NCBI RefSeq assembly: GCF_028641065.1
Contig: NC_073377.1
Coordinates: forward strand, 97,278,001-97,342,000
Reading direction: 5' to 3'
DNA length: 64,000 nucleotides
Source of the DNA: Leucoraja erinacea
Taxonomy: Eukaryota
Positions 1 to 64,000 of this stretch are shown here, piece by piece. The position numbers were made by a program, and so were the translations under genes. Positions within the stretch are counted from its first letter, which is position 1, and each line of letters opens with the position of its first letter. The notes under the pieces were generated by a model. The model was not told the origin of the DNA. It saw only the letters and a program-made list of their open reading frames with translations, and made no database searches.

Positions 1-237
1 GTCTTCCCTTTTTTTTGAAGAGCATTAACATTTAAAGTATTAGAATATATTCAATGACTGAAATACTTTGTTTCTAGTAGTGTATTTCTTAAGTATGATG
101 GTGGCTTCTTTAAGGTATAACATGTAAGTATTTTTATTGAAAGTATCATTTCAAGGCTTACACTTTCAAGTATATTCAAAAGATAGAATGAAAAGAACTG
201 TGATCCTTACGCCCAGTGAGTCAATAAAGTTGATCTA

Positions 238-418
238 TTAGCGGGTGCAGCAGCATCTATGGAGCAAAGGAAATAGGCAACGTTTCGGGCCGAAACCCTT
301 CTTCAGACCCGAAACGTTGCCTATTTCCTTCGCTCAATAGATGCTGCTGCCCCGCTGAGTTTCTCCAGCTTTTTTGTGTAACCTTCGATTCTCCAGCATC
401 TGCAGTTCCTTCTTAAAC
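238..418. mobile_element. Penelope pseudo-LTR insertion with inverted arms and a hammerhead motif
   Basis: About 50-bp inverted arms (239-289 / 308-358). Hammerhead core on the minus strand at 279-306. 11-bp direct repeat aagttgatcta at 227-237 and 419-429. Confidence 0.8.
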
Positions 419-1203
419 AAGTTGATCTACTTTCTGGTTTCAGAATGTTTATAAATCTCCCAATCACCAATAAACAGAGGGAATCATAAGGAATAAATTG
501 TGATTATAAAAAAATGTTCCTTTTTGATATAATTAAATTTGACAATGGACAGATACTTGTTGATATTTATTCTCTCAATTCTCCAGCTCCATGAAACTGT
601 TTGGCTCATATCTAATCTATGGGAATAAAAATACCCTTGAGATTATATTCTCGATACAGAAACAATCTTAAATTCATATTGAGGTTTTACTACAATGGAA
701 GAAAACATAAGCTATACATAAAAAATATCTTTGATTTACTTTGAATGCCAGTAACACAAAAACTCACAACTCACATTAATTGGGCAAATATTATAATGCA
801 TAATTTAAGATGAGCCCTTATCTAATTTTTATTAAGGCAGAAAAAAATGATTTTTTTTGTTTCAAATATATTAAATTCCTGCTTAATACACATTAAAGAG
901 ACTGGAACGATGACATAAACTGGCAGTAAACAAAAAATAATGTCATCAGGATTGATCACACAGGGGTTTAGTAGTAAACAATTGGTACGTGTGCAGCAAC
1001 TCAGGAAGACTGTTTCTTTCCAAATGTCATGAATTTTAAAAAGTTCATATAAAATCACAAATACAAACATCCCACTGCTCATATTAATCAATTGTTAATC
1101 TACCAAAGTCTTTGCATTTAAGACATGGATGGATAAAAGTGTCCTGTTTGATATACGGGGCAAGTTCAATGCATGCTGAAAGAGCACATTGAAGCAATCA
1201 GAA

Positions 1204-2584
1204 TCTATATTGCTAAAAGTCTGATCTTGACCACTTCCTGTTTTTCTGTTTCATGATTTTAGAAAAAACGCTGCCACACGGCTGTGATTTTTTGGCCATC
1301 TTACTCAAAGTCCCCCTCCACTGTGCAGGTCAAGAGGATGTTTCCCATCGATGAAAAACATTAAGAGTTATTAATGTTTAAAAAAAGTTGAGATTCTCTC
1401 TGCTGCCCCTGCTGGTGGGAGCGGGATGGACTATAAAACCCGGAAGTGTTGTGCCTCAGTCAGTCTCTGCAAGATGTGGGAAGTGAGAGGGTCCCGTCTC
1501 TCAGTCTGAGCTGTGAATAACACTGAACACATGTCTACTAAACTGTGAATGTGATTTTACTGACCTTGAGTGCCCTTAATGTGGTTTGAAAATAAAAATG
1601 TGGTTGGGTTGAAGTAAAAGCACTTCAAATGGTTGGTGGGGGTTTGGGTTGAAGTTGAAGCACTTCAAATGGTTGGTGGGGGTTTGGGTTGAAGTAAAAG
1701 CATTGCAAATGGTTATTGGGGGGTTGAAGTAAAAGCACTGTCTAAACTTGACAATATCCTGTTTGCGCTGTATATTGATTTTAGATAAAACGTTACCACT
1801 TATGGCTGTGATATTTGGCCATTTTTCTCAGTCCCCCTCTGCTCATCAGGTGCAGAGGATTCTTCCCATCAATGATAAATAAAAGTGTTATTAGTGTCTA
1901 AAAAAATGTTGAGAATCTCTCTCCTGTCAATCACGCCATGAAGGCCACACCTTTTCCGGTGGGAGGGGAGAGGGATTATAAAACCCGGAAGTGTGGGTGT
2001 GGCTCAGTCTCTGCATGCTGGGGGAGGGAGAGGTCACGACTCTGTCTGAGCTGTGAATTAACTGAACGCACTGAATGTCTACTGAACTGTGAGTGTGGTG
2101 TTTTGTGTGGTTTTATGGTGTTTTTATGGTGGTTCACCCTGCTTGAAATGGTATGAAACTGCATTTGAATGTGGTGGCCTTGCACCCTGCTGGAAATGGT
2201 ATGAACTGCACTTGAATGTGGTGGCCTTGCACCCTGCTTGGAGTGGCATGAAACTGCACTTGAATTCGGTGGCCTTGCACCCTGCTTGAAATGGAATCTC
2301 AAGGAATAGCCGTGAGTCAACTGCCAGCACACCAGCCGTGAGTGAGCTGCCAGCACCAGGCTTGAGGGACTGAGCTACCACCCCAAGAATCCATTTGGTC
2401 CACAATGTCCATACTAGCTCTCTGGAGACCAGTCCCTTCAGCCCACAACACCCATACCAGCGCTCCAGAAAGCCCCCCCCCCCACTGACCGCCAATATTG
2501 GAATTGGTGGAGAGGTGGAATATTGCGTTGGGGGACCAGCCCTCCTGTGTGATGCTGGGACCCAACGGGTCCCACTTAGTCTAG
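1204..2584 (+). mobile_element. Non-autonomous Helitron (copy 1)
   Basis: Starts A|TCTATATTGCTAAAAG. Ends with hairpin TGGGACCC-AAC-GGGTCCCA (2556-2574), then CTAG|T. No TSD. Duplicated 5' module; 40-bp and 48-bp tandem arrays. Confidence 0.85.
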
Positions 2585-3177
2585 TATGCTTTATAAGGAC
2601 CTGAATGCTGTGCACATAATTGGAAAGCAAGTGCGCTTACACTACAGTTACATTGTTCCAGTAAGGAATCCTCTTGAAATAGACTTTTCATTTGGACATT
2701 TCTTTGTATGAGAAGTGAATCAGTGAGAAAAAATAGTTAATTTAGGTTGGTGTTTCATTAGACATCATCCAAATTTTTTTTTTTTTTTTCTGTTTTTAGA
2801 TAACCAAAAGACAAAATACATGCAGTGTGCCCACAGGCTCTATTCTCGTTCATGCTGCTGACTTAATTTCACTGCAAAGATCATACCCTATTTATACCTC
2901 TTAATCAGTTTCAGTATTTCACTCACGGTGGAATCAAGACTGATAGGCTTGTGGTCGTCAGTGTTTGCTTTACCACCCTTTTTGTATGAAGCCAGACTCG
3001 CAAAATAGTGCTTACTAATGTGTCAGCTAGATGTTAGCAAAATCAGAGTCGTATGCAAATAAAGTGCTGAAGCAACATAGTTACAAGATTGGTTATTAAA
3101 AAAACAGGAGATTTGTGGTGAATGGCTGATTGCATAATGGATTGATGTGTATTGGGGTTACCATCAAAGGTTATTAA

Positions 3178-3579
3178 TAGGGTGATTTCACGAAAGGTCA
3201 CTGGATCATAGATCCTCACCCACGTGACCGCAAAATTGAACTGGGGTACAAACGCCACTTCCAGTACATGTTATTGATGCTAGAAACGCAAACTTTCACA
3301 CCCGTTAAAAACCGCGAAAACGGCCCATTTTTGAGCTGTAAATAACTGTGCCAGTTGGGGTGACCGCGAGGCACAGCTATCTTACTTTAGAGTCCAGAAG
3401 ATAAAGAAAAACGAAGGTAAAGACAAGAGAGAGCTGTAGGGAAAATAACAGCGGAAGTTGTTGGCCGTGCAGATATAAAGATCGAAAATATCGGGAATTA
3501 TCGCGTTTGCTCACTGCATTTCATCAAAACTAAGGCATTATTGATGTTTTGATGAAATGCAGTGAGCAAACGCGATAAT
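3178..3579 (+). mobile_element. THAP-domain DNA transposon relic (ISL2EU/Harbinger-like) ending in a fold-back
   Basis: Decayed frame xAHF*AVNNCASWGDREAQLSYFRV...RADIKIENIGNYRVCSLHF matches the THAP C2CH pattern. Perfect 34-bp inverted repeat at 3497-3530 / 3546-3579. Confidence 0.65.
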
Positions 3580-3889
3580 CACCAAGCCGCCACTGTGCAG
3601 GCTGCCTCACACACTCTGATATTCTCCATCTCAGCTCAGAAGATCTCCATCCAGATGGTTCAACCATTCAAATGCCAGTCTTCTGCTAATTTGGTCGATA
3701 CATCTCCAGGGCATGATCAGTATATCCAAAACGCTGTTGGATGAAAGACTAAATTGTATTTGCATCAGTGTTCAGCAGAAGACTGTCCAATGCTGTGCCT
3801 TTATTTAAAGGGCACAGCAAAGAAAAACGTGGCAAATATAGACCAGTAAGCCTGAATTCAGTAAGACAGAATCTAGAACTACAGAATCT

Positions 3890-4510
3890 ACACTTGGCCC
3901 TTTACCTCCCCCCTTGACTCCATCCAAGGACCAATCAGTCTTTCCAGGTGAGGCAGAGATTCATCTGCACCTCCTCCAACCTCATCTACTGCATCCGCTG
4001 ATCCAGCTGTCAATTTTTCTACATCGGTGAGACCAAGCACAGGCTCAGCGATCACTTCGCTGAACACCTCTGCTCAGTCCATCATAACCAACATGATCGC
4101 CCGGTTGCTCAGCACTTCAACTACCCCTCCCATTCTCACTCAGACCTTTCTGTCCTGGGCCTCGTCTATTGCCAGAGTGGGGCCCAGCGCAAATTGGAGG
4201 AACAGCATCTCATATTTTGCTTGGGTAGTTTACACCTCAGTGGTATGAACATTGATTTCACTAATTTTAGATAGCCCTTGCTTTTTCCCTCCTTCCCCTC
4301 CCCCTTCCCAATTCTCTCACGTCCTACTGTCTGCGCCTACTTCCTTTCTTTTTCCCCCAACCCCCAGCCCCGGCATCAGTCTGAAGAAGGGTCTCGACCC
4401 GAAATGTTGCCAACTTCTTCTCTCCATAGATGCTGCCTCACTTGCTGAGTTTCTCCAGCATTTTTGTCTACCTTCGATTTTTCCAGCATCTGTAATTCTT
4501 ACTTAAACAA
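3890..4510 (+). mobile_element. Penelope-like element 3' remnant (GIY-YIG endonuclease + pseudo-LTR)
   Basis: Translates to NLIYCIR...YIGETKHRLSDHFAEH...RKLEEQHLIFCLG...GMNIDFTNFR. Followed by a pyrimidine tract and a pLTR with CTGAAGAAGGGTCTCGACCCGAAA at 4381. Confidence 0.85.
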
Positions 4511-4554
4511 ATAATTAGGCGTAGATCTCTTGTGGGAGATTATGAATTTCATTG

Positions 4555-4706
4555 AATGTGTAGGAAAGAACTGCAGATGCTGGTTTAAATCGAAGGTAGA
4601 GTCCTCTTCTTCAGTCTGAAGAAGAGTCTCAACCTGAAACGTCACCCATTCCTTATCTCCAGAGATGCTGTGCCCCGCTGAGTTACTCCAGCATTTTGTG
4701 TCTACC
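4555..4706. mobile_element. Penelope pseudo-LTR fragment (rearranged)
   Basis: gaactgcagatgctgg followed by ctgaagaagagtctcaacctgaaacgtcacc...ccagcattttgtgtctacc, homologous to the other pLTR copies. Confidence 0.75.
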
Positions 4707-4719
4707 ATGAATTTAATTG

Positions 4720-5185
4720 TGTTTGTTTGAAGTAACAAAGAAGTAAGTTAGGGCAGGGCAGTAGACGTCGTCTCTATGGACATCAGCAAGGAATTTAATA
4801 AAATTCCAGATGGCAGGATACTCTGGAAGATTAGATTGTATAAATGCAAGTGAGAGTTAGCTAATTGGACACAGTTGATCACAAAATCGGATGGGGCACT
4901 CTGCAGGTCAGGCAGGCAGCATCTGTGGAGGGAATGGACAGATGACCTTTCAGATCTGGACCCTTCTACAAAGTAGATATGTAATTCTATACCTAATTAA
5001 CTTGATGGTTGAAAGCAGAGGGTAATGGTGGAATATTGTTTATTGGGCTGGAGGCCAATGACTAGTGGTGGGCTGCAGCGGTCAGTGCTGGGCCATTGGT
5101 GGTTTGTCATAGATGTGCATCTTGGTCGGCATGGATGAGTTGGGCTTAAGGGGCTTATTCCATGCTGAACAAGTCAATGACTCCA
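4720..5185 (+). mobile_element. Degraded CR1 LINE fragment (with small pLTR insert)
   Basis: gcagagggtaatggtgga...gtgctgggcca (QRV/SVLGP motifs) and CR1-type 3' end gggcttaaggggcttattccatgctg. Confidence 0.6.
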
Positions 5186-5959
5186 CAGAATATCAAGATA
5201 CATCTGAATGTACTGTGTAAATTGAAAACTTGTACTCCAGTAATAATCACGTCATCAGGCCAGCTCCAATTGTTCTGGAGTTATTATTGGTCCAGAATAC
5301 CAATAACTGATATTTGCCCAGCAATGCGGAAACCAGCCAGGCACATCCAGTCCATAAAATTCCATACAAATTCAGTCTAGCTAATTGCCACAAAACCTAC
5401 CCACATTCAGTCATCTGCGGAATGGTGGAAAATGTCACCAATAATGCCGTCAACTATTTGCTTTGTATTCTTGTCTACGTTTGACAGCAGTATCATTTGG
5501 TTTCAGAAGTGTGTTGAGTTCAACCATTGCTAGAACTTATTCCTTCGAAAGCTCCATGGGAATTAACATGGGTAATTCTGTGTCCTTTTCCCACATGCTC
5601 AGACAGAATTCAGAAATAAACAGGTAATACTTGGAGAGATAAAATGAGCTGGAACTACAGGGCAAAGGCCTACAGTAAAAATATTCTCCATTCCAGGATT
5701 ACTATTGATGAGGCCAGAATTGTATGCAAGAATGATGGTTAGAATAATGATGTTCAGTTATTTATGCATAACTGGTACAGCAAGTAAAACAAAGAAATAC
5801 ACAAACAATTAAATGCAATGATGAATAAATTACAATGCAAGTTATTTTCTTCCATAGTTAGCTTTGCAAAGACACCACTTTGAAATTAATAAGCATTAAA
5901 CGTCATAGTTTCTGTATAATAGATGCATACTATTTGCGTAGATATCCAGTGCTGGTGGA

Positions 5960-6178
5960 TACATTCTGACCTCCCATCCACCTCACTGGAGACTGTAGAA
6001 CTATCTTCAATTGGACTTTATCAGACATTATCTTGCACTACATGTTGTCCCCTTTATCTGTGCACTATGGACTGCTTGATTGTAATCATGCAAAGTCTTT
6101 TCTTTGACTGAATAGAATGTAAACAAAAGCTTTACACAGTGCCTCAATGCAGGTGATAAAAATAAGCTAAACTAAAAG
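5960..6178 (+). mobile_element. LINE (Rex1-like) 3' UTR fragment
   Basis: 3' UTR-like sequence ending ...aaaagctttacacagtgcctc...gtgataaaaataagctaaactaaa. Confidence 0.45.
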
Positions 6179-6507
6179 TACAATTTAACATATTGATAAT
6201 TGCTAATTATTCACAATGAAACATTCTGGCATAGAAAATTAGCTATTGCATATGTTGGATCTCATTCCTTCAAAGTAATTTAAATAGATTTTAATATATT
6301 TCGAATTCAACTTTAAAATAGTTTTACTTTTTCATTGTTTTCCTCCCTCCTTTATTCCATCTACCTTGACATCTTCTGCGTCCCTTTTTTTGGATTTCAT
6401 TTAACACTGGGTACATACAACATTCTTTTTTTTTAATATTGCAAATTTCATCCATTACTGAGACATCATATTGGTACGCATGTTCACCTACATTGCCCCA
6501 TTCACTT

Positions 6508-6645
6508 GTGTTTAAGAGGGAACTGCAGATGCTGGAGAATCGAAGGTTACACAAAAAAGCTGGAGAAACTCAGCGGGTGCAGCAGCATCTATGGAGCGAA
6601 GGAAATAGGCAACGTTTCGGGCCGAAACCCTTCTTCAGACTGATC
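6508..6645 (-). mobile_element. Penelope pseudo-LTR with hammerhead motif
   Basis: Near-identical to 238-418. Minus-strand CTGAAGAAGGGTTTCGGCCCGAAACGTT at 6611-6638. Confidence 0.8.
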
Positions 6646-6785
6646 GGGGGCGGGGGTGGGTGGGGACAAGAAAGGGAATAGGAGGAGTCAGCGACTACGT
6701 TGACAAATGGTTTGTTGAATGGAATGGCTCCGTTTGGAATAGATGCCGTTTCAAATCATGTTATAGAAAGTCTGAAACATGATCT

Positions 6786-6945
6786 CTGAACTGAACTGAA
6801 CTGAACTTTATTTATAGCGCACTTTAAAAACAACCACTGTTGCAACAAAGTGCTGTACATGACTAATCATAAACATTAAACAAAACAATAAAAACATTAA
6901 AAGACAGTAAAAACAATAAAAAAAACAATAGAAACACTAAAACAG
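6786..6945 (-). mobile_element. L2-type LINE/SINE 3' tail
   Basis: Reverse complement tgtacagcactttgttgcaacagtggttgtttttaaagtgcgctataaataaa(gttca)n, a typical L2 3' end. Confidence 0.65.
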
Positions 6946-7072
6946 TGTTTTATAACCAAACAAAGTTTATAACCAAAACGGTGTTTATAACCAAACATAT
7001 TCTCCTTTCACCCCTCCCCCTACATTTGTAATTCTTAATGTCAGTATGTAAAAAATATGATGTTGCGCTTAC

Positions 7073-7612
7073 CATCTATATCCATTGCTTCTCTCAGGAT
7101 GTGCAATTTCTTCTGTCGTTCTTTTATCCTTTCATAAACACCCGAGAGAGCAGATGAGATGGAAAGTTCAGAAGTATGATGAGATCTTTGAAGACCGAGT
7201 GAGGCTGCTACTTGCCCCAAGTCTGGGTGCTTTCTCTCTCCGATTTGGGGGGTGTTTTTAATCTGCCTGCCTATCCCATGCGGACAAAAATTACGATGAT
7301 GAGAACTATCTCCAGGTGCTATTATTTTTCTGTTGTAACAGTCCAGGTCGACTGTGGAGGTCCAGGGCTTCTTACTGCCATGATCACAAATGTAATTGGA
7401 CTTCCTTCGCAAACCGTGAGATCGAGATTGTAACTTTTGGCGTACTTCCCTTGTATCTTCATGTCCAGAAGCCGTATGATAAGACTCCAAATCTGATGCC
7501 CTATCAGTAATTGCTAAAAAGCCCATAGATTTGCTAAGTCCTTTATTTAGTGAGGCCTGCTCACTGAATTGTGCTTTGTATTTTGCTGCTACACTGGGAG
7601 CTGGACTTCTTC
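7073..7612 (-). CDS. PTPN13: PTPN13 coding exon (linker; exon 7 equivalent), 540 nt
   Basis: ttaatattacag|GAAGAAG...ATAGATG|gtaagc, open throughout. Contains LNKGLSKSMGFL, KKPWTSTVDL and ERIKERQKKLHILREAM, which are PTPN13-like blocks. Phase 1-1 matches the preceding exon. Confidence 0.92.
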
Positions 7613-9123
7613 CTGTAATATTAACAGACAAAGAAATTACATCAATATAATCCATGCACAACTGAACATATAACATGTTTCCCTGGCAAAGATAAACACC
7701 TGTGAATGTTAGCTATCTGATATGCAAATAGAAAATGTTTAAAGTATGTAGCATTTATAATAAATCGTTCTAAATGTTAATTTATTTTCCTTTCAGATGA
7801 TAGTTTTTCACTAAAGTATGCCTACCATTGTCCAGCATAATTTTCTTTACTAGATTCGCAGTAGGAGTAAAAGCAAAGCGAGCAGGACATACTGCTGTTG
7901 TAGAACAGTGAGTTCCATGTGCATACACAGCAAATTGATATAAAGAACATGGAGGTAATATTTTGCAGTCATGGGGAGCAAGTGGAATGTGCAATGTTAG
8001 TGTTTGTATTCATGGTGCTGCTGGGCATACTGTACACTTGATGTGATGTTGTCCATGCTACCATTGCAACTGCATAAGCTTCAGAACATTGATATTTCAC
8101 TGAAATCTCCAGCATTCAAACAGATTAAGGATGTAAACGCTGTTCATCTCAATTAAAAAAATATATATACATTTAGGGCTTTTTATTTGAGTCTTTTCTG
8201 GCAAACGTCCTTTCAGAGACTGAAAATTAACCTCATCAAAACATGGAGTTCCCTTCATTACAATTTTAATTTGAAGAGATTTTTATATAAAGGTACAATA
8301 TTATTCTGTCCGCCCCATATTGCAACTTTTCTTTGTCTAATTTAGTCTTCTCTCACATTGTTTAACTTACTGTATAATTTTACATTGAATGAAGTACTCT
8401 AATTGAGACTTCCCAACAGGCACAACTAGTATGTTTTATTATGATTGGTTGGAAACATATGCTTCCCCTATTTGTGTAGATCCCAGATGCCTTATGACGA
8501 GTGTATGAATAAAAATGTCCCCTAATATTTCTGGGGCAGCTCCAACTATAAATTCTGCTGATCACAATATCTGACCCAATGCAAGGGACATGAAAGACAA
8601 ACATTTCTTTCAAAAATCTGTTCTCATTCTATTGAATTTAACAATCACAATAAAACTGACAATTTACCTGCATAAAGAATAAACGGTTCTGTACATAAAT
8701 ATGGTTCTGCACAAAAAATATCTAGTAATCTACGGAACACTTTATGGTAGCGGCTTTGGGGCAATTTCCCTGGCAATGCTCCAGAGATGGAAAAGACAGA
8801 ATTTGATGCGTGTCTGATACACAAACTCAATTCATGCCAACAGTGACCAGTTCAATCTATGGGAATGATATGAATCAAGTTACAAATAGATATTATCATA
8901 ATTCATTCCATGGTAGATACTGTGCATGTGATCCCACACCTAGACAATGTCCTTCCGAGCATCTTTTGTCATATATTTTGTCTATCCCCACACCTAAACT
9001 AATGGAGATTAAAGAAGCTTAAGGTCAGCGTCTACGGACTGTGAATACAATCACCAATATTGCACATAGCATTCAGCCCCATTGGCTGCACAATATTATC
9101 TCCATGTTCTTATCCATCAATTA

Positions 9124-9430
9124 GGGGTGGCACAGTGGCACAACGGTAGAGTTGCTGCCTTACAGTGCCTGGGACCCGGGTTTGATCCTGACTACGGGTG
9201 CTGTCTGTATGGAGTTTGTACATTCTCCCTGTGACCTGCGTGGGTTTTCTCTGAGATCTTCGGTTTCCTCCCACATTCCAAAGACGTACAGGTTTGAAGG
9301 TTAATTGGCTTGGTAAATGTAAATTGTCCCTAGTGTGTGTAGGATAGTGTTATTGTGCGGGGATCGCTGGTCGATGAGGACTTGGTGGGCCGAAGGGCCT
9401 GCTTCTGCTCTGTCTCTCTAAACAAAACTA
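9124..9430 (+). mobile_element. tRNA-derived V-SINE (HE1-like)
   Basis: A-box/B-box head (gtggcacaacggtagag; gggtttgatcctg), V-core gtgggttttctct...ggtttcctcccacattccaaagac, CR1-like tail tctctctaaacaaaactaa. Confidence 0.85.
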
Positions 9431-12400
9431 AATTTGCTGGGCATAGGTTTGCAGAGCAAACTTTGTAAGTATAGAATTTTTCAGAAGAGCTCTTAAAAAC
9501 TAAATCTCCATACCCAATTATTTTCTAAATGAGTAACTCACTTATAACATTGACTATGACTAATCTTTATCAGGGTTGCCATATGGTTTGTGATCCATAT
9601 TGTACAACTGCTGATTAATTGGAGGTTGAAAGAAAGCTTGGGCCACGAGGCAACACAAACTGTTTTGGCTGTCAAAGCATCATCAAAAACGCTGAATGTT
9701 TCTGACATTCAAAACAACTAAATGACTTGAAATATCATGAAGACATTAAAATGTTTATAAAGCCAAATTTTTGAATAATTAAGTAATTAAAAAAAATAAA
9801 AACCTAGATGACCAAATATTTACCCTGATCCCTCAGCTATTTAACCTCTATTGAAAGCAATGGAAATGCAGTCTCTACACTGGGTTCTGATGAGGATCCA
9901 TAAACTTAAATATTATATCCTTTTCTCTTTCCACAGATGCTGCCTGGGTTGCGAAGTGCTTTTAACAATGTTACTTTTATTTAATTTTCCTATGATTGTT
10001 ACCCCCTCCCCATTGCAGCTCCCATGACAGCTGCAAACAGCTGACTGCACATTTATGGTATCCAAATTTACACACAAATCCAAAAGTTGATTACAGTTAT
10101 TCAGTGAATTATTGACAATTACACAGGCAGATACTGACATTTGCTGCTGACGTCTCAACCTACAATTCTCAACCACCTTCATTATAGTGGAATAGCTGAT
10201 AGGTTTGGCCAGCAGTAACCTTACCCGACAGCTTATTAGCACGGGCAGCCACTCAAATCTGATGGGAAATCTTAATTGTGGCCCTGCCTGCTCCTTATGC
10301 ATGACATCATTTCATACAGTTTTTAACTTTGTTTTCCAATAAACTCTGCCAAGAGATATCTTTTTCTACAGCTGTGTTTAAGATAAATATCTAAAAACAG
10401 GTTCAACAGCAAAAAAAAAAACACATTAAAAATGAATGTATTGTTTTCAGTGTATCTGCAAAACAGCAATTTACAAGTGGCACAACAAACTACCATTTCT
10501 TGAAAATATATCATAAAATTACAATTAACTACATTTGACCAATTAAAGTCTTGTCAATAATATTGGGTTCATTGAAATGCATTCGTCATTCGCACACGAA
10601 GATTGTCATATTGCTCCATATTTCTGCTTAGATTGACACAGTTCAAATCCAGCCTCGTGTTTGTGTTTGAACTCGGGTTACAATCCATAAACGGGATCTG
10701 CACCATTTTGGGAGGCAGCTCATTTTCACTCAAGTTCCTTGTGTACAAGTATGAGCTGCGTCACGGCCTCACACCACCAGAGAATATTTGGCATTTCATC
10801 ACCATGTGAAAGTTGTTAATTAGATTAAAAGCAACACAGCAAGCAGGTACAGGCGAGTTTAAAAGGAGCCTGGGAGACTGAACCTCAGCAAATTTATGGA
10901 TACATTTGGTTTAAACAAAGGGCTGAGAAAGGCCAAGTAGTTCCCCAGGGCAAGTTAAACAGAAAATAATCATACAGCAATTGTACTTTAAGTGCAGTAT
11001 ACTTGTTGTGTTAGTTGAGTTAATTTAACAAATAAAGGTTTGGCAGGATAGCTTCAATTCATGGAATGCACTTCCGGCAACTCGTGGAAACTGTAGGCTG
11101 TTCCCATGTCCCGGTCAACCGCAGTGTGAGAGGTTTTATCAGCTGGAGAAGCTTGAGCTCCGTGTATCTGGACCTTGGGCAACAGCTGATATTTCACTGG
11201 CTTATTCCATAGCACGTATCCGGAGTTGGTCACCTCACAACTCAGAACAGTGCAGGCAGGGCCAGCCTTAGGAGGTGTGGGGCCCAATTGGGAAAAATTT
11301 TCATAGAAATATAAAGAAATAATTATAAATGAGTCACGTGTCATGAGTAATATGACAGTCAGTCGGCTTTAAAAAAAATCTTAAATCGCGCATGCGCAGA
11401 TTATTCTCTCCGTAAAAATAAAAATAAAAATAAATAAAGTAACAATTCAATTTTCCCACGGCTTCCAAATCTCCTTCTTTCTAAATGGGTGGGGGATGGA
11501 GGGTGACGGCAGGTGGAAAGATGGTGGGAAAAACGGGAGCACACCGGGACAAGTTGAATCAGTTGTCATCTTAATGAATGACAATACTAGTTCAACTTAT
11601 CAAGGGACCAGTCCGGGGGAGAGTTCCTTTCACAACGTGTGGGGTGTTGCGGGGTAAAATTGCGGGGAAGGCAGGAGCATTGAGAAGGAGGTGGTCTGGT
11701 TCATGCCAGTAACTCACTCACTCACCGCTGCCGCGGGGCTCCGGGCGCGGAGCTACCGCGTCGTGGCTGGGGAGGGAAGCAGCTCGCGTGGCTACGAGCG
11801 GCCTCCATCACTGGACAGCGGAACCGACTGCCATCTCAGCGCCTTCTGCCAGTCCGCTCACCTCTGGCAGTGCTCTCCGTCTGAACAGTGAGGGGACTAG
11901 CTCAAGAGCAAAGATCATAGAGTGGAGTGGGTCAGCGGGTGATGGATAACCTCACAACGGGTGGTGGTGCTTACTCCTGTGTCACCGCGAACTTGATGTT
12001 ACTCGCACTGACATATGGAGTAAGCTCCACCGCCCGCTGTCCTGTTATCCATCGCCTGCTGACCCGCTCTTGAGCTGGATGATTCCCGGACAACCCCCTC
12101 CTTCTCAACGTTCCTGCCCTCCCCTCAACTTTACCCCTGGACAGACTACCCACATGCTCTGAAAGGAACTCCCCCCCCCAGCAGCGCTGTCCTTTTACAG
12201 CCGCTTCCCACTTTAGAGCCGCAAGATAATATCTTGTCCAAACTCAGTTGTATCTTTCTATCTCAAGAAATATCACAAAATATGCCATTGTTTCAGCCAC
12301 ATTATGACAATATATAGAATGTAGGCTATTTGTTATCAGTCACCCCATCCCAGAAACAACAGAACTTAAAGAAGAACATTTGTTTTACTAATTTACGAGC

Positions 12401-13035
12401 AGGCCACACAGAGTCCGTTGATCCATATCCAGCAAAATGTTGTGATAATTGCATAGAAGGTATTATTGTCTAAGAAATTTGGTGTGGAATGATAATCCAT
12501 CTCAGTACTCATTTAGGCAAGTCCTAAGCTATATACTTTTCCCCCACCCCCAATCCCCCTCGCCCGATCTTCATTGAACCTACCATTCGACCCAATATTT
12601 TACTCAGCTGCTGTAACGTTTCCTTCCCATCAAAATCTCTGTGTAGCATCTCTGTCCCTATCTTCCAATTCCCACTTTGAAATAAAATACAACTTTCGAC
12701 TTAAATATTTCGCAGCAGGATCGCTATATAAATGCAAATATATGGTATTTTATCACAGCATCCCCCCCCCCCCTTACCATCACACAAGTGTAACTTGAAG
12801 CATTTGCATTTGGAGACGTTCGATACGGACCAGGAATGCAAATTAATTGCTATGAATCGATTAACAGCAAGCTATGAGGTGAGATTGAAACACCTGTCAG
12901 AGGGCGAAGAAACAATCCTGAGTTGATGGCGTATTGTTTTAAGTGAGCGTTTTGCAACGACCTTACCATATTCTTACCACGGAAATCTCCTATTTCACTT
13001 TGAAATTATATTCATTTATAACCGTTTGTAACATC

Positions 13036-13795
13036 AGTATCAAAGGTATCAAAGGTTTTTATTAGTCACATTCACATACACCCAGGTGTAATGAAGTGAA
13101 ATGCTTTTTGCCATTTTGCAGCACACAAAGAAAGAATACAGACATAACACCAATGAGTGTTAAACACAAAGAACATCCCCCCACAATGGCTCCCACCATG
13201 AGGGAAGGCACAAAGTCCAGTCCCCAACCCCAGTTCACCCTTAGTCGGGCCTATTGAGGTCTCCACATGGTCTCCACATTGCTTCTACGGAGGCCCGTGT
13301 TCCTGGCCGTTCTCGCCGGGTGATGTTGCTCCGGCGTCGGGAGAGTCCTCACAGCGGCATGGGAACCCTGGAACGGCCGCCTCCGTACTGGAGGCCGTGG
13401 CTTCAGAAGCCTCACAGCGGCATGGGAACCCTGGCGAACGGCGCGCCTCCGCTCCCGGTGTGTTCGGCGCCGGCTGGTTTCTGAAGCTCCGCGACCCAGC
13501 GGTCTCAGGCTCCAGCGCGGCGCCAGGTTGGAGCGCCCCTCAACTGGCGATCCTCGCTTGCGAGATCCCAGGCTCCCCGGTGTAAAGTTCGCTCCAGGCC
13601 CGCTGGCCGCCCGCAGGCTGGTCGAAGCTGCAGCCCGGAGAAAACAGCCTCTCCCGACCAGCTCCGCGATGTTTTACCCGGCGGTCTCAGCCCCCCCCCC
13701 ACACATAAAAAAGTCTAGACCTCCAAACAAAACACTTTAACTAACTAAAAATAAAAATAAAATGGTGAAAAGACAGACAACTGCTGGCAGTAACC
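13036..13795 (-). mobile_element. GC-rich non-autonomous retroelement with Rex1-like tail
   Basis: Reverse complement ends gtgactaataaaaa followed by short cctttgata repeats. GC-rich core with a 25-bp direct repeat (cctcacagcggcatgggaaccctgg). T-rich 5' part. Confidence 0.5.
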
Positions 13796-14079
13796 ACCTT
13801 GATGTTCGTGCATTTAGTACCGGGTATGCTTGAAACAATTTATTGTAATGTACTGTATCTTAAAAAAAAACTATATCAACCAGGTGTGAAAATTACACTG
13901 AATCGAACGATGATTGAAAAGCATGGGAATCGACTAATCATCATCCTGCTGCAAAATTTTTTAGTCGAAAGTTGTATTTTATTTCAAAGTGGGAATTTGG
14001 AGATCGGGACAGAGATGCTACACGGAGATTTTAAACTCGGGAGAGCTCTTGGGTGAACTCGCACAGTGGGACAGGGCTT

Positions 14080-14222
14080 GAGGCAGCATCTATGGAGCAA
14101 AGGAAATAGCTAAAGTTTCGGGCCAGGTCTGAGGAAGGGTTTTGACCCAAAACGTTGCATATTTCCTTTGCTCCACAGATGCTGCCTCACCCGCTAAGTT
14201 TCTCCAGCATTTTTGTCTACCG
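14080..14222. mobile_element. Penelope pseudo-LTR with inverted arms
   Basis: gaggcagcatctatggagcaaaggaaata ... atttcctttgctccacagatgctgcctc inverted pair around ctgaggaagggttttgacccaaaacgtt. Confidence 0.75.
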
Positions 14223-14261
14223 CAAAACGTCAATGATTCTGGGAATGTCGAGAGAGCTAGA

Positions 14262-14322
14262 GAGAGACGAGATAGGGAGCGGGGAGAGAGAGAGAGAGAG
14301 GGAGAGAGAGAGAGAGGGAGAG
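14262..14322. repeat. (GA)n microsatellite-like tract
   Basis: gagagagagagagagggagagagagagagaggg. Confidence 0.9.
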
Positions 14323-14562
14323 AGCAAAAGACAGAGGGACACAACGTGGGTCAGTAGGTAAATTGAATGACTAACCTGCTGCAGACCAAGAAGCTCACCA
14401 AGAAGAAGTCCTCAATCATGATGGTGAGTTTAAAGAAATTCTCAATGTGTCATCAATGCATCGATCTACATTCCTCAGTAAATGTAATTCTGTATTGAAC
14501 AAGTGTTAATGACGCTGCGTGAATTGTATTCAAAAGGAACTCAGCGTCATTAATACTTGTTC

Positions 14563-14862
14563 ATAAGATCATAACTGATAAGAGTAGAATTAGGCCATTC
14601 GGCCCATCAAGTCTACTCCGCCATTCGATCATGGCTGATCTCTCTCTCACTCCTAACCCCATTTTACTGCCTTCTCCTCATAACCGCTGACACCCGCACT
14701 AAGTAAGAATCTATCTATCTCTGCTTTAAAAATATCCACTGACTTGGCCTCCACAGCCCTCTGTAGCAAAGAATTCCACAGATTCACCACCCTCCGTCTA
14801 TAGAAATTTCTCCTCACTGCCTTCCTAAAAGAACATCCTTTAATTCTGAGGCTTTGACCTCG
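14563..14862 (-). mobile_element. CR1 LINE 3' fragment
   Basis: Reverse complement of the CR1 end: gaattccacagattcaccacc, ggccattcggcccatc, cataagatcata tail. Confidence 0.8.
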
Positions 14863-15212
14863 TCAGGGGTGGGAGGTGGGGGGGTGCAGGGAGTCAGATA
14901 GACTGTGCAATGACAGGGGGGATCCCAGTGTGAGAGTGAGTCACCACCTGCGTACAGCGTTCCCACATCTCACTTCTCCACCAAGCAAGGCACACTCCTC
15001 TCTCCCCTCTCCCCCCTTACTTCCCTCTTCCTCCCCCCCTCTCTAAAGTAGGAGGGAGAGGGAGGGGAGGGAGGAGGAGGAGGAGGTAGAGGGAGGTAGT
15101 GAGAAGTAGGGAGAGGGAGATGGGGGGCAGAGGGATATCTAAAGGGTAACTGATTTTGGTCTCCAATCACCTCACAAAGGGCAGCCAACAGTGGTGGTGA
15201 GGCAGGAGACCT

Positions 15213-15340
15213 NNNNNNNNNNNNNNNNNNNNNNNNNNNNNNNNNNNNNNNNNNNNNNNNNNNNNNNNNNNNNNNNNNNNNNNNNNNNNNNNNNNNNNNN
15301 NNNNNNNNNNNNNNNNNNNNNNNNNNNNNNNNNNNNNNNN
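15213..15340. other. Assembly gap (N run)
   Basis: Run of n. Confidence 1.
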
Positions 15341-15523
15341 NCAGCCACGTTTATATCGACAGTTCACTCCACGAGTGTGTGTGTGTGAGCCGAGCAGTTT
15401 CTCATTCTGACTCTACTCCGCGAGCTGCTCGTATTGACAGTAATCGTGTCCAACTCTTAACTGAAAACGTGTGGTTTGCAAACTGAAAATCCCCCCTGTC
15501 TCTCCATTGGCCCCCCCCCCCCC

Positions 15524-15680
15524 ACACACAGACAGAGACACACCCAGACACACACGCAGATAGAGACACACACACACAGCCACAGAGACACGGAAACACA
15601 GACACACACACACACTGCCACAGAGACAGAGACAAACCCAGACACACACGCAGATACACACACACACACAGAAACACAGA
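15524..15680. repeat. (CA/GA)-rich low-complexity tract
   Basis: cacacacagacagagaca repeats flanking the gap. Confidence 0.9.
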
Positions 15681-15709
15681 ATAGAATAGTTTATTTATTG
15701 TCATTGTAA

Positions 15710-15971
15710 NNNNNNNNNNNNNNNNNNNNNNNNNNNNNNNNNNNNNNNNNNNNNNNNNNNNNNNNNNNNNNNNNNNNNNNNNNNNNNNNNNNNNNNNNNN
15801 NNNNNNNNNNNNNNNNNNNNNNNNNNNNNNNNNNNNNNNNNNNNNNNNNNNNNNNNNNNNNNNNNNNNNNNNNNNNNNNNNNNNNNNNNNNNNNNNNNNN
15901 NNNNNNNNNNNNNNNNNNNNNNNNNNNNNNNNNNNNNNNNNNNNNNNNNNNNNNNNNNNNNNNNNNNNNNN
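15710..15971. other. Assembly gap (N run)
   Basis: Run of n. Confidence 1.
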
Positions 15972-16899
15972 GACATACACAGACACAGACAGACACACAC
16001 ACACAGGGTTAAATCCCACCCGTACCCTGGCCTGGACATTAACCCCGACACCAATGTTAACACACTCAAACCTCCAACCTGGTTTTGCTGTTGTACCGGC
16101 ACCAAACGAGTTAACACAACCCCCAGATCTGTTTATCCACAGATTGTCTCCCTCTTGCACTTATCCGGCCTGTTGTCTTTCGTTTCTGCTTCAGGTCTTT
16201 TAACTCTATCCCCCCCCCGACCAAGAGTGGGCCAGTGGGCCAGTATTTTTTTTACATCTTTATTTAACAAAGTGAATTTGTATTTCCATATGAAATACGG
16301 AAAATTAACACGGGGCCCCCCTTGGGCGCGGGGCCCAATTTGGAAAAATCGGTCTAATCGGCCTAAGGCTGGCCCTGAGTGCAGGCAGTCAGAATAGAGG
16401 TGGTGGGTAATTCATAAGATCTTGGTGGGCATTTTGCTCTCCAACCAGTAAACCATTGTAAGTGCTGGTGTGGGTGGTGACGCCTAGCAGAGGATAGCCA
16501 CAAACACAAAGTACTGGAGTAACTCAGCACTTGTTACTTTTTGGTTCAGACTAGCATCTGCAGTTCCTTCTTACAAACTTTGTTTTGCATGTTGCTCAGG
16601 CAAATCATGGGGGGATGCTTTCTGTAGTGCATTTGTAGCAATTGGTAAGGGTTGATAGAAATATGCCAAATTTCCTTAGTCTTCTGAGGAGGTAGAGAAG
16701 TTGTTGTGCTTTGATGGACATAATGTTAATGTGATCGGTCAGGACAAATTGTCAGTGATATTTATGCACAGGAATTTGAAGATCTTGATCATCTCCGATG
16801 CAGCCTGGGGTATATATTCCACACTGCTTCCTGAAGTTATTAACAACCTCCTTAATTTTGCTGAACCTGAGGGAGAGATTGTTCTTTTGATACCATGTC

Positions 16900-17360
16900 A
16901 CGATACGATATGATACGATATGATATAACTTTATTTAACCCAGGAGGGATATTGATCTGCCAAGAGTCATACAAAACGCAACATATATGAAACATGAAAT
17001 TAAAGTGACGAGTCGAAAGGATTGGGGATGTACAAAGATTGGGGAGTGGGGGTAGGGGAGTCAGTCCACCCCACAACAGAAGGGGCAGGAGTTGTACAGT
17101 TTGATCGCCACAGGGAAGAAGGATCTTCTGTGGAGTTCTGTATTGCATCTTGGTGGAACCAGTCTGATACTGAAGGTACTCCTCAGGTTGACCAGTGTGC
17201 CATGGAGGGGGTGAGCTGTAATGTCCAGGTTGCTCTGCAGTTTGAGGAGCATCCTCCTCTCCAAGACCACATCCCATGAATCCAACTCCGCCCCCAGGAC
17301 AGAGCCAGCCTTCCAGATGAGTTTGTTGATCCCCACTAATCTCTCTATAAACATTGCCAT
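16900..17360 (-). mobile_element. Rex1/Babar LINE 3' fragment
   Basis: ORF ...HPLHGTL...RLVPPRCNTELHRRSFFPVAIKLYN, then aataaagttat(atcgtatc)n tail. Confidence 0.85.
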
Positions 17361-17459
17361 GTTTGTAAACTCTCAATCTCCTATCAGATTAAGAAACAGG
17401 AGGTTTTTGAATAGACCAATAGTAATAGACAGACAAGATGGTCTAAAATTAGGTTTGTC

Positions 17460-19525
17460 AAAAATTGCAGCAGGATCTTGATCAGTTGGCCAGGTGGGCT
17501 GAGGAATGGTTGATGGAATTTAATACAGAAAAATGTACAGTATTGAATTTTTAGGTTAAAATGGGTGGGACCTACACAGTGAATGGTAGCTTTGGGAAGT
17601 GTTGTAGAGCAGAGGGATCTAGGAATGCAGGTACATAAATCCTTGGAAGTAGAGTCACAGGTAGATGGGATGGTCAAAACGTTTTCAGAACATTGGCCTT
17701 CATCGGTCAGAGCATTGAGGCTGGACATTGGGAGGTCATATAAGATACAGTTATATAAATGGCACCCATTGGGTCCCAGCATCACATGGGAGGGCTGGTC
17801 CCCCAATGCAATATTCCACCTATCCACCAATTACAATATTGGTGGCCAGTGGGGGCTTTCTGGAGCGCTAGTATGGGTATTGTGGGCTGAAGGGACTGGT
17901 TTCCAGAGGGCTAGTATGGATATTGTGGGCCGAATGGATTCTTGGGCTGGCGGCTCAGCCACTCAAGCCTGTTGTGCTGGCAGCACACTCACTCACGGCT
18001 GGTGGGCTGGCAGTTGACTCATGGCTATTCCTTGAAATTCCATTTCAAGCAGGGTGCAAGGCCACCAAATTCAAGCGCAGTTTCTTACCACTTCAAGCAG
18101 GGTGCAAGGCCACCAAATTCAAGTGTACTTTCATACCATTTCAAGCAGGGTGCAAGGCAACTAAAGACAGCGAGTCGTGACCTTTCCCTCCTCCATCTTG
18201 CAGAGACTGAGCCATGCCCACACTTCTGTATAGTCCTTCCCTCCCCTCCTACCACCAGAAGGGATGTGGCCTTCATGGCGTGATTGACAGGAGAGAGAAT
18301 CTCAACATTGTTTAAACACTAATAACTCTTTTATATTTCATCAATGGGAAAAATCCTTGGCACCTGATGAGCGGGGGGAGGGACTTTGAGTAAGATGGTG
18401 AAAAATCACAGCCGTACGTGGTAGCGTTTTTTCTAAAATCAATATAACGCGCCAACAGGAAGTGGTCAAGATAATTAAGGCAACTTTAATTGGGCAAGGC
18501 AATTTTAATTAGGCAAGGCAACTTTAGCATTTCCAAACCAAAGGCAACACAGCTTTAGCATATCCAAACCAAAGCCAACACAGCTTTAGCATTTCCAAAC
18601 CAAAGGCAACACAGCTTTAGCATTTCCAAACCAAAGGCAACACAGCTTTAGCATTTCCAAACTAAAGGCAACACAAGCTTTAGCATTTCCAAACCAAAGG
18701 CAACACAGCTTTAGCATTTCCAAACTATATTTTCAAACCACATTAAGGGCACTGACAGGTCAGTAAAACCACTCGCAGTCTAGTAGACATGTGTTCAGTG
18801 TTATTCACAGCTCAGACAGAGAGACATGACCCTCTTGCTTCCCCATCTTGCAGAGACTGACTGAGGCACTCAACACTTCCCGGGTTTTATAGTCGGGTGT
18901 GGCCTTCAGGACAGAGAATCTCAACATTTTAAAAATACTAATAACTCTTTTATTTTTCATCAATGGGAAAAATTATCTTGTCCTGCGCAGCGGAGGGGGA
19001 GTAAGATGGCCAAAAATCATAGCCGTAAGTGGCAGCGTTTATTCTAAAATCAATATACAGAACAACAGGAAGTGGTCAAGATCAGACTTTTAGTAATATA
19101 GATTGGTGAGGCCATACTTAAAGTATCGTGTTCAGTTTTGGGCACCATGTTATAGGAAAAATGTTGTCAAGCTGGAAAGGGTTCCGAGAAGATTTACGAG
19201 GTTGCCAGCACTTGAAGACCTGAGCTACAGTGAGAGGTTGAGCAGAATAGGATTCTATTCCTTGGAGCACAGGAGAATGGGGGTGATCTTATAGAGATGT
19301 ACAAAACCATGAGAGGAATAAGGTGGTGGGTGTATGGAATGAGGTAGTTGAGGCAGGCACTATTGCAATATTTAAGAAACATTTAAGACAGGTACATGGA
19401 TAGGATAGGTTTAGAGGGATATAAACCAAACACTGGCAGGTGGGACAAGTGTAGATGGGGCATGCTGACCGGTGTGGGCACGTTGGGCCGAAGGTCCTGT
19501 TTCCCCACTGTATGACTGTATGATT
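17460..19525 (+). mobile_element. CR1 LINE fragment interrupted by Helitron copy 2
   Basis: CR1 RT C-terminal motifs (EQRDLGMQVHKSL; LVRPYLKYRVQFWAPCYRKNVVKLERV) continue on both sides of 17760-19102. Tail ctgtatgactgtatga. Confidence 0.8.
17760..19102 (-). mobile_element. Non-autonomous Helitron (copy 2)
   Basis: Reverse complement starts A|TCTATATTACTAAAAGTCTGATC. Collinear with 1204-2584. 3' hairpin is degenerate and CTAG is lost. 31-bp array at about 18517-18726. Confidence 0.85.
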
Positions 19526-20971
19526 CTGAAATGTGACAGATGTACAGAGCAAGTTTAAACATTTCAGTAATAAAGTTCAGCAAGCTGCAGACAAAATTAA
19601 CCATGTGGGATTACAATGTTATGGCAACAACAAATAGCTAGTGTAATGAAAGGGTCGGAATAAATTTAAAATACGTGTGGATACAAGGATTCCTGGGAAG
19701 AAAGGGAAGGGAAGAAAGGAGGGGGAGTGGCAATGCTGATTAAGGAAAATAGACCATTGCGTTGCTTCTGTTGCCTGGATGTATTCCCAGGAACCAGAGC
19801 TCTAACCAAAATGTGCAAAGAGGGTTCATTATCACATTATACACAGGGAATATGTTACTGACAGGCTGCTGAGTTGAGACTGCTACAATCTCCTGACTTC
19901 CACGCTGCTGCATGCTGCGGTGCTGGGAACTAGGCACACATCTCTGTCCACATTTAGCACTAACACAGCAATGAATTGCCCATGAGGTTCTCATTGGGTG
20001 GACAGAGGTGACTGGTGTCTTCCCTCAGCCCTGAGATATAGTACTCGGATATAATCGGCAAGATGAATGCAGGCCATTGCTGGGGATTAGCTTCATGTGT
20101 CCGGTCTCTCTTCAGCTCCTGCCGGATGCAACACAGTTTGCTGAATTCCCCTCTCCTTGTTTGTCTGCATATCTCTCCATAAAGCCAAACAGGCTCTAGC
20201 TATCCTGACATAGCTTTATGATTAAATAAAATAGAGGGCCATAAGGTAAACATAGTTGATGTGGCAAAATGTATTTCCAAGCAGCATCTGATAAAATGCT
20301 AACAATAGGCAAGATCAAGCTTAATGGAATAAAAGGGGCTGAGCAGAATGCACAGAATTTTGGCTCAGTAACAGGAAACAGAGCTACAGTGCAAGGATGG
20401 GCTGATAGGATGTGGAGAAATCTCCTAAACGTCAGGACTAGAACTCAGGAGGTACAAGAGACTGCAAATAATGGGATCTGGAGTACTGGTTCCCCATTTC
20501 CTCAGCACATTGTTCCACTGTTACATTCCCCTTCCCACTTTGTTCTGTCTGCCTATCACCCACACGCTCTACGCACTAGGCCCCTATACCATTCCCCGCA
20601 TGCCGCCACACCACTGTTCCCATCGGCCCAGCACTTCCCCCCTTTCTGGTTTCAAACATCACCGTAATTTCTTCTCATAACCTGCAGAACCCTGTTGTCT
20701 CCACTCATCACCACTGTGGCTCTCTCTATCCCTCCTTTCTCTCACCGGGCTCCATCTGCCCAGCAATATTTGCTCATCTGGATCCACTAGCACTTGCCAG
20801 CTCCTGCCTCATCTTTCCCTTCACCTCCTTATACTGGCCATCTCCCCTTTACACTTGCAGTCTTGTTGCAGGATCTCAACCTGAAGCATCAACCATTGCT
20901 TGGCCTCCACAGATGCCATTGTGTTTGTCATTTTGTTTTTAGGGCTGAAAATATTACTTTTCTTTAATATA

Positions 20972-21175
20972 AAGGTTCAAAGGTTCAAAGGTTCTTGAAT
21001 AGGTTCTTTCAAGATTAGCGCTCCAGGGCTTTGCCACCGCCGAAGCCGAGGTTCTGGCCGGTAATCTCAGGAAACGACCAGGTAAACACAAAGACTAGAG
21101 CTCCGAAAAACAAAAACTCAACTAACTAAAAATTAAAAAAATAAGTGAAAAAACGGCCAGCTGCAGGCTGGGCAG
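20972..21175 (-). mobile_element. Short relic of the GC-rich non-autonomous retroelement type
   Basis: (aaggttca)n tail and ctaactaaaaattaaaaaaataagtgaaaa segment similar to 13736-13775. Confidence 0.4.
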
Positions 21176-21179
21176 CATA

Positions 21180-21960
21180 CCCATACAGGATGGGATATAT
21201 ATTAATGATTTGGATTTAGTTGTGCAAGACACCATTTCAAAGTTGCAAATGACACAAACTTGGATTGTAATTAATAGTGAGACTTTAAGGTGATAAAGGC
21301 AGGTTACTACAACATCATCTGAACATTTCCCTGCACAAACTCCACAGTTCTTCTTGCAGTTTGATTTTTTGTTACTGCAATGTATGGACAGGTACAAGAT
21401 AAATAATTAATCCTAATAAAAGACTGAGAAGAGGCAATGTAAACTAAAAGGGACACATCTAATCAGGATGCAAGAACAGAGATTCAAGTGTGTACATGTT
21501 TTCACATGCAAAGTGGCATGGCAGGTTTGTTAAGGTAGTTAAAAAAAAATAGACACACCTGGGCTGTATGATTGGAGGCTTGCATTAGAAGACCAAGGAA
21601 GTCATAATGATTTTTTTAAAACAATGTTTTTATTCACAAGTGGAATATTGTTTCCATTTCTGGGAACCACATTATAGGAAAGGCTTTGTGAAGGCCTTGG
21701 AGAAGGTGCAGAAGACAGCTATCAAAATGATTCCAGTAAGGAGGGAGCTTAGTCATGTGTACAGAAGTTGTCCGCATGGACATTGCTAAGAGATTTGATT
21801 GGTTAATTAAAATTTATGGAGGGTGTAGTGAGGTAGATAGAGAGAGGGTGTTCCCATGGAGCAAGAATATATTGTTATCGTATTCCAGACAGCTGGAAAA
21901 GCATTGGATAGGTAGAATTTACTGTGCCGTGAAGAGATGGTTTGGAAGTGCAACCAACTA
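21180..21960 (+). mobile_element. Degraded CR1 LINE fragment
   Basis: YINDLD-like atatattaatgatttggat; VEYCFHFWEPHYRKG..ALEKVQK. Confidence 0.6.
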
Positions 21961-22462
21961 AATTGCTATGGATGCAATGGACCATTCCATGAATCCATAA
22001 TGTGCTTATAAATTTATAGTTTGCTGTTCATTGTCTTCACATAGAATAGTAATAAAGCTGGCTGCCAGCATTGTTAGACCACAGATTAAAGCAAAATGGG
22101 AACTATCAGACTCGGAAGTAGTTACTGTGTGAACAGATTGATGCATATTAAATACTGGAAAGTATGAAAAGGAAATGAACCTGAACTAATGCACCATTTT
22201 TAAAAATGATTCATCCTCCTGGTTTTTACATAAAACTCTGCACTGTTCCTCAAAACATTTCAGAATACTAAAAGCGTAAACATCCAAATATATTGTGCAA
22301 ACCTTCATTTTTGCATTTTGAGTTTCTACATTAAAAATATCTATGACCAATGGAGATTTTAGTTGCTTCAGCTGAGAAAGATTTTGGCTGCTAATCTGAA
22401 CAAATCTATTATGCAGCTGTGAAAGTACACTAACAGAAATGAGTAACTAATCCAAAGACTAA

Positions 22463-22991
22463 AGGGCCTGTCCCACCAGCATGTGATTGTATGCGTCTAG
22501 CGTGACCAAATCTGGTCGCTTGAGGCGTACGGCCTCGATGGGCCCGTCCCACTTCGATCGGCGGAGGAGTACGGAGTTGTGCGGGGCTGGTCCCAAAATC
22601 GCGCGGGGCTCCAAAATACTTGCACTGTCCGAAAATCCCGCCAGCCAACGGCCTGTCAGCCTGCAGGCGCATAGAGGTCAAACGCAGCGTCTCGACGGAC
22701 GTACGCAGCGTCTTGACGCCATACGCAGTGCCTTGACGGCTTATGCCTAGCACGTGGCGTTGCGCGATGAAGTCACCGCCCGGCGTACCGTTGCGTGATG
22801 ATGTCACCGCCCGACGTCCAAATTCAGTCAGCCCGCCCCCCAGCCCAGCTAATTGGTGAGTAAGATGTTGGGACCAGCCCCGTGCAACTCCATACGCCTC
22901 CGCGGTTCGAATTGGGACCAGCCCCGCGCGGCCGTACGCCTCAAGCGACCACGTTTGGTCGCGCTAGACACATGCTGGTGGGACAGGCCCT
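22463..22991. mobile_element. PIF/Harbinger-type MITE
   Basis: TIR AGGGCCTGTCCCACCAGCATG with longer imperfect inverted arms. TAA TSD at 22460-22462 and 22992-22994. Confidence 0.85.
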
Positions 22992-24589
22992 TAAGGGGTC
23001 ATCAAACTGCAATAAACACCCACTGTCACAAGTAAGCAGAATTTTGCCTTTTGTTGCTCATGCCACACCGGCATTATGGTGATGTGCTCTCCAAGCCATT
23101 GCATTTTTTCCCCAAATATTCTGTTTCGCTGAATAATTTCTAGCCCAATATCTTTCAATCTGTTCCAATGATTTTGAACCAGAAACAGATACAGATAGGA
23201 CAATTCATCACTATTTCCAATGTCTCTAAAATCATGGAATTTCCTTCTGGAAATCTGTTCTGATACTTGCTGTTTTCATATGCTTGCATATCCTATTCAA
23301 TTTGATTGTTCCTTATTACCTCTGCTCGTATATAGTACATTGACATTGATTTTAAAACTGCATCGTAATTGAGCTAAACATTTTCACTGCTGACCTAAGG
23401 ATTTCCAGCTTTATACTCCCCTGCTTCATCTTAAGCACATATTCTGTTTGTCTACCTTCTGTTTCTGTAAGCTCACTTCCATTTTCCCATTTCAAAAAGA
23501 ACTGAACCATCATGTTTTTTGCAGCGTAAACATTTTTTGCTGCACAAAATAATTTAGCCAAACTACACAACTCTCTACTCTTGTGCCGCTGTCCCAAAAT
23601 ACACAATTGTCTCAAAGTGCAGGCGACAAGCAAGACTAAAACCTCCACCGCACCCACAGGCCAATCACTCCCCCTCAATACATTGCCATTTCCACCCACT
23701 CATTATCCCAAACCTCAATCCCTTTTGGTGTCAATTTCCAACTCACTCTTCCTGATTTGTACATAATACACCATATTCTAAACAGCCCAACCCTAACCCT
23801 TGTGCTTATTCTGGGTTTCTGTTAAAGGTAACACGGGTAAGTATATAGCATAATAAAACAGTCTGAGATAAAAGGTAGGATGCAAATTTGGAACAATGGA
23901 AAACAAAAAGTGGAATGGACAAATTCAGAGACAATAAAGAGAAGAAAGCTTTCAGCACCTACAAAGTACAATCACTGAGGGCACAAGAGACTGCAGATGC
24001 TGGAATTTGGAACAAAATAGACAAGCTGCTGGAGGAACTTGGCAAGTCAGACAGCATCTGTGGGGCAGAAGAATGGTTGACTTTTCAGGTCAAGATGTCG
24101 CAACAGGATTGATGCAGGGTCTCAATCCGAAACTACAGCTGCCACCTTATGAGCAAGTTACTTATTGTTTTTGGAAATATTATTTCAACACCTCTGCACT
24201 CTGCTTAGATTTGTGAGTCACTTCCTGTTTTTCTTCTCAATTATGACATAAATGACACAAACCAGTCCAACATAATTGAAAGAGGCTGAGCAACATACAT
24301 TGAATGCTGTATTTCATCAATTTAATTAGCATGCTGTGGTACCTATTATGGATAGAAGTAGTGCCCTATGAAATTTAGTCATTTTAATATCATTGTGGTC
24401 CCAAATGTTTTACTTAGTTTATTACGTCAATGTGTCTTACAAACCGTTTTATTTTATCTGAATTACTAATGATGAAACCAGAACTCCTCAAAAGTTGAGA
24501 TAATGCTCCATTCAAGTATGGACATCCCACTTGATCTTGCTGGTGGAAAAGATACATCCATGTGTGGGTGGGCGGTGCGACTCAACTGG

Positions 24590-25335
24590 GTTTGTGTGTG
24601 GGGGGGGCGGGGGGGAAAATGTTTTAAATCTTTCCCCTGCACGGAGAACCCGACCTTTTCTCTGTCGGGTCTCCGTTGTCGTTGGGTCCGAGCACCGTGG
24701 AGCGGCCTCCAACCGGAACGACCTGGGGCTCCAGTCGCGGAGCTGCGGACTTACCCACCATCGTGGAGCTGGCCGAGTTCGGAGCGGGAGGAGCTATGGT
24801 GGCGCGCCGCTGCGACCCGACCCAGGAGATTCGGAGGCTCCAACCGTAGGTCTGGTGGACAGTAACACCGGGAGCCCGCGGGTCCCTGCTGGGAGACCGC
24901 TTTTTGGGGCTTCCGCAACGGCAACGTCTCCCACCCGAGTTGCGGGGTTGAGGATGACCTGGAGTGGGGGCTTACATCATCGCCCGGCGCGGCTTTAAAT
25001 GGCCGCGGGACTTGTTAGCGAACACCAAGCGGGGGCTCCAACACCAAGACCCGGAGCGTGGCCTTGCATCACCCGGCGCGGCTTTATAATTGCCGCGGGA
25101 CTTATTTACCATCGCCCGCCGGGGGCTTTGACTCTGACATCGGGAGAACGAGGAGTGCAGGGGAGAGATAAGACTTTGCCTTCCATCACAGTGAGGAGGA
25201 GATTCACTGTGATGGATGTTTGTGTAAATTGTGTTGTGTCTTGTTCTTCTTGTTTGTATGACTGCAGAAACCAAATTTCGTTTGAACCTCTGGGTTCAAA
25301 TGCCAACAAATAAATTGTATTGTATTGTATTGTAT
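24590..25335 (+). mobile_element. GC-rich non-autonomous retroelement with Rex1-like tail
   Basis: GC-rich core with repeated catcacccggcgcggctt motif. Ends aaatttcgtt...caaataaa(ttgta)n. Confidence 0.55.
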
Positions 25336-26859
25336 ATTGTCAGCATTGAGATTAAAAAGTGTTATTATATTAAACAACAAATATGCAAAAGAGATGAAAA
25401 ATATAAACAAGATGTCACAATACTTTTCCCGGCAAGAGACCCAATTGTGTCTGGCAATGGTGAGTAATGCATTCCAATGAGATATCAATTTCAAGTAAAC
25501 ACAGACCCCCTCCAAATATCATAAATGAGCACATTCATGGTCCAAATCCTTTCTGCGTGCACTTTTACGATTTGTTCAAAAGTGTGAGAAATCACCGCAT
25601 TTGGCCTAATTAAATGGTCCTTGAAATTTTACTTACCACACACATCAGATACACTATCTGCCCAAATGCATGAGGTTGCCTCTTCTCCAAAACACAATGC
25701 AGAGTATAAAATGCTTTCTACATCTCGTCTCCCTTTCACTCCTTCTCAATTTAAATGTCTTGCATGCTTTCCAATGAAAAATCTAGATTTCACAAGTGGT
25801 TCTTTTATCCAAACCTCTATTACAAAATATTAAGACGAACAAAACTAATGGAGATATGATTACGTTTTCAATAAAAATAATGGACAACTTAATAGTTTGA
25901 GGATAATCATAAAGAGATTATAAGCCTTCGCAGAATAACCAGGTATTTAATTCATGTTTGCAGCATTGTTAAATTAGATGCAGCTCAGTATTATTCCAAA
26001 CTTCTGTGATCAGGCACAAAATCGTGAAAATGTCTGTTATAAACAAATAAACCAATTTTAATTTCAACAAATTAACTGGGGGGGGGCATATCCATCTTCT
26101 TACATGGTTCCAGTATCTCTGTAGCAAAATACTGGCACAGAAATCTGATTTCTCCATATAGCACAGGGACCATGGGAAATTCATGTTGGTAATTTGTCAA
26201 GAAACTGGCTTACAGACTACATTACCCAATTTCTCATGCACAAAATGCTTCTCTAGGGAGTGCAAAATGAATTGCTACTTGCACTAAGGCTGACTGAGCC
26301 TCTTAAAGGGGAGTTGTCATGTAGCTGCCAGCAGCAGTTTGTAACACTGCCGACCTTTGGGCGTGACCTTCTGACTTTCTGAAACTGCTTTGGAGGCTCT
26401 CATGTAAGCAATTAGCACCAATAAACAAATATTTTTAGCCTCAAGGGGAAAATGGATCAAGGGGCAAAAGTGAAAAAGACGCAGTCTATGAGAGGCTGTA
26501 GTTTGTCCTGGACATCACCATAGACCAGAAACTTAATTGAACCAGCAACATAAATATCTTGCCTCTAAATCAGAGACTTGGGATCCTTTACAGAGTGATT
26601 CCTTAAAGACTGACTTCTATCTGATGTATCAACAATGTGATCGACTATTCTACACTTATCTGGATGAGTGCAGCTCTGACAACTCTCAAGGACAAATTAA
26701 AAGCTGGAAGACAATAGGTGTATGTTCACATTTTGAGTCAAATCTCGGTGCTGGGTCTTAACCTGAAATTTTGAACATACATCCTTCGACTCCACAAATG
26801 CTCCTTGACTTGCCAAGTTCTTCCAGTGTTCTGCTTTCTTTTGTCCATTTTGGTGGCAA

Positions 26860-27652
26860 GAAGAAGAAGGCAGATTATTACCGGAATGTTGCCTGATAAT
26901 GAAAAGGGGAGGTGCAACGAGATATGGGTGTCCTTGTACATCAGTGACTGAAGGTAAGCATGCAGGTACAGCAGGCAGTGAAGAAAGCAAATGGCATGTT
27001 GGCCTTCATAGCAAAAGGATTTAAGTATAAGACCAAGGAAGTCCTACTGCAGTTGTACAGAGCCCTGGTGAGACTGCACCTGGAGTATTATGTGCAGTTT
27101 TGGTCTCCTAATTTGAGGAAGGATATTATTGCTATTGAGGGAGTTGCAGCAAAGGTTCACCAGGTTAATTCCCGAGATTGGCGAGACTGACATATGTTGA
27201 AATAATGGGTTAATGGGCATTACTCACTGGAAATTAGACTGGAAATTAGAAGGATGAGAGGGAATCTTATTGAAACATATAAGATTATTAAGGGTTTGGA
27301 CATGCTAGAGGCAGGGAACATGTTCCCGGTGTTGGGGGAATCCAGAACCAGGGTCCACAGTTTAAGAATAAGGGTATGCCATTTAGAACGGAGATGAGGA
27401 AACACTTTTTCACACAGAGTGTTGTGAGTGTGGAATTCTCTGCCTCAGAGGGCGGTGGAGGCCGGTTCTCGGGATGCTTTCAAGGGAGAGCTAGATAGGG
27501 CTCTTTAAGATAGCGGAGTCAGGGGATATGGGGAGAAGGCAGGAACAGGGTACTGATTGTGGATGATCAGCCATGATCACATTGAATGGCGGTGCTGGCT
27601 CAAAGGACTGAATGGCCTACTCCTGCACCTATTTTCTATTGTCTATTGTCTA
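26860..27652 (+). mobile_element. CR1 LINE 3' fragment
   Basis: MQVQQAVKKANGMLAFIAKG...LEYYVQFWSP; 3' UTR with tail tattgtctattgtcta. Confidence 0.9.
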
Positions 27653-27659
27653 TAACATA

Positions 27660-28233
27660 TGACCATCCCGCCATCCCGGGAATTAACCTCGTGAACCTAC
27701 GCTGCACTCCCTCAATAACAAGGATGTCCTTCCTCAAATTTGGAGACAAAAACTGCACACAATACTCCAGGTGTGGTCTCACCAGGGCCCTGTACAACTG
27801 CAGAAAGACCTCTTTGCTCCTATACGCAACTCATCTTGTTATGAAGGCCAACATGCCATTAGGTTTCTTCACTGCCTGCCGTACCTGCATGCTTACTTTC
27901 AGTGACGGATGTACAAGGATACCCATGTCTCGTTGTACTTCCCCTTTTCCTAACATGACACCATTCAGATAATAATCTGCCTTCCTGTTCTTGCCACCAA
28001 AGTTGATAACCTCACATTTATCAACATCAAACTTAATCTGCCATGCATCTGCCCACTCGCGCAACCTGTCCAAATCACCCTGCATCCTCATATCATCCTC
28101 CTCGCAGTTCAAGCTGCCACCCAGCTTTGTGTCACCTGCAAATTTTCTAATGTTACTTTTAATCCCTTCATCTAAATCATTAATGTATATTGTAAATAGC
28201 TGTGGTCTCAGCACCGAGCCTTGCGGCACCCCA
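27660..28233 (-). mobile_element. CR1 LINE RT fragment (inverted relative to the neighbouring copy)
   Basis: GVPQGSVLRPQLFTIYINDLDEG...KFAGDTKLGG RT motifs. Confidence 0.9.
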
Positions 28234-28575
28234 CTTTCCTTCAAAAGGGAGACCAAAATTGTTTACATTAATCTAGATGTGATCTCATTTATGCCTCATT
28301 AAATTACAGTAAAATCTCTCTTTCCATTCCAACCCCTTTGAAATAAGAGTCAACGTTTCATTAGTTTAGACGTGGAAACAAGCCAATTTCGTTAGCTGCA
28401 TTAGCTTTACTTGTTACCTGCTGCACTAATGTATTCACTTTGTGTTTCATGTACAATCCTACCAGCTGATGGGTTTTTTTCCATTTAAATAATACTATTC
28501 TCTAGTTCTTCTGTACACAATGAACCACGTTTTTCAACATCATATTCTATTCCCCAACGTTTTCTCTACATACAG

Positions 28576-30099
28576 TAGCGATGTTACAATACCTACCTTC
28601 AGCGGCGGTGCAGATCTGCCACTGGCCGTGTAAGCGACTTTGGCACCTTTGGGGGGGGGCGGGATTAAAATGCTGTTTTGTACTGCCTATCGGAAGCGGA
28701 CTTCCTCGGGCTGTGAGCTGATGAAGAAAAATCAATCCACCTCCCGTTCGCGCTATTCTTTTTTTAAATCGCTGGACAATTTAATATTTGGATTACAGTA
28801 AAAAGCGAATTTGAACGCCTACAACGTGATGGATTGCAAGAACGGGACAAAACAAAGTGTAAGTCGTGTATTTTACATATAATCTTGCTTCTTGGGGTGG
28901 CTTTAATCTAATTTTACGTTGCGAAAATGTGATTTGGGCCCCATACGAACTGGCAGTGTTTTTCCTGCAGAAATGGGATTCAAATTCACTGCAAATGCAA
29001 CGTTCCAATCGATCGCGTTCCAGAATCAAAATGCCCATTTTTTTTTGGAGATAATCCGTCTAAATTGTCTATATTTTGTGTTATTCGCTCTCTCCATGAT
29101 CATTATTATTAAACTAAATATTCACAACAGTTTGAGTTACATGTATTGTGCAAAAAACAATAATATGATTATATTTTGGGTGGATGTTTCTAGATTAATT
29201 TATGGGAATTAAACACTAAATTTCTTCCATCTGGGATATAAATTCATGATAGTGAGATTTAAAAATCATGTTATATTGTGAATTCTTGTGTGAATGGGAT
29301 TAGTTTGTTATTTGGATACTTAGGCTATTTAAAAAAATTATCCTTTTCTTAAGAAATGGGATCTACAGGACATTGTTAATGGGAAAGTAGTGGGCAGAAA
29401 GGCATGTCATGTGTGGTTTGAAGAGCAAAAACTTGTAGTTTACAATGCCAAAATTGAAAAGTTGAGGAAAAACAAGGTGTACAGGTACAATCGGTTACAA
29501 TCTGAGGAGTATGATGATGCTAATGATTATGATATGCCAATGTACCAGCAAGCAACTGACCTTCTCCATAAAGACTTTGTTTATTGCTAGAAATTGTAAT
29601 TTATTTACCTAACTGTTACAGGCTTACAGCATATTATACAATAATATTAAAGTTCTGATCTTGAGAATATCACATTTTTGAATTATCAAAGAAGTCTGGG
29701 TGTTTATTACTATTTCTGTCACAACGGTCAATTTTGTAATTAGCTACAATTAGGTAATTAACTAATTGTATGCTTTAATTTCATGTCATCCAAGTAAGAT
29801 GTTTTATATTTGTTTCAGAATGCTTCAATCTTTAATAATTGAAAATTTCATTCAGTTCTCTTAATTTTTAAGAAAGTTATGGGCTTTTGACTGTCCTCGA
29901 TCACAGCTTTTGTGTTAAGTCAATGGAAAAGCAATAGGGAACAAGATGCTAATTTCCCAGTATGAAAATGGCCATAACTTTTTTAATACTGAAGATATGA
30001 AAGTGAATTAGGTGTCAAATTAAACTTATTTTTTGCTTTATCTGATGAGATCAATTGCAGACTTGATTTTTAAAATCTCAAAATTTTGTAACATTGCTA
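28576..30099. mobile_element. Non-autonomous TIR DNA transposon, superfamily unresolved
   Basis: TIR TAGCGATGTTACAA / TTGTAACATTGCTA. Flanking direct repeat catacag (extends to ctacatacagta across the junctions). Confidence 0.7.
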
Positions 30100-31024
30100 C
30101 ATACAGTATACAATAATATACAGCATTGATCCCTGCGGTACAACCCGGGCACTGATTGCCTGTCTGAAAACGACCCCCTTATGCCTCTTCAAAGCTTGCT
30201 ATTATTTAGCTATTCCTCCACCAAGATCAACTCCAACAGCATTGTTTTTTATCATATGACCTAACCCGTTCTGAAGCCTTTTTTCAAACTCAATTTGAAA
30301 ATGGGACAGAACTTCTACTAGTTCCTCCTCCATCATTCTGCTTAAAACTTCCTCGTACAAGCTCTTAATATTTGACGAAAGAAGATGTTCTCTTCATGAA
30401 GCCATGAAGACACTTGATGAAAGGGTGAAGTGCAAAGTGTTATGGAATGTTATGCCATCTATTGAGAGCATGCCATCAAGCCTGAAGTCAGAGGTTCATT
30501 TCAAATGCAGCAGTGCTTATCACAATGGAACTTTTGACAATACACCTAATTGTTTCCACATTAGAAGTATTGATACTATTTTGCCTCGGGGGTTTATCAC
30601 TAGTTGGGGGTTCCAAAATGCCACAACATCCTTACAGATTATCATATACAGATCAGCATGAGTATGAGGTGCACTCCAGGTACTGACATTGGAAATGTAG
30701 CTGCTATCCTCTCTCAGGAGTAATTGTCTATGCTAGCAATCCTATAATCTTATTTATTCAGTGACTAATTTAATGCTACACTGCAATTATGTCAGGCCAC
30801 CAACTAAAATCAAGGCAATGCAGTTTGTATCCAGCTTTAAAGGTGCTTGTGGTCATTTACCACAAAGTACAGAAGTTCATCACCCTTCTGTCTCCCTTGA
30901 TGTAGCATCCATGGTCCATTTCACTCAGGGGCTACGATAGTTAATCAAACACCCAACATTAGGTCTAGGAACTTGTAAGAGAACTATTCTTAGTTCAGCA
31001 TATTACAAAATATTAACATCATCA

Positions 31025-31340
31025 TTTAGTTGAGTTTAGAGACAGAGTTTGAAAACAATCCCTTTGGCCCATTGGGTCCAAGACGACTATTGGTCACAGG
31101 TTCACAGCCGTTGTATGTTAGCCCACATTCTCATCAACTCCCAACACACTACCAGTAATTTACAGAGGCCAATTAACCCCTGCACACCTTTGGGAGGTGG
31201 GAAGAACTGGAGTATCCAGAGGAAATCCACATGGTCGCAGGGAGAACATGCAAAGTCCACACAGACAGCACCCGAGGTCCGGATCTAACACGAGTCTCGC
31301 GCACCGTGAGGCAGAGGCTCTACCAGCTGGGCTACTGTGC
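31025..31340 (-). mobile_element. V-SINE (HE1-like)
   Basis: Reverse complement of the 9124-9430 family (ggagaacatgcaaagtccacacagacagcacccgaggtc). Confidence 0.8.
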
Positions 31341-31948
31341 CTATTTATATAATATCCTTCTGGATTTGGTGCTTGTATTAATATTTGAGCAAAATGCAGG
31401 CATCGCCATGACACTGAAATGGAGAGAGCATTCTGATGGTCGCTACAATCAGCTGTTAAATGTTCTACCAAGAACCTTCAATTTTGGTTGCAATGGTCGA
31501 CAATTTTTAAACAGTAATCTATCAGAATCAACCAGTAGGTGGGTCAGTTAAGGATTTGTTTTTAAATCGTGGCTCTGCAAGGAGCTTCGCGACTGTTCCG
31601 GTTCGCTACATGGGAATTTAAGTATTGGGCAGGCAGCCTCACATTTAGACCCAATTACCAAAGCCTGACTCATTTTTTTTCCAATTGGAAATCTGTTAAA
31701 TGCTCTATCTGATATGACAGGCAGTGATCATCCACTTCAGATCAGAAACTGCCATAATGAGCACAATTCATGCTGACAAGCTGACTGAGCATGATTGAAT
31801 TCATATGCCACTGAGTCATGCTGTCAAAGAGCGTTGCAGCAGAAACCAGGCACTGAGTTTGCTCAACAGATGCTGACAATACTCACAAAGCAACAAAGTT
31901 AGCTGTATTCTCAAACACCTTCAATGGATGAGCTCCATACAAACTCAC

Positions 31949-32036
31949 CTTTTGGAAAACCCTTGCCCCTTAGTCGATCACGAATTTCTTGGCTACGATC
32001 TAACTTGCTGACTGGATGCAAGGACAGCTGATTCAG
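31949..32036 (-). CDS. PTPN13: PTPN13 coding exon (exon 6 equivalent), 88 nt
   Basis: tatgttgcag|CTGAAT...CCAAAAG|gtgagt. Encodes LNQLSLHPVSKLDRSQEIRDRLRGKGFPK(G), matching PTPN13 DRSQAIRDRLRGKG. Phase 0-1. Confidence 0.93.
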
Positions 32037-32369
32037 CTGCAACATAGAATATATTAGACTTTAGCAAAGTTCACTTTCACTTTGATCAGGCACAAATTAT
32101 ATTCACATAATTTCCAAAATAAAAGTTGTTTTAATATGGAAAGTGAAAATTCATGTTTCCCATTATTAAACTGATACCAAGTGTTTTAAAAAGAAAACAC
32201 AGTGGGAAGGAAAGAACTAAAGCTGCCAAGCTTTTTAACCCGGAACACCAATAAAATCACTGATGGTTTTCATTGCAGATTGTATCCATATGTTGCGTCA
32301 AGACATAGCCTCATGTTTTTGAGACTTGAGAATGGTACTTTTTTAAATATGTTTTGTTTCATTTAATCA

Positions 32370-33700
32370 CTTTTGGTGGTGCATAACATGCTGCCACTCC
32401 AGTTTTGTGGGTTCTGACATGCCTAAAGAAGAATGCCTACAGTAAATCTGTGGATTATTTTGCAAGTGGGGAAATAGGTGCCTGGTGCGTTTGGTGGGTG
32501 GGTTACTTGACATGTTCCCTGCTCGTTTTCTGGTGTTTTTACTCAGCATTCCTGCAGTCTTCACTCACGGTGCTCAATGGCTTCCCAGATCTCCCCTCCA
32601 TTTTGGGCAATCATAGGGCAGGGATTCTCATGTCATGAAGTATGTCTTTGAGAACATCTTTGAACATTCTGCGGCCTTGTGCAAATTTCGTGTGATAGAG
32701 CTCAGAGTTGAACACTTGCTTCAGAGGGTTAGTGTGAGCCATGTGGACAATGTGCCCCCACCATCTCTGTGTGAGAATAATTGGAACCTCAATGCTAGGG
32801 AGATTGGCCTGGGAGGAGATGCTGACACTGGATTACTTACTTACTTGTCATCAGATTTGGAGGACTTTGCAGAGGTGGTGTAATGATGCCACTCCAGTGC
32901 TTAGAAGCACCAGCCAGATCATGTCGTTGACATCTCTGAAGCATTCAGGAGGATGGCATTTATTGCTGACTACAAACTTTTTGCTGATTTAAGTTTTTAC
33001 TATTTGAATATTATCTTCCTCATCCATGTCTGCCTTCACAGAGAATTGGCTCACAAACTATGGAAAGCAATCCATGTTTTCCAGGATCTTGTGGACTTTC
33101 AGTGTCAGGGAAGTGTTGTTGTACAGCAAAGTAAAATTAGGCAGGGATCTGTGTCTTTGTGATGTTTAAAGCAAGGCCATTCATTTCACCAAGTCAATGA
33201 TCACTGGGACCTCAGTCTCCTATCGAGTACAGTTTTAAACATTGTCTGCACATTAAGAATGGAAGATCAAGGTTAAATTATCTTAATTCTGGAGTGATGG
33301 AAACTTAGGTTAAACTGTTTCCCATTCTGCCTGTCGATTAGCCATGCACCAATGCAGAGCTTGTTGAAAATGGTGCAGTATTGTGATGAAGAGAATTGAG
33401 ATCAAGTCTGGAATGATGAGAGAACCCTGCCTGACCAGGATGAAAGAAATGGTTGAATCACAGCTTGCATATTTAGCAGATGTAGATTGAAGACCAATAT
33501 CTGAAGGTAGATTAATTTGAGAAGGTTTCTCAGTAGTCCTGCTTGGTTGACAGGGTTGAAGACTCTTGTGAAGTCAAAGAAAAAACACGTGTTTCTGTGA
33601 TGATACATTCCAAATATTTCTTCAGATTTTTTCCCGGGAAGATCACATTTTATCTGTAGAACTATTCACACTACAACTTGGGGATGGATGTTTGGTCACC
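32370..33700 (-). mobile_element. Degraded RTE-clade LINE
   Basis: Reverse complement gives GHIVHMAHTNPLKQVFNSELYH...RRMFKDVLK, resembling the RTE C-terminal WAGHVVRM...PKQLLYGEL...RFKDVLK. Boundaries approximate. Confidence 0.55.
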
Positions 33701-33835
33701 AGGAGGCGATGGTTGAGGTGGTTAAAATACGGAACATTTTTACATCTGTATTTGCACCAACACATTTTCAACAAGGTCAAGGAATTTTAATATCGAAATA
33801 TATAAAATAATGGGATTTCACAATCAAGTACTTAC

Positions 33836-34021
33836 AGCAGTTAAACTTCCCAAGACAAGCTTTACCAGCTGCTTGACATATGAAAAAGCTGGTTCACAGT
33901 TACTATTCCGGATATGAGCACTGCAAGCATCTAGAATGGTTCGCATTGAACCTCTTGTGTACACCAGGTCTTCACACATGTTCAGTAATATGCTGTTCAG
34001 GTGTTCCCCAAGTTTTATTGG
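33836..34021 (-). CDS. PTPN13: PTPN13 coding exon (KIND C-terminal part; exon 5 equivalent), 186 nt
   Basis: ttctattttttag|CCAATA...ACTGCT|gtaagt. Encodes PIKLGEHLNSILLNMCEDLVYTRGSMRTILDACSAHIRNSNCEPAFSYVKQLVKLVLGSLTA. Confidence 0.95.
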
Positions 34022-34289
34022 CTAAAAAATAGAAAACCAAAATATCACAGTTGCATTTACAAATAATGTTCAGTTGAAATCTAAAGAATGTTAGTTGAAC
34101 AGAACATGAATTTCATGCATGTTACTTCACTGCCAGAAACATTTTGGTAAAAGGGAATGAACACTTCTAATTAGAAAAATATGCAGAGACAATTTTATAA
34201 CAATGAATTATCAAAGAATAACAACTCAACAAAAACAACATTCTTTTTATGATGCCTGTACGTGAACTTCTTGGAGTATTGGGAATAAT

Positions 34290-35900
34290 CACTGTATCTG
34301 ACATCAATCTCCAACATTTCCGCCACCTTCAATGTGATCCCACCACCCGTCACATCTTCCCATCCCCAACCCTGTCCGCTTTCCACAGAGTACCCACCCT
34401 CCACAACTCCTTGGTTCTTTTATCTCTTCCTACCCAAACTGGCCCCATCCCAGGTACTTTCCCTGAAACCACAGGTGTAGTACCTGTAACTATACTTCCT
34501 CCCTCACATCCATACAGTGAGCTCAGCAACCCTGTTGGGGTGGGAGATTGCAACCTTCACGTCGTCCGCCCTGTTTCCATGAATGCAATCAACCTGGCAT
34601 GCACAATCAAAGAAGTTTTGGTCTCCTAATTTGAGGAAGAACATCCTTGTGATTGAGGCAGTGCAGCGTAGGTTCACGAGATTGATCCCGGGGATGGCGG
34701 GACTGTCATATGAGGAAAGATTGAAAAGACTAGGCTTGTATTCACTGGAGTTTAGAAGGATGAGGGGGATCTTATAGAAACATATAAAATTATAAAACGA
34801 CTGGACAAGCTAGATGCAGGAAAAATGTTCCCAATGTTGGGCGAGTCGAGAACCAGGGGCCAAAGTCTTAGAATAAAGGGGAGATCATTTAAGACTGGGG
34901 TGAGAAAAAACTTTTTCACCCAGAGAGTTGTGAATTTATGGAATTCCCTGCCACAGAGGGCAGTGGAGGCCAAATCACTGGATGGATTTAAGAGAGAATT
35001 AGATAGAGCTTTAGGGGCTAGTGGAGTCAAGGGATATGGGGACAAGGCAGGCACGGGTTATTGATACGGGACGATCAGCCATGATCACAATGAATGTCGG
35101 TGCTGGCTCAAAGGGCTGAATGGCCTCCTCCTGCACCTATTTTCTATGTTTCTATGTTTCTAAGATAGAACAAGTTGCCCTACAACTTTAGGCTGTGCAC
35201 GCCACACGCAAGAAGAAGCAACTGGTGTGACAGAGGTTCACGTTCACCTTCTCTAATCTATCTACTGCATTTGATTCTACCAATGCGGCCTCCTTTACAT
35301 CTGCGAGAACAAGCGTTTCACCGAACACTTGCGCTTGGTCGCCAAGGACTGCTAGATCTCCCGGTTGCTAACTATTTAATTCCCCTTTCTATCTCCAAGC
35401 AATTCAGCCCTGGGCTTCCTTCATTGCCAGTGAGAGACCACACCCAAACTGGATGGGAAAGCACCTCATATTCCGCTTGGGTAGCTTTCAACCTAACAAC
35501 ATGAACACTGAATTCTCCAGTTTTAGGTAACTAACCAACAAATACCCCTCCCCTTTCCCCCCCTCTCTTCCCTGTGCCTCACCTGCGTACACACCCATTT
35601 CTCCCCAAATGCCCCCCCACACTTTTCCTTTTCACCATCCCCTTCCACTATATCTCTTCCTCTATTTCATATTTCATTAATTTTCTCTCCTTATCTTACA
35701 GCCTTTTTTCTTATCGTTTTCTGCAAATCAAACCACCCTGTATCTACTGATCACTTGACAGGCTTTTAGCCTCTTTTCCAGCTTTCTCCCCCCCCCACCC
35801 CCACTAGAATCAGTCTGATGAAGGGTGCCAACTTGTAAAGTCATTTAACCATGCTCTCCGGACAGTCTGCAAGACCTGCTGAGTTACTCCAGCACTTGGT
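34290..35900 (+). mobile_element. Penelope remnant with nested insertions
   Basis: LQHFRHLQCDPTTRHIFPSP, then NLIYCI (GIY-YIG) after the insert, and a pLTR (cagtctgatgaaggg at 35811). Confidence 0.75.
34615..35162 (+). mobile_element. CR1 LINE 3' fragment (young)
   Basis: [20 protein letters not shown]...FFTQRVVNLWNSLPQ; tail (tctatgtt)n. Confidence 0.92.
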
Positions 35901-36754
35901 ATCATTGTTTAAATAAATAATTACATGGTCCCTAAACTTGCATTGCAGGTGTTAAAGGGTTGGTTATATATTTTTTGTAATTTTCCAAGCAATTCTCGAC
36001 TACCCTTTGAACTTATTACGTGAATTTCAATTATGTGAATCTGATGCCGATATCATAGCCTTAATCACAAGCTGCATAACAAAAAGGCATATTACACAAC
36101 TTCATGAATAGATGCTAGCAGGAAACATACTCAAATTAAATGGAATCGAACACAGTTATTTAGTATGCGTCTCTTTAGCATGGGAGCCAGAATCCATGAC
36201 TCCAAAAGAAAGATCATGAAAAGTAGCCACAAGGGAATATGGTTTAAAACAAGAGAATTCTGAACATATGTCATATCCAATTAATTTGTTGAATCAATTT
36301 AAGCTTAAATATATTATTTCAATAGTGATTCAAATCAAATCTTTTTAGTGAGCTAAAAATTCTTGCCAGGAGCCCACTTACTCCTTGAGGAGCCTGTAGG
36401 CTAAAGTAGAAGCGAGAACTGATTTGTTGCAGTGCCTTTACATTGCACGTGAGGCAGGAGTACCTCTGCCCTGTGTAGCAAGTTTCCCAGCTTGCCATCT
36501 GACCACTATCCATGATCAGATCTTCCCTTCCCTCAGGAGACCAAAACCGTATACCTGCACTACCCTCACTGCTCCCTCTTCCACATACTCCCAAACACTA
36601 CTGCTAAGCCAGTTTCAGGCTTTCTACCAGCTCCTGAGCTACTAGAATGTTCCTCATCAGATACGTGGCCAAGCCTGTCAAGCAAGCTGGATACTGAGTG
36701 GGGAACCTGCTGAAGAAAACAAATTTTAAGATATTGCAGTGCGCAGGACCAAAA

Positions 36755-37891
36755 AATTGTTTAATTGCCTCCTTAATGCAGGTATAAGAGAGCTCCCAGC
36801 ACCTAGTCTTTCTTCCAGTATGTCCATCACCTTTGGAAACTTTTATTGCTGTTTATCACCATGAGGACCAAAGCTGTGCCAATGAAAGTGAACAAAACCA
36901 TTATGAGACTGAGAAACAAGAATAAAACTGTTAGAGACATCAGCCAAACTTTCGTCTTACCAAAATCTTGTTTGGAACATCATTAAGAAGAAAGAGTGCA
37001 CTGGTGAGCTTACTAATTTTAAAGGGACTGGCAGGCCAAGGAAGACCTCCACAGGTTATGACAGAAGAATTCTCTCTATAATAAAGAAAAAAACCCAAAC
37101 ACCTGTCCCGACAGATCCAAAACACTCTTCAGGAGTCGGGTGTGGATTTGTCAATGACCACTGTCCACAGAAGACCATGAACAGAAATACAGAGGCTACA
37201 CTGCAAGATGCAAACCACAAGTTAGCCGCAAAAATAAGATGGCTAGGTTACAGTTTGCCAAGAAGTACTTAAAAGAGCAACCATAGTTCTGGAAAAAGGT
37301 CTTGTGGACAGATGAGACAAAGATTAACTTATCAGAGTATGGAGGAGAGAAGGAACTACCCAAGATGCAAAGCATACTACACCTCATCTGTGAAACACTG
37401 TGGTGGGGTGTTATGGCTTGGGTACGTATGGCTGCTGAAGATACTGGCTCACATCATCATTGATGATAGAACTGCTGATGGTAGTAGCATAATGAATTCT
37501 GAAATGTTTTGACACATCCTATCTGCTCGTCCAAAACTCATTGGCCGGTGGTTCATTCTACAACAAGGCAACGATCCCAAACATACTGCTAAAAAATGGT
37601 CAATTCTTGAGTGGTCAAGTCAATCACCCGATCTGAACCCAATTGAGCATGCCTTTTATATGCTGAAGAGAAAACTGAAGGGGACTAGCTCCCAAAACTA
37701 GCATTAGCTAAAGATGGCTGCAATACAGGCCTGGCAGAGCATCACCAGAGAAGACACCCAGCAACTGGTGATGTCCATGAATCGCAGACTTCAAGCAGTC
37801 ATTGCATGCAAAGGATATGCAACAAAATACTAAACATGACTACCTTCATTTACATGACAATGCTGTGTCCCAAACATTATGGTGCCCTGAA
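36755..37891 (+). mobile_element. Tc1 transposon relic (copy 1; disrupted transposase about 36861-37833)
   Basis: WTDE, QQGNDPKH and SPDLNPIE motifs; frameshifts and stops; truncated at the inner end of the right inverted repeat. Confidence 0.9.
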
Positions 37892-38636
37892 ATCCCTGGT
37901 CCAAGCTCCCCCTTCAGCCGGTCAACGCTGCTGGGGCTGACATTGAGGTGGTGCAGACATATAAATACCTTGGAGTGCACCTTGATAACAAACTGGACTG
38001 GTCTGTCAACTCTGACTACCTCTACAAAAAAGGCCAGAGCAGACTCTTTTTCCTCAGAAGGCTCAAACCCTTCAATGTGTGTAATGACATGCTGCACATG
38101 TTTTACAACACTGTGGTTGCAAGTGTTATTTTCTACGCTGTTGGCTGCTGGGGCAACAGCATTAGTGCAAAAAACAACAAGAAGCTGGTCAAACTGGTTA
38201 AACGAGCTAGCTCAGTGCTGGAGGGGATAGTAGACTCTGGGATGGATGTGCTTGAGAGGCGTATGAGGCACAAGGTGCAGTTCATCCTGAAAAACCCGGG
38301 GCATCCCCTCCATGGAATTCTGGAGAGTCAAAAGAGCACTCGGAACAACAACCGGCTCCTCTCCCTGCCCTGTAGAACGGAGCGGTTCAGGAGATCCTTC
38401 ACCCTTGCAGCCATTAGATTTTATAATTCGGACCGCTAGGCTGTAGGGGGATGCATTCTTGCAATTTTTAATTTTTAATTGTTAATTATTGGTCTTTTTA
38501 AGTATTTATTGCTCTCAGGTAGTGTCCAAAGTGTATTCTATGTATTTTCTGTCTGCGTTCGTTTTGAATCTGTGGGTTTTGTTGGTTGGGGGCTTCTGGA
38601 CATCTGAATTTCCCGGAGGGGATCAATAAAGTATTT
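37892..38636 (+). mobile_element. Rex1/Babar LINE 3' fragment
   Basis: YKYLGVHLDNKLDW...QSRLFFLRRL...RFRRSFTLAAIRFYN; 3' end gggatcaataaagta. Confidence 0.9.
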
Positions 38637-38640
38637 ATTA

Positions 38641-38705
<65 letters not shown>
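38635..38705. repeat. (TTA)n microsatellite
   Basis: About 20 units, grown from the Rex1 tail. Confidence 0.95.
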
Positions 38706-39145
38706 TAGGAGAGAACAAGGAAGAAATGTTGCAAAAAGAGAGAAAAGGAGAGAGAGGAGCATTATTCATCTGCTTTCTGTGTGTCTTTGCCTATTCTTTA
38801 TCTTTTTCAATGCAAGTTTTTCTATTCTTGCAATTAACACATACACAAATGTATCACTTAACTCCTTTGATTAGCAGAGGCATCACCACAGTTGCTGTTG
38901 ATCCTTTCACTGAATTATTCCATACAGAAATGCACTACTCTCATGAAGAGCAAACCTTATTTTAAGACCAAATATTTTGAAACACCTTCAATGAATTACC
39001 TCACAAAAATCTTGAAATTCTCAATAAGACGTCAAACTTCACATTGACTACTCAATTTCCATTTTGCACAAACATTAAACTCAAAGAAAGCTTTATTTTC
39101 TGTATATAAAATAAAACAGAACGTTTACCATCAAATCAGCTGATA

Positions 39146-42100
39146 TCCCGTTTCGGTGCTTTTTTTTGGTGTTTTTGTTTGTATGTCTGTTTGACAATGT
39201 TACGTTTTGTCGTGCGAATCTCACCTTCAGCCGACAGGATCTTCTGATTATCAGATTACAGTGTAAACAGGCAGTTAAGTGTGTTTTTCTGCATTCACGC
39301 AACATACCGGAGGAGATAGCCAGGAAACCGGGCTCTCCGTGGATTGTTGTCGGCCCCAGCAAACGCCGGAGACGGAGGAGGCACAGGAAGCAAAAGCGTG
39401 GTCGCCGGTCCGGACTACTCACTAGGCTAAGGCAACAAACACATAAACCACCGCTACCCAGCATCATTCTCACCAACGCCAGATCTATCACCAACAAAAT
39501 GGACGAACTAAGACTACAGGTCGCCGCAAATAAATGAATCGCGGACAGTTGCATTCTGCTAATAACAGAGACGTGGCTACAGGCACTTGTACCGGACGGA
39601 GCCATTGAGCTAGCAGGCCGCCCAGCGTTTTGCTGGGATAGAAACAAAGACTCCGGTAAGAGCAAAGGAGGGAGGTTATGCATCTACTTTCACAACAACT
39701 GGTGCACAAATACCACAATCATAGACAGACACTGTTCTGCTGATTTGGAGTACCTGATAGTTAGATGCAGGCCTTTCTACCTTCCACGTGAGTTTACCAT
39801 GGTCATAGTTAGAGCTGTGTATATCCCACCGGATGCTAATGCTAGCATAGCCCTAGGCTACCTCCATAGCACTATCAGCAAACAAGAGAACACCTACCCC
39901 AAAGCAGCCCATATCATAGCTGGTGATTTCAATCACGCAGACTTAAAATCAGTTCTCCCCAAGTTTGAACAACACACCAAATGTGCAACCAGGGGAGAGA
40001 AGACATTAGACAACTCAAACATCAAGAAGGGGTTTACAGCCACACCACTACCACACTTAGGCCAGTCGGATCACCTATCCATTCACTTAGCACCAGCATA
40101 CACCCCCCTCAGGAGAAAAGCTCAACCCACCACAAGGACTGTTAAAACCTGGCGTGAAGGAGCTTCCTCACAGCTACAGGACTGCTTTGAAAGGACAAAC
40201 TGGGACATTTTTGGAAATCAGGACGGAGGAGTACACATCCACGGTACTCTTTTACATCCAGAACTGTGTTGACAACGTCACCACCGACAAACTCATCCGG
40301 GTGTATTCCCAACCAGAAGCCGTGGATGACAAAAGAGGTCCAAACTCTCCTCAAGGACCGCAACACCGCCTTCAGGTCTGGCGACAGAGCCCTGTACAGC
40401 GCTGCTAGAGCCAACCTGAAGAAAGGCATCAGGGATGCCAAAGCGGCCCACAAGAGGAAGATAGAGGACCACTTTAACAACAACGATCCACGGCGGGTGT
40501 GGCAGGGCATCCAGCACATCACCAACTACAAGCCCAGCAACAGCACGATGGCCGACGGCGATGCCTCACTGGCAGAGTAGCTGAACTGCTTCTTTGCTCG
40601 CTTCGAGACAGAACCAGAAGAGCTCGTCACCATTCTCCCACCAGCCCCTAACAACAACAACTACACCCTCACTGTGCAGGAGCATGAAGTGAGGTGGGTG
40701 CTCAGGGCAGTGAACCCGAGGAAGGCTGCCGGCCCAGATGGCGTGACAGGAAGGATTCTGAAGGAATGTGCAGACCAGCTCTCCGAGCTCTTCACGAAAA
40801 TCTTCAACCTGTCCCTGTCCAAATCCATCATCCCACCATGCCTGAAGTCTGCCACAATCATCCCACTACCAAAAAAGCCTGTTATCAGCGGCCTTAACGA
40901 CTACCGACCGGTAGCTCTCACACCAGTCATCATGAAGTGTTTCGAGAGGCTGGTCCAGCAACACATCAAAGCCAGCCTCCCGCCCACCTTCGATCCACAC
41001 CAGTTTGCCTATAGAGCAAATAGGTCCACTGAGGATGCCATCGCCACTGCTCTTCACACTGCACTGACCCACCTCGAACACCAGGGGAGCTATGTGAGGA
41101 TGCTTTTCATTTACTTTAGCTCCGCCTTCAATACCATCATCCCCAGCAGACTAGTCACCAAACTCATGGATTTAGGACTCTCCCAACCCATCTGCCTCTG
41201 GATCAAGGACTTTCTGTCTAACCGCCCCCAGACCGTCAGATTAGGCCATCACCTCTCCACCCCCATCACATTCAGCACTGGCTCCCCACAGGCCTGTGTG
41301 TTGAGCCCCCTCCTCTACGCCCTCTACACCCACGATTGTGCCCCTGCCCACTCCACCAACACCATTGTCAAGTTTGCGGACGACACGACTGTGGTTGGAC
41401 GCATCTCAGGAGGAGATGAGACAGCCTACAGGGAGGAAGTCCAAAGACTGGCAGCGTGGTGTTCAGACAACAACCTCATCGTAAACACCATAAACACACA
41501 GGAAATTATCATAAACTTCCGTAAGAACAGTGCAGCCCTCAAACCCCTATTCATCAATGGGGACTGTGTGGAAAGGGTCTCAGAATTCAGATTCCTGGGC
41601 ACACAAATTACGGAGGATCTCTCCTGGACTACAAACACCACCACAGCAGTCAAGAAGGCCCAGCAGCGACTCTACTTTCTGAGGATCCTCACGAAAAACA
41701 ACCTGGAGGAGAAGCTGCTGGTGTCCTTCTACTGCTGCTCCATCGAGAGTGTGCTGGCGTACTGTATAACCACATGGTATGCCAGCTGCTCTGCAGCGGA
41801 CAGGAGAGCCCTTCAAAGGGTCATCAACACCGCACAAAAAATCACTGGCTGCCCACTGCCTTCCCTGAAGGACATCTTCAGCTCTCGCTGCCTTTGCAGG
41901 ACAGCCAACATCCTGAAGGACCCTTCCCACACTGGACACAACCTGTTCCACTTGCTGCCCTCTGGCAGACGGTACAGGTCTTTCAAAACTCGCACAAACA
42001 GACTTAGAGACAGCTTCTACCCCATAGCCATACGTGAACCTAACAATGCAAAATAAGAAATAACACTCACATTCAACTGAATGGTTCTACCTCAGCTGCT

Positions 42101-42250
42101 ATTGTTAGTTATCTGTAATTTTTTTTTATATGTATATATTTTTACCTTTTCTTATATTTTTAAAATTGCTCTTGTGAATCGCACCGTGGGATTGACTTTT
42201 AAGTTTCGTTGTACCATGTGCAATGACAATAAAGAGATTCATTCATTCAT
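39146..42250 (+). mobile_element. Near full-length Rex1/Babar LINE (APE + RT), lightly disrupted
   Basis: Basic leader RRRRRRHRKQKRGRRSG; APE motifs (ITETWL, IAGDFN, SDH); RT motifs KAAGPDG, DYRPVAL, PQACVLSP, KFADD. 460-aa RT ORF at 40674-42056; stops at 39535 and 40578 plus frameshifts. Tail caataaagag(attc)n. Confidence 0.95.
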
Positions 42251-43683
42251 TGTTTAATGGATTTCACAATACGGATGTCATAAAACAATCTAAAAACTGA
42301 GAATGGCAGAAATTTGAAATTGTAACATGAAATGCTGAAACCACTCAGCAGGTTGGAATCTGTGGGAAAAAAACATTTCAGTTCAAAACACTTTGTTGGG
42401 ACTCAGAAAGAGAGAAAATAAGTTTTAAGTTGCAGAGGATAGGGTAAGAGATGGATTCAAGAAAAGGAATCTCCCTGGTCAGGTGTCACTGGAGTTACCT
42501 TGGTGATGAGCTGTTGATGATGCCATCTGGTTGATAAGTTAATAAGTTACTTTAATATTCTTTTGCACAACTTGGACTTTGCAGTACACTCCTGCACCAT
42601 TGTTTACATTTAGTAATTATATTTATTGTTGCTTTTAATCATTACTCTATGTCTGCACTTTAGGAGCTTAATGTGATCAGGGAATTTCATTGCATCCCAG
42701 TGTATATGACAATAAAATAAAATGAATTTAAATCTAATGCAGAAAGTTAGAGAGAGAAGAAAAACATAGAAACACGGTGGGGGGAGGGGGTTTTGGTGAA
42801 GGTGATGACTGTTTAATACGTGGTGATGGTTGATATTGGATCAGACTGATCCTGGTGGAGGTAAAAGTGGTAGTTGAGCGGAAAAACCACGTGAACTATA
42901 AATAGTTAAGAATGGAACTGGTGTTAAAGTGTCACAATCTGGAATTTCCGGAGAAGGGCTTTATAATTAAAGCAATCCCTCACTATATTTCTTCATTTTT
43001 TATGAGGTTACCAGCAGCATAAAATAATTTAAACCATCCAAAATGATTGTAGAGCTAGAACCATATCAATTTAGCAAAAGTATCTCAAAAAACTATATTG
43101 ACATTCTGACATTATGTCAAAAGAAATTTGTAAAGGACTTTTTCCAAAGCAGCAAACCATTATTTAAAATACAGGTAATTTTTAAAGTCATCTGTTCATT
43201 GTTAATGAACATTAGCAGATGCCAACATGTAAAAAATTCAAAGTAGCTGTAAGGAAATACAAATGTCCATATTTATATTGGTCAACAGGGTATTAATAAG
43301 TGGATCAAAATTATAGACTGTTTTGTTTTTCCTTGTATCCACATTGGAATTAAAACCATTCACACAAAATCACTGGCAAATAGTTAGTAATTCCAGTGAC
43401 ATAGTTGGGTAGGACCGTGTTACAAAAGAGCAGTTCTGATCCATTCAGTTGTTGTTAGAATTAAACTTATCTGCCTCATTACAAAGATCAGTATCAACCA
43501 TATACTTCTTTATACTTACAGCGTAATTACATGTTGACACCCTTTGCATTATTGCACAGAAAATAATCAGTTATACCATTGTGTCTAAGTTAAGTTGGTT
43601 TCAAGTAAAATATATGCAACACAACTGGAAGGTATAGTATAATTGTGACATTACAAAACTAAGGTAGATGCAGTGGTGTAGCA

Positions 43684-44490
43684 GGGTGGCATGGTGGTGC
43701 AGCTTGAAGAGCTGATGCCTCATAGAAACATAGAAACATAGAAATTAGGTGCAGGAGTAGGCCATTCGGCCCTTCGAGCCTGCACCGCCATTTAATATGA
43801 TCATGGCTGATCATCCAACTCAGTATCCCGTACCTGCCTTCTCTCCATACCCTCTGATCCCCTTGGCCACAAGGGCCACATCTAATCCTCTTAAATATAG
43901 CCAATGAACTGGCCTCAACTACCCTCTGTGGCAGAAAGTTCCAGAGATTCACCACTCTCTGTGTGAAAAAAGTTCTCCTCATCTCGGTTTTAAAGGATTC
44001 CCCCCTTATCCTTAAGCTGTGACCCCTTGTCCTGGACTTCCCCAACATCGGGAACAATCTTCCTGCATCTAGCCTGTCCAACCCCTTAAGAATTTTGTAA
44101 GTTTCTATAAGATCCCCTCTCAATCTCCTAAATTCTAGAGAGTATAAACCAAGTCTATCCAGTCTTTCTTCATAAGACAGTCCTGACATCCCAGGAATCA
44201 GTCTGGTGAACCTCATAGTGCAAGAGACCCGGGTTTGGTCCTGACCTGAGGCGTTGTCTGTGTGGAGTTTTCACGTTCTCCCTGCGACCGTGTGGGTTTT
44301 CTTATGGTTTTCTGGTTTCCTCCCACATCCCAAAGACGTGGGAGGAAATTTGTCTCGGTAAAGTGCCCGTAAAATGCAGGGAGTGGATGCAAAAGCAGGA
44401 TAACATAGAACTAGTGTGAATGGGTAAATGATGGTCAGCATGGATTCAGTGGGCCGAAGGGCCTGTTTCCATGCTGTCTCTCTAAACTAA
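43684..44490 (+). mobile_element. V-SINE interrupted by a CR1 insertion
   Basis: SINE head 43684-43725 continues at 44211 (gagacccgggtttggtcctgacc...ggtttcctcccacatcccaaagac). Confidence 0.8.
43726..44210 (-). mobile_element. CR1 LINE 3' fragment (young)
   Basis: [41 protein letters not shown]; (catagaaa)n tail; cctcatag repeated at both junctions. Confidence 0.92.
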
Positions 44491-46139
44491 ACAATGTTTC
44501 ACCAAGAAAAATACAGGATAAAATACAAATGCACCACTGCTCGATAATTTTGGTGTTGCTGACTGAAGGGACAGATGCATGGGACACAGTAACAATGAAT
44601 ATTAGCTGAGTACCCATTATGAACAGGCCGATGCTGCTTAAATGGCTCAAACGGGATTCATGGTCAAGGAGAAGTTGACATGAGGAATCAGCATTGTTGG
44701 TGTCTGGTGCGAAGTTGGTAGAGGCCGCTGGAACATTGCTTCCCTCACCGAAGGTTTTATAGTTAATTAAGGAATTAAAATGAAGAATAGATGCAAACAG
44801 GAATCAACAGATTCAACAGATAATTTCCTGAAATGTCAGGTCTGTGATTTGAAATAAATGAAAATCAAATTAAACTGCAGATGCTGAGTCAGGAATAAAC
44901 ATTGAAAATGCTGGGAATATTTAATGGGTCAAGCAGCATTTGTGGAGAGAGGTTGTTGAAGAGTCCTAGACCTGAAACTTTAACTGTTTCTCTATTCATT
45001 GATGGATGCTGCTTGGTTTGCAGAGTGTTTGCAACTTTTTATGCCTATTTATTTGAATAGGCTAAGCTACTAATCTCTCATTTAGAAGAATGAGCGATAA
45101 TATAATTGAAATATACAGAATCCTTAACACAACACGGCAGACTCTATGTGGGAAGGATGTTCCATCCGCCAGTAGAGTCAAGAACTAGGGATACAGTCTT
45201 CAAATAAGGTGGAGGGCATTTAAGACTAAAATAAGGAGATATTTCTTCCTTTAAATAATGGTCAATCTTTGCCAATTTTATGTCACATGTATGTCAAGGG
45301 CCTGTTTGTTTCTTTATCCTTTAAGTCTACCTAGACTTTCTATTTCACGTACACCAAAGTCTCCACAATGATGATGGAAATTACTTCTGCCTCCATTGAA
45401 AATGTGTGAATATTCTAAAACATTTCTCTTCAGCTTCAACTTCATTGGTATATTTTGTTCTCACATTCTACTATTCCCTTTGCTAGATTCTTTCACATCT
45501 GCAGTTAATGCTTTCTCCTGGTCTATTATTGTCCCTGACTGCACTTATAACACTTTTCCACAAGTTCCTCCTTTTAACTCCACACCTTCATAACAAGGAA
45601 AACAAAACCAACATGACTAGCAGCCTTCACTGCCTTGTTGCAAACTCAACTATGATTACTGCCAGTCTTAATATTGTTTATTTCTGCACTGATCTGTCAA
45701 ATTACACTTTGGGCAAAATAAAGTAGACCATGGCCATTGGTTCTGAAGAACACCATCAGCATTCAGCAAGCCCCAGGTGAGCAAGCACCAGGCTCAAAGT
45801 TCAAGTGACAGGTGCTAACACATTGAGTTCAACAATGTCATGAACCATCAATCTCCAGCCCACACCCCCCCAGCCCAGCCATAAACATGGAGGCCACATT
45901 GATTCCAATGAGAATTGCCAGACCTGCAGATTGGATGGGTATAGGTTTGTTCAGATCTTATTATTGACAGCTATAGCAGATGGCAAACCTCCGCTCTAGA
46001 CTGTGTAGTATATTTATTCTGGGAACAGGGTCTCAGCAGTACACATCTAAAGCCAATGATGTGCACAGGCTTCACGAGACACCCATAGGGGATGGATAAA
46101 ACAAGTTCGGGAACCAGGGATATCAGCTTATTTATAATA

Positions 46140-46266
46140 AAAAGGAACTGAAGATGCTTGTTTATATCTAGGATGGACACAAAATGCTGGAGTAACTCAG
46201 TGGGTCAAGCAGCATCCTTGGAGAAAATGGATAGGTGATGTTTCGGGTCAGGTCCCTTCCTCAGCC
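46140..46266 (-). mobile_element. Penelope pseudo-LTR with hammerhead motif
   Basis: Reverse complement CTGAGGAAGGGACCTGACCCGAAACATC. Confidence 0.7.
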
Positions 46267-47524
46267 TACTTATGTTGGGAAGACAATGGTGAGACCCAGC
46301 AAATACATGGCCAAGAAAGATGAGGCTCGTTATCTATTACCAACAATAATTGCTTCTAGCACAACACTACACATCTCTGTCTGTAACACAGCTATGCATG
46401 GATGAAAGATTGCAACCTGCATATTAAAGAATCCCCTAGACCTCTCATAATTCATCCTCTGCACATTGCAAGAGTGTGAATAACTCTTAACTACATAATC
46501 CAACAAACTCTCCAGTTAATCCTTAGCGCTTTGATTAAACTGGAAGAGGATGACACTGTACAGATTACCTGACATCAACTTTAACATGCACATAGAATAA
46601 TATCTCAGAGATGTTGTGTCAGTCTTCTCCGTCTGAATTCCTGGGTGATCCTGCTCCATGTAAGGGGACCGGCAATGCAGCAGGTGACACAATGATATAT
46701 AGGCAGCATGCAGTAACCCCTAGGCAACCTCAGTATTGACTTCAGACCCTATAAATGTTTTCATGACATCAAGTCAAACATGGCCAAGGGGATCTCTCCC
46801 GGAAAACCAACTATCCTCCTCCCTTGGATGGTGAATGTGTGCACTTTCATGTTGAGCAACATTTGCAAGAAGCACTAAAAGTAGCAGATGCACAGAATTT
46901 ACTCCGGGTGGGAGAACTGCCATGCCTATCACCAAAGATACCTTGATAAAACCATGGTTGACTGAACTGCTTTAGTCCTGAAGACTGAAACTGCCAGAAT
47001 GCAGATGAGAGAAATAACATAAACAGCAATAGAGACACAAGGAACTGGAGACGCTGGAATCTTAAGCAAAATACAAAGTGCCTGAGCAACTCAGTGGGTC
47101 AGGCAACTTCTGTGGAGGAAATGAACGTGACACTTTGAGTCAGAACCTTTCCTCATGAAGGGCAAAACTGACTGATTGGCTGTGCACCAGCGAATAAATG
47201 GATTAATGGCACCCTTTCATTTCTCTGCCACTGGTTATTGTAACATTGGCTGTAACCTTGAAAGTAATTCTAAGCTACTTTCCCAATATATAAATTTCAC
47301 CCTTCAAGCAAAAATCAATCAAGCCTCAAGATATCTTTTGGGTATTCATCCTTCTTTCTGATTTGTTATCTGATATTATAATGTCTATTTGACAAGTTCC
47401 TTGGAACATTTTTGATATACTAAAAACATTAAATGGTGCTAGCTCTTTTCTTCCCTTACAATTTGTTTTTTTTAGTTCATTTAGCATCACATTATTCTCA
47501 ATGTACTCAAATCTCTACACATGA

Positions 47525-48430
47525 ATACAAGTTCGCTGACCACACCACTGTTGTGGGACGTATCACTGGTGGAGATGAGTCAGAGTATAGAAGTGAGATC
47601 GACCGTTTGACTAAATGGTGCCAGCACAATAACCTGGCTCTCAACACCAGCAAAACCAAGGAACTGATTGTGGACTTTGGAAGGGGTAGGATGGGGACCC
47701 ATAGTCCTGTTTATATCGATGGTGTAGAGGGTCAAGAACTTCAAATTCCTGGGCGTGCAAATCTCTGAAGATCTCTCCTGGTCCGAGAACACTGATGCAA
47801 TTATAAAGAAAGCTCATCAGCGCCTCTACTTCCTGGGAAGATTACGGAGAGTCGGTATGACAAGGAGGACTCTCTCGATCTTCTACAGGTGCACAGTAGA
47901 GAGCATGCTGACCGGTTGCATCGTGGCTTGGTTCGACAACTTGAGCGCCCAGGAGCGGAAAAGACTGCAAAAAGTGGTAAACACTGCCCAGTCCATCATC
48001 GGCTCTGACCTCCCTACCATCGAGGGGATCTATCGCAGTCGCTGCCTCAAAAAGGCTGCCAGCATCATCAAAGACCCACACCATCCTTGCCACACACTCA
48101 TCTCCCTGCTGCCTTCAGGTAGAAGGTACAGGAGCCTGAAATCTGCAACATCCAGGTTCTGGAATGGCTGCTTCCCCACAGCCATCAGGCTATTAAGCTC
48201 AACTCATACAAAACTCTGATCTTTAATAGCCCATTACATTTTATCTGTTTATTTATGTGTGTGTATATATATATATATTCATTGGCATATGGTCACATTG
48301 ATCTGTTCTGCTATATATTTATTTATGCCTACTATATTCTGCTGTGCTGAAGCAAAGCAAGAATTTCATTGTCCTATCTGGGACACATGACAATAAACAC
48401 TCTTGAATTTCTTGAATCTTGAATCTTGAA
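47525..48430 (+). mobile_element. Rex1/Babar LINE 3' fragment
   Basis: KFADHTTVVG...KKAHQRLYFLGRL...LPSGRRYRSLK; tail (tcttgaa)n. Confidence 0.9.
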
Positions 48431-49364
48431 TGACATATTGATCCTTTGCTGACATGTATGGAAGTATTTCCCTCAGGCCCCATCAGTATTCAAGCTGCTA
48501 ACCCAAAAATTCCCCTTCAGTCTGGTTATGTTTTTGAAAGTTTGTGACTCAGTTCCTGGTTATGGTATTTCTGAAGCTCATTGTATGTTTAATTTGTGCA
48601 TCCTGTGGTTATTATCCACCAAAGAAGCCATGACTTTTATTTCCTGCCTAGTTGCAGAGTCACTGAGTATTACTAAGAATAGTCTGCCTCTCTGTCAGAC
48701 TGTGTCACGAAGCAGTCATCTATTATTAGGTTAACTAACTTGGACTTTCAACCAAGTAAACACTCAGATTATATTATGTTGGTTAAAATTAAAATAAACG
48801 TTAATATTTACAGTTATCCTTTTTATCAGACTATATCGGGCCTGCTGACTCATAGCAGTTATTATCTTTTTGACAATTAAATACTGAAAGCAGAGTAGCT
48901 TATTTTGTAACTCATTCCCTCAAACAAAATCATCTTAATTTCCTCCCAGCTGTTCCCAACATACAAAATGCATAGACATGTTTCCTATCTATTTACCTTT
49001 CCTTCACCTAGGCCATAAATTTGAATTCATCACCAACCAAGCTTGAGATTCTTAATGTTACAAGTTGTTTCTAAATTTATATGTTATTTAACCTTCCTTA
49101 ATACTTCTCATTATTATAATCTGCCAGACCCTTAGAACTAATATCAATGGCTGCTCGGTCCTATCACACTTTAACTAAATACACATCTTTCTGTACCTCA
49201 CCTGAGAAGGTTAAAACACCTTCTTTCTATGTCAAGTTGTCATGTCTGCTAATCTCCGCCTTTTGTGTTCGCACCAAAATATGTCTTTTTGTCTCTCCCA
49301 ACACTCTTGGAGATGGATCCTTTGATGCTGGGGGTGGGAGCCTTTGGCTGAAGTCTGCACAAAG

Positions 49365-49897
49365 GCATCTTTAACAACTTAACAGGATAGTGAAAGCAGC
49401 CAGTAGGATCATTGGTGCTCCACTCCCTCTCCTGTTGGAGATCTATCAGAAGCGCAGCATCCACAGAGCCATCTCCATTATTAAGGACCCCTATCACCCA
49501 TCACACCACATCTTCTCCATTCTGCCATCTGGGAAGAGGTACAGGAGCATCAGCTGCAAAACCAGCAGGATGCTCCACAGCTTCTTCCCACAGGCAATAA
49601 AACTAGTTAACGGACTGTGTCCCCTCCCCATACATCATACACCAACACACCTAACCTCGCCCACCTTTGACAGCTAGACACCTGTCAAAGCAAAGCCACT
49701 GTCCGGTCTGAATGTCTGTTTTTAGTTCAATTTTAAAGTCTATTTTAGATAAGTTAATTTTAATGCTGTGTATTTATTCTGTTTTATTAACTGCACTGAC
49801 AGGAACTGATTGAGAAACTATTTTTAGTTTCCTCTGAGTATGTAAGTGCTCAGTGAAAATTACATTAAAGTAAATACTGAATACTGAATACTGAACA
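49365..49897 (+). mobile_element. Rex1-like LINE 3' fragment
   Basis: IIKDPYHPSHHIFSILPSGKRYRSI...SFFPQAIKLVN; tail (tactgaa)n. Confidence 0.85.
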
Positions 49898-50457
49898 TAG
49901 TGGCTGGTCCTTGTATATTTAACAGCTGCATCTCTATGCTTGTCGGTTTGGCTACCTTCCACTTTCTAACCATTCCTTCCCCAGGAGTTTCTTCCCACGG
50001 CCTGTCCAGTTTGGGTGATTCTTGATATATGTTTCTAATGTTCTTCTAAATTTCTTGTTGTAGCTTAGTCTGGATGGAGTTCAATTCCACATTTTGCCCA
50101 AAAACTGTACCCTTTATGTACAAAGGGATATTTCCACACTCAGTTGCCGATCAGTTACTTTCCATTTTCACTCAAAGTGCCAAAGGACATTATCCTGCTT
50201 TTTTAATCTTTGGGCTGTGAGGCAACGTTTGCATGTGGGACATTTTTTACCTGTATACTGTTTCTTCTTTACTCTTTACTCCTTCAAGTCTCCCTATTCT
50301 GACTTTATTCCACCGGCCGATGAAAGATCCCGTGAATGGGCCGATTCAAGCCCTACTATTCAGGGCGGACAAAGCTGCTGATGCTGGAGTTCGGAGTCGG
50401 TCACCAACCAGGTCAGCTCCCAATGTTACCGTCTACAGGGCCCACGGCCGATGCCTC

Positions 50458-50461
<4 letters not shown>

Positions 50462-50492
<31 letters not shown>
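50462..50492. repeat. (TG)n microsatellite
   Basis: About 15 TG units followed by CG units. Confidence 0.95.
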
Positions 50493-50500
<8 letters not shown>

Positions 50501-51560
50501 CGGCCGCCAATAAATTGTTTCCCCCGCATGTTTTGATAGAGATTTCCGCGCCTGCTTTGTAGCTTTAAATCATATCAACATTTCATTTTACCAAAAATGG
50601 GCTCAGGATTCCTCAATAAAAATTGCCCATTAACTCAAATTTTCCATGTGATGCTTGGTCTTTGCCATTGTTCCTTCACCTTCTGTTTTTTGCCTCTATT
50701 GCCCACACCAACTTTTCGTCCAATGACAAATTTTATCTTACATTATTGCACAATCAGGTATTTGTCTATTGGTAGGATCTAGTGATTAACACGATCCTTT
50801 ACTTTCTTTTTAAGTTAGTACTCACTTACCCGATTCAATATTTTCATTTCCTTGTTTTTCCTCTGTACCTGTCCCTTTTCTATTGTCTACTTGGTTGCAA
50901 TGACCTCTAGCTCGAGTTCACTCTACCTTTCGCTCAAATTCAGTGAACGACACACCTAAAATTTCCACTGTTCCCAAAGGGGAGCTAGAATGTCAGAAAG
51001 GTGGTAGATGACAATTGTTTTGGCCCCTGTCCCAGCACAATAAAATGCATTTGTATCTGAAACCCCCAGGGAGAGCAACTTTGGATCAGCTACACACTGG
51101 CCTTGGTCGTGGTTCAGAGGCACAGTGGTACCTTTGTCTAGTGAAGGGTGGGCCAGTTGGTACAGAAAGGAGATATTGTGGGGGAAGGGGAGAAGGGGAG
51201 GGGGGGGGGGGGGGGGGGAATAGAAAACAAAGAAGGAAGTGGAAAGAAAAAAAAAACAGATGTTTCGGGCGTTGTGCATAAGGAAGGTATGAGGAGGATA
51301 ATTGAAAGTGGAACTGAAGCCAGGAAGATGTACAGTGCAATAGATAATGTTGACATTTTGAGGAAACTCAGGGGAGAATGTACTGTAGATTGGCCAGCAT
51401 GTTCGGTCAAGCAGATCAGGAAGTCGAGATGCACACTAGGGGAAGGAGTTGACAGCTAAGGGCCGAAAATTGGAAGGCTGGAGGCTTAAACTACAGATCA
51501 GAGGTTCATGGGATGGGCTGGAGACAGAGAAGGATGATGTGAGGCTATTTGTTTGTTACC

Positions 51561-51748
51561 AGGGTGGGCCTGGGGGGAGTGGGGCAGAGGGGGGAGAGGG
51601 GGGGGCGCAGGGGAGGAGGGGGAGGGTGGGCATGGGGGGAGTGGGGCAGAGGAGGGGGGGCGCAGGGGAGGAGGGTGGGCCTGGGGGGAGGCGCAGGGGA
51701 GGAGGGCGGAGGGTAGTGGTGGGGGGAGTGGGGCAGAGGGGGGTGGGT
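51561..51748. repeat. G-rich imperfect tandem repeat
   Basis: ggggggagtggggcagag occurs three times, gggtgggcctggggg twice and gcgcagggg three times. Confidence 0.85.
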
Positions 51749-52836
51749 GCCTTTGGATTCAGGCAAATAGGCATTTTATTTGCTTGACCAATCGCCAAGG
51801 GCCCAAGATTCCACCATTCACATCGCAATGAGTTAAAAAAAACAGCACCATGTTATTGAATTTCTAAGCAGCAGGGTCTCATTTATTAAGCTACTGTAGG
51901 ATCATGTTTCTTCCCTCAAACGTCAATTGCATATAAATAATATTTAGGCCTCTTCTAAACTTATTTTCACATTTATAAATATCACTGACACACCTCACAG
52001 ATTATAGATGATAGATGCCAAGCACAGATGCATACGATTGTGGTTTGCTGAGAGCATTGAATTTGGCATCTAAAAAGTGACCATGAAGTTAAAAGCATGA
52101 CCTGTCATGGTATCGCTTTTTTGGCAGATATTAATTTCAGTAGCTCAGAATTTCAAAATTCCTGCTGACCAAGTAAATATATTCAAATTATCTCTATTTA
52201 ATTAAAAAAAACACGCAGTTGGAGGCACTCCATTCCATACCAGTATTTAGGTATTGCTGTTGTTCAGGGGAATCTATTATTTTCTTTCAAAGAAAACAAC
52301 TGTTTATGTGCAAGCATAAAGCTTCTTCATTGCTGGCTCATTCTGCTAACTAGTACAGTTTACTCATCTTTTGAAGAGTATCAATCCAGCATTTATACAA
52401 ACAAATGCAAATGCTTTGTTTTTGCAAAGTTAGAAATTATACGAGGACAAACTTCACTGATGGACATTTGCATATCTTTTCTAGTTATCTGTAAATTCTA
52501 ATATTCTAACAAGATCATATGCATTCCTGACAAAACATTAGCAAACTGAATCCTATCGCATAGTTCTTGCAAACAGCTGTGAAAATTTTCATGAAGTCCA
52601 TCTTAAAAAAAATCTAAAATGAAACTCTTTTGAGGGACACCAATTTATTTCCTGTCCACGATGATAACTGGTGTGAAGATACCGATGAGAAGGACAAATA
52701 CAAATCGCTTTAAATGTATAAACTGATTAAAAACAAGAAAGTTTGGCTTCCAGCAAATGTTTATCATTAACTTCAATTGTGTTTGGAACCTTTCCTCAAA
52801 GGAATCATAAAAGGCACCTGATTTAATGGCACTCAC

Positions 52837-52902
52837 CTGGTTAAGAGGTATTTTGTAATCGGCTCCCCAGTACAATGTCATACCAAGTGAGTACACATGC
52901 AT
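52837..52902 (-). CDS. PTPN13: PTPN13 coding exon (KIND domain; exon 4 equivalent), 66 nt
   Basis: tttttgtacttgcag|ATGCAT...AACCAG|gtgagt. Encodes MHVYSLGMTLYWGADYKIPLNQ (KIND motif YSLGMTLYWGADY). Phase 0-0, in frame with its neighbours. Confidence 0.95.
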
Positions 52903-53929
52903 CTGCAAGTACAAAAACCCCAGATCAAAGTTTACTAAATTATTATTATTTTATACTTCAGGAGTAAAAGTTATATTTTGCGAGCAAATAAATATTCAAG
53001 CATTCAGAATACACTGCTCTTCTTAGAATTTATTTCAACAATTTTTTTCAACCGATTTATATTCCCCAAATAAAAAGAGAAACATGTTGTAACAAAAGGC
53101 CCACAAAATACATGTCTGCTTTGCCATTTTGAACCACAACTATGAATTAATTACTTCAATGACTGCAAATAATAATGTAAAAAAAAGATTTTGAGCAGAA
53201 TTGATTTTCACGAAACATCTATTAAATATTATTTATAATATATTAACATGAATGAATTTCCAGTGAAGCATCTTGAATTGACACAATGTGAAACAACTAG
53301 GTAACATGTAGATTGCATTTTCTCGAATTTTTTCTGCAATTTTTTTACAAATTACAGTTAAAATAGTTACAAGTGTGGGAATCAGCAGTAAACCCAAGTA
53401 CCCTTGGAAATATCAGTAGAATTGCTTAAATGTGATGGTTAGGACTGCAGATTTTGTTCAACATCTTATTGCTGATTTTTTTTGTACACAATCTGTTCTT
53501 GCTGCAGCTAACAACATTGCAGTAATCCAATCCACAATGATATAACTAATAATATTTAAGGTGTGAAATTTCTGATTGTGGGCTGAATCATGCAGGATGT
53601 GGCCAGTGCATCTGTCATTCTGCTCCATCACCGGACTCCAGATGTGATCCAAAGATGGAGCCTTGTCTTACTTGGATTCCTCCGCGTTACATTGGAGAAT
53701 CTGTTCCTCCTAGACCTGGAATAGGAATAGAGGTGCTTTCCTTTTTCCAAGAGCTTTTCCTAGGGATTTTTTGTTTTGTTTTACATTTTATCATTTTAAT
53801 TTTGTCTTCATGATTAACATTTCATTTTTTTGTTTTTGTTTACAGCATTGTTGTGTTTTTAAATGTCACTGATTATGGGAGATGTTTAAAAGCTTTCAAC
53901 AAAACCTCTTGGGTTTTTACAATGGACAA

Positions 53930-54362
53930 AATTGACAGGACTTGATTAACTGAGCTAAAGGAGGGGTTGCACAGGCTGGGACTGTATTCCTTGGAGAGTT
54001 GGAGGATGAGAGATGCTCTCATAGAGATCACAAGGGGAATTGATGTGGTAGAAGCACCGAGTATTTTACCCAGCATTGGGGAATCAAGAACCAGAGGACA
54101 TATTATAGTTTTAAGGTGAGAGAGGAAAGATTTGATAGGAAACTGAGGGGCAACTTTATCACTGATAAATGGTGAGTATATGGAATGAGCAGCCAAGGAG
54201 ATAGTTGAGGCAGAAACTATAACATTTAAAAGACATTTAGACAGGAACATGGATAGGAAAGGTTTAGAGGGAAATGGGTCAAACGTAGGCAAGTAAAACA
54301 AGTGTAGATGTGGCACCTTGGTCGGCATGGCAAGCTGTATGCTGTATGCTGTATAACTCGAT
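53930..54362 (+). mobile_element. CR1 LINE 3' fragment (old)
   Basis: ggactgtattccttggag...agaaccagaggacat...CR1 3' UTR. Confidence 0.75.
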
Positions 54363-55039
54363 GATCTGCAATTTTACATCCTGTCAAAGCTGTCAGGGCA
54401 TTGCAGGAGTAGACTATCTGCAGGAGCCTATTGAAGGTCTATCCACTGCTAACGTATCACCAGATGACTCCCACTTAATCACTCTCCCATCCATCCAAGC
54501 AAGTGAAGCTATGTGGGGGCCTGAGGTGTAAATCAGATCGAGGACTTTTCAGTTCACCTTGGGGATGGCTTAGACATGAATGAGCACATTATTTACGCAC
54601 ACCCAGGCATTGGGTTGAATGCTATGCAGCCTAATGTTCGGAGAATCTCTTCCTCTGACTCTTTTGCATATTTCAGTCTTCAGACTTTGACCTTGTATCT
54701 AACCTTTCCATTTTCACCCCAACTCCACTGGTAGTCTATAGCAACAACGGCCACTCTTGGGAAAGCCCTCTCTAGATCCTTCAACTTCCTATATTGTTGA
54801 AGAATCTTTGCATTTTTTGATTATATATCCTGTAATTCCTTTCAGAGCTTAGTCTATTCTGTTAACTGATACATTTCCGTGCTTTATTGCTATATTTATT
54901 GTTTAAAAAACACTTGAATATGGAAATTTATCAACAGGTAAGAAAAATTAGTTTGGTTTAAACGTGTGCTCTGAAAGGGCTAGAGGAAGCACATCTTATT
55001 CCTCCAAGTGTATATGGGAAAAATAACCATCTGACCCCC

Positions 55040-55230
55040 CCTCCTGCCAAAATCCACCTGTTACTTGCCGTGCTTTGTCCTTCCTTTTCCCTCTTCTAGC
55101 TTTCTTCCCCCCCCCCCCCCCCCCCCCCCCACAATCAGTCTGAAGAAGGATCTCAATCCGAAACGTCACCTATCCATGTTGTCCAGAGATGCTGCTTGTC
55201 CTGCTAAGTTACTCCAGCAGTTTGTATCCT
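55040..55230 (+). mobile_element. Penelope pseudo-LTR with intact hammerhead motif
   Basis: Poly-C, then atcagtCTGAAGAAGGATCTCAATCCGAAACGTCacc at 55140-55167. Confidence 0.8.
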
Positions 55231-56390
55231 TTCCCCTATATATTTAAATGGGCTATAACTTACATTAATAAAAACATGCCAATGTATGTACATGGGTGTC
55301 GCAGAGTTATCTCAATAAGGGAAGATTTTTAACCCTTGGGGAATGGGTGGGCTTGGGCAAAGCTGGATGTGAGAAAATTAAAACTGAATTATGACTGAAG
55401 CAATTATCGTTAGGTAAGGGCAGGGCAGGATACAATGAAGCAATAGGAGAATTGTGGCTGATTCAAGACCATTTCAAATGAAAGCATTTTTATCATAGAT
55501 TAATGGGTCTCATGGAACCAGGTTAGTAAAGCATGACCACTGAACGAATGCAGGAGGCAAGAGCCTTTCTAGTTATTTGTTTACCCAGTGTGCATGATTC
55601 ATTACCTCTCCAAATTGCACAGTCTCTTCCAATCCCAATTCAGCAGTCCCAGCAACATCTGCTGATCTCTCCTGGTCTATGTTCTTCCCCAAAGTCTTTT
55701 CCATGGGTCTCTAATATTGGACTCAAATCTCCCCCATAACTCTGATCCTGCAGCCTTTCCAATCTCTCTGAACCCACCACACCCCCCACCCAGCTAGTCT
55801 CCACCTCTCATTCCCTGCTTGAAGTCACAGAAAATCTTGATTATCTACTTTCCCATCCCTCCCAAACCCAGTTAAAACACTATGAACCACATACTCAGCA
55901 GTTCACACTCTAATAACTAGGATGCAAATTTTAGCAGCTAAATGCATCAATGCAATCTATAAACATGGTTTAAGAGTCAATTTTAATTCATAGTTTAAAT
56001 TATTTCCAAAAGTCCTCTTTTGGTGGTGAGTCTCCTCTTATTAAGATTGCATGAACTATAAAGCCACATACAAGGTAATTATTGAAGCAACCATCATTTG
56101 GCACTTTAATTTGAGTGTACCACTGGGTGGTCAATAAATTAAAATGTCATAAGGCCTAAAATAGTTTATTTCAACACAGGATTCAATTTTGGCTATGTAG
56201 TTATGTGATACTATTTTTCTTACATGTAACTCATTATACAAAGCATTTATCTATGCCACAAATACAAAATACTTAAATGTGATGCCTTCTCTGCAATCAG
56301 GTTTTGGCTTTCTGACATGGCTTTTAATGAGACCCATGTGGATTTTCAGCAAATGTAGCTTCCTACACAGCTGGTGATTCATTCCCATAC

Positions 56391-56560
56391 CTTCTCAACA
56401 TCAGAAAGCGAAGACAAAGCCTGATTCTGCAAAACCTCAGGGGCTGTAAACACTCGCAGATCCTGGTTGGTAAGAGTTTCATCAGTGTAAGAAATTTTCC
56501 CAGAGGGTAAGAGCAGCAGAGACCATGGAGAGATGATGAAGCCAAGGGCCATAGGATCAT
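56391..56560 (-). CDS. PTPN13: PTPN13 coding exon (KIND domain; equivalent to human exon 3), 170 nt
   Basis: Acceptor ttcatctttccacag|ATGATCC and donor GAGAAG|gtatgg. Phase-1 translation DPMALGFIISPWSLLLLPSGKISYTDETLTNQDLRVFTAPEVLQNQALSSLSDVEK closely matches recalled PTPN13 KIND sequence (DPAALGFIISPWSLLLLPSG...DLRAFTAPEVLQNQSLTSLSDVEK). Confidence 0.95.
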
Positions 56561-56844
56561 CTGTGGAAAGATGAAAACACCAACGTCACTTAAATATTCT
56601 CGTCGACTTTATCCCAACATCCCATTCCCTTGTTAATGCACACCACCAGCTCCAGATATCAAACATTGTATATTCTTGAATCTGAGGACGTGAGATAAAC
56701 ATTTATTGTTCTGTAATAGACAATTTTTTATTTATCATAATTGTTCACTTTTTTTTTGTTAAGACATTAATTTTCTTTCATTCAAGAATAGTTATACTGG
56801 TGCCTACAGAACATCACTATTTGAATGGAGCACGAGCTAAACGG

Positions 56845-58380
56845 CATGGAAACCGGTCCTTCGGCCCACCATGTCCATGACTACCAAGTCGGAATATTGG
56901 GCTAGTCCCATTTGCCTGCATTTGGACCAAAGCCCTCTAAACATTTGTATTGTATCCACTTCAATAGCTTCCCCAGGTTGGGGGAGTCCAGAACCAGTGG
57001 TCACAGTTTAAGAATAAGGGGTAGGCCATTTAGGACTGAGATGAGGAAAAACATTTTCACCCAGAGTTGTGAATTTGTGGAATTCTCTGCCACAGAAGGC
57101 AATGGAGGCCAATTCACTGGAGTTTTTCAAGATAGTTAGATTTAGCTCTTTGGGCTAAGGGAATCGAGGGATATGGGGAAACTGATTTTGGATGATCGGC
57201 CATGATCATATTGAATGGCAGTGCTGACTCGAAGGGCCGAATAGCCTACTCTTACACCTATTTTCAATGTTTCCTCTAGCAGCTCATTACAGATACGGAC
57301 AACGAACTGAGTGAAAAAGTTGACCCTGAGGTCCCGCTTAAATTTCTCCGCACTCATATATATAGCCTATGGCCATTAGTTTTAGGATCGTCTACCCTTA
57401 AAAAAAACTACTGAGTGCTCACTTTATAAGGTCATAAGTTATAGGAGTAGAATTAGGCTATCTTATCTATGCCCCTAGGCAGGAGAATGGGGTTGAGAGG
57501 TAAAATAGATCTGCCATTAACAAATAGCGGAGTTGACACAATGGGCCTGATTCTGCATCTATGTCGTATAGCCTTATACACCTCAATATGGTCACTCCTT
57601 AGCTTCATACGGTCTAATGAAAAAAGACCCACCCTTGTTACTATTCAACCACTCCGTATAACTCAAGCCAGCAAGCTCAGGTAACAACCTGATGAGTTTC
57701 TCCTCTCTATTATCCATCTTAATGACTATCTTCCATTCACTGGATGACCAAAACTGAACGCAATAATCCAAGAGTTGACATGTAGTCTCATCAATGACTT
57801 GTATTGCTGCATCATGATGTTCCAACTTTTGTATTCAATACCTTTTCCAATGAAGTCAAGTATGCCAAATGCGTTCTACACCACACTGTCCACCGGACTC
57901 GATACTTACAGGGAACCATGCACCCATTCTCCCTGACCTCTCTGCTCTGCGCCAATTTCCAGGGCCCTACCATTTACTGTGTAAATCCTGTCCTAGTATG
58001 ACAAACCAAATTGTCACAGTTCAATTATATTTGCCATTCCTTGGCCCACCTTCCCAAATGATCTAGAACTGTTGAAACATTTACTTTACTTTAATTGTTA
58101 ACTACTACATCCAAACAACAGCTGAACCAGCACCTTCTTTAACCAGATGGTGGTGAATCTGTGTAATTCATTGGCATAGATGGATGTGGAGGCAAAGTCA
58201 TTAGGTATTTTTAAAGCGTAATTTGACAGGTTCTTGATTAGTAAGGGTGTCGAAGGTTACGGGGAGAAGGCAGGAGAATGGGATTAAAAATAAAGATAGA
58301 TCAACCATGATTGAATGGCAGAATAGACACGATGGGCCAAATGACCTAATTCTGCTTCTATGACTTATGAACTTATGACC
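56845..58380. mobile_element. Cluster of nested CR1 fragments in both orientations
   Basis: Plus-strand GESRTSGHSLRIRGRPFRTEMRKN inside minus-strand CR1 (LDYCVQFWS; NFFTQ). CR1 3' end at 58140-58380. Confidence 0.75.
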
Positions 58381-58438
58381 GTATATGGCACTCAACTGGC
58401 CACAAACATCAGTCAGAACAGCAACCTGCCACAACTAA

Positions 58439-58673
58439 TGCCCTGTCCCACTTAGGAAACCTGAACGGAAACCTCTGGAGACTTTGCGCCCCACCCAAGG
58501 TTTCCTTGTGGTTCCAGGATGTTCCCGGAGGTTTTTGTCAGTCTCCCTACCTGCTTCCACTACCTGCAACCTCCGGCAACCACCTGCAACCTCCGGGAAC
58601 CGCACGGAAACCTTGGGTGGGGCGCAAAGTCTCCAGAGGTTTCCGTTCAGGTTTCCTAAGTGGGACAGGGGCA
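58439..58673. mobile_element. PIF/Harbinger-type MITE (near-palindromic)
   Basis: About 67-bp inverted arms starting TGCCCTGTCCCACTTAGGAAACC. TAA TSD at 58436-58438 and 58674-58676. Confidence 0.88.
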
Positions 58674-59288
58674 TAACCTTTGACTCCTTCCTCCAAGCAA
58701 ATTTTGAATGCAATTGGATATGTCGTCTTGGATTTCATGCGATTATCACCTTCCAGACAAGCCTACCTTGCAGAACCTTATCAAAAGCCTTGCTAAAGTC
58801 TGTGTAGACCGCATCCACTTGCTTGCCCTCATACATCAGGTTTGTGAGGCACGATTTCACAAGATTTCTGCTATTAGGCAGAAAGCAATCTAAAAGTATG
58901 ATAGTAAATCTGATGAAAAATGTCCTTTTCTAATACCCAATCCACTCTCCCTCATATTGCTACTTGTAAGCATCAAGTTAAGCTGTTGTAAACTCACTGA
59001 AATCTGCAAGCTCATTCTGGGTCAAAGCCCAAATATAGGAGCGGCCTGAATTGTATTTTGCGGGGTGTGGTATTAACTGGGGTTTTGTTGCTTGATGGCA
59101 ACTGGACAACTCTGCTGGAACTACATGTATAGTATTAGATGTCAGGTGAGCATGCCGTCAGGTTTGGCTGTGTGTGTATTTGTTAATTGCACTTCACAGT
59201 GCCTTTTTCATTTCAACATATGTGTTAACTTGCGTTCTAAAGATATTTGCTCGAATCCCCTCAATTTTTCCAGGCTATTTATGAATTA

Positions 59289-62200
59289 AAGTGCCCTCCA
59301 TAATGTTTGGGACAAAGACCCGTCATTTATTTATTTGCCTCTGGCAAGAACACCAGCAGCGGGTGTTTGACACACTCACGCAACACATGTCCTGCATTCC
59401 AACACTCGCTTACTTCGATGTCAAGCTATCTGTCATTTTAACTTGCGACGCCTCCCAATACGGACTGGGAGCTGCCTGACTCCAGATCGATGGTAGAAGC
59501 CACAGATCTATTGTTTATGTCTCTTGCACCATGACTGATACAGAAGAGCGCTACGCACAGATCGAGAAGGAACTGCTAGCTGTGGTCTTTGCTTGCAGGA
59601 AATTCAATGACTTTATTTTCGGGAACTCTGTCAGCCGCTGGTCAGCATTCTGAACAAGCCGATACACGCCGCCGCTGCACGCCTTCAACGTATGATGATG
59701 GTATTACAAAAGTACGACAATAGACTGGTTTACAAACGCGGAAAGGATATTCACTTAGCTGAGACTCTGTCACGGGCTCCTCGCAACACCTGCGAGCAAC
59801 ACCTGCGAGAAACACCTGTTGGACGATGATGGTTTTGTTGTTATGATGATCTCCTACCTCCCATCCTCGTGTCTGGACGATCTGGCAGCACAAACAGCTG
59901 CAGACAACACTCTACAGTCATTATCCTCTGTCATCCGACGCGGATGGCCAGACAAGTCAAGCAATACGGCTACCACCCCTGATTCGCCCATTCTACCCTG
60001 TTCGGGATGAACTGGTACTTCAGGATGGTATCGTGGTGAAAGGACACAAGGCAGTTTTTCCATATCTCTGCAAGAAAAGTATTACTATGCCATCCACAGG
60101 GGTCATCCCGGTGTGGAGGCAACCGTTCTGAATGCAAAGTATGTTCTTCTGGCCTGGAATGGCTGACTATGTGCATGGGAAAGTCGAGTCCTGTGCGGTG
60201 TGCAACAGCCTAGTGCCACACCAACACAAACAGCCCCTTCTCTCGTACCCCGCACCAGACTTGCCATGGTCTATAGTTGCAACTGACATTTTCGAGTGGC
60301 ATGGCAATCAGTACCTGGTCCTGGTCGACTCGTACTCCAGATGATTCGAGATTGACCTACTCCGCAGTCCCACCTCAGCCATGGTTGTTGAAAAGCTGGC
60401 ACGCCACTTTTCTGTCCACGGGGCTCCCGTCCATCTTCTCTCCGACAATAGCAGCCAATTTACCAGTCAGCATTTCAGAAACTTTGCTAAATACTGGGAT
60501 TTTCGCTACATCGCCAGCAGCCCCAAGTACCCACAGTCCAATGGTTTGGCCGAACGTGCGGTGAGAAGTGCCAAACAAGTGATGGAACGGTCCCATTGGG
60601 GTGGTTCCGACATCTATCTCGACTTGCTTAATTTAAGTAACATTTCTCGTGATTCAATTTTGGGTTCCCCTGTCCAGCGCCTTATGTCAAGGCAGACTCG
60701 CACTACGCTACCTGTAGCTAAACAGATAGCACAACCACAAATTTGCGCCCCGCCTGTGATCCAGACAAAACTCAAGCATCGGCGCGGTACACAGAAAAGA
60801 TACTATGACAAGTCAAGCACACCGCTTCCGCCACTGACCAAGGGACAGGTTGCCAGCTTGCAAACGCCAAAAGGCTATGACTGGCTGGGCGTCATTCAAG
60901 GGACTGCTCCTGAGCAACGCTCTTACCCGGTCAGTGTTGATGATGGCACCTACAGACGTACCCAACAACACCTTCATCCAGTCAATTAGCCAGTGCCGCC
61001 TCGACACTCTCCTGATTTCACAGCTGTGTCTCCTCCATGGTCCAACTGTTCCAAACCCACTGTCCCACAACTGCCTGCCGACCCCGGTCCAGATGCTTTG
61101 CCTGTTGCTTCGACTCCCCGGCCACTGCCGAGGTCTCCATCCTCACCCTCAACACCGGTCAGACCTGAGGTATCATCCCCTGCTCCTATTCAATCTCCGG
61201 TGAAGGGAGGAAACGGTTGGTCCCATACGTGCGCAGACAGGACTGTGGTTGAACTGTCTGTGAACTGTCTTCTCACTTGCTGCTGCTGCAGTACAGTACA
61301 CAAAGTAAAGAGCACTCCCCTCATATTGGTGTTTTTCTATATGCTCCACTATATGTTTGTTTAATTATGAGGAAGGATGTAGATCAACCATATTAATCTC
61401 TGTCAATATAGCCTTCACCACATATATTATTCATGATACACATTCCACCATGTAATCCAGTCCGGGATTTGAGTAGGACTGCAGCCACTGATACAGCCTG
61501 ATCGACCCTTAGTTTGGTAGTCTGTAAATTGATGCAATGAATGTAATGTATTGTTCTCTCTGCATGGGTTTTAATAAATGCTTTGTGGTTCACCTAATAC
61601 TTTGTAATGGTTTGATTACAAAACACTCCACGATTTGAGATTTGTAATAGGAAAAAATCACATGTGGTTAAAGTGCACGTCAGATTTTATTAAAGGGTAT
61701 TTTTTATATATTTTGGTTTCACCATGTAGAAATTACAACAGTATCTATGCATAGTCTCCTCATTTCAGGGCACCATAATGTTTTGGGACACATGGCTTCA
61801 CAGATGTTTGTAATTGCTCAGGTGTTTAATTGCCTCCTTAATGAGGGTATAAGAGTATAAGAGTCTTTCCATCACATTTGGAAACTTTTCTTGCTGTTTT
61901 ATCAACATGAGGACCAAAGTTGTGCCAATGAAAGTCAAAGAAGCCATTGTGAGACTGAGATACAAAAATAAAACTGTTAGAGATATCAGCTAAACCTTAG
62001 GTTTACCAAAATCATCTGTTTGGAACATCATTAAGAAGAAAGAGAACACTGGTGAGCTTACTAATCACAAAGGGACAGGCAGGCCAAGAGAGACCTCCAC
62101 AGCTGATGACAGAAGAATTCTCTCTATAATAATGAAAAATCCCCAAACACCTGTCCGACAGATCAGAAACACTCTGATGGTGTGAATTTGTCAATGACCA

Positions 62201-62990
62201 CTGTCCGCAGAAGATTTCATGAACAGAAATACAGAGGCTACACTGCAAGATGCAAACCACTGGTTAGCCGCAAAAATAGGATGGCCAGGTTACAGTTTAC
62301 CAAGAAGTACTTAAAAGAGACAGTCTGGAAAAAGTTCATGTGGACAGATGAGATAAAGATTAACATATCAAAATGATGGCAGGTGAAAAGTATGTAGGAG
62401 AGAAGGAACTATCCAAGACCCAAAGCATACCACATCATCTGTGAAACACAGTGGTGGGGGGTGTTTTGGCCTGGGTATGTATGGCTGCTGAAGGCACTGG
62501 CTCACTTATCTTCATTGATGATACAACTGCTGATGGTAGTAGCATATTGAATTCTGAAGTGTATAGACACAACCTAGCTGCACAGGTTCAAACAAATGCC
62601 TTAAAACTCATTGGCCGGTGGTTCATTGTACAGCAAGACAATGATCCCAAACATACTGTTAAAGCACCAAGGGAGTATTTTAAAGCTAAAAAATGGTCAA
62701 TTCTTGAGTGTCGAAGTCAATCGCCCGATCTGAATCCAATTGAGCATGCCTTTTATATGGTGAAGAGAAAACTGAAGGGGACTAGCCCCCAAAACTAGCA
62801 TTAGCTAAAGATGGCTGCAATACAGGCCTGGCAGAGCATCACCAGAGAAGACACCCAGCAACTGGTGATGTCCATGAATCGCAGACTTCCAGCAGTCATT
62901 GCATGCAAAGGATATGCAACAAAATACTAAACATAATTACTTTCATTTACATGACATTGCTGTGTCCCAGACATTATGGGGCGCTGAAAT
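59289..62990 (+). mobile_element. Tc1 transposon relic (copy 2, IR/DR type, DD34E), left IR split by a Gypsy fragment
   Basis: TA|aagtgccctccataatgtttgggaca outer repeat; inner repeat caccataatgttttgggaca at 61771. Disrupted transposase at 61907-62930 with WTDE, QQDNDPKH and SPDLNPIE, 34 residues between the second D and the E. Confidence 0.88.
59344..61620 (+). mobile_element. Gypsy LTR retrotransposon 3' fragment (RNase H, integrase, PPT, 3' LTR)
   Basis: TCDASQYGLGA, RYAQIEKELLAV, H-x-x-H...CAVC zinc finger, PWSIVATDIF, SDNSSQF, PQSNGLAER. PPT gaggaagga. LTR TGT...ACA at 61378-61620 with imperfect terminal IR and AATAAA. Confidence 0.92.
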
Positions 62991-63014
62991 GGGGGGGGGG
63001 GGGGGGGGGGGGGG

Positions 63015-63960
63015 CCAAGGCAAGGCTGTGTCAAAATCTAAACAACCAGTGGATGAGATGGGAGAGTGTGGAAAAGAGAAAGTTCAGCTGGAAGGACATG
63101 TGGGAGATGGAGGCGATCAGGATAAGTTTCCTCATTCGGGCAACCAATGATGTCCTTCCGAGCCCAAAAAATCTCAACCAATGGCTGGGCGAAGATCCAT
63201 CATGCCCCCTGTGTTCAACACCAGCCACATTTAGGCACACCCTCACTGGGTGTAAGGTAAGCCTCTCCCAAGGATGGTACACCTGGAGACATAATCAAGT
63301 GCTCAAATGCCTGGCAGCGAGTCTGGAAAGCAGGAGAACAGCCAACAATGCCCTGCCGCCCAGAACAACCAACCCAGTTGAGACAATTGCCTCTTTGTTC
63401 GGGGGGGGGGGGGGGGCAGGTTTGGACCGCTGGAGGCAGCCTGGGATTTGAAGATGCTGGTGGATGTGGACCAACGGCTTACAGTCCCATCAGAGATAGC
63501 CATCACCAACTTGAGGCCTGGTCGAACTCTCAGCGCATGGTGTATCCCGTGGAGCTCAGTCCCTTGGGAGGATGCTGTGCAGGAAGCCTTCGAAAGAAAG
63601 AAAATGCGATATACAGAGCTTGCAGTGGAGGCAGAACAGCGCGGTTGGAGAGCTAAGATCTGCCCGGTAGAAGTTGGATGTCGAAGATTCGTGGCAACAT
63701 CTACCTTAAGACTGATGAAGGACCTGGGGATCAGCGGACAAGCCCTATGCCAGGCCATCAAAGAAACATCACTGGTGGCAGAGTGGAGTAGCCAGTGGCT
63801 CTAGTTGAAGAGGAAAGACCCCATTTGGTCTCCCAAATAACTAACTAGACTGATGCAGAGGGGTGGTTCTGGGATGCCAGAATGTACCGCTGAGCCTACT
63901 GGAGATGTTGTGGGTTCAATCAGCGAAACGTCGATGAAAGTAGGTGCCCACTTGATAACC
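63015..63960 (+). mobile_element. HERO-clade (restriction-like endonuclease) non-LTR retrotransposon 3' fragment
   Basis: WMRWESVEKRK...RISFLIRATNDVLPSPKNLNQW, CPLC..H..TGC zinc knuckle, YTWRHNQVL, VPWEDAV.EAFERKK.RY, PVEVGCR. Confidence 0.85.
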
Positions 63961-64000
63961 CCAATGACATGTCTGCCTAGCCTTTCTCAACATCGGAGGA

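Follow-up and report, generated by a model that had tools for sequence, protein, structure and literature searches.

Hammerhead motifs in PTPN13 introns of Leucoraja erinacea probably mark decaying 3′ ends of one Penelope-like family

Introduction

The hammerhead motif is already known from Penelope-like elements, and Cervera and de la Peña (2014; PMC4209133) described it in the pLTRs of Xena, Poseidon and Neptune elements of fish, coelacanth and Xenopus. The consensus in Figure S3 of that paper reads NNN CUGANGAH G..C GAAAN palindrome UH NNN; the Drosophila and Culex rows of the figure have a stem I of 2 bp, and cartilaginous fish are absent among the chordate rows covered here. Published minimal hammerheads show no cleavage as monomers and low cleavage as dimers. 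Craig et al. (2021; PMC8557442), in whose account the Neptune clade carries a CX2-5CxxC zinc-finger linker between RT and EN and Nematis has a linker too, called the role of the Penelope-like hammerhead unclear. For PAc, a Poseidon element of Anolis, cleavage needs protein and was dispensable in vitro (Frangieh et al. 2024; PMC11167929). Here we analysed a 64-kb stretch of DNA (the window), in which a sequence-only reading had noted eight hammerhead motifs dispersed in the introns of PTPN13.

Results

All eight motifs were present at the coordinates and on the strands originally given, and they belong to one repeat of ~190 nt, the 3′ end (pLTR) of a Neptune-type Penelope-like element. The repeat occupies 17 loci in the window, nine of which are more decayed and had been missed, and a reversed-sequence control gave no match to the pLTR family. 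The loci are the following:

238..418 (both strands), inverted head-to-head pLTR insertion; minus arm with intact hammerhead 279-306, plus arm 308-418 from stem II to the tail end
4275..4511 (+), pLTR of an ORF-bearing copy, with a tract of 83% pyrimidine, hammerhead 4381-4408 (AUGU as stem III), a downstream block and a ~35-nt tail
4557..4706 (both strands), separate insertion; inverted tail 4557-4600 on the minus strand, short fold-back, hammerhead 4616-4643 (+, stem II damaged), short 3′ end
4898..4970 (-), decayed pLTR piece that lacks the 5′ core
6506..6691 (-), young tailed pLTR sharing 97-99% identity with the 279/308 arms; hammerhead 6611-6638 intact, with a GUU triplet and a 2-bp stem I
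9920..9957 (+), short pLTR fragment starting past the cut site
14079..14221 (both strands), inverted pLTR insertion whose plus-strand hammerhead (14129-14156) has a mutated G12 (AAAA)
16504..16529 (-), short pLTR fragment
20858..20916 (+), old pLTR copy with divergent core
23985..24133 (both strands), old inverted pLTR insertion with two arms, a tailed one at 24095-minus and another at 24104-plus
26753..26827 (+), old pLTR fragment
34288..35906 (+), old copy of Neptune type with remnants of thumb/linker (34288-34517) and GIY-YIG (35260-35530), a pyrimidine tract and a degenerate hammerhead at 35815-35842
42323..42393 (-), old pLTR fragment
44873..45048 (both strands), old inverted pLTR insertion
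46132..46267 (-), tailed pLTR beginning at the hammerhead edge; its hammerhead (46237-46264) has ACAU as stem III, 3 bp in stem II and no contiguous stem I
47041..47155 (-), old tailed pLTR copy with damaged core
55077..55233 (+), pLTR with intact hammerhead 55140-55167 carrying a G-C to A-T double change; antisense to PTPN13

The copies share their 3′ ends, which are either short or extended by a tail of ~35 nt (30-40 nt across loci), and they vary at their 5′ ends. Five loci are inverted insertions, and the 12 single-arm loci show no orientation bias, with six sense and six antisense to PTPN13. Target site duplications were found at two of the 11 loci searched, namely 11 bp around 238..418 (227-237 and 419-429) and ~13 bp with one mismatch around 4557..4706 (at 4542 and 4707), plus one weak 7-bp case. 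CpG-type damage affects stems II and III, and C11.1-G12 has decayed to TG in 8 of 14 copies and to CA in two.

The element itself is represented by broken remnants. Directly upstream of the pLTR at 4381 lies one of them, found by tblastn with P0001:

3883..4274 (+), broken remnant of a Neptune-type element covering the linker and the GIY-YIG endonuclease end

It has a frameshift near 3930, an in-frame stop at 3999-4001 and its own stop at 4272-4274, and 3933-4274 matches P0001 with 61% identity (E 3.5e-41). The second remnant, in the old copy upstream of 35815, is split by another repeat at about 34614-35167; its GIY-YIG part matches at E 3e-9 and its thumb/linker part corresponds to P0001 177-254, and the RT core is absent from the window. 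The Cys linker is intact in P0001 (CX4CX2C), while at 34.47-34.50 kb its CxxC half is kept and the first Cys position is a stop. P0001 itself scored 20.9 bits against Pfam GIY-YIG (E 4.6e-4), under the cut-off of 22.6, and Pfam gave no match for the window's own 90-aa and 27-aa GIY-YIG pieces. Judged from these broken 3′ remnants, the element is likely a member of the Neptune clade. Solo pLTRs had been said to far outnumber ORF-bearing copies; not all are solo, since two of the 17 loci (4381 and 35815) retain ORF remnants.

The placement of the motifs in introns of PTPN13, on the minus strand, was borne out by five coding exons, so that the copies at 279, 6611 and 46237 are in the sense of the gene:

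56388..56570 (-), PTPN13 coding exon (KIND-domain region)
52837..52905 (-), PTPN13 coding exon
33833..34021 (-), PTPN13 coding exon (N-terminal KIND-domain region)
31947..32036 (-), PTPN13 coding exon
7074..7616 (-), the last PTPN13 coding exon found in the window, with a GTAAG donor after it

The motif was described at the outset as a minimal type-I hammerhead of Penelope-like pLTRs in which an additional nucleotide follows A9 and stem III is a palindrome, and it does fit the consensus of Cervera and de la Peña, with CUGANGA, H, a G..C stem II, GAAA, a palindrome and UH. The pattern CTGANGAN-G-N10-C-GAAA-NN-T-H had seven matches at ≤1 mismatch (five exact) against 0.01 expected from 100 shuffles, and the 35815 copy needed two mismatches. 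Core, stem II and palindromic stem III are intact together in only four of the eight copies, two of them PTPN13-sense. The three stem II sequences originally listed are likewise those of four copies (279 and 6611; 4381; 55140), and the others read GAGT-CTCA-ACCT (4616), GGGT-TTTG-ACCC (14129), GGGA-CCTG-ACCC (46237) and GGGT-GCCA-ACTT (35815). Stem I, given as 2-4 bp, is contiguous over 2 bp in five of the eight copies and over 3 bp in 35815. The 279 copy has 4 bp, a product of the inversion junction, and 46237, which has lost the stem III palindrome and the proximal stem I, has none. A Rfam scan of the window, one of the checks proposed with the motif, gave 44 matches at E≤10, none of them to a hammerhead family; the top miRNA matches are inverted-repeat hairpins. 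Exact-pattern scans for further copies in metagenome, viral and genome contig sets found none.

Conservation of the core beyond the adjacent pLTR, on which the sequence-only reading had made its case partly depend, was found: GAAA plus U16.1 had 5/70 mismatches versus 143/588 downstream in 14 copies (p=7e-4), and the seven copies that it had not named gave 3/35 versus 81/282 in the neighbouring pLTR (p=0.008). The best downstream 5-column windows are nearly as conserved as this half-core (7.5% versus 7.1% mismatch), thus the constraint is not unique to the ribozyme. As to covariation in stem II, a G-C to A-T double change does occur at 55140, but only this one, which is at chance level (1 seen versus 1.1 expected, given the 4 G>A and 10 C>T changes across 36 cells); 81% of cells are paired, and the covariation score was reached in 47 of 500 shuffles, which is not significant.

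In three RNA runs, picked by species label, read begins or ends did not pile up at the cut sites, a weak test that needs a fifth of the local depth and does not capture 5′-OH ends. No back-joint at the cut site was among the 15 joints listed of 2358. Family RNA is abundant, with 0.44% of X24 reads on a 3.4-kb test stretch and read depth ~10-20x higher on the pLTR than on GIY-YIG, and many reads run on past the core into a pyrimidine tract on its upstream side (1850 such reads in X24 at 4611).

An antisense excess in single-cell reads was dropped as evidence of cleavage or selection, since internal oligo-dT priming would account for it and an 8-10-fold strand bias is also seen in an unrelated repeat (6793-6904). 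Splicing of the pLTR into host mRNAs was pursued by a protein search for exonised pLTR peptides, which gave two proteins, both reading through the pyrimidine tract, and thus did not back such splicing.

Discussion

We consider it well supported, at a probability of roughly 80%, that the motifs are hammerhead-bearing pLTR ends of a single Penelope-like family, present as 5′-truncated and often inverted cDNA insertions that decay in PTPN13 introns without a job in the host transcript. Of what is expected of an EN+ Penelope-like element, the window has a C-terminal GIY-YIG endonuclease upstream of the pLTR, 5′-truncated and inverted copies, a 30-40-bp tail and target site duplications. The family was likely pasted into the introns as cDNA, and the excess of short copies is the expected product of Penelope-like 5′-truncation. 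In an active master element, selection would keep the hammerhead. There, tandem precursor RNA would be cut by the dimer alone, probably with binding of the element's protein as a further requirement, as reported for the anole PAc. Where a copy keeps the core together with the sequence past the cut site, its template must have been uncleaved or re-ligated.

The 5′ ends raise a tentative alternative, to which we give a minor share of the probability: a non-autonomous unit of ~130-190 nt from the hammerhead 5′ edge to the tail may be copied as such by the Neptune machinery, or a folded or protein-bound hammerhead may stop and fold back reverse transcription, in which case the ribozyme would fix where insertions begin at their 5′ side without cutting. 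Arm starts cluster at the hammerhead edge, with 8/21 at -4..+2 relative to C3 (binomial p=1e-5 for 8/21 in 7 of 124 positions; 0.005 counting only 5), 6/21 at +6..+19 and none of 21 at the cut site (+29), so that 14/21 arms begin at the hammerhead edge or inside it, a pattern that simple random truncation leaves unexplained. At four of the five inverted loci an arm begins within 4 nt of the core's 5′ edge, and the rarity of ORF remnants and the higher read depth on the pLTR point the same way. Against this, the upstream tract is low-complexity and hypervariable, thus local alignments of old copies stop there artefactually; RNA reads often continue into it, four loci extend clearly upstream, the sample is small, and heavy 5′-truncation is normal for Penelope-like elements. 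The hammerhead could then be a boundary more than a nuclease, a possibility that we also regard as rather improbable, in which the fold, or a protein or splicing complex at the acceptor-like CAG abutting stem I, stops and folds back reverse transcription. If true, this would yield a very abundant hammerhead-to-tail mini-element of ~130-190 nt, together with long inverted hairpins in the introns of the host, and the Penelope hammerhead would have a first concrete function in how insertions are shaped.

It had also been proposed that the gene-sense copies could self-cleave PTPN13 pre-mRNA introns; that they do so and affect its processing we now consider very unlikely. The 6611 copy, with its intact core, 4-bp stem II and ACGU palindrome, is alone among the PTPN13-sense copies in being plausibly competent; partners in trans exist in the abundant family RNA, and according to PMC6155905 amniotes have domesticated intronic hammerheads. 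However, 6611 has no competent partner nearby, the 279 copy is sequestered in a gene-sense fold-back of -99.2 kcal/mol, and 46237 is damaged. In all eight copies the predicted in-context pairing probability was ≤0.33 for stem II and 0.0 for stem I, and the dimer fold lay 14-52 kcal/mol above the co-fold minimum. The poor cleavage of published minimal hammerheads, the protein requirement of PAc and the lack of RNA ends at the cut sites also stand against the proposal, and the balanced orientation together with CpG decay points away from a domesticated intronic hammerhead. The copies are likely decaying relics that would cut host-gene RNA rarely, and for PTPN13 itself the family is probably of no relevance.

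A retrozyme-like non-autonomous family, i.e., tandem hammerhead repeats giving circular RNAs as in non-LTR retrozymes, is least probable of all and can practically be set aside, since although the motif is a type-I hammerhead and animal retrozymes derive from pLTRs and have been found in the one chondrichthyan that Li et al. (2026 preprint) sampled, none of the window's 30 tandem-repeat rows touches a pLTR copy, 4381 and 4616 are separate insertions, the latter with its own duplication, the motif is minimal and not canonical, and duplications, tails and ORF remnants indicate direct copying of element ends.

Among the closest described systems to the family of decaying pLTR ends is that of Cervera and de la Peña (2014). 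Shared with it are the CUGANGA core, the extra nucleotide before G10.1, the G10.1-C11.1 pair, GAAA, a loopless palindromic CG stem III and the UH cut site, as well as a pyrimidine-rich 5′ flank and mostly solitary, dispersed, truncated copies with some opposite-strand pairs. It differs in that stem II has 4 bp here and stem I no more than 2 bp (G-C plus U-A or U-G), close to the shortest published, so that this stem I/II architecture is among the shortest. With the Neptune clade as characterised by Craig et al. (2021) the family has in common the C-terminal GIY-YIG, 5′-truncation and, in broken form, the preceding Cys linker, and its inverted arms and 30-40-bp tails match that description, whereas the window holds only broken 3′ remnants without an RT core. 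As in PAc, a tail separates two 3′ ends, target sites are AT-rich, the hammerhead cut site shows no RNA-seq ends and the template is uncleaved RNA, but PAc belongs to a different clade. Animal non-LTR retrozymes (Cervera and de la Peña 2020, PMC7229834; Li et al. 2026) are also non-coding and pLTR-related with a type-I hammerhead, yet they form tandem repeats of 150-450 bp with mostly canonical motifs, in contrast to the dispersed, single or inverted copies with target site duplications found here. The ultraconserved amniote hammerheads of RECK and CTCL, as presented in PMC6155905, share the type-I motif in host introns but are single-copy, conserved and canonical, whereas the window copies are multicopy, decaying, minimal and strand-unbiased. 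The family adds a likely cartilaginous-fish example, and a very dense one with 17 loci in 64 kb, and its whole-genome version would be a strong data set on core selection and on the setting of 5′ boundaries.

A dispersed family of Penelope pseudo-LTRs

The eight hammerhead motifs of the sequence-only reading (starting at 279, 4381, 4616, 6611, 14129, 35815, 46237 and 55140) lie where it placed them, and seven match the fixed pattern of the minimal hammerhead at <=1 mismatch (0.01 expected, 100 shuffles), the copy at 35815 requiring two. They are parts of one ~190-nt repeat, not independent motifs; self-BLAST delineated it, as did an HMM and a covariance model trained on its copies, and the reversed sequence, as control, had no match. 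This pseudo-LTR (pLTR), the 3' end of a Penelope-like element, occurs in the window as 22 oriented copies (arms) at 17 loci, excluding three weak HMM or covariance-model rows (42841-42870, 4597-4625 and 44777-44824). No Rfam hammerhead family matched the window at E<=10. Older copies at 20858-20885, 24104-24133 and 26745-26770 carry the core CUGAUGC-A instead of CUGAAGA-A, which suggests a subfamily that could be either a variant or a lineage no longer active.

The copy at 4381 is preceded by a disrupted GIY-YIG coding stretch (E 3.5e-41 to P0001, the protein used as tblastn query), and a more decayed one, with a thumb/linker remnant beyond an inserted repeat, lies upstream of 35815. The best named match of the element nuclease is a Mobula hypostoma protein (63% identity), so the source is probably a cartilaginous fish. 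In P0001 a CX4CX2C linker precedes the GIY-YIG domain, and the available part of Craig 2021 (PMC8557442) gives such a Cys linker as a mark of Neptune and Nematis. Copies terminate at a short 3' end or ~35 nt further, and in the reads the tailed end is a boundary beyond which the flanking sequence varies (at 4557, 2115 loose ends with an agreement of 0.35). Arms are head-to-head at five loci. Of 11 loci examined for TSDs, two have clear ones: the 279/308 insertion is flanked by 11 bp, and the 4616 insertion by ~13 bp that differ at one position. The same part of PMC8557442 characterises Penelope-like elements by strong 5'-truncation, by arms in inverted orientation and by a tail of 30-40 bp.

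An 8-10-bp helix (AGAUGCUG with CAGCAUCU), predicted in five of the seven tailed copies folded, encloses the short 3' end and is a candidate reverse-transcription start structure, comparable to the stem-loop of PAc, the Poseidon element of Anolis.

Sites of the predicted AGAUGCUG/CAGCAUCU helix
6520-6592, minus strand, helix site
4426-4493, plus strand, helix site
23994-24062, minus strand, helix site
46151-46218, minus strand, helix site

The proposal of a retrozyme-like non-autonomous family was not supported. An ORF is present at 2/17 loci and read depth is ~10-20x higher on the pLTR than on GIY-YIG, a rough ratio given the diverged reference ORF; together these describe a truncation gradient, which makes a separate family unnecessary. 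Tandem repetition defines non-LTR retrozymes in the available parts of PMC7229834 and the Li 2026 preprint, and none of the 30 tandem-repeat rows in the window overlaps a pLTR copy, so this defining feature is absent here. Retrozymes are present in the only chondrichthyan sampled by Li 2026, according to that part of the preprint.

Other repeats in the window include a MITE-like element at 58441-58670 (two arms of 93 nt in inverted orientation, 92% complementary, on either side of a 44-nt spacer that contains short tandem repeats), opposite-strand copies of one repeat at ~1200-2580 and 17750-19100 with internal tandem units 31, 40 and 48 nt long, LINE remnants at 39538-42056, 37891-38439 and 47728-48219 (endonuclease, RT and ALKBH8_N-like C-terminal domains) and, at 60345-60989, what remains of the integrase core of an LTR-type retrotransposon (rve, E 5e-5). 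An assembly gap of 391 N lies at 15.7-16.1 kb between microsatellite-rich stretches. The 3' ends of another LINE-like repeat, which we take to be CR1-like, occur at 26841-28009, 34614-35167, 43659-44270 and 56969-57273 with no Pfam match; the copy at 34614-35167 is inserted into the Neptune copy of 34.3-35.9 kb and is therefore the younger.

Conservation of the hammerhead core

The minimal hammerhead that had been proposed, with its extra nucleotide before G10.1 and palindromic CG, agrees with the consensus in the available part of Cervera 2014 (PMC4209133). There, such motifs are known from fish Xena, Poseidon and Neptune elements, most of the copies being solitary and scattered, and cleavage is absent in monomers and low in dimers.

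Across 11 core positions, the eight named copies depart from the majority at 2/88 sites versus 65/395 downstream; it was this core, however, by which these copies had been chosen. A better-balanced comparison is limited to the GAAA+U16.1 half in 14 copies, leaving out 279 and 308, which nearly duplicate 6611. An excess of core conservation over the rest of the pLTR, whose absence would have counted against the sequence-only reading, was found both there (mismatches 5/70 vs 143/588 downstream, p=7e-4) and in the seven copies that it had not named (3/35 vs 81/282, p=0.008). The best 5-column downstream window is almost equally conserved (7.5% vs 7.1% for GAAA+U16.1). We read core conservation as probable constraint in the master lineage, common to other pLTR blocks. 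Single copies show damage of the CpG type: at C11.1-G12, four of the 14 copies have CG, eight have TG and two have CA.

Covariation in stem II was not borne out: the A-T pair occurs once, where independence predicts 1.1 double changes, the same pair shows uncompensated A-C, G-T and G-A in other copies, and the covariation score was matched by 47/500 shuffles.

Insertion ends and splice-like signals

Relative to core position C3, 5' starts fall at -4..+2 in 8/21 arms, at +6..+19 in 6/21, after the cut site (+28/+29) in 3/21 and well upstream in 4/21, with none of the 21 at +29 (the tail-only arm is omitted). At 4/5 inverted loci one arm begins <=4 nt from the core edge. Plain truncation leaves this clustering at the hammerhead edge unexplained. 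For old copies, alignments that stop within the hypervariable tract can give the same picture; this does not apply to the young inversion junctions of 279, 4616 and 14129. That the hammerhead serves as a boundary of insertions rather than as a nuclease seems unlikely to us. No published placement of inversion junctions relative to the Penelope ribozyme was found, Craig 2021, in its available part, being the only matching paper.

At this core edge a CAG resembling a splice acceptor abuts stem I and follows a tract of 75-83% pyrimidine; in the 35815 copy a donor-like AG/GTAACT overlaps the ORF stop.

Splice-like signals in pLTR copies
35521-35535, splice-like signal
35808-35814, splice-like signal
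4375-4380, splice-like signal
6635-6645, splice-like signal
6583-6600, splice-like signal

In D. virilis Penelope the intron end is at helix I (Cervera 2014, PMC4209133, available part), and by analogy the donor-like site and CAG are possibly the element's own intron. No such joint was among the best 15 of 2358 read joints, and searching proteins turned up nothing in favour of the pLTR being exonised. A 100-280-nt pyrimidine tract separates the donor-like site from the CAG, and a second pyrimidine-YAG acceptor-like site precedes ATGCTG, after the cut site; splicing to the latter would remove the hammerhead.

Possible cleavage of the PTPN13 pre-mRNA

An ORF at 7044-7712 (minus strand) matches PTPN13 proteins (best E 5e-28), and tblastn places five PTPN13 exons on that strand from 56570 to 7074. 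The last detected exon ends in a GTAAG donor and no exon beyond it was detected within the window, so we assign copies 279-6611, by inference, to the next intron.

Self-cleavage of introns had been proposed for 279, 6611 and 46237; these are in the gene sense, and the proposal is not supported. Core, 4-bp stem II and self-complementary stem III are kept in 4/8 copies (279, 4381, 6611 and 55140), two of them gene-sense. Since 279 lies inside a predicted fold-back of -99.2 kcal/mol and 46237 no longer has either the palindrome or the proximal part of stem I, 6611 would be the remaining gene-sense candidate; its stem I is 2 bp, its triplet GUU, and it has no competent neighbour. For all eight copies, the predicted energy of the dimer hammerhead exceeds the co-fold minimum by 14-52 kcal/mol, and the predicted probability of stem I in context is zero; the nearest-neighbour models used take no account of tertiary contacts or of help from protein. 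The loci with a single arm are evenly oriented to PTPN13 (six sense, six antisense).

The inverted insertions at 238-380 and 14079-14190 form 50-60-bp near-perfect hairpins in the PTPN13 pre-mRNA (-99 and -72 kcal/mol), possible ADAR or Dicer substrates. In the single-cell runs X22 and X23, element-antisense reads exceed sense 2.4-14-fold at 3881-4776 and 6457-6680, the strand having been assigned from a few PTPN13 exon and intron reads; internal oligo-dT priming is sufficient to explain this excess.

Comparison with known systems

Three RNA runs on 3881-7240 (56,559-68,145 reads per run, the majority derived from other copies in the genome) have no pile-up of read begins or ends at the cut sites, which is weak evidence, and the only pile-up comprises 8 molecules at 6688. 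RNA-seq ends are likewise absent at the hammerhead site of PAc, whose hammerhead requires protein and is dispensable for insertion in vitro (PMC11167929, available part). Literature on Penelope elements or hammerheads in sharks and other elasmobranchs, as far as its text was available, yielded no description of the ribozyme of this pLTR family, and the rows examined of Cervera 2014 Fig S3 (PMC4209133) include no cartilaginous fish. The kind is well known, and this pLTR family adds a new member to it.
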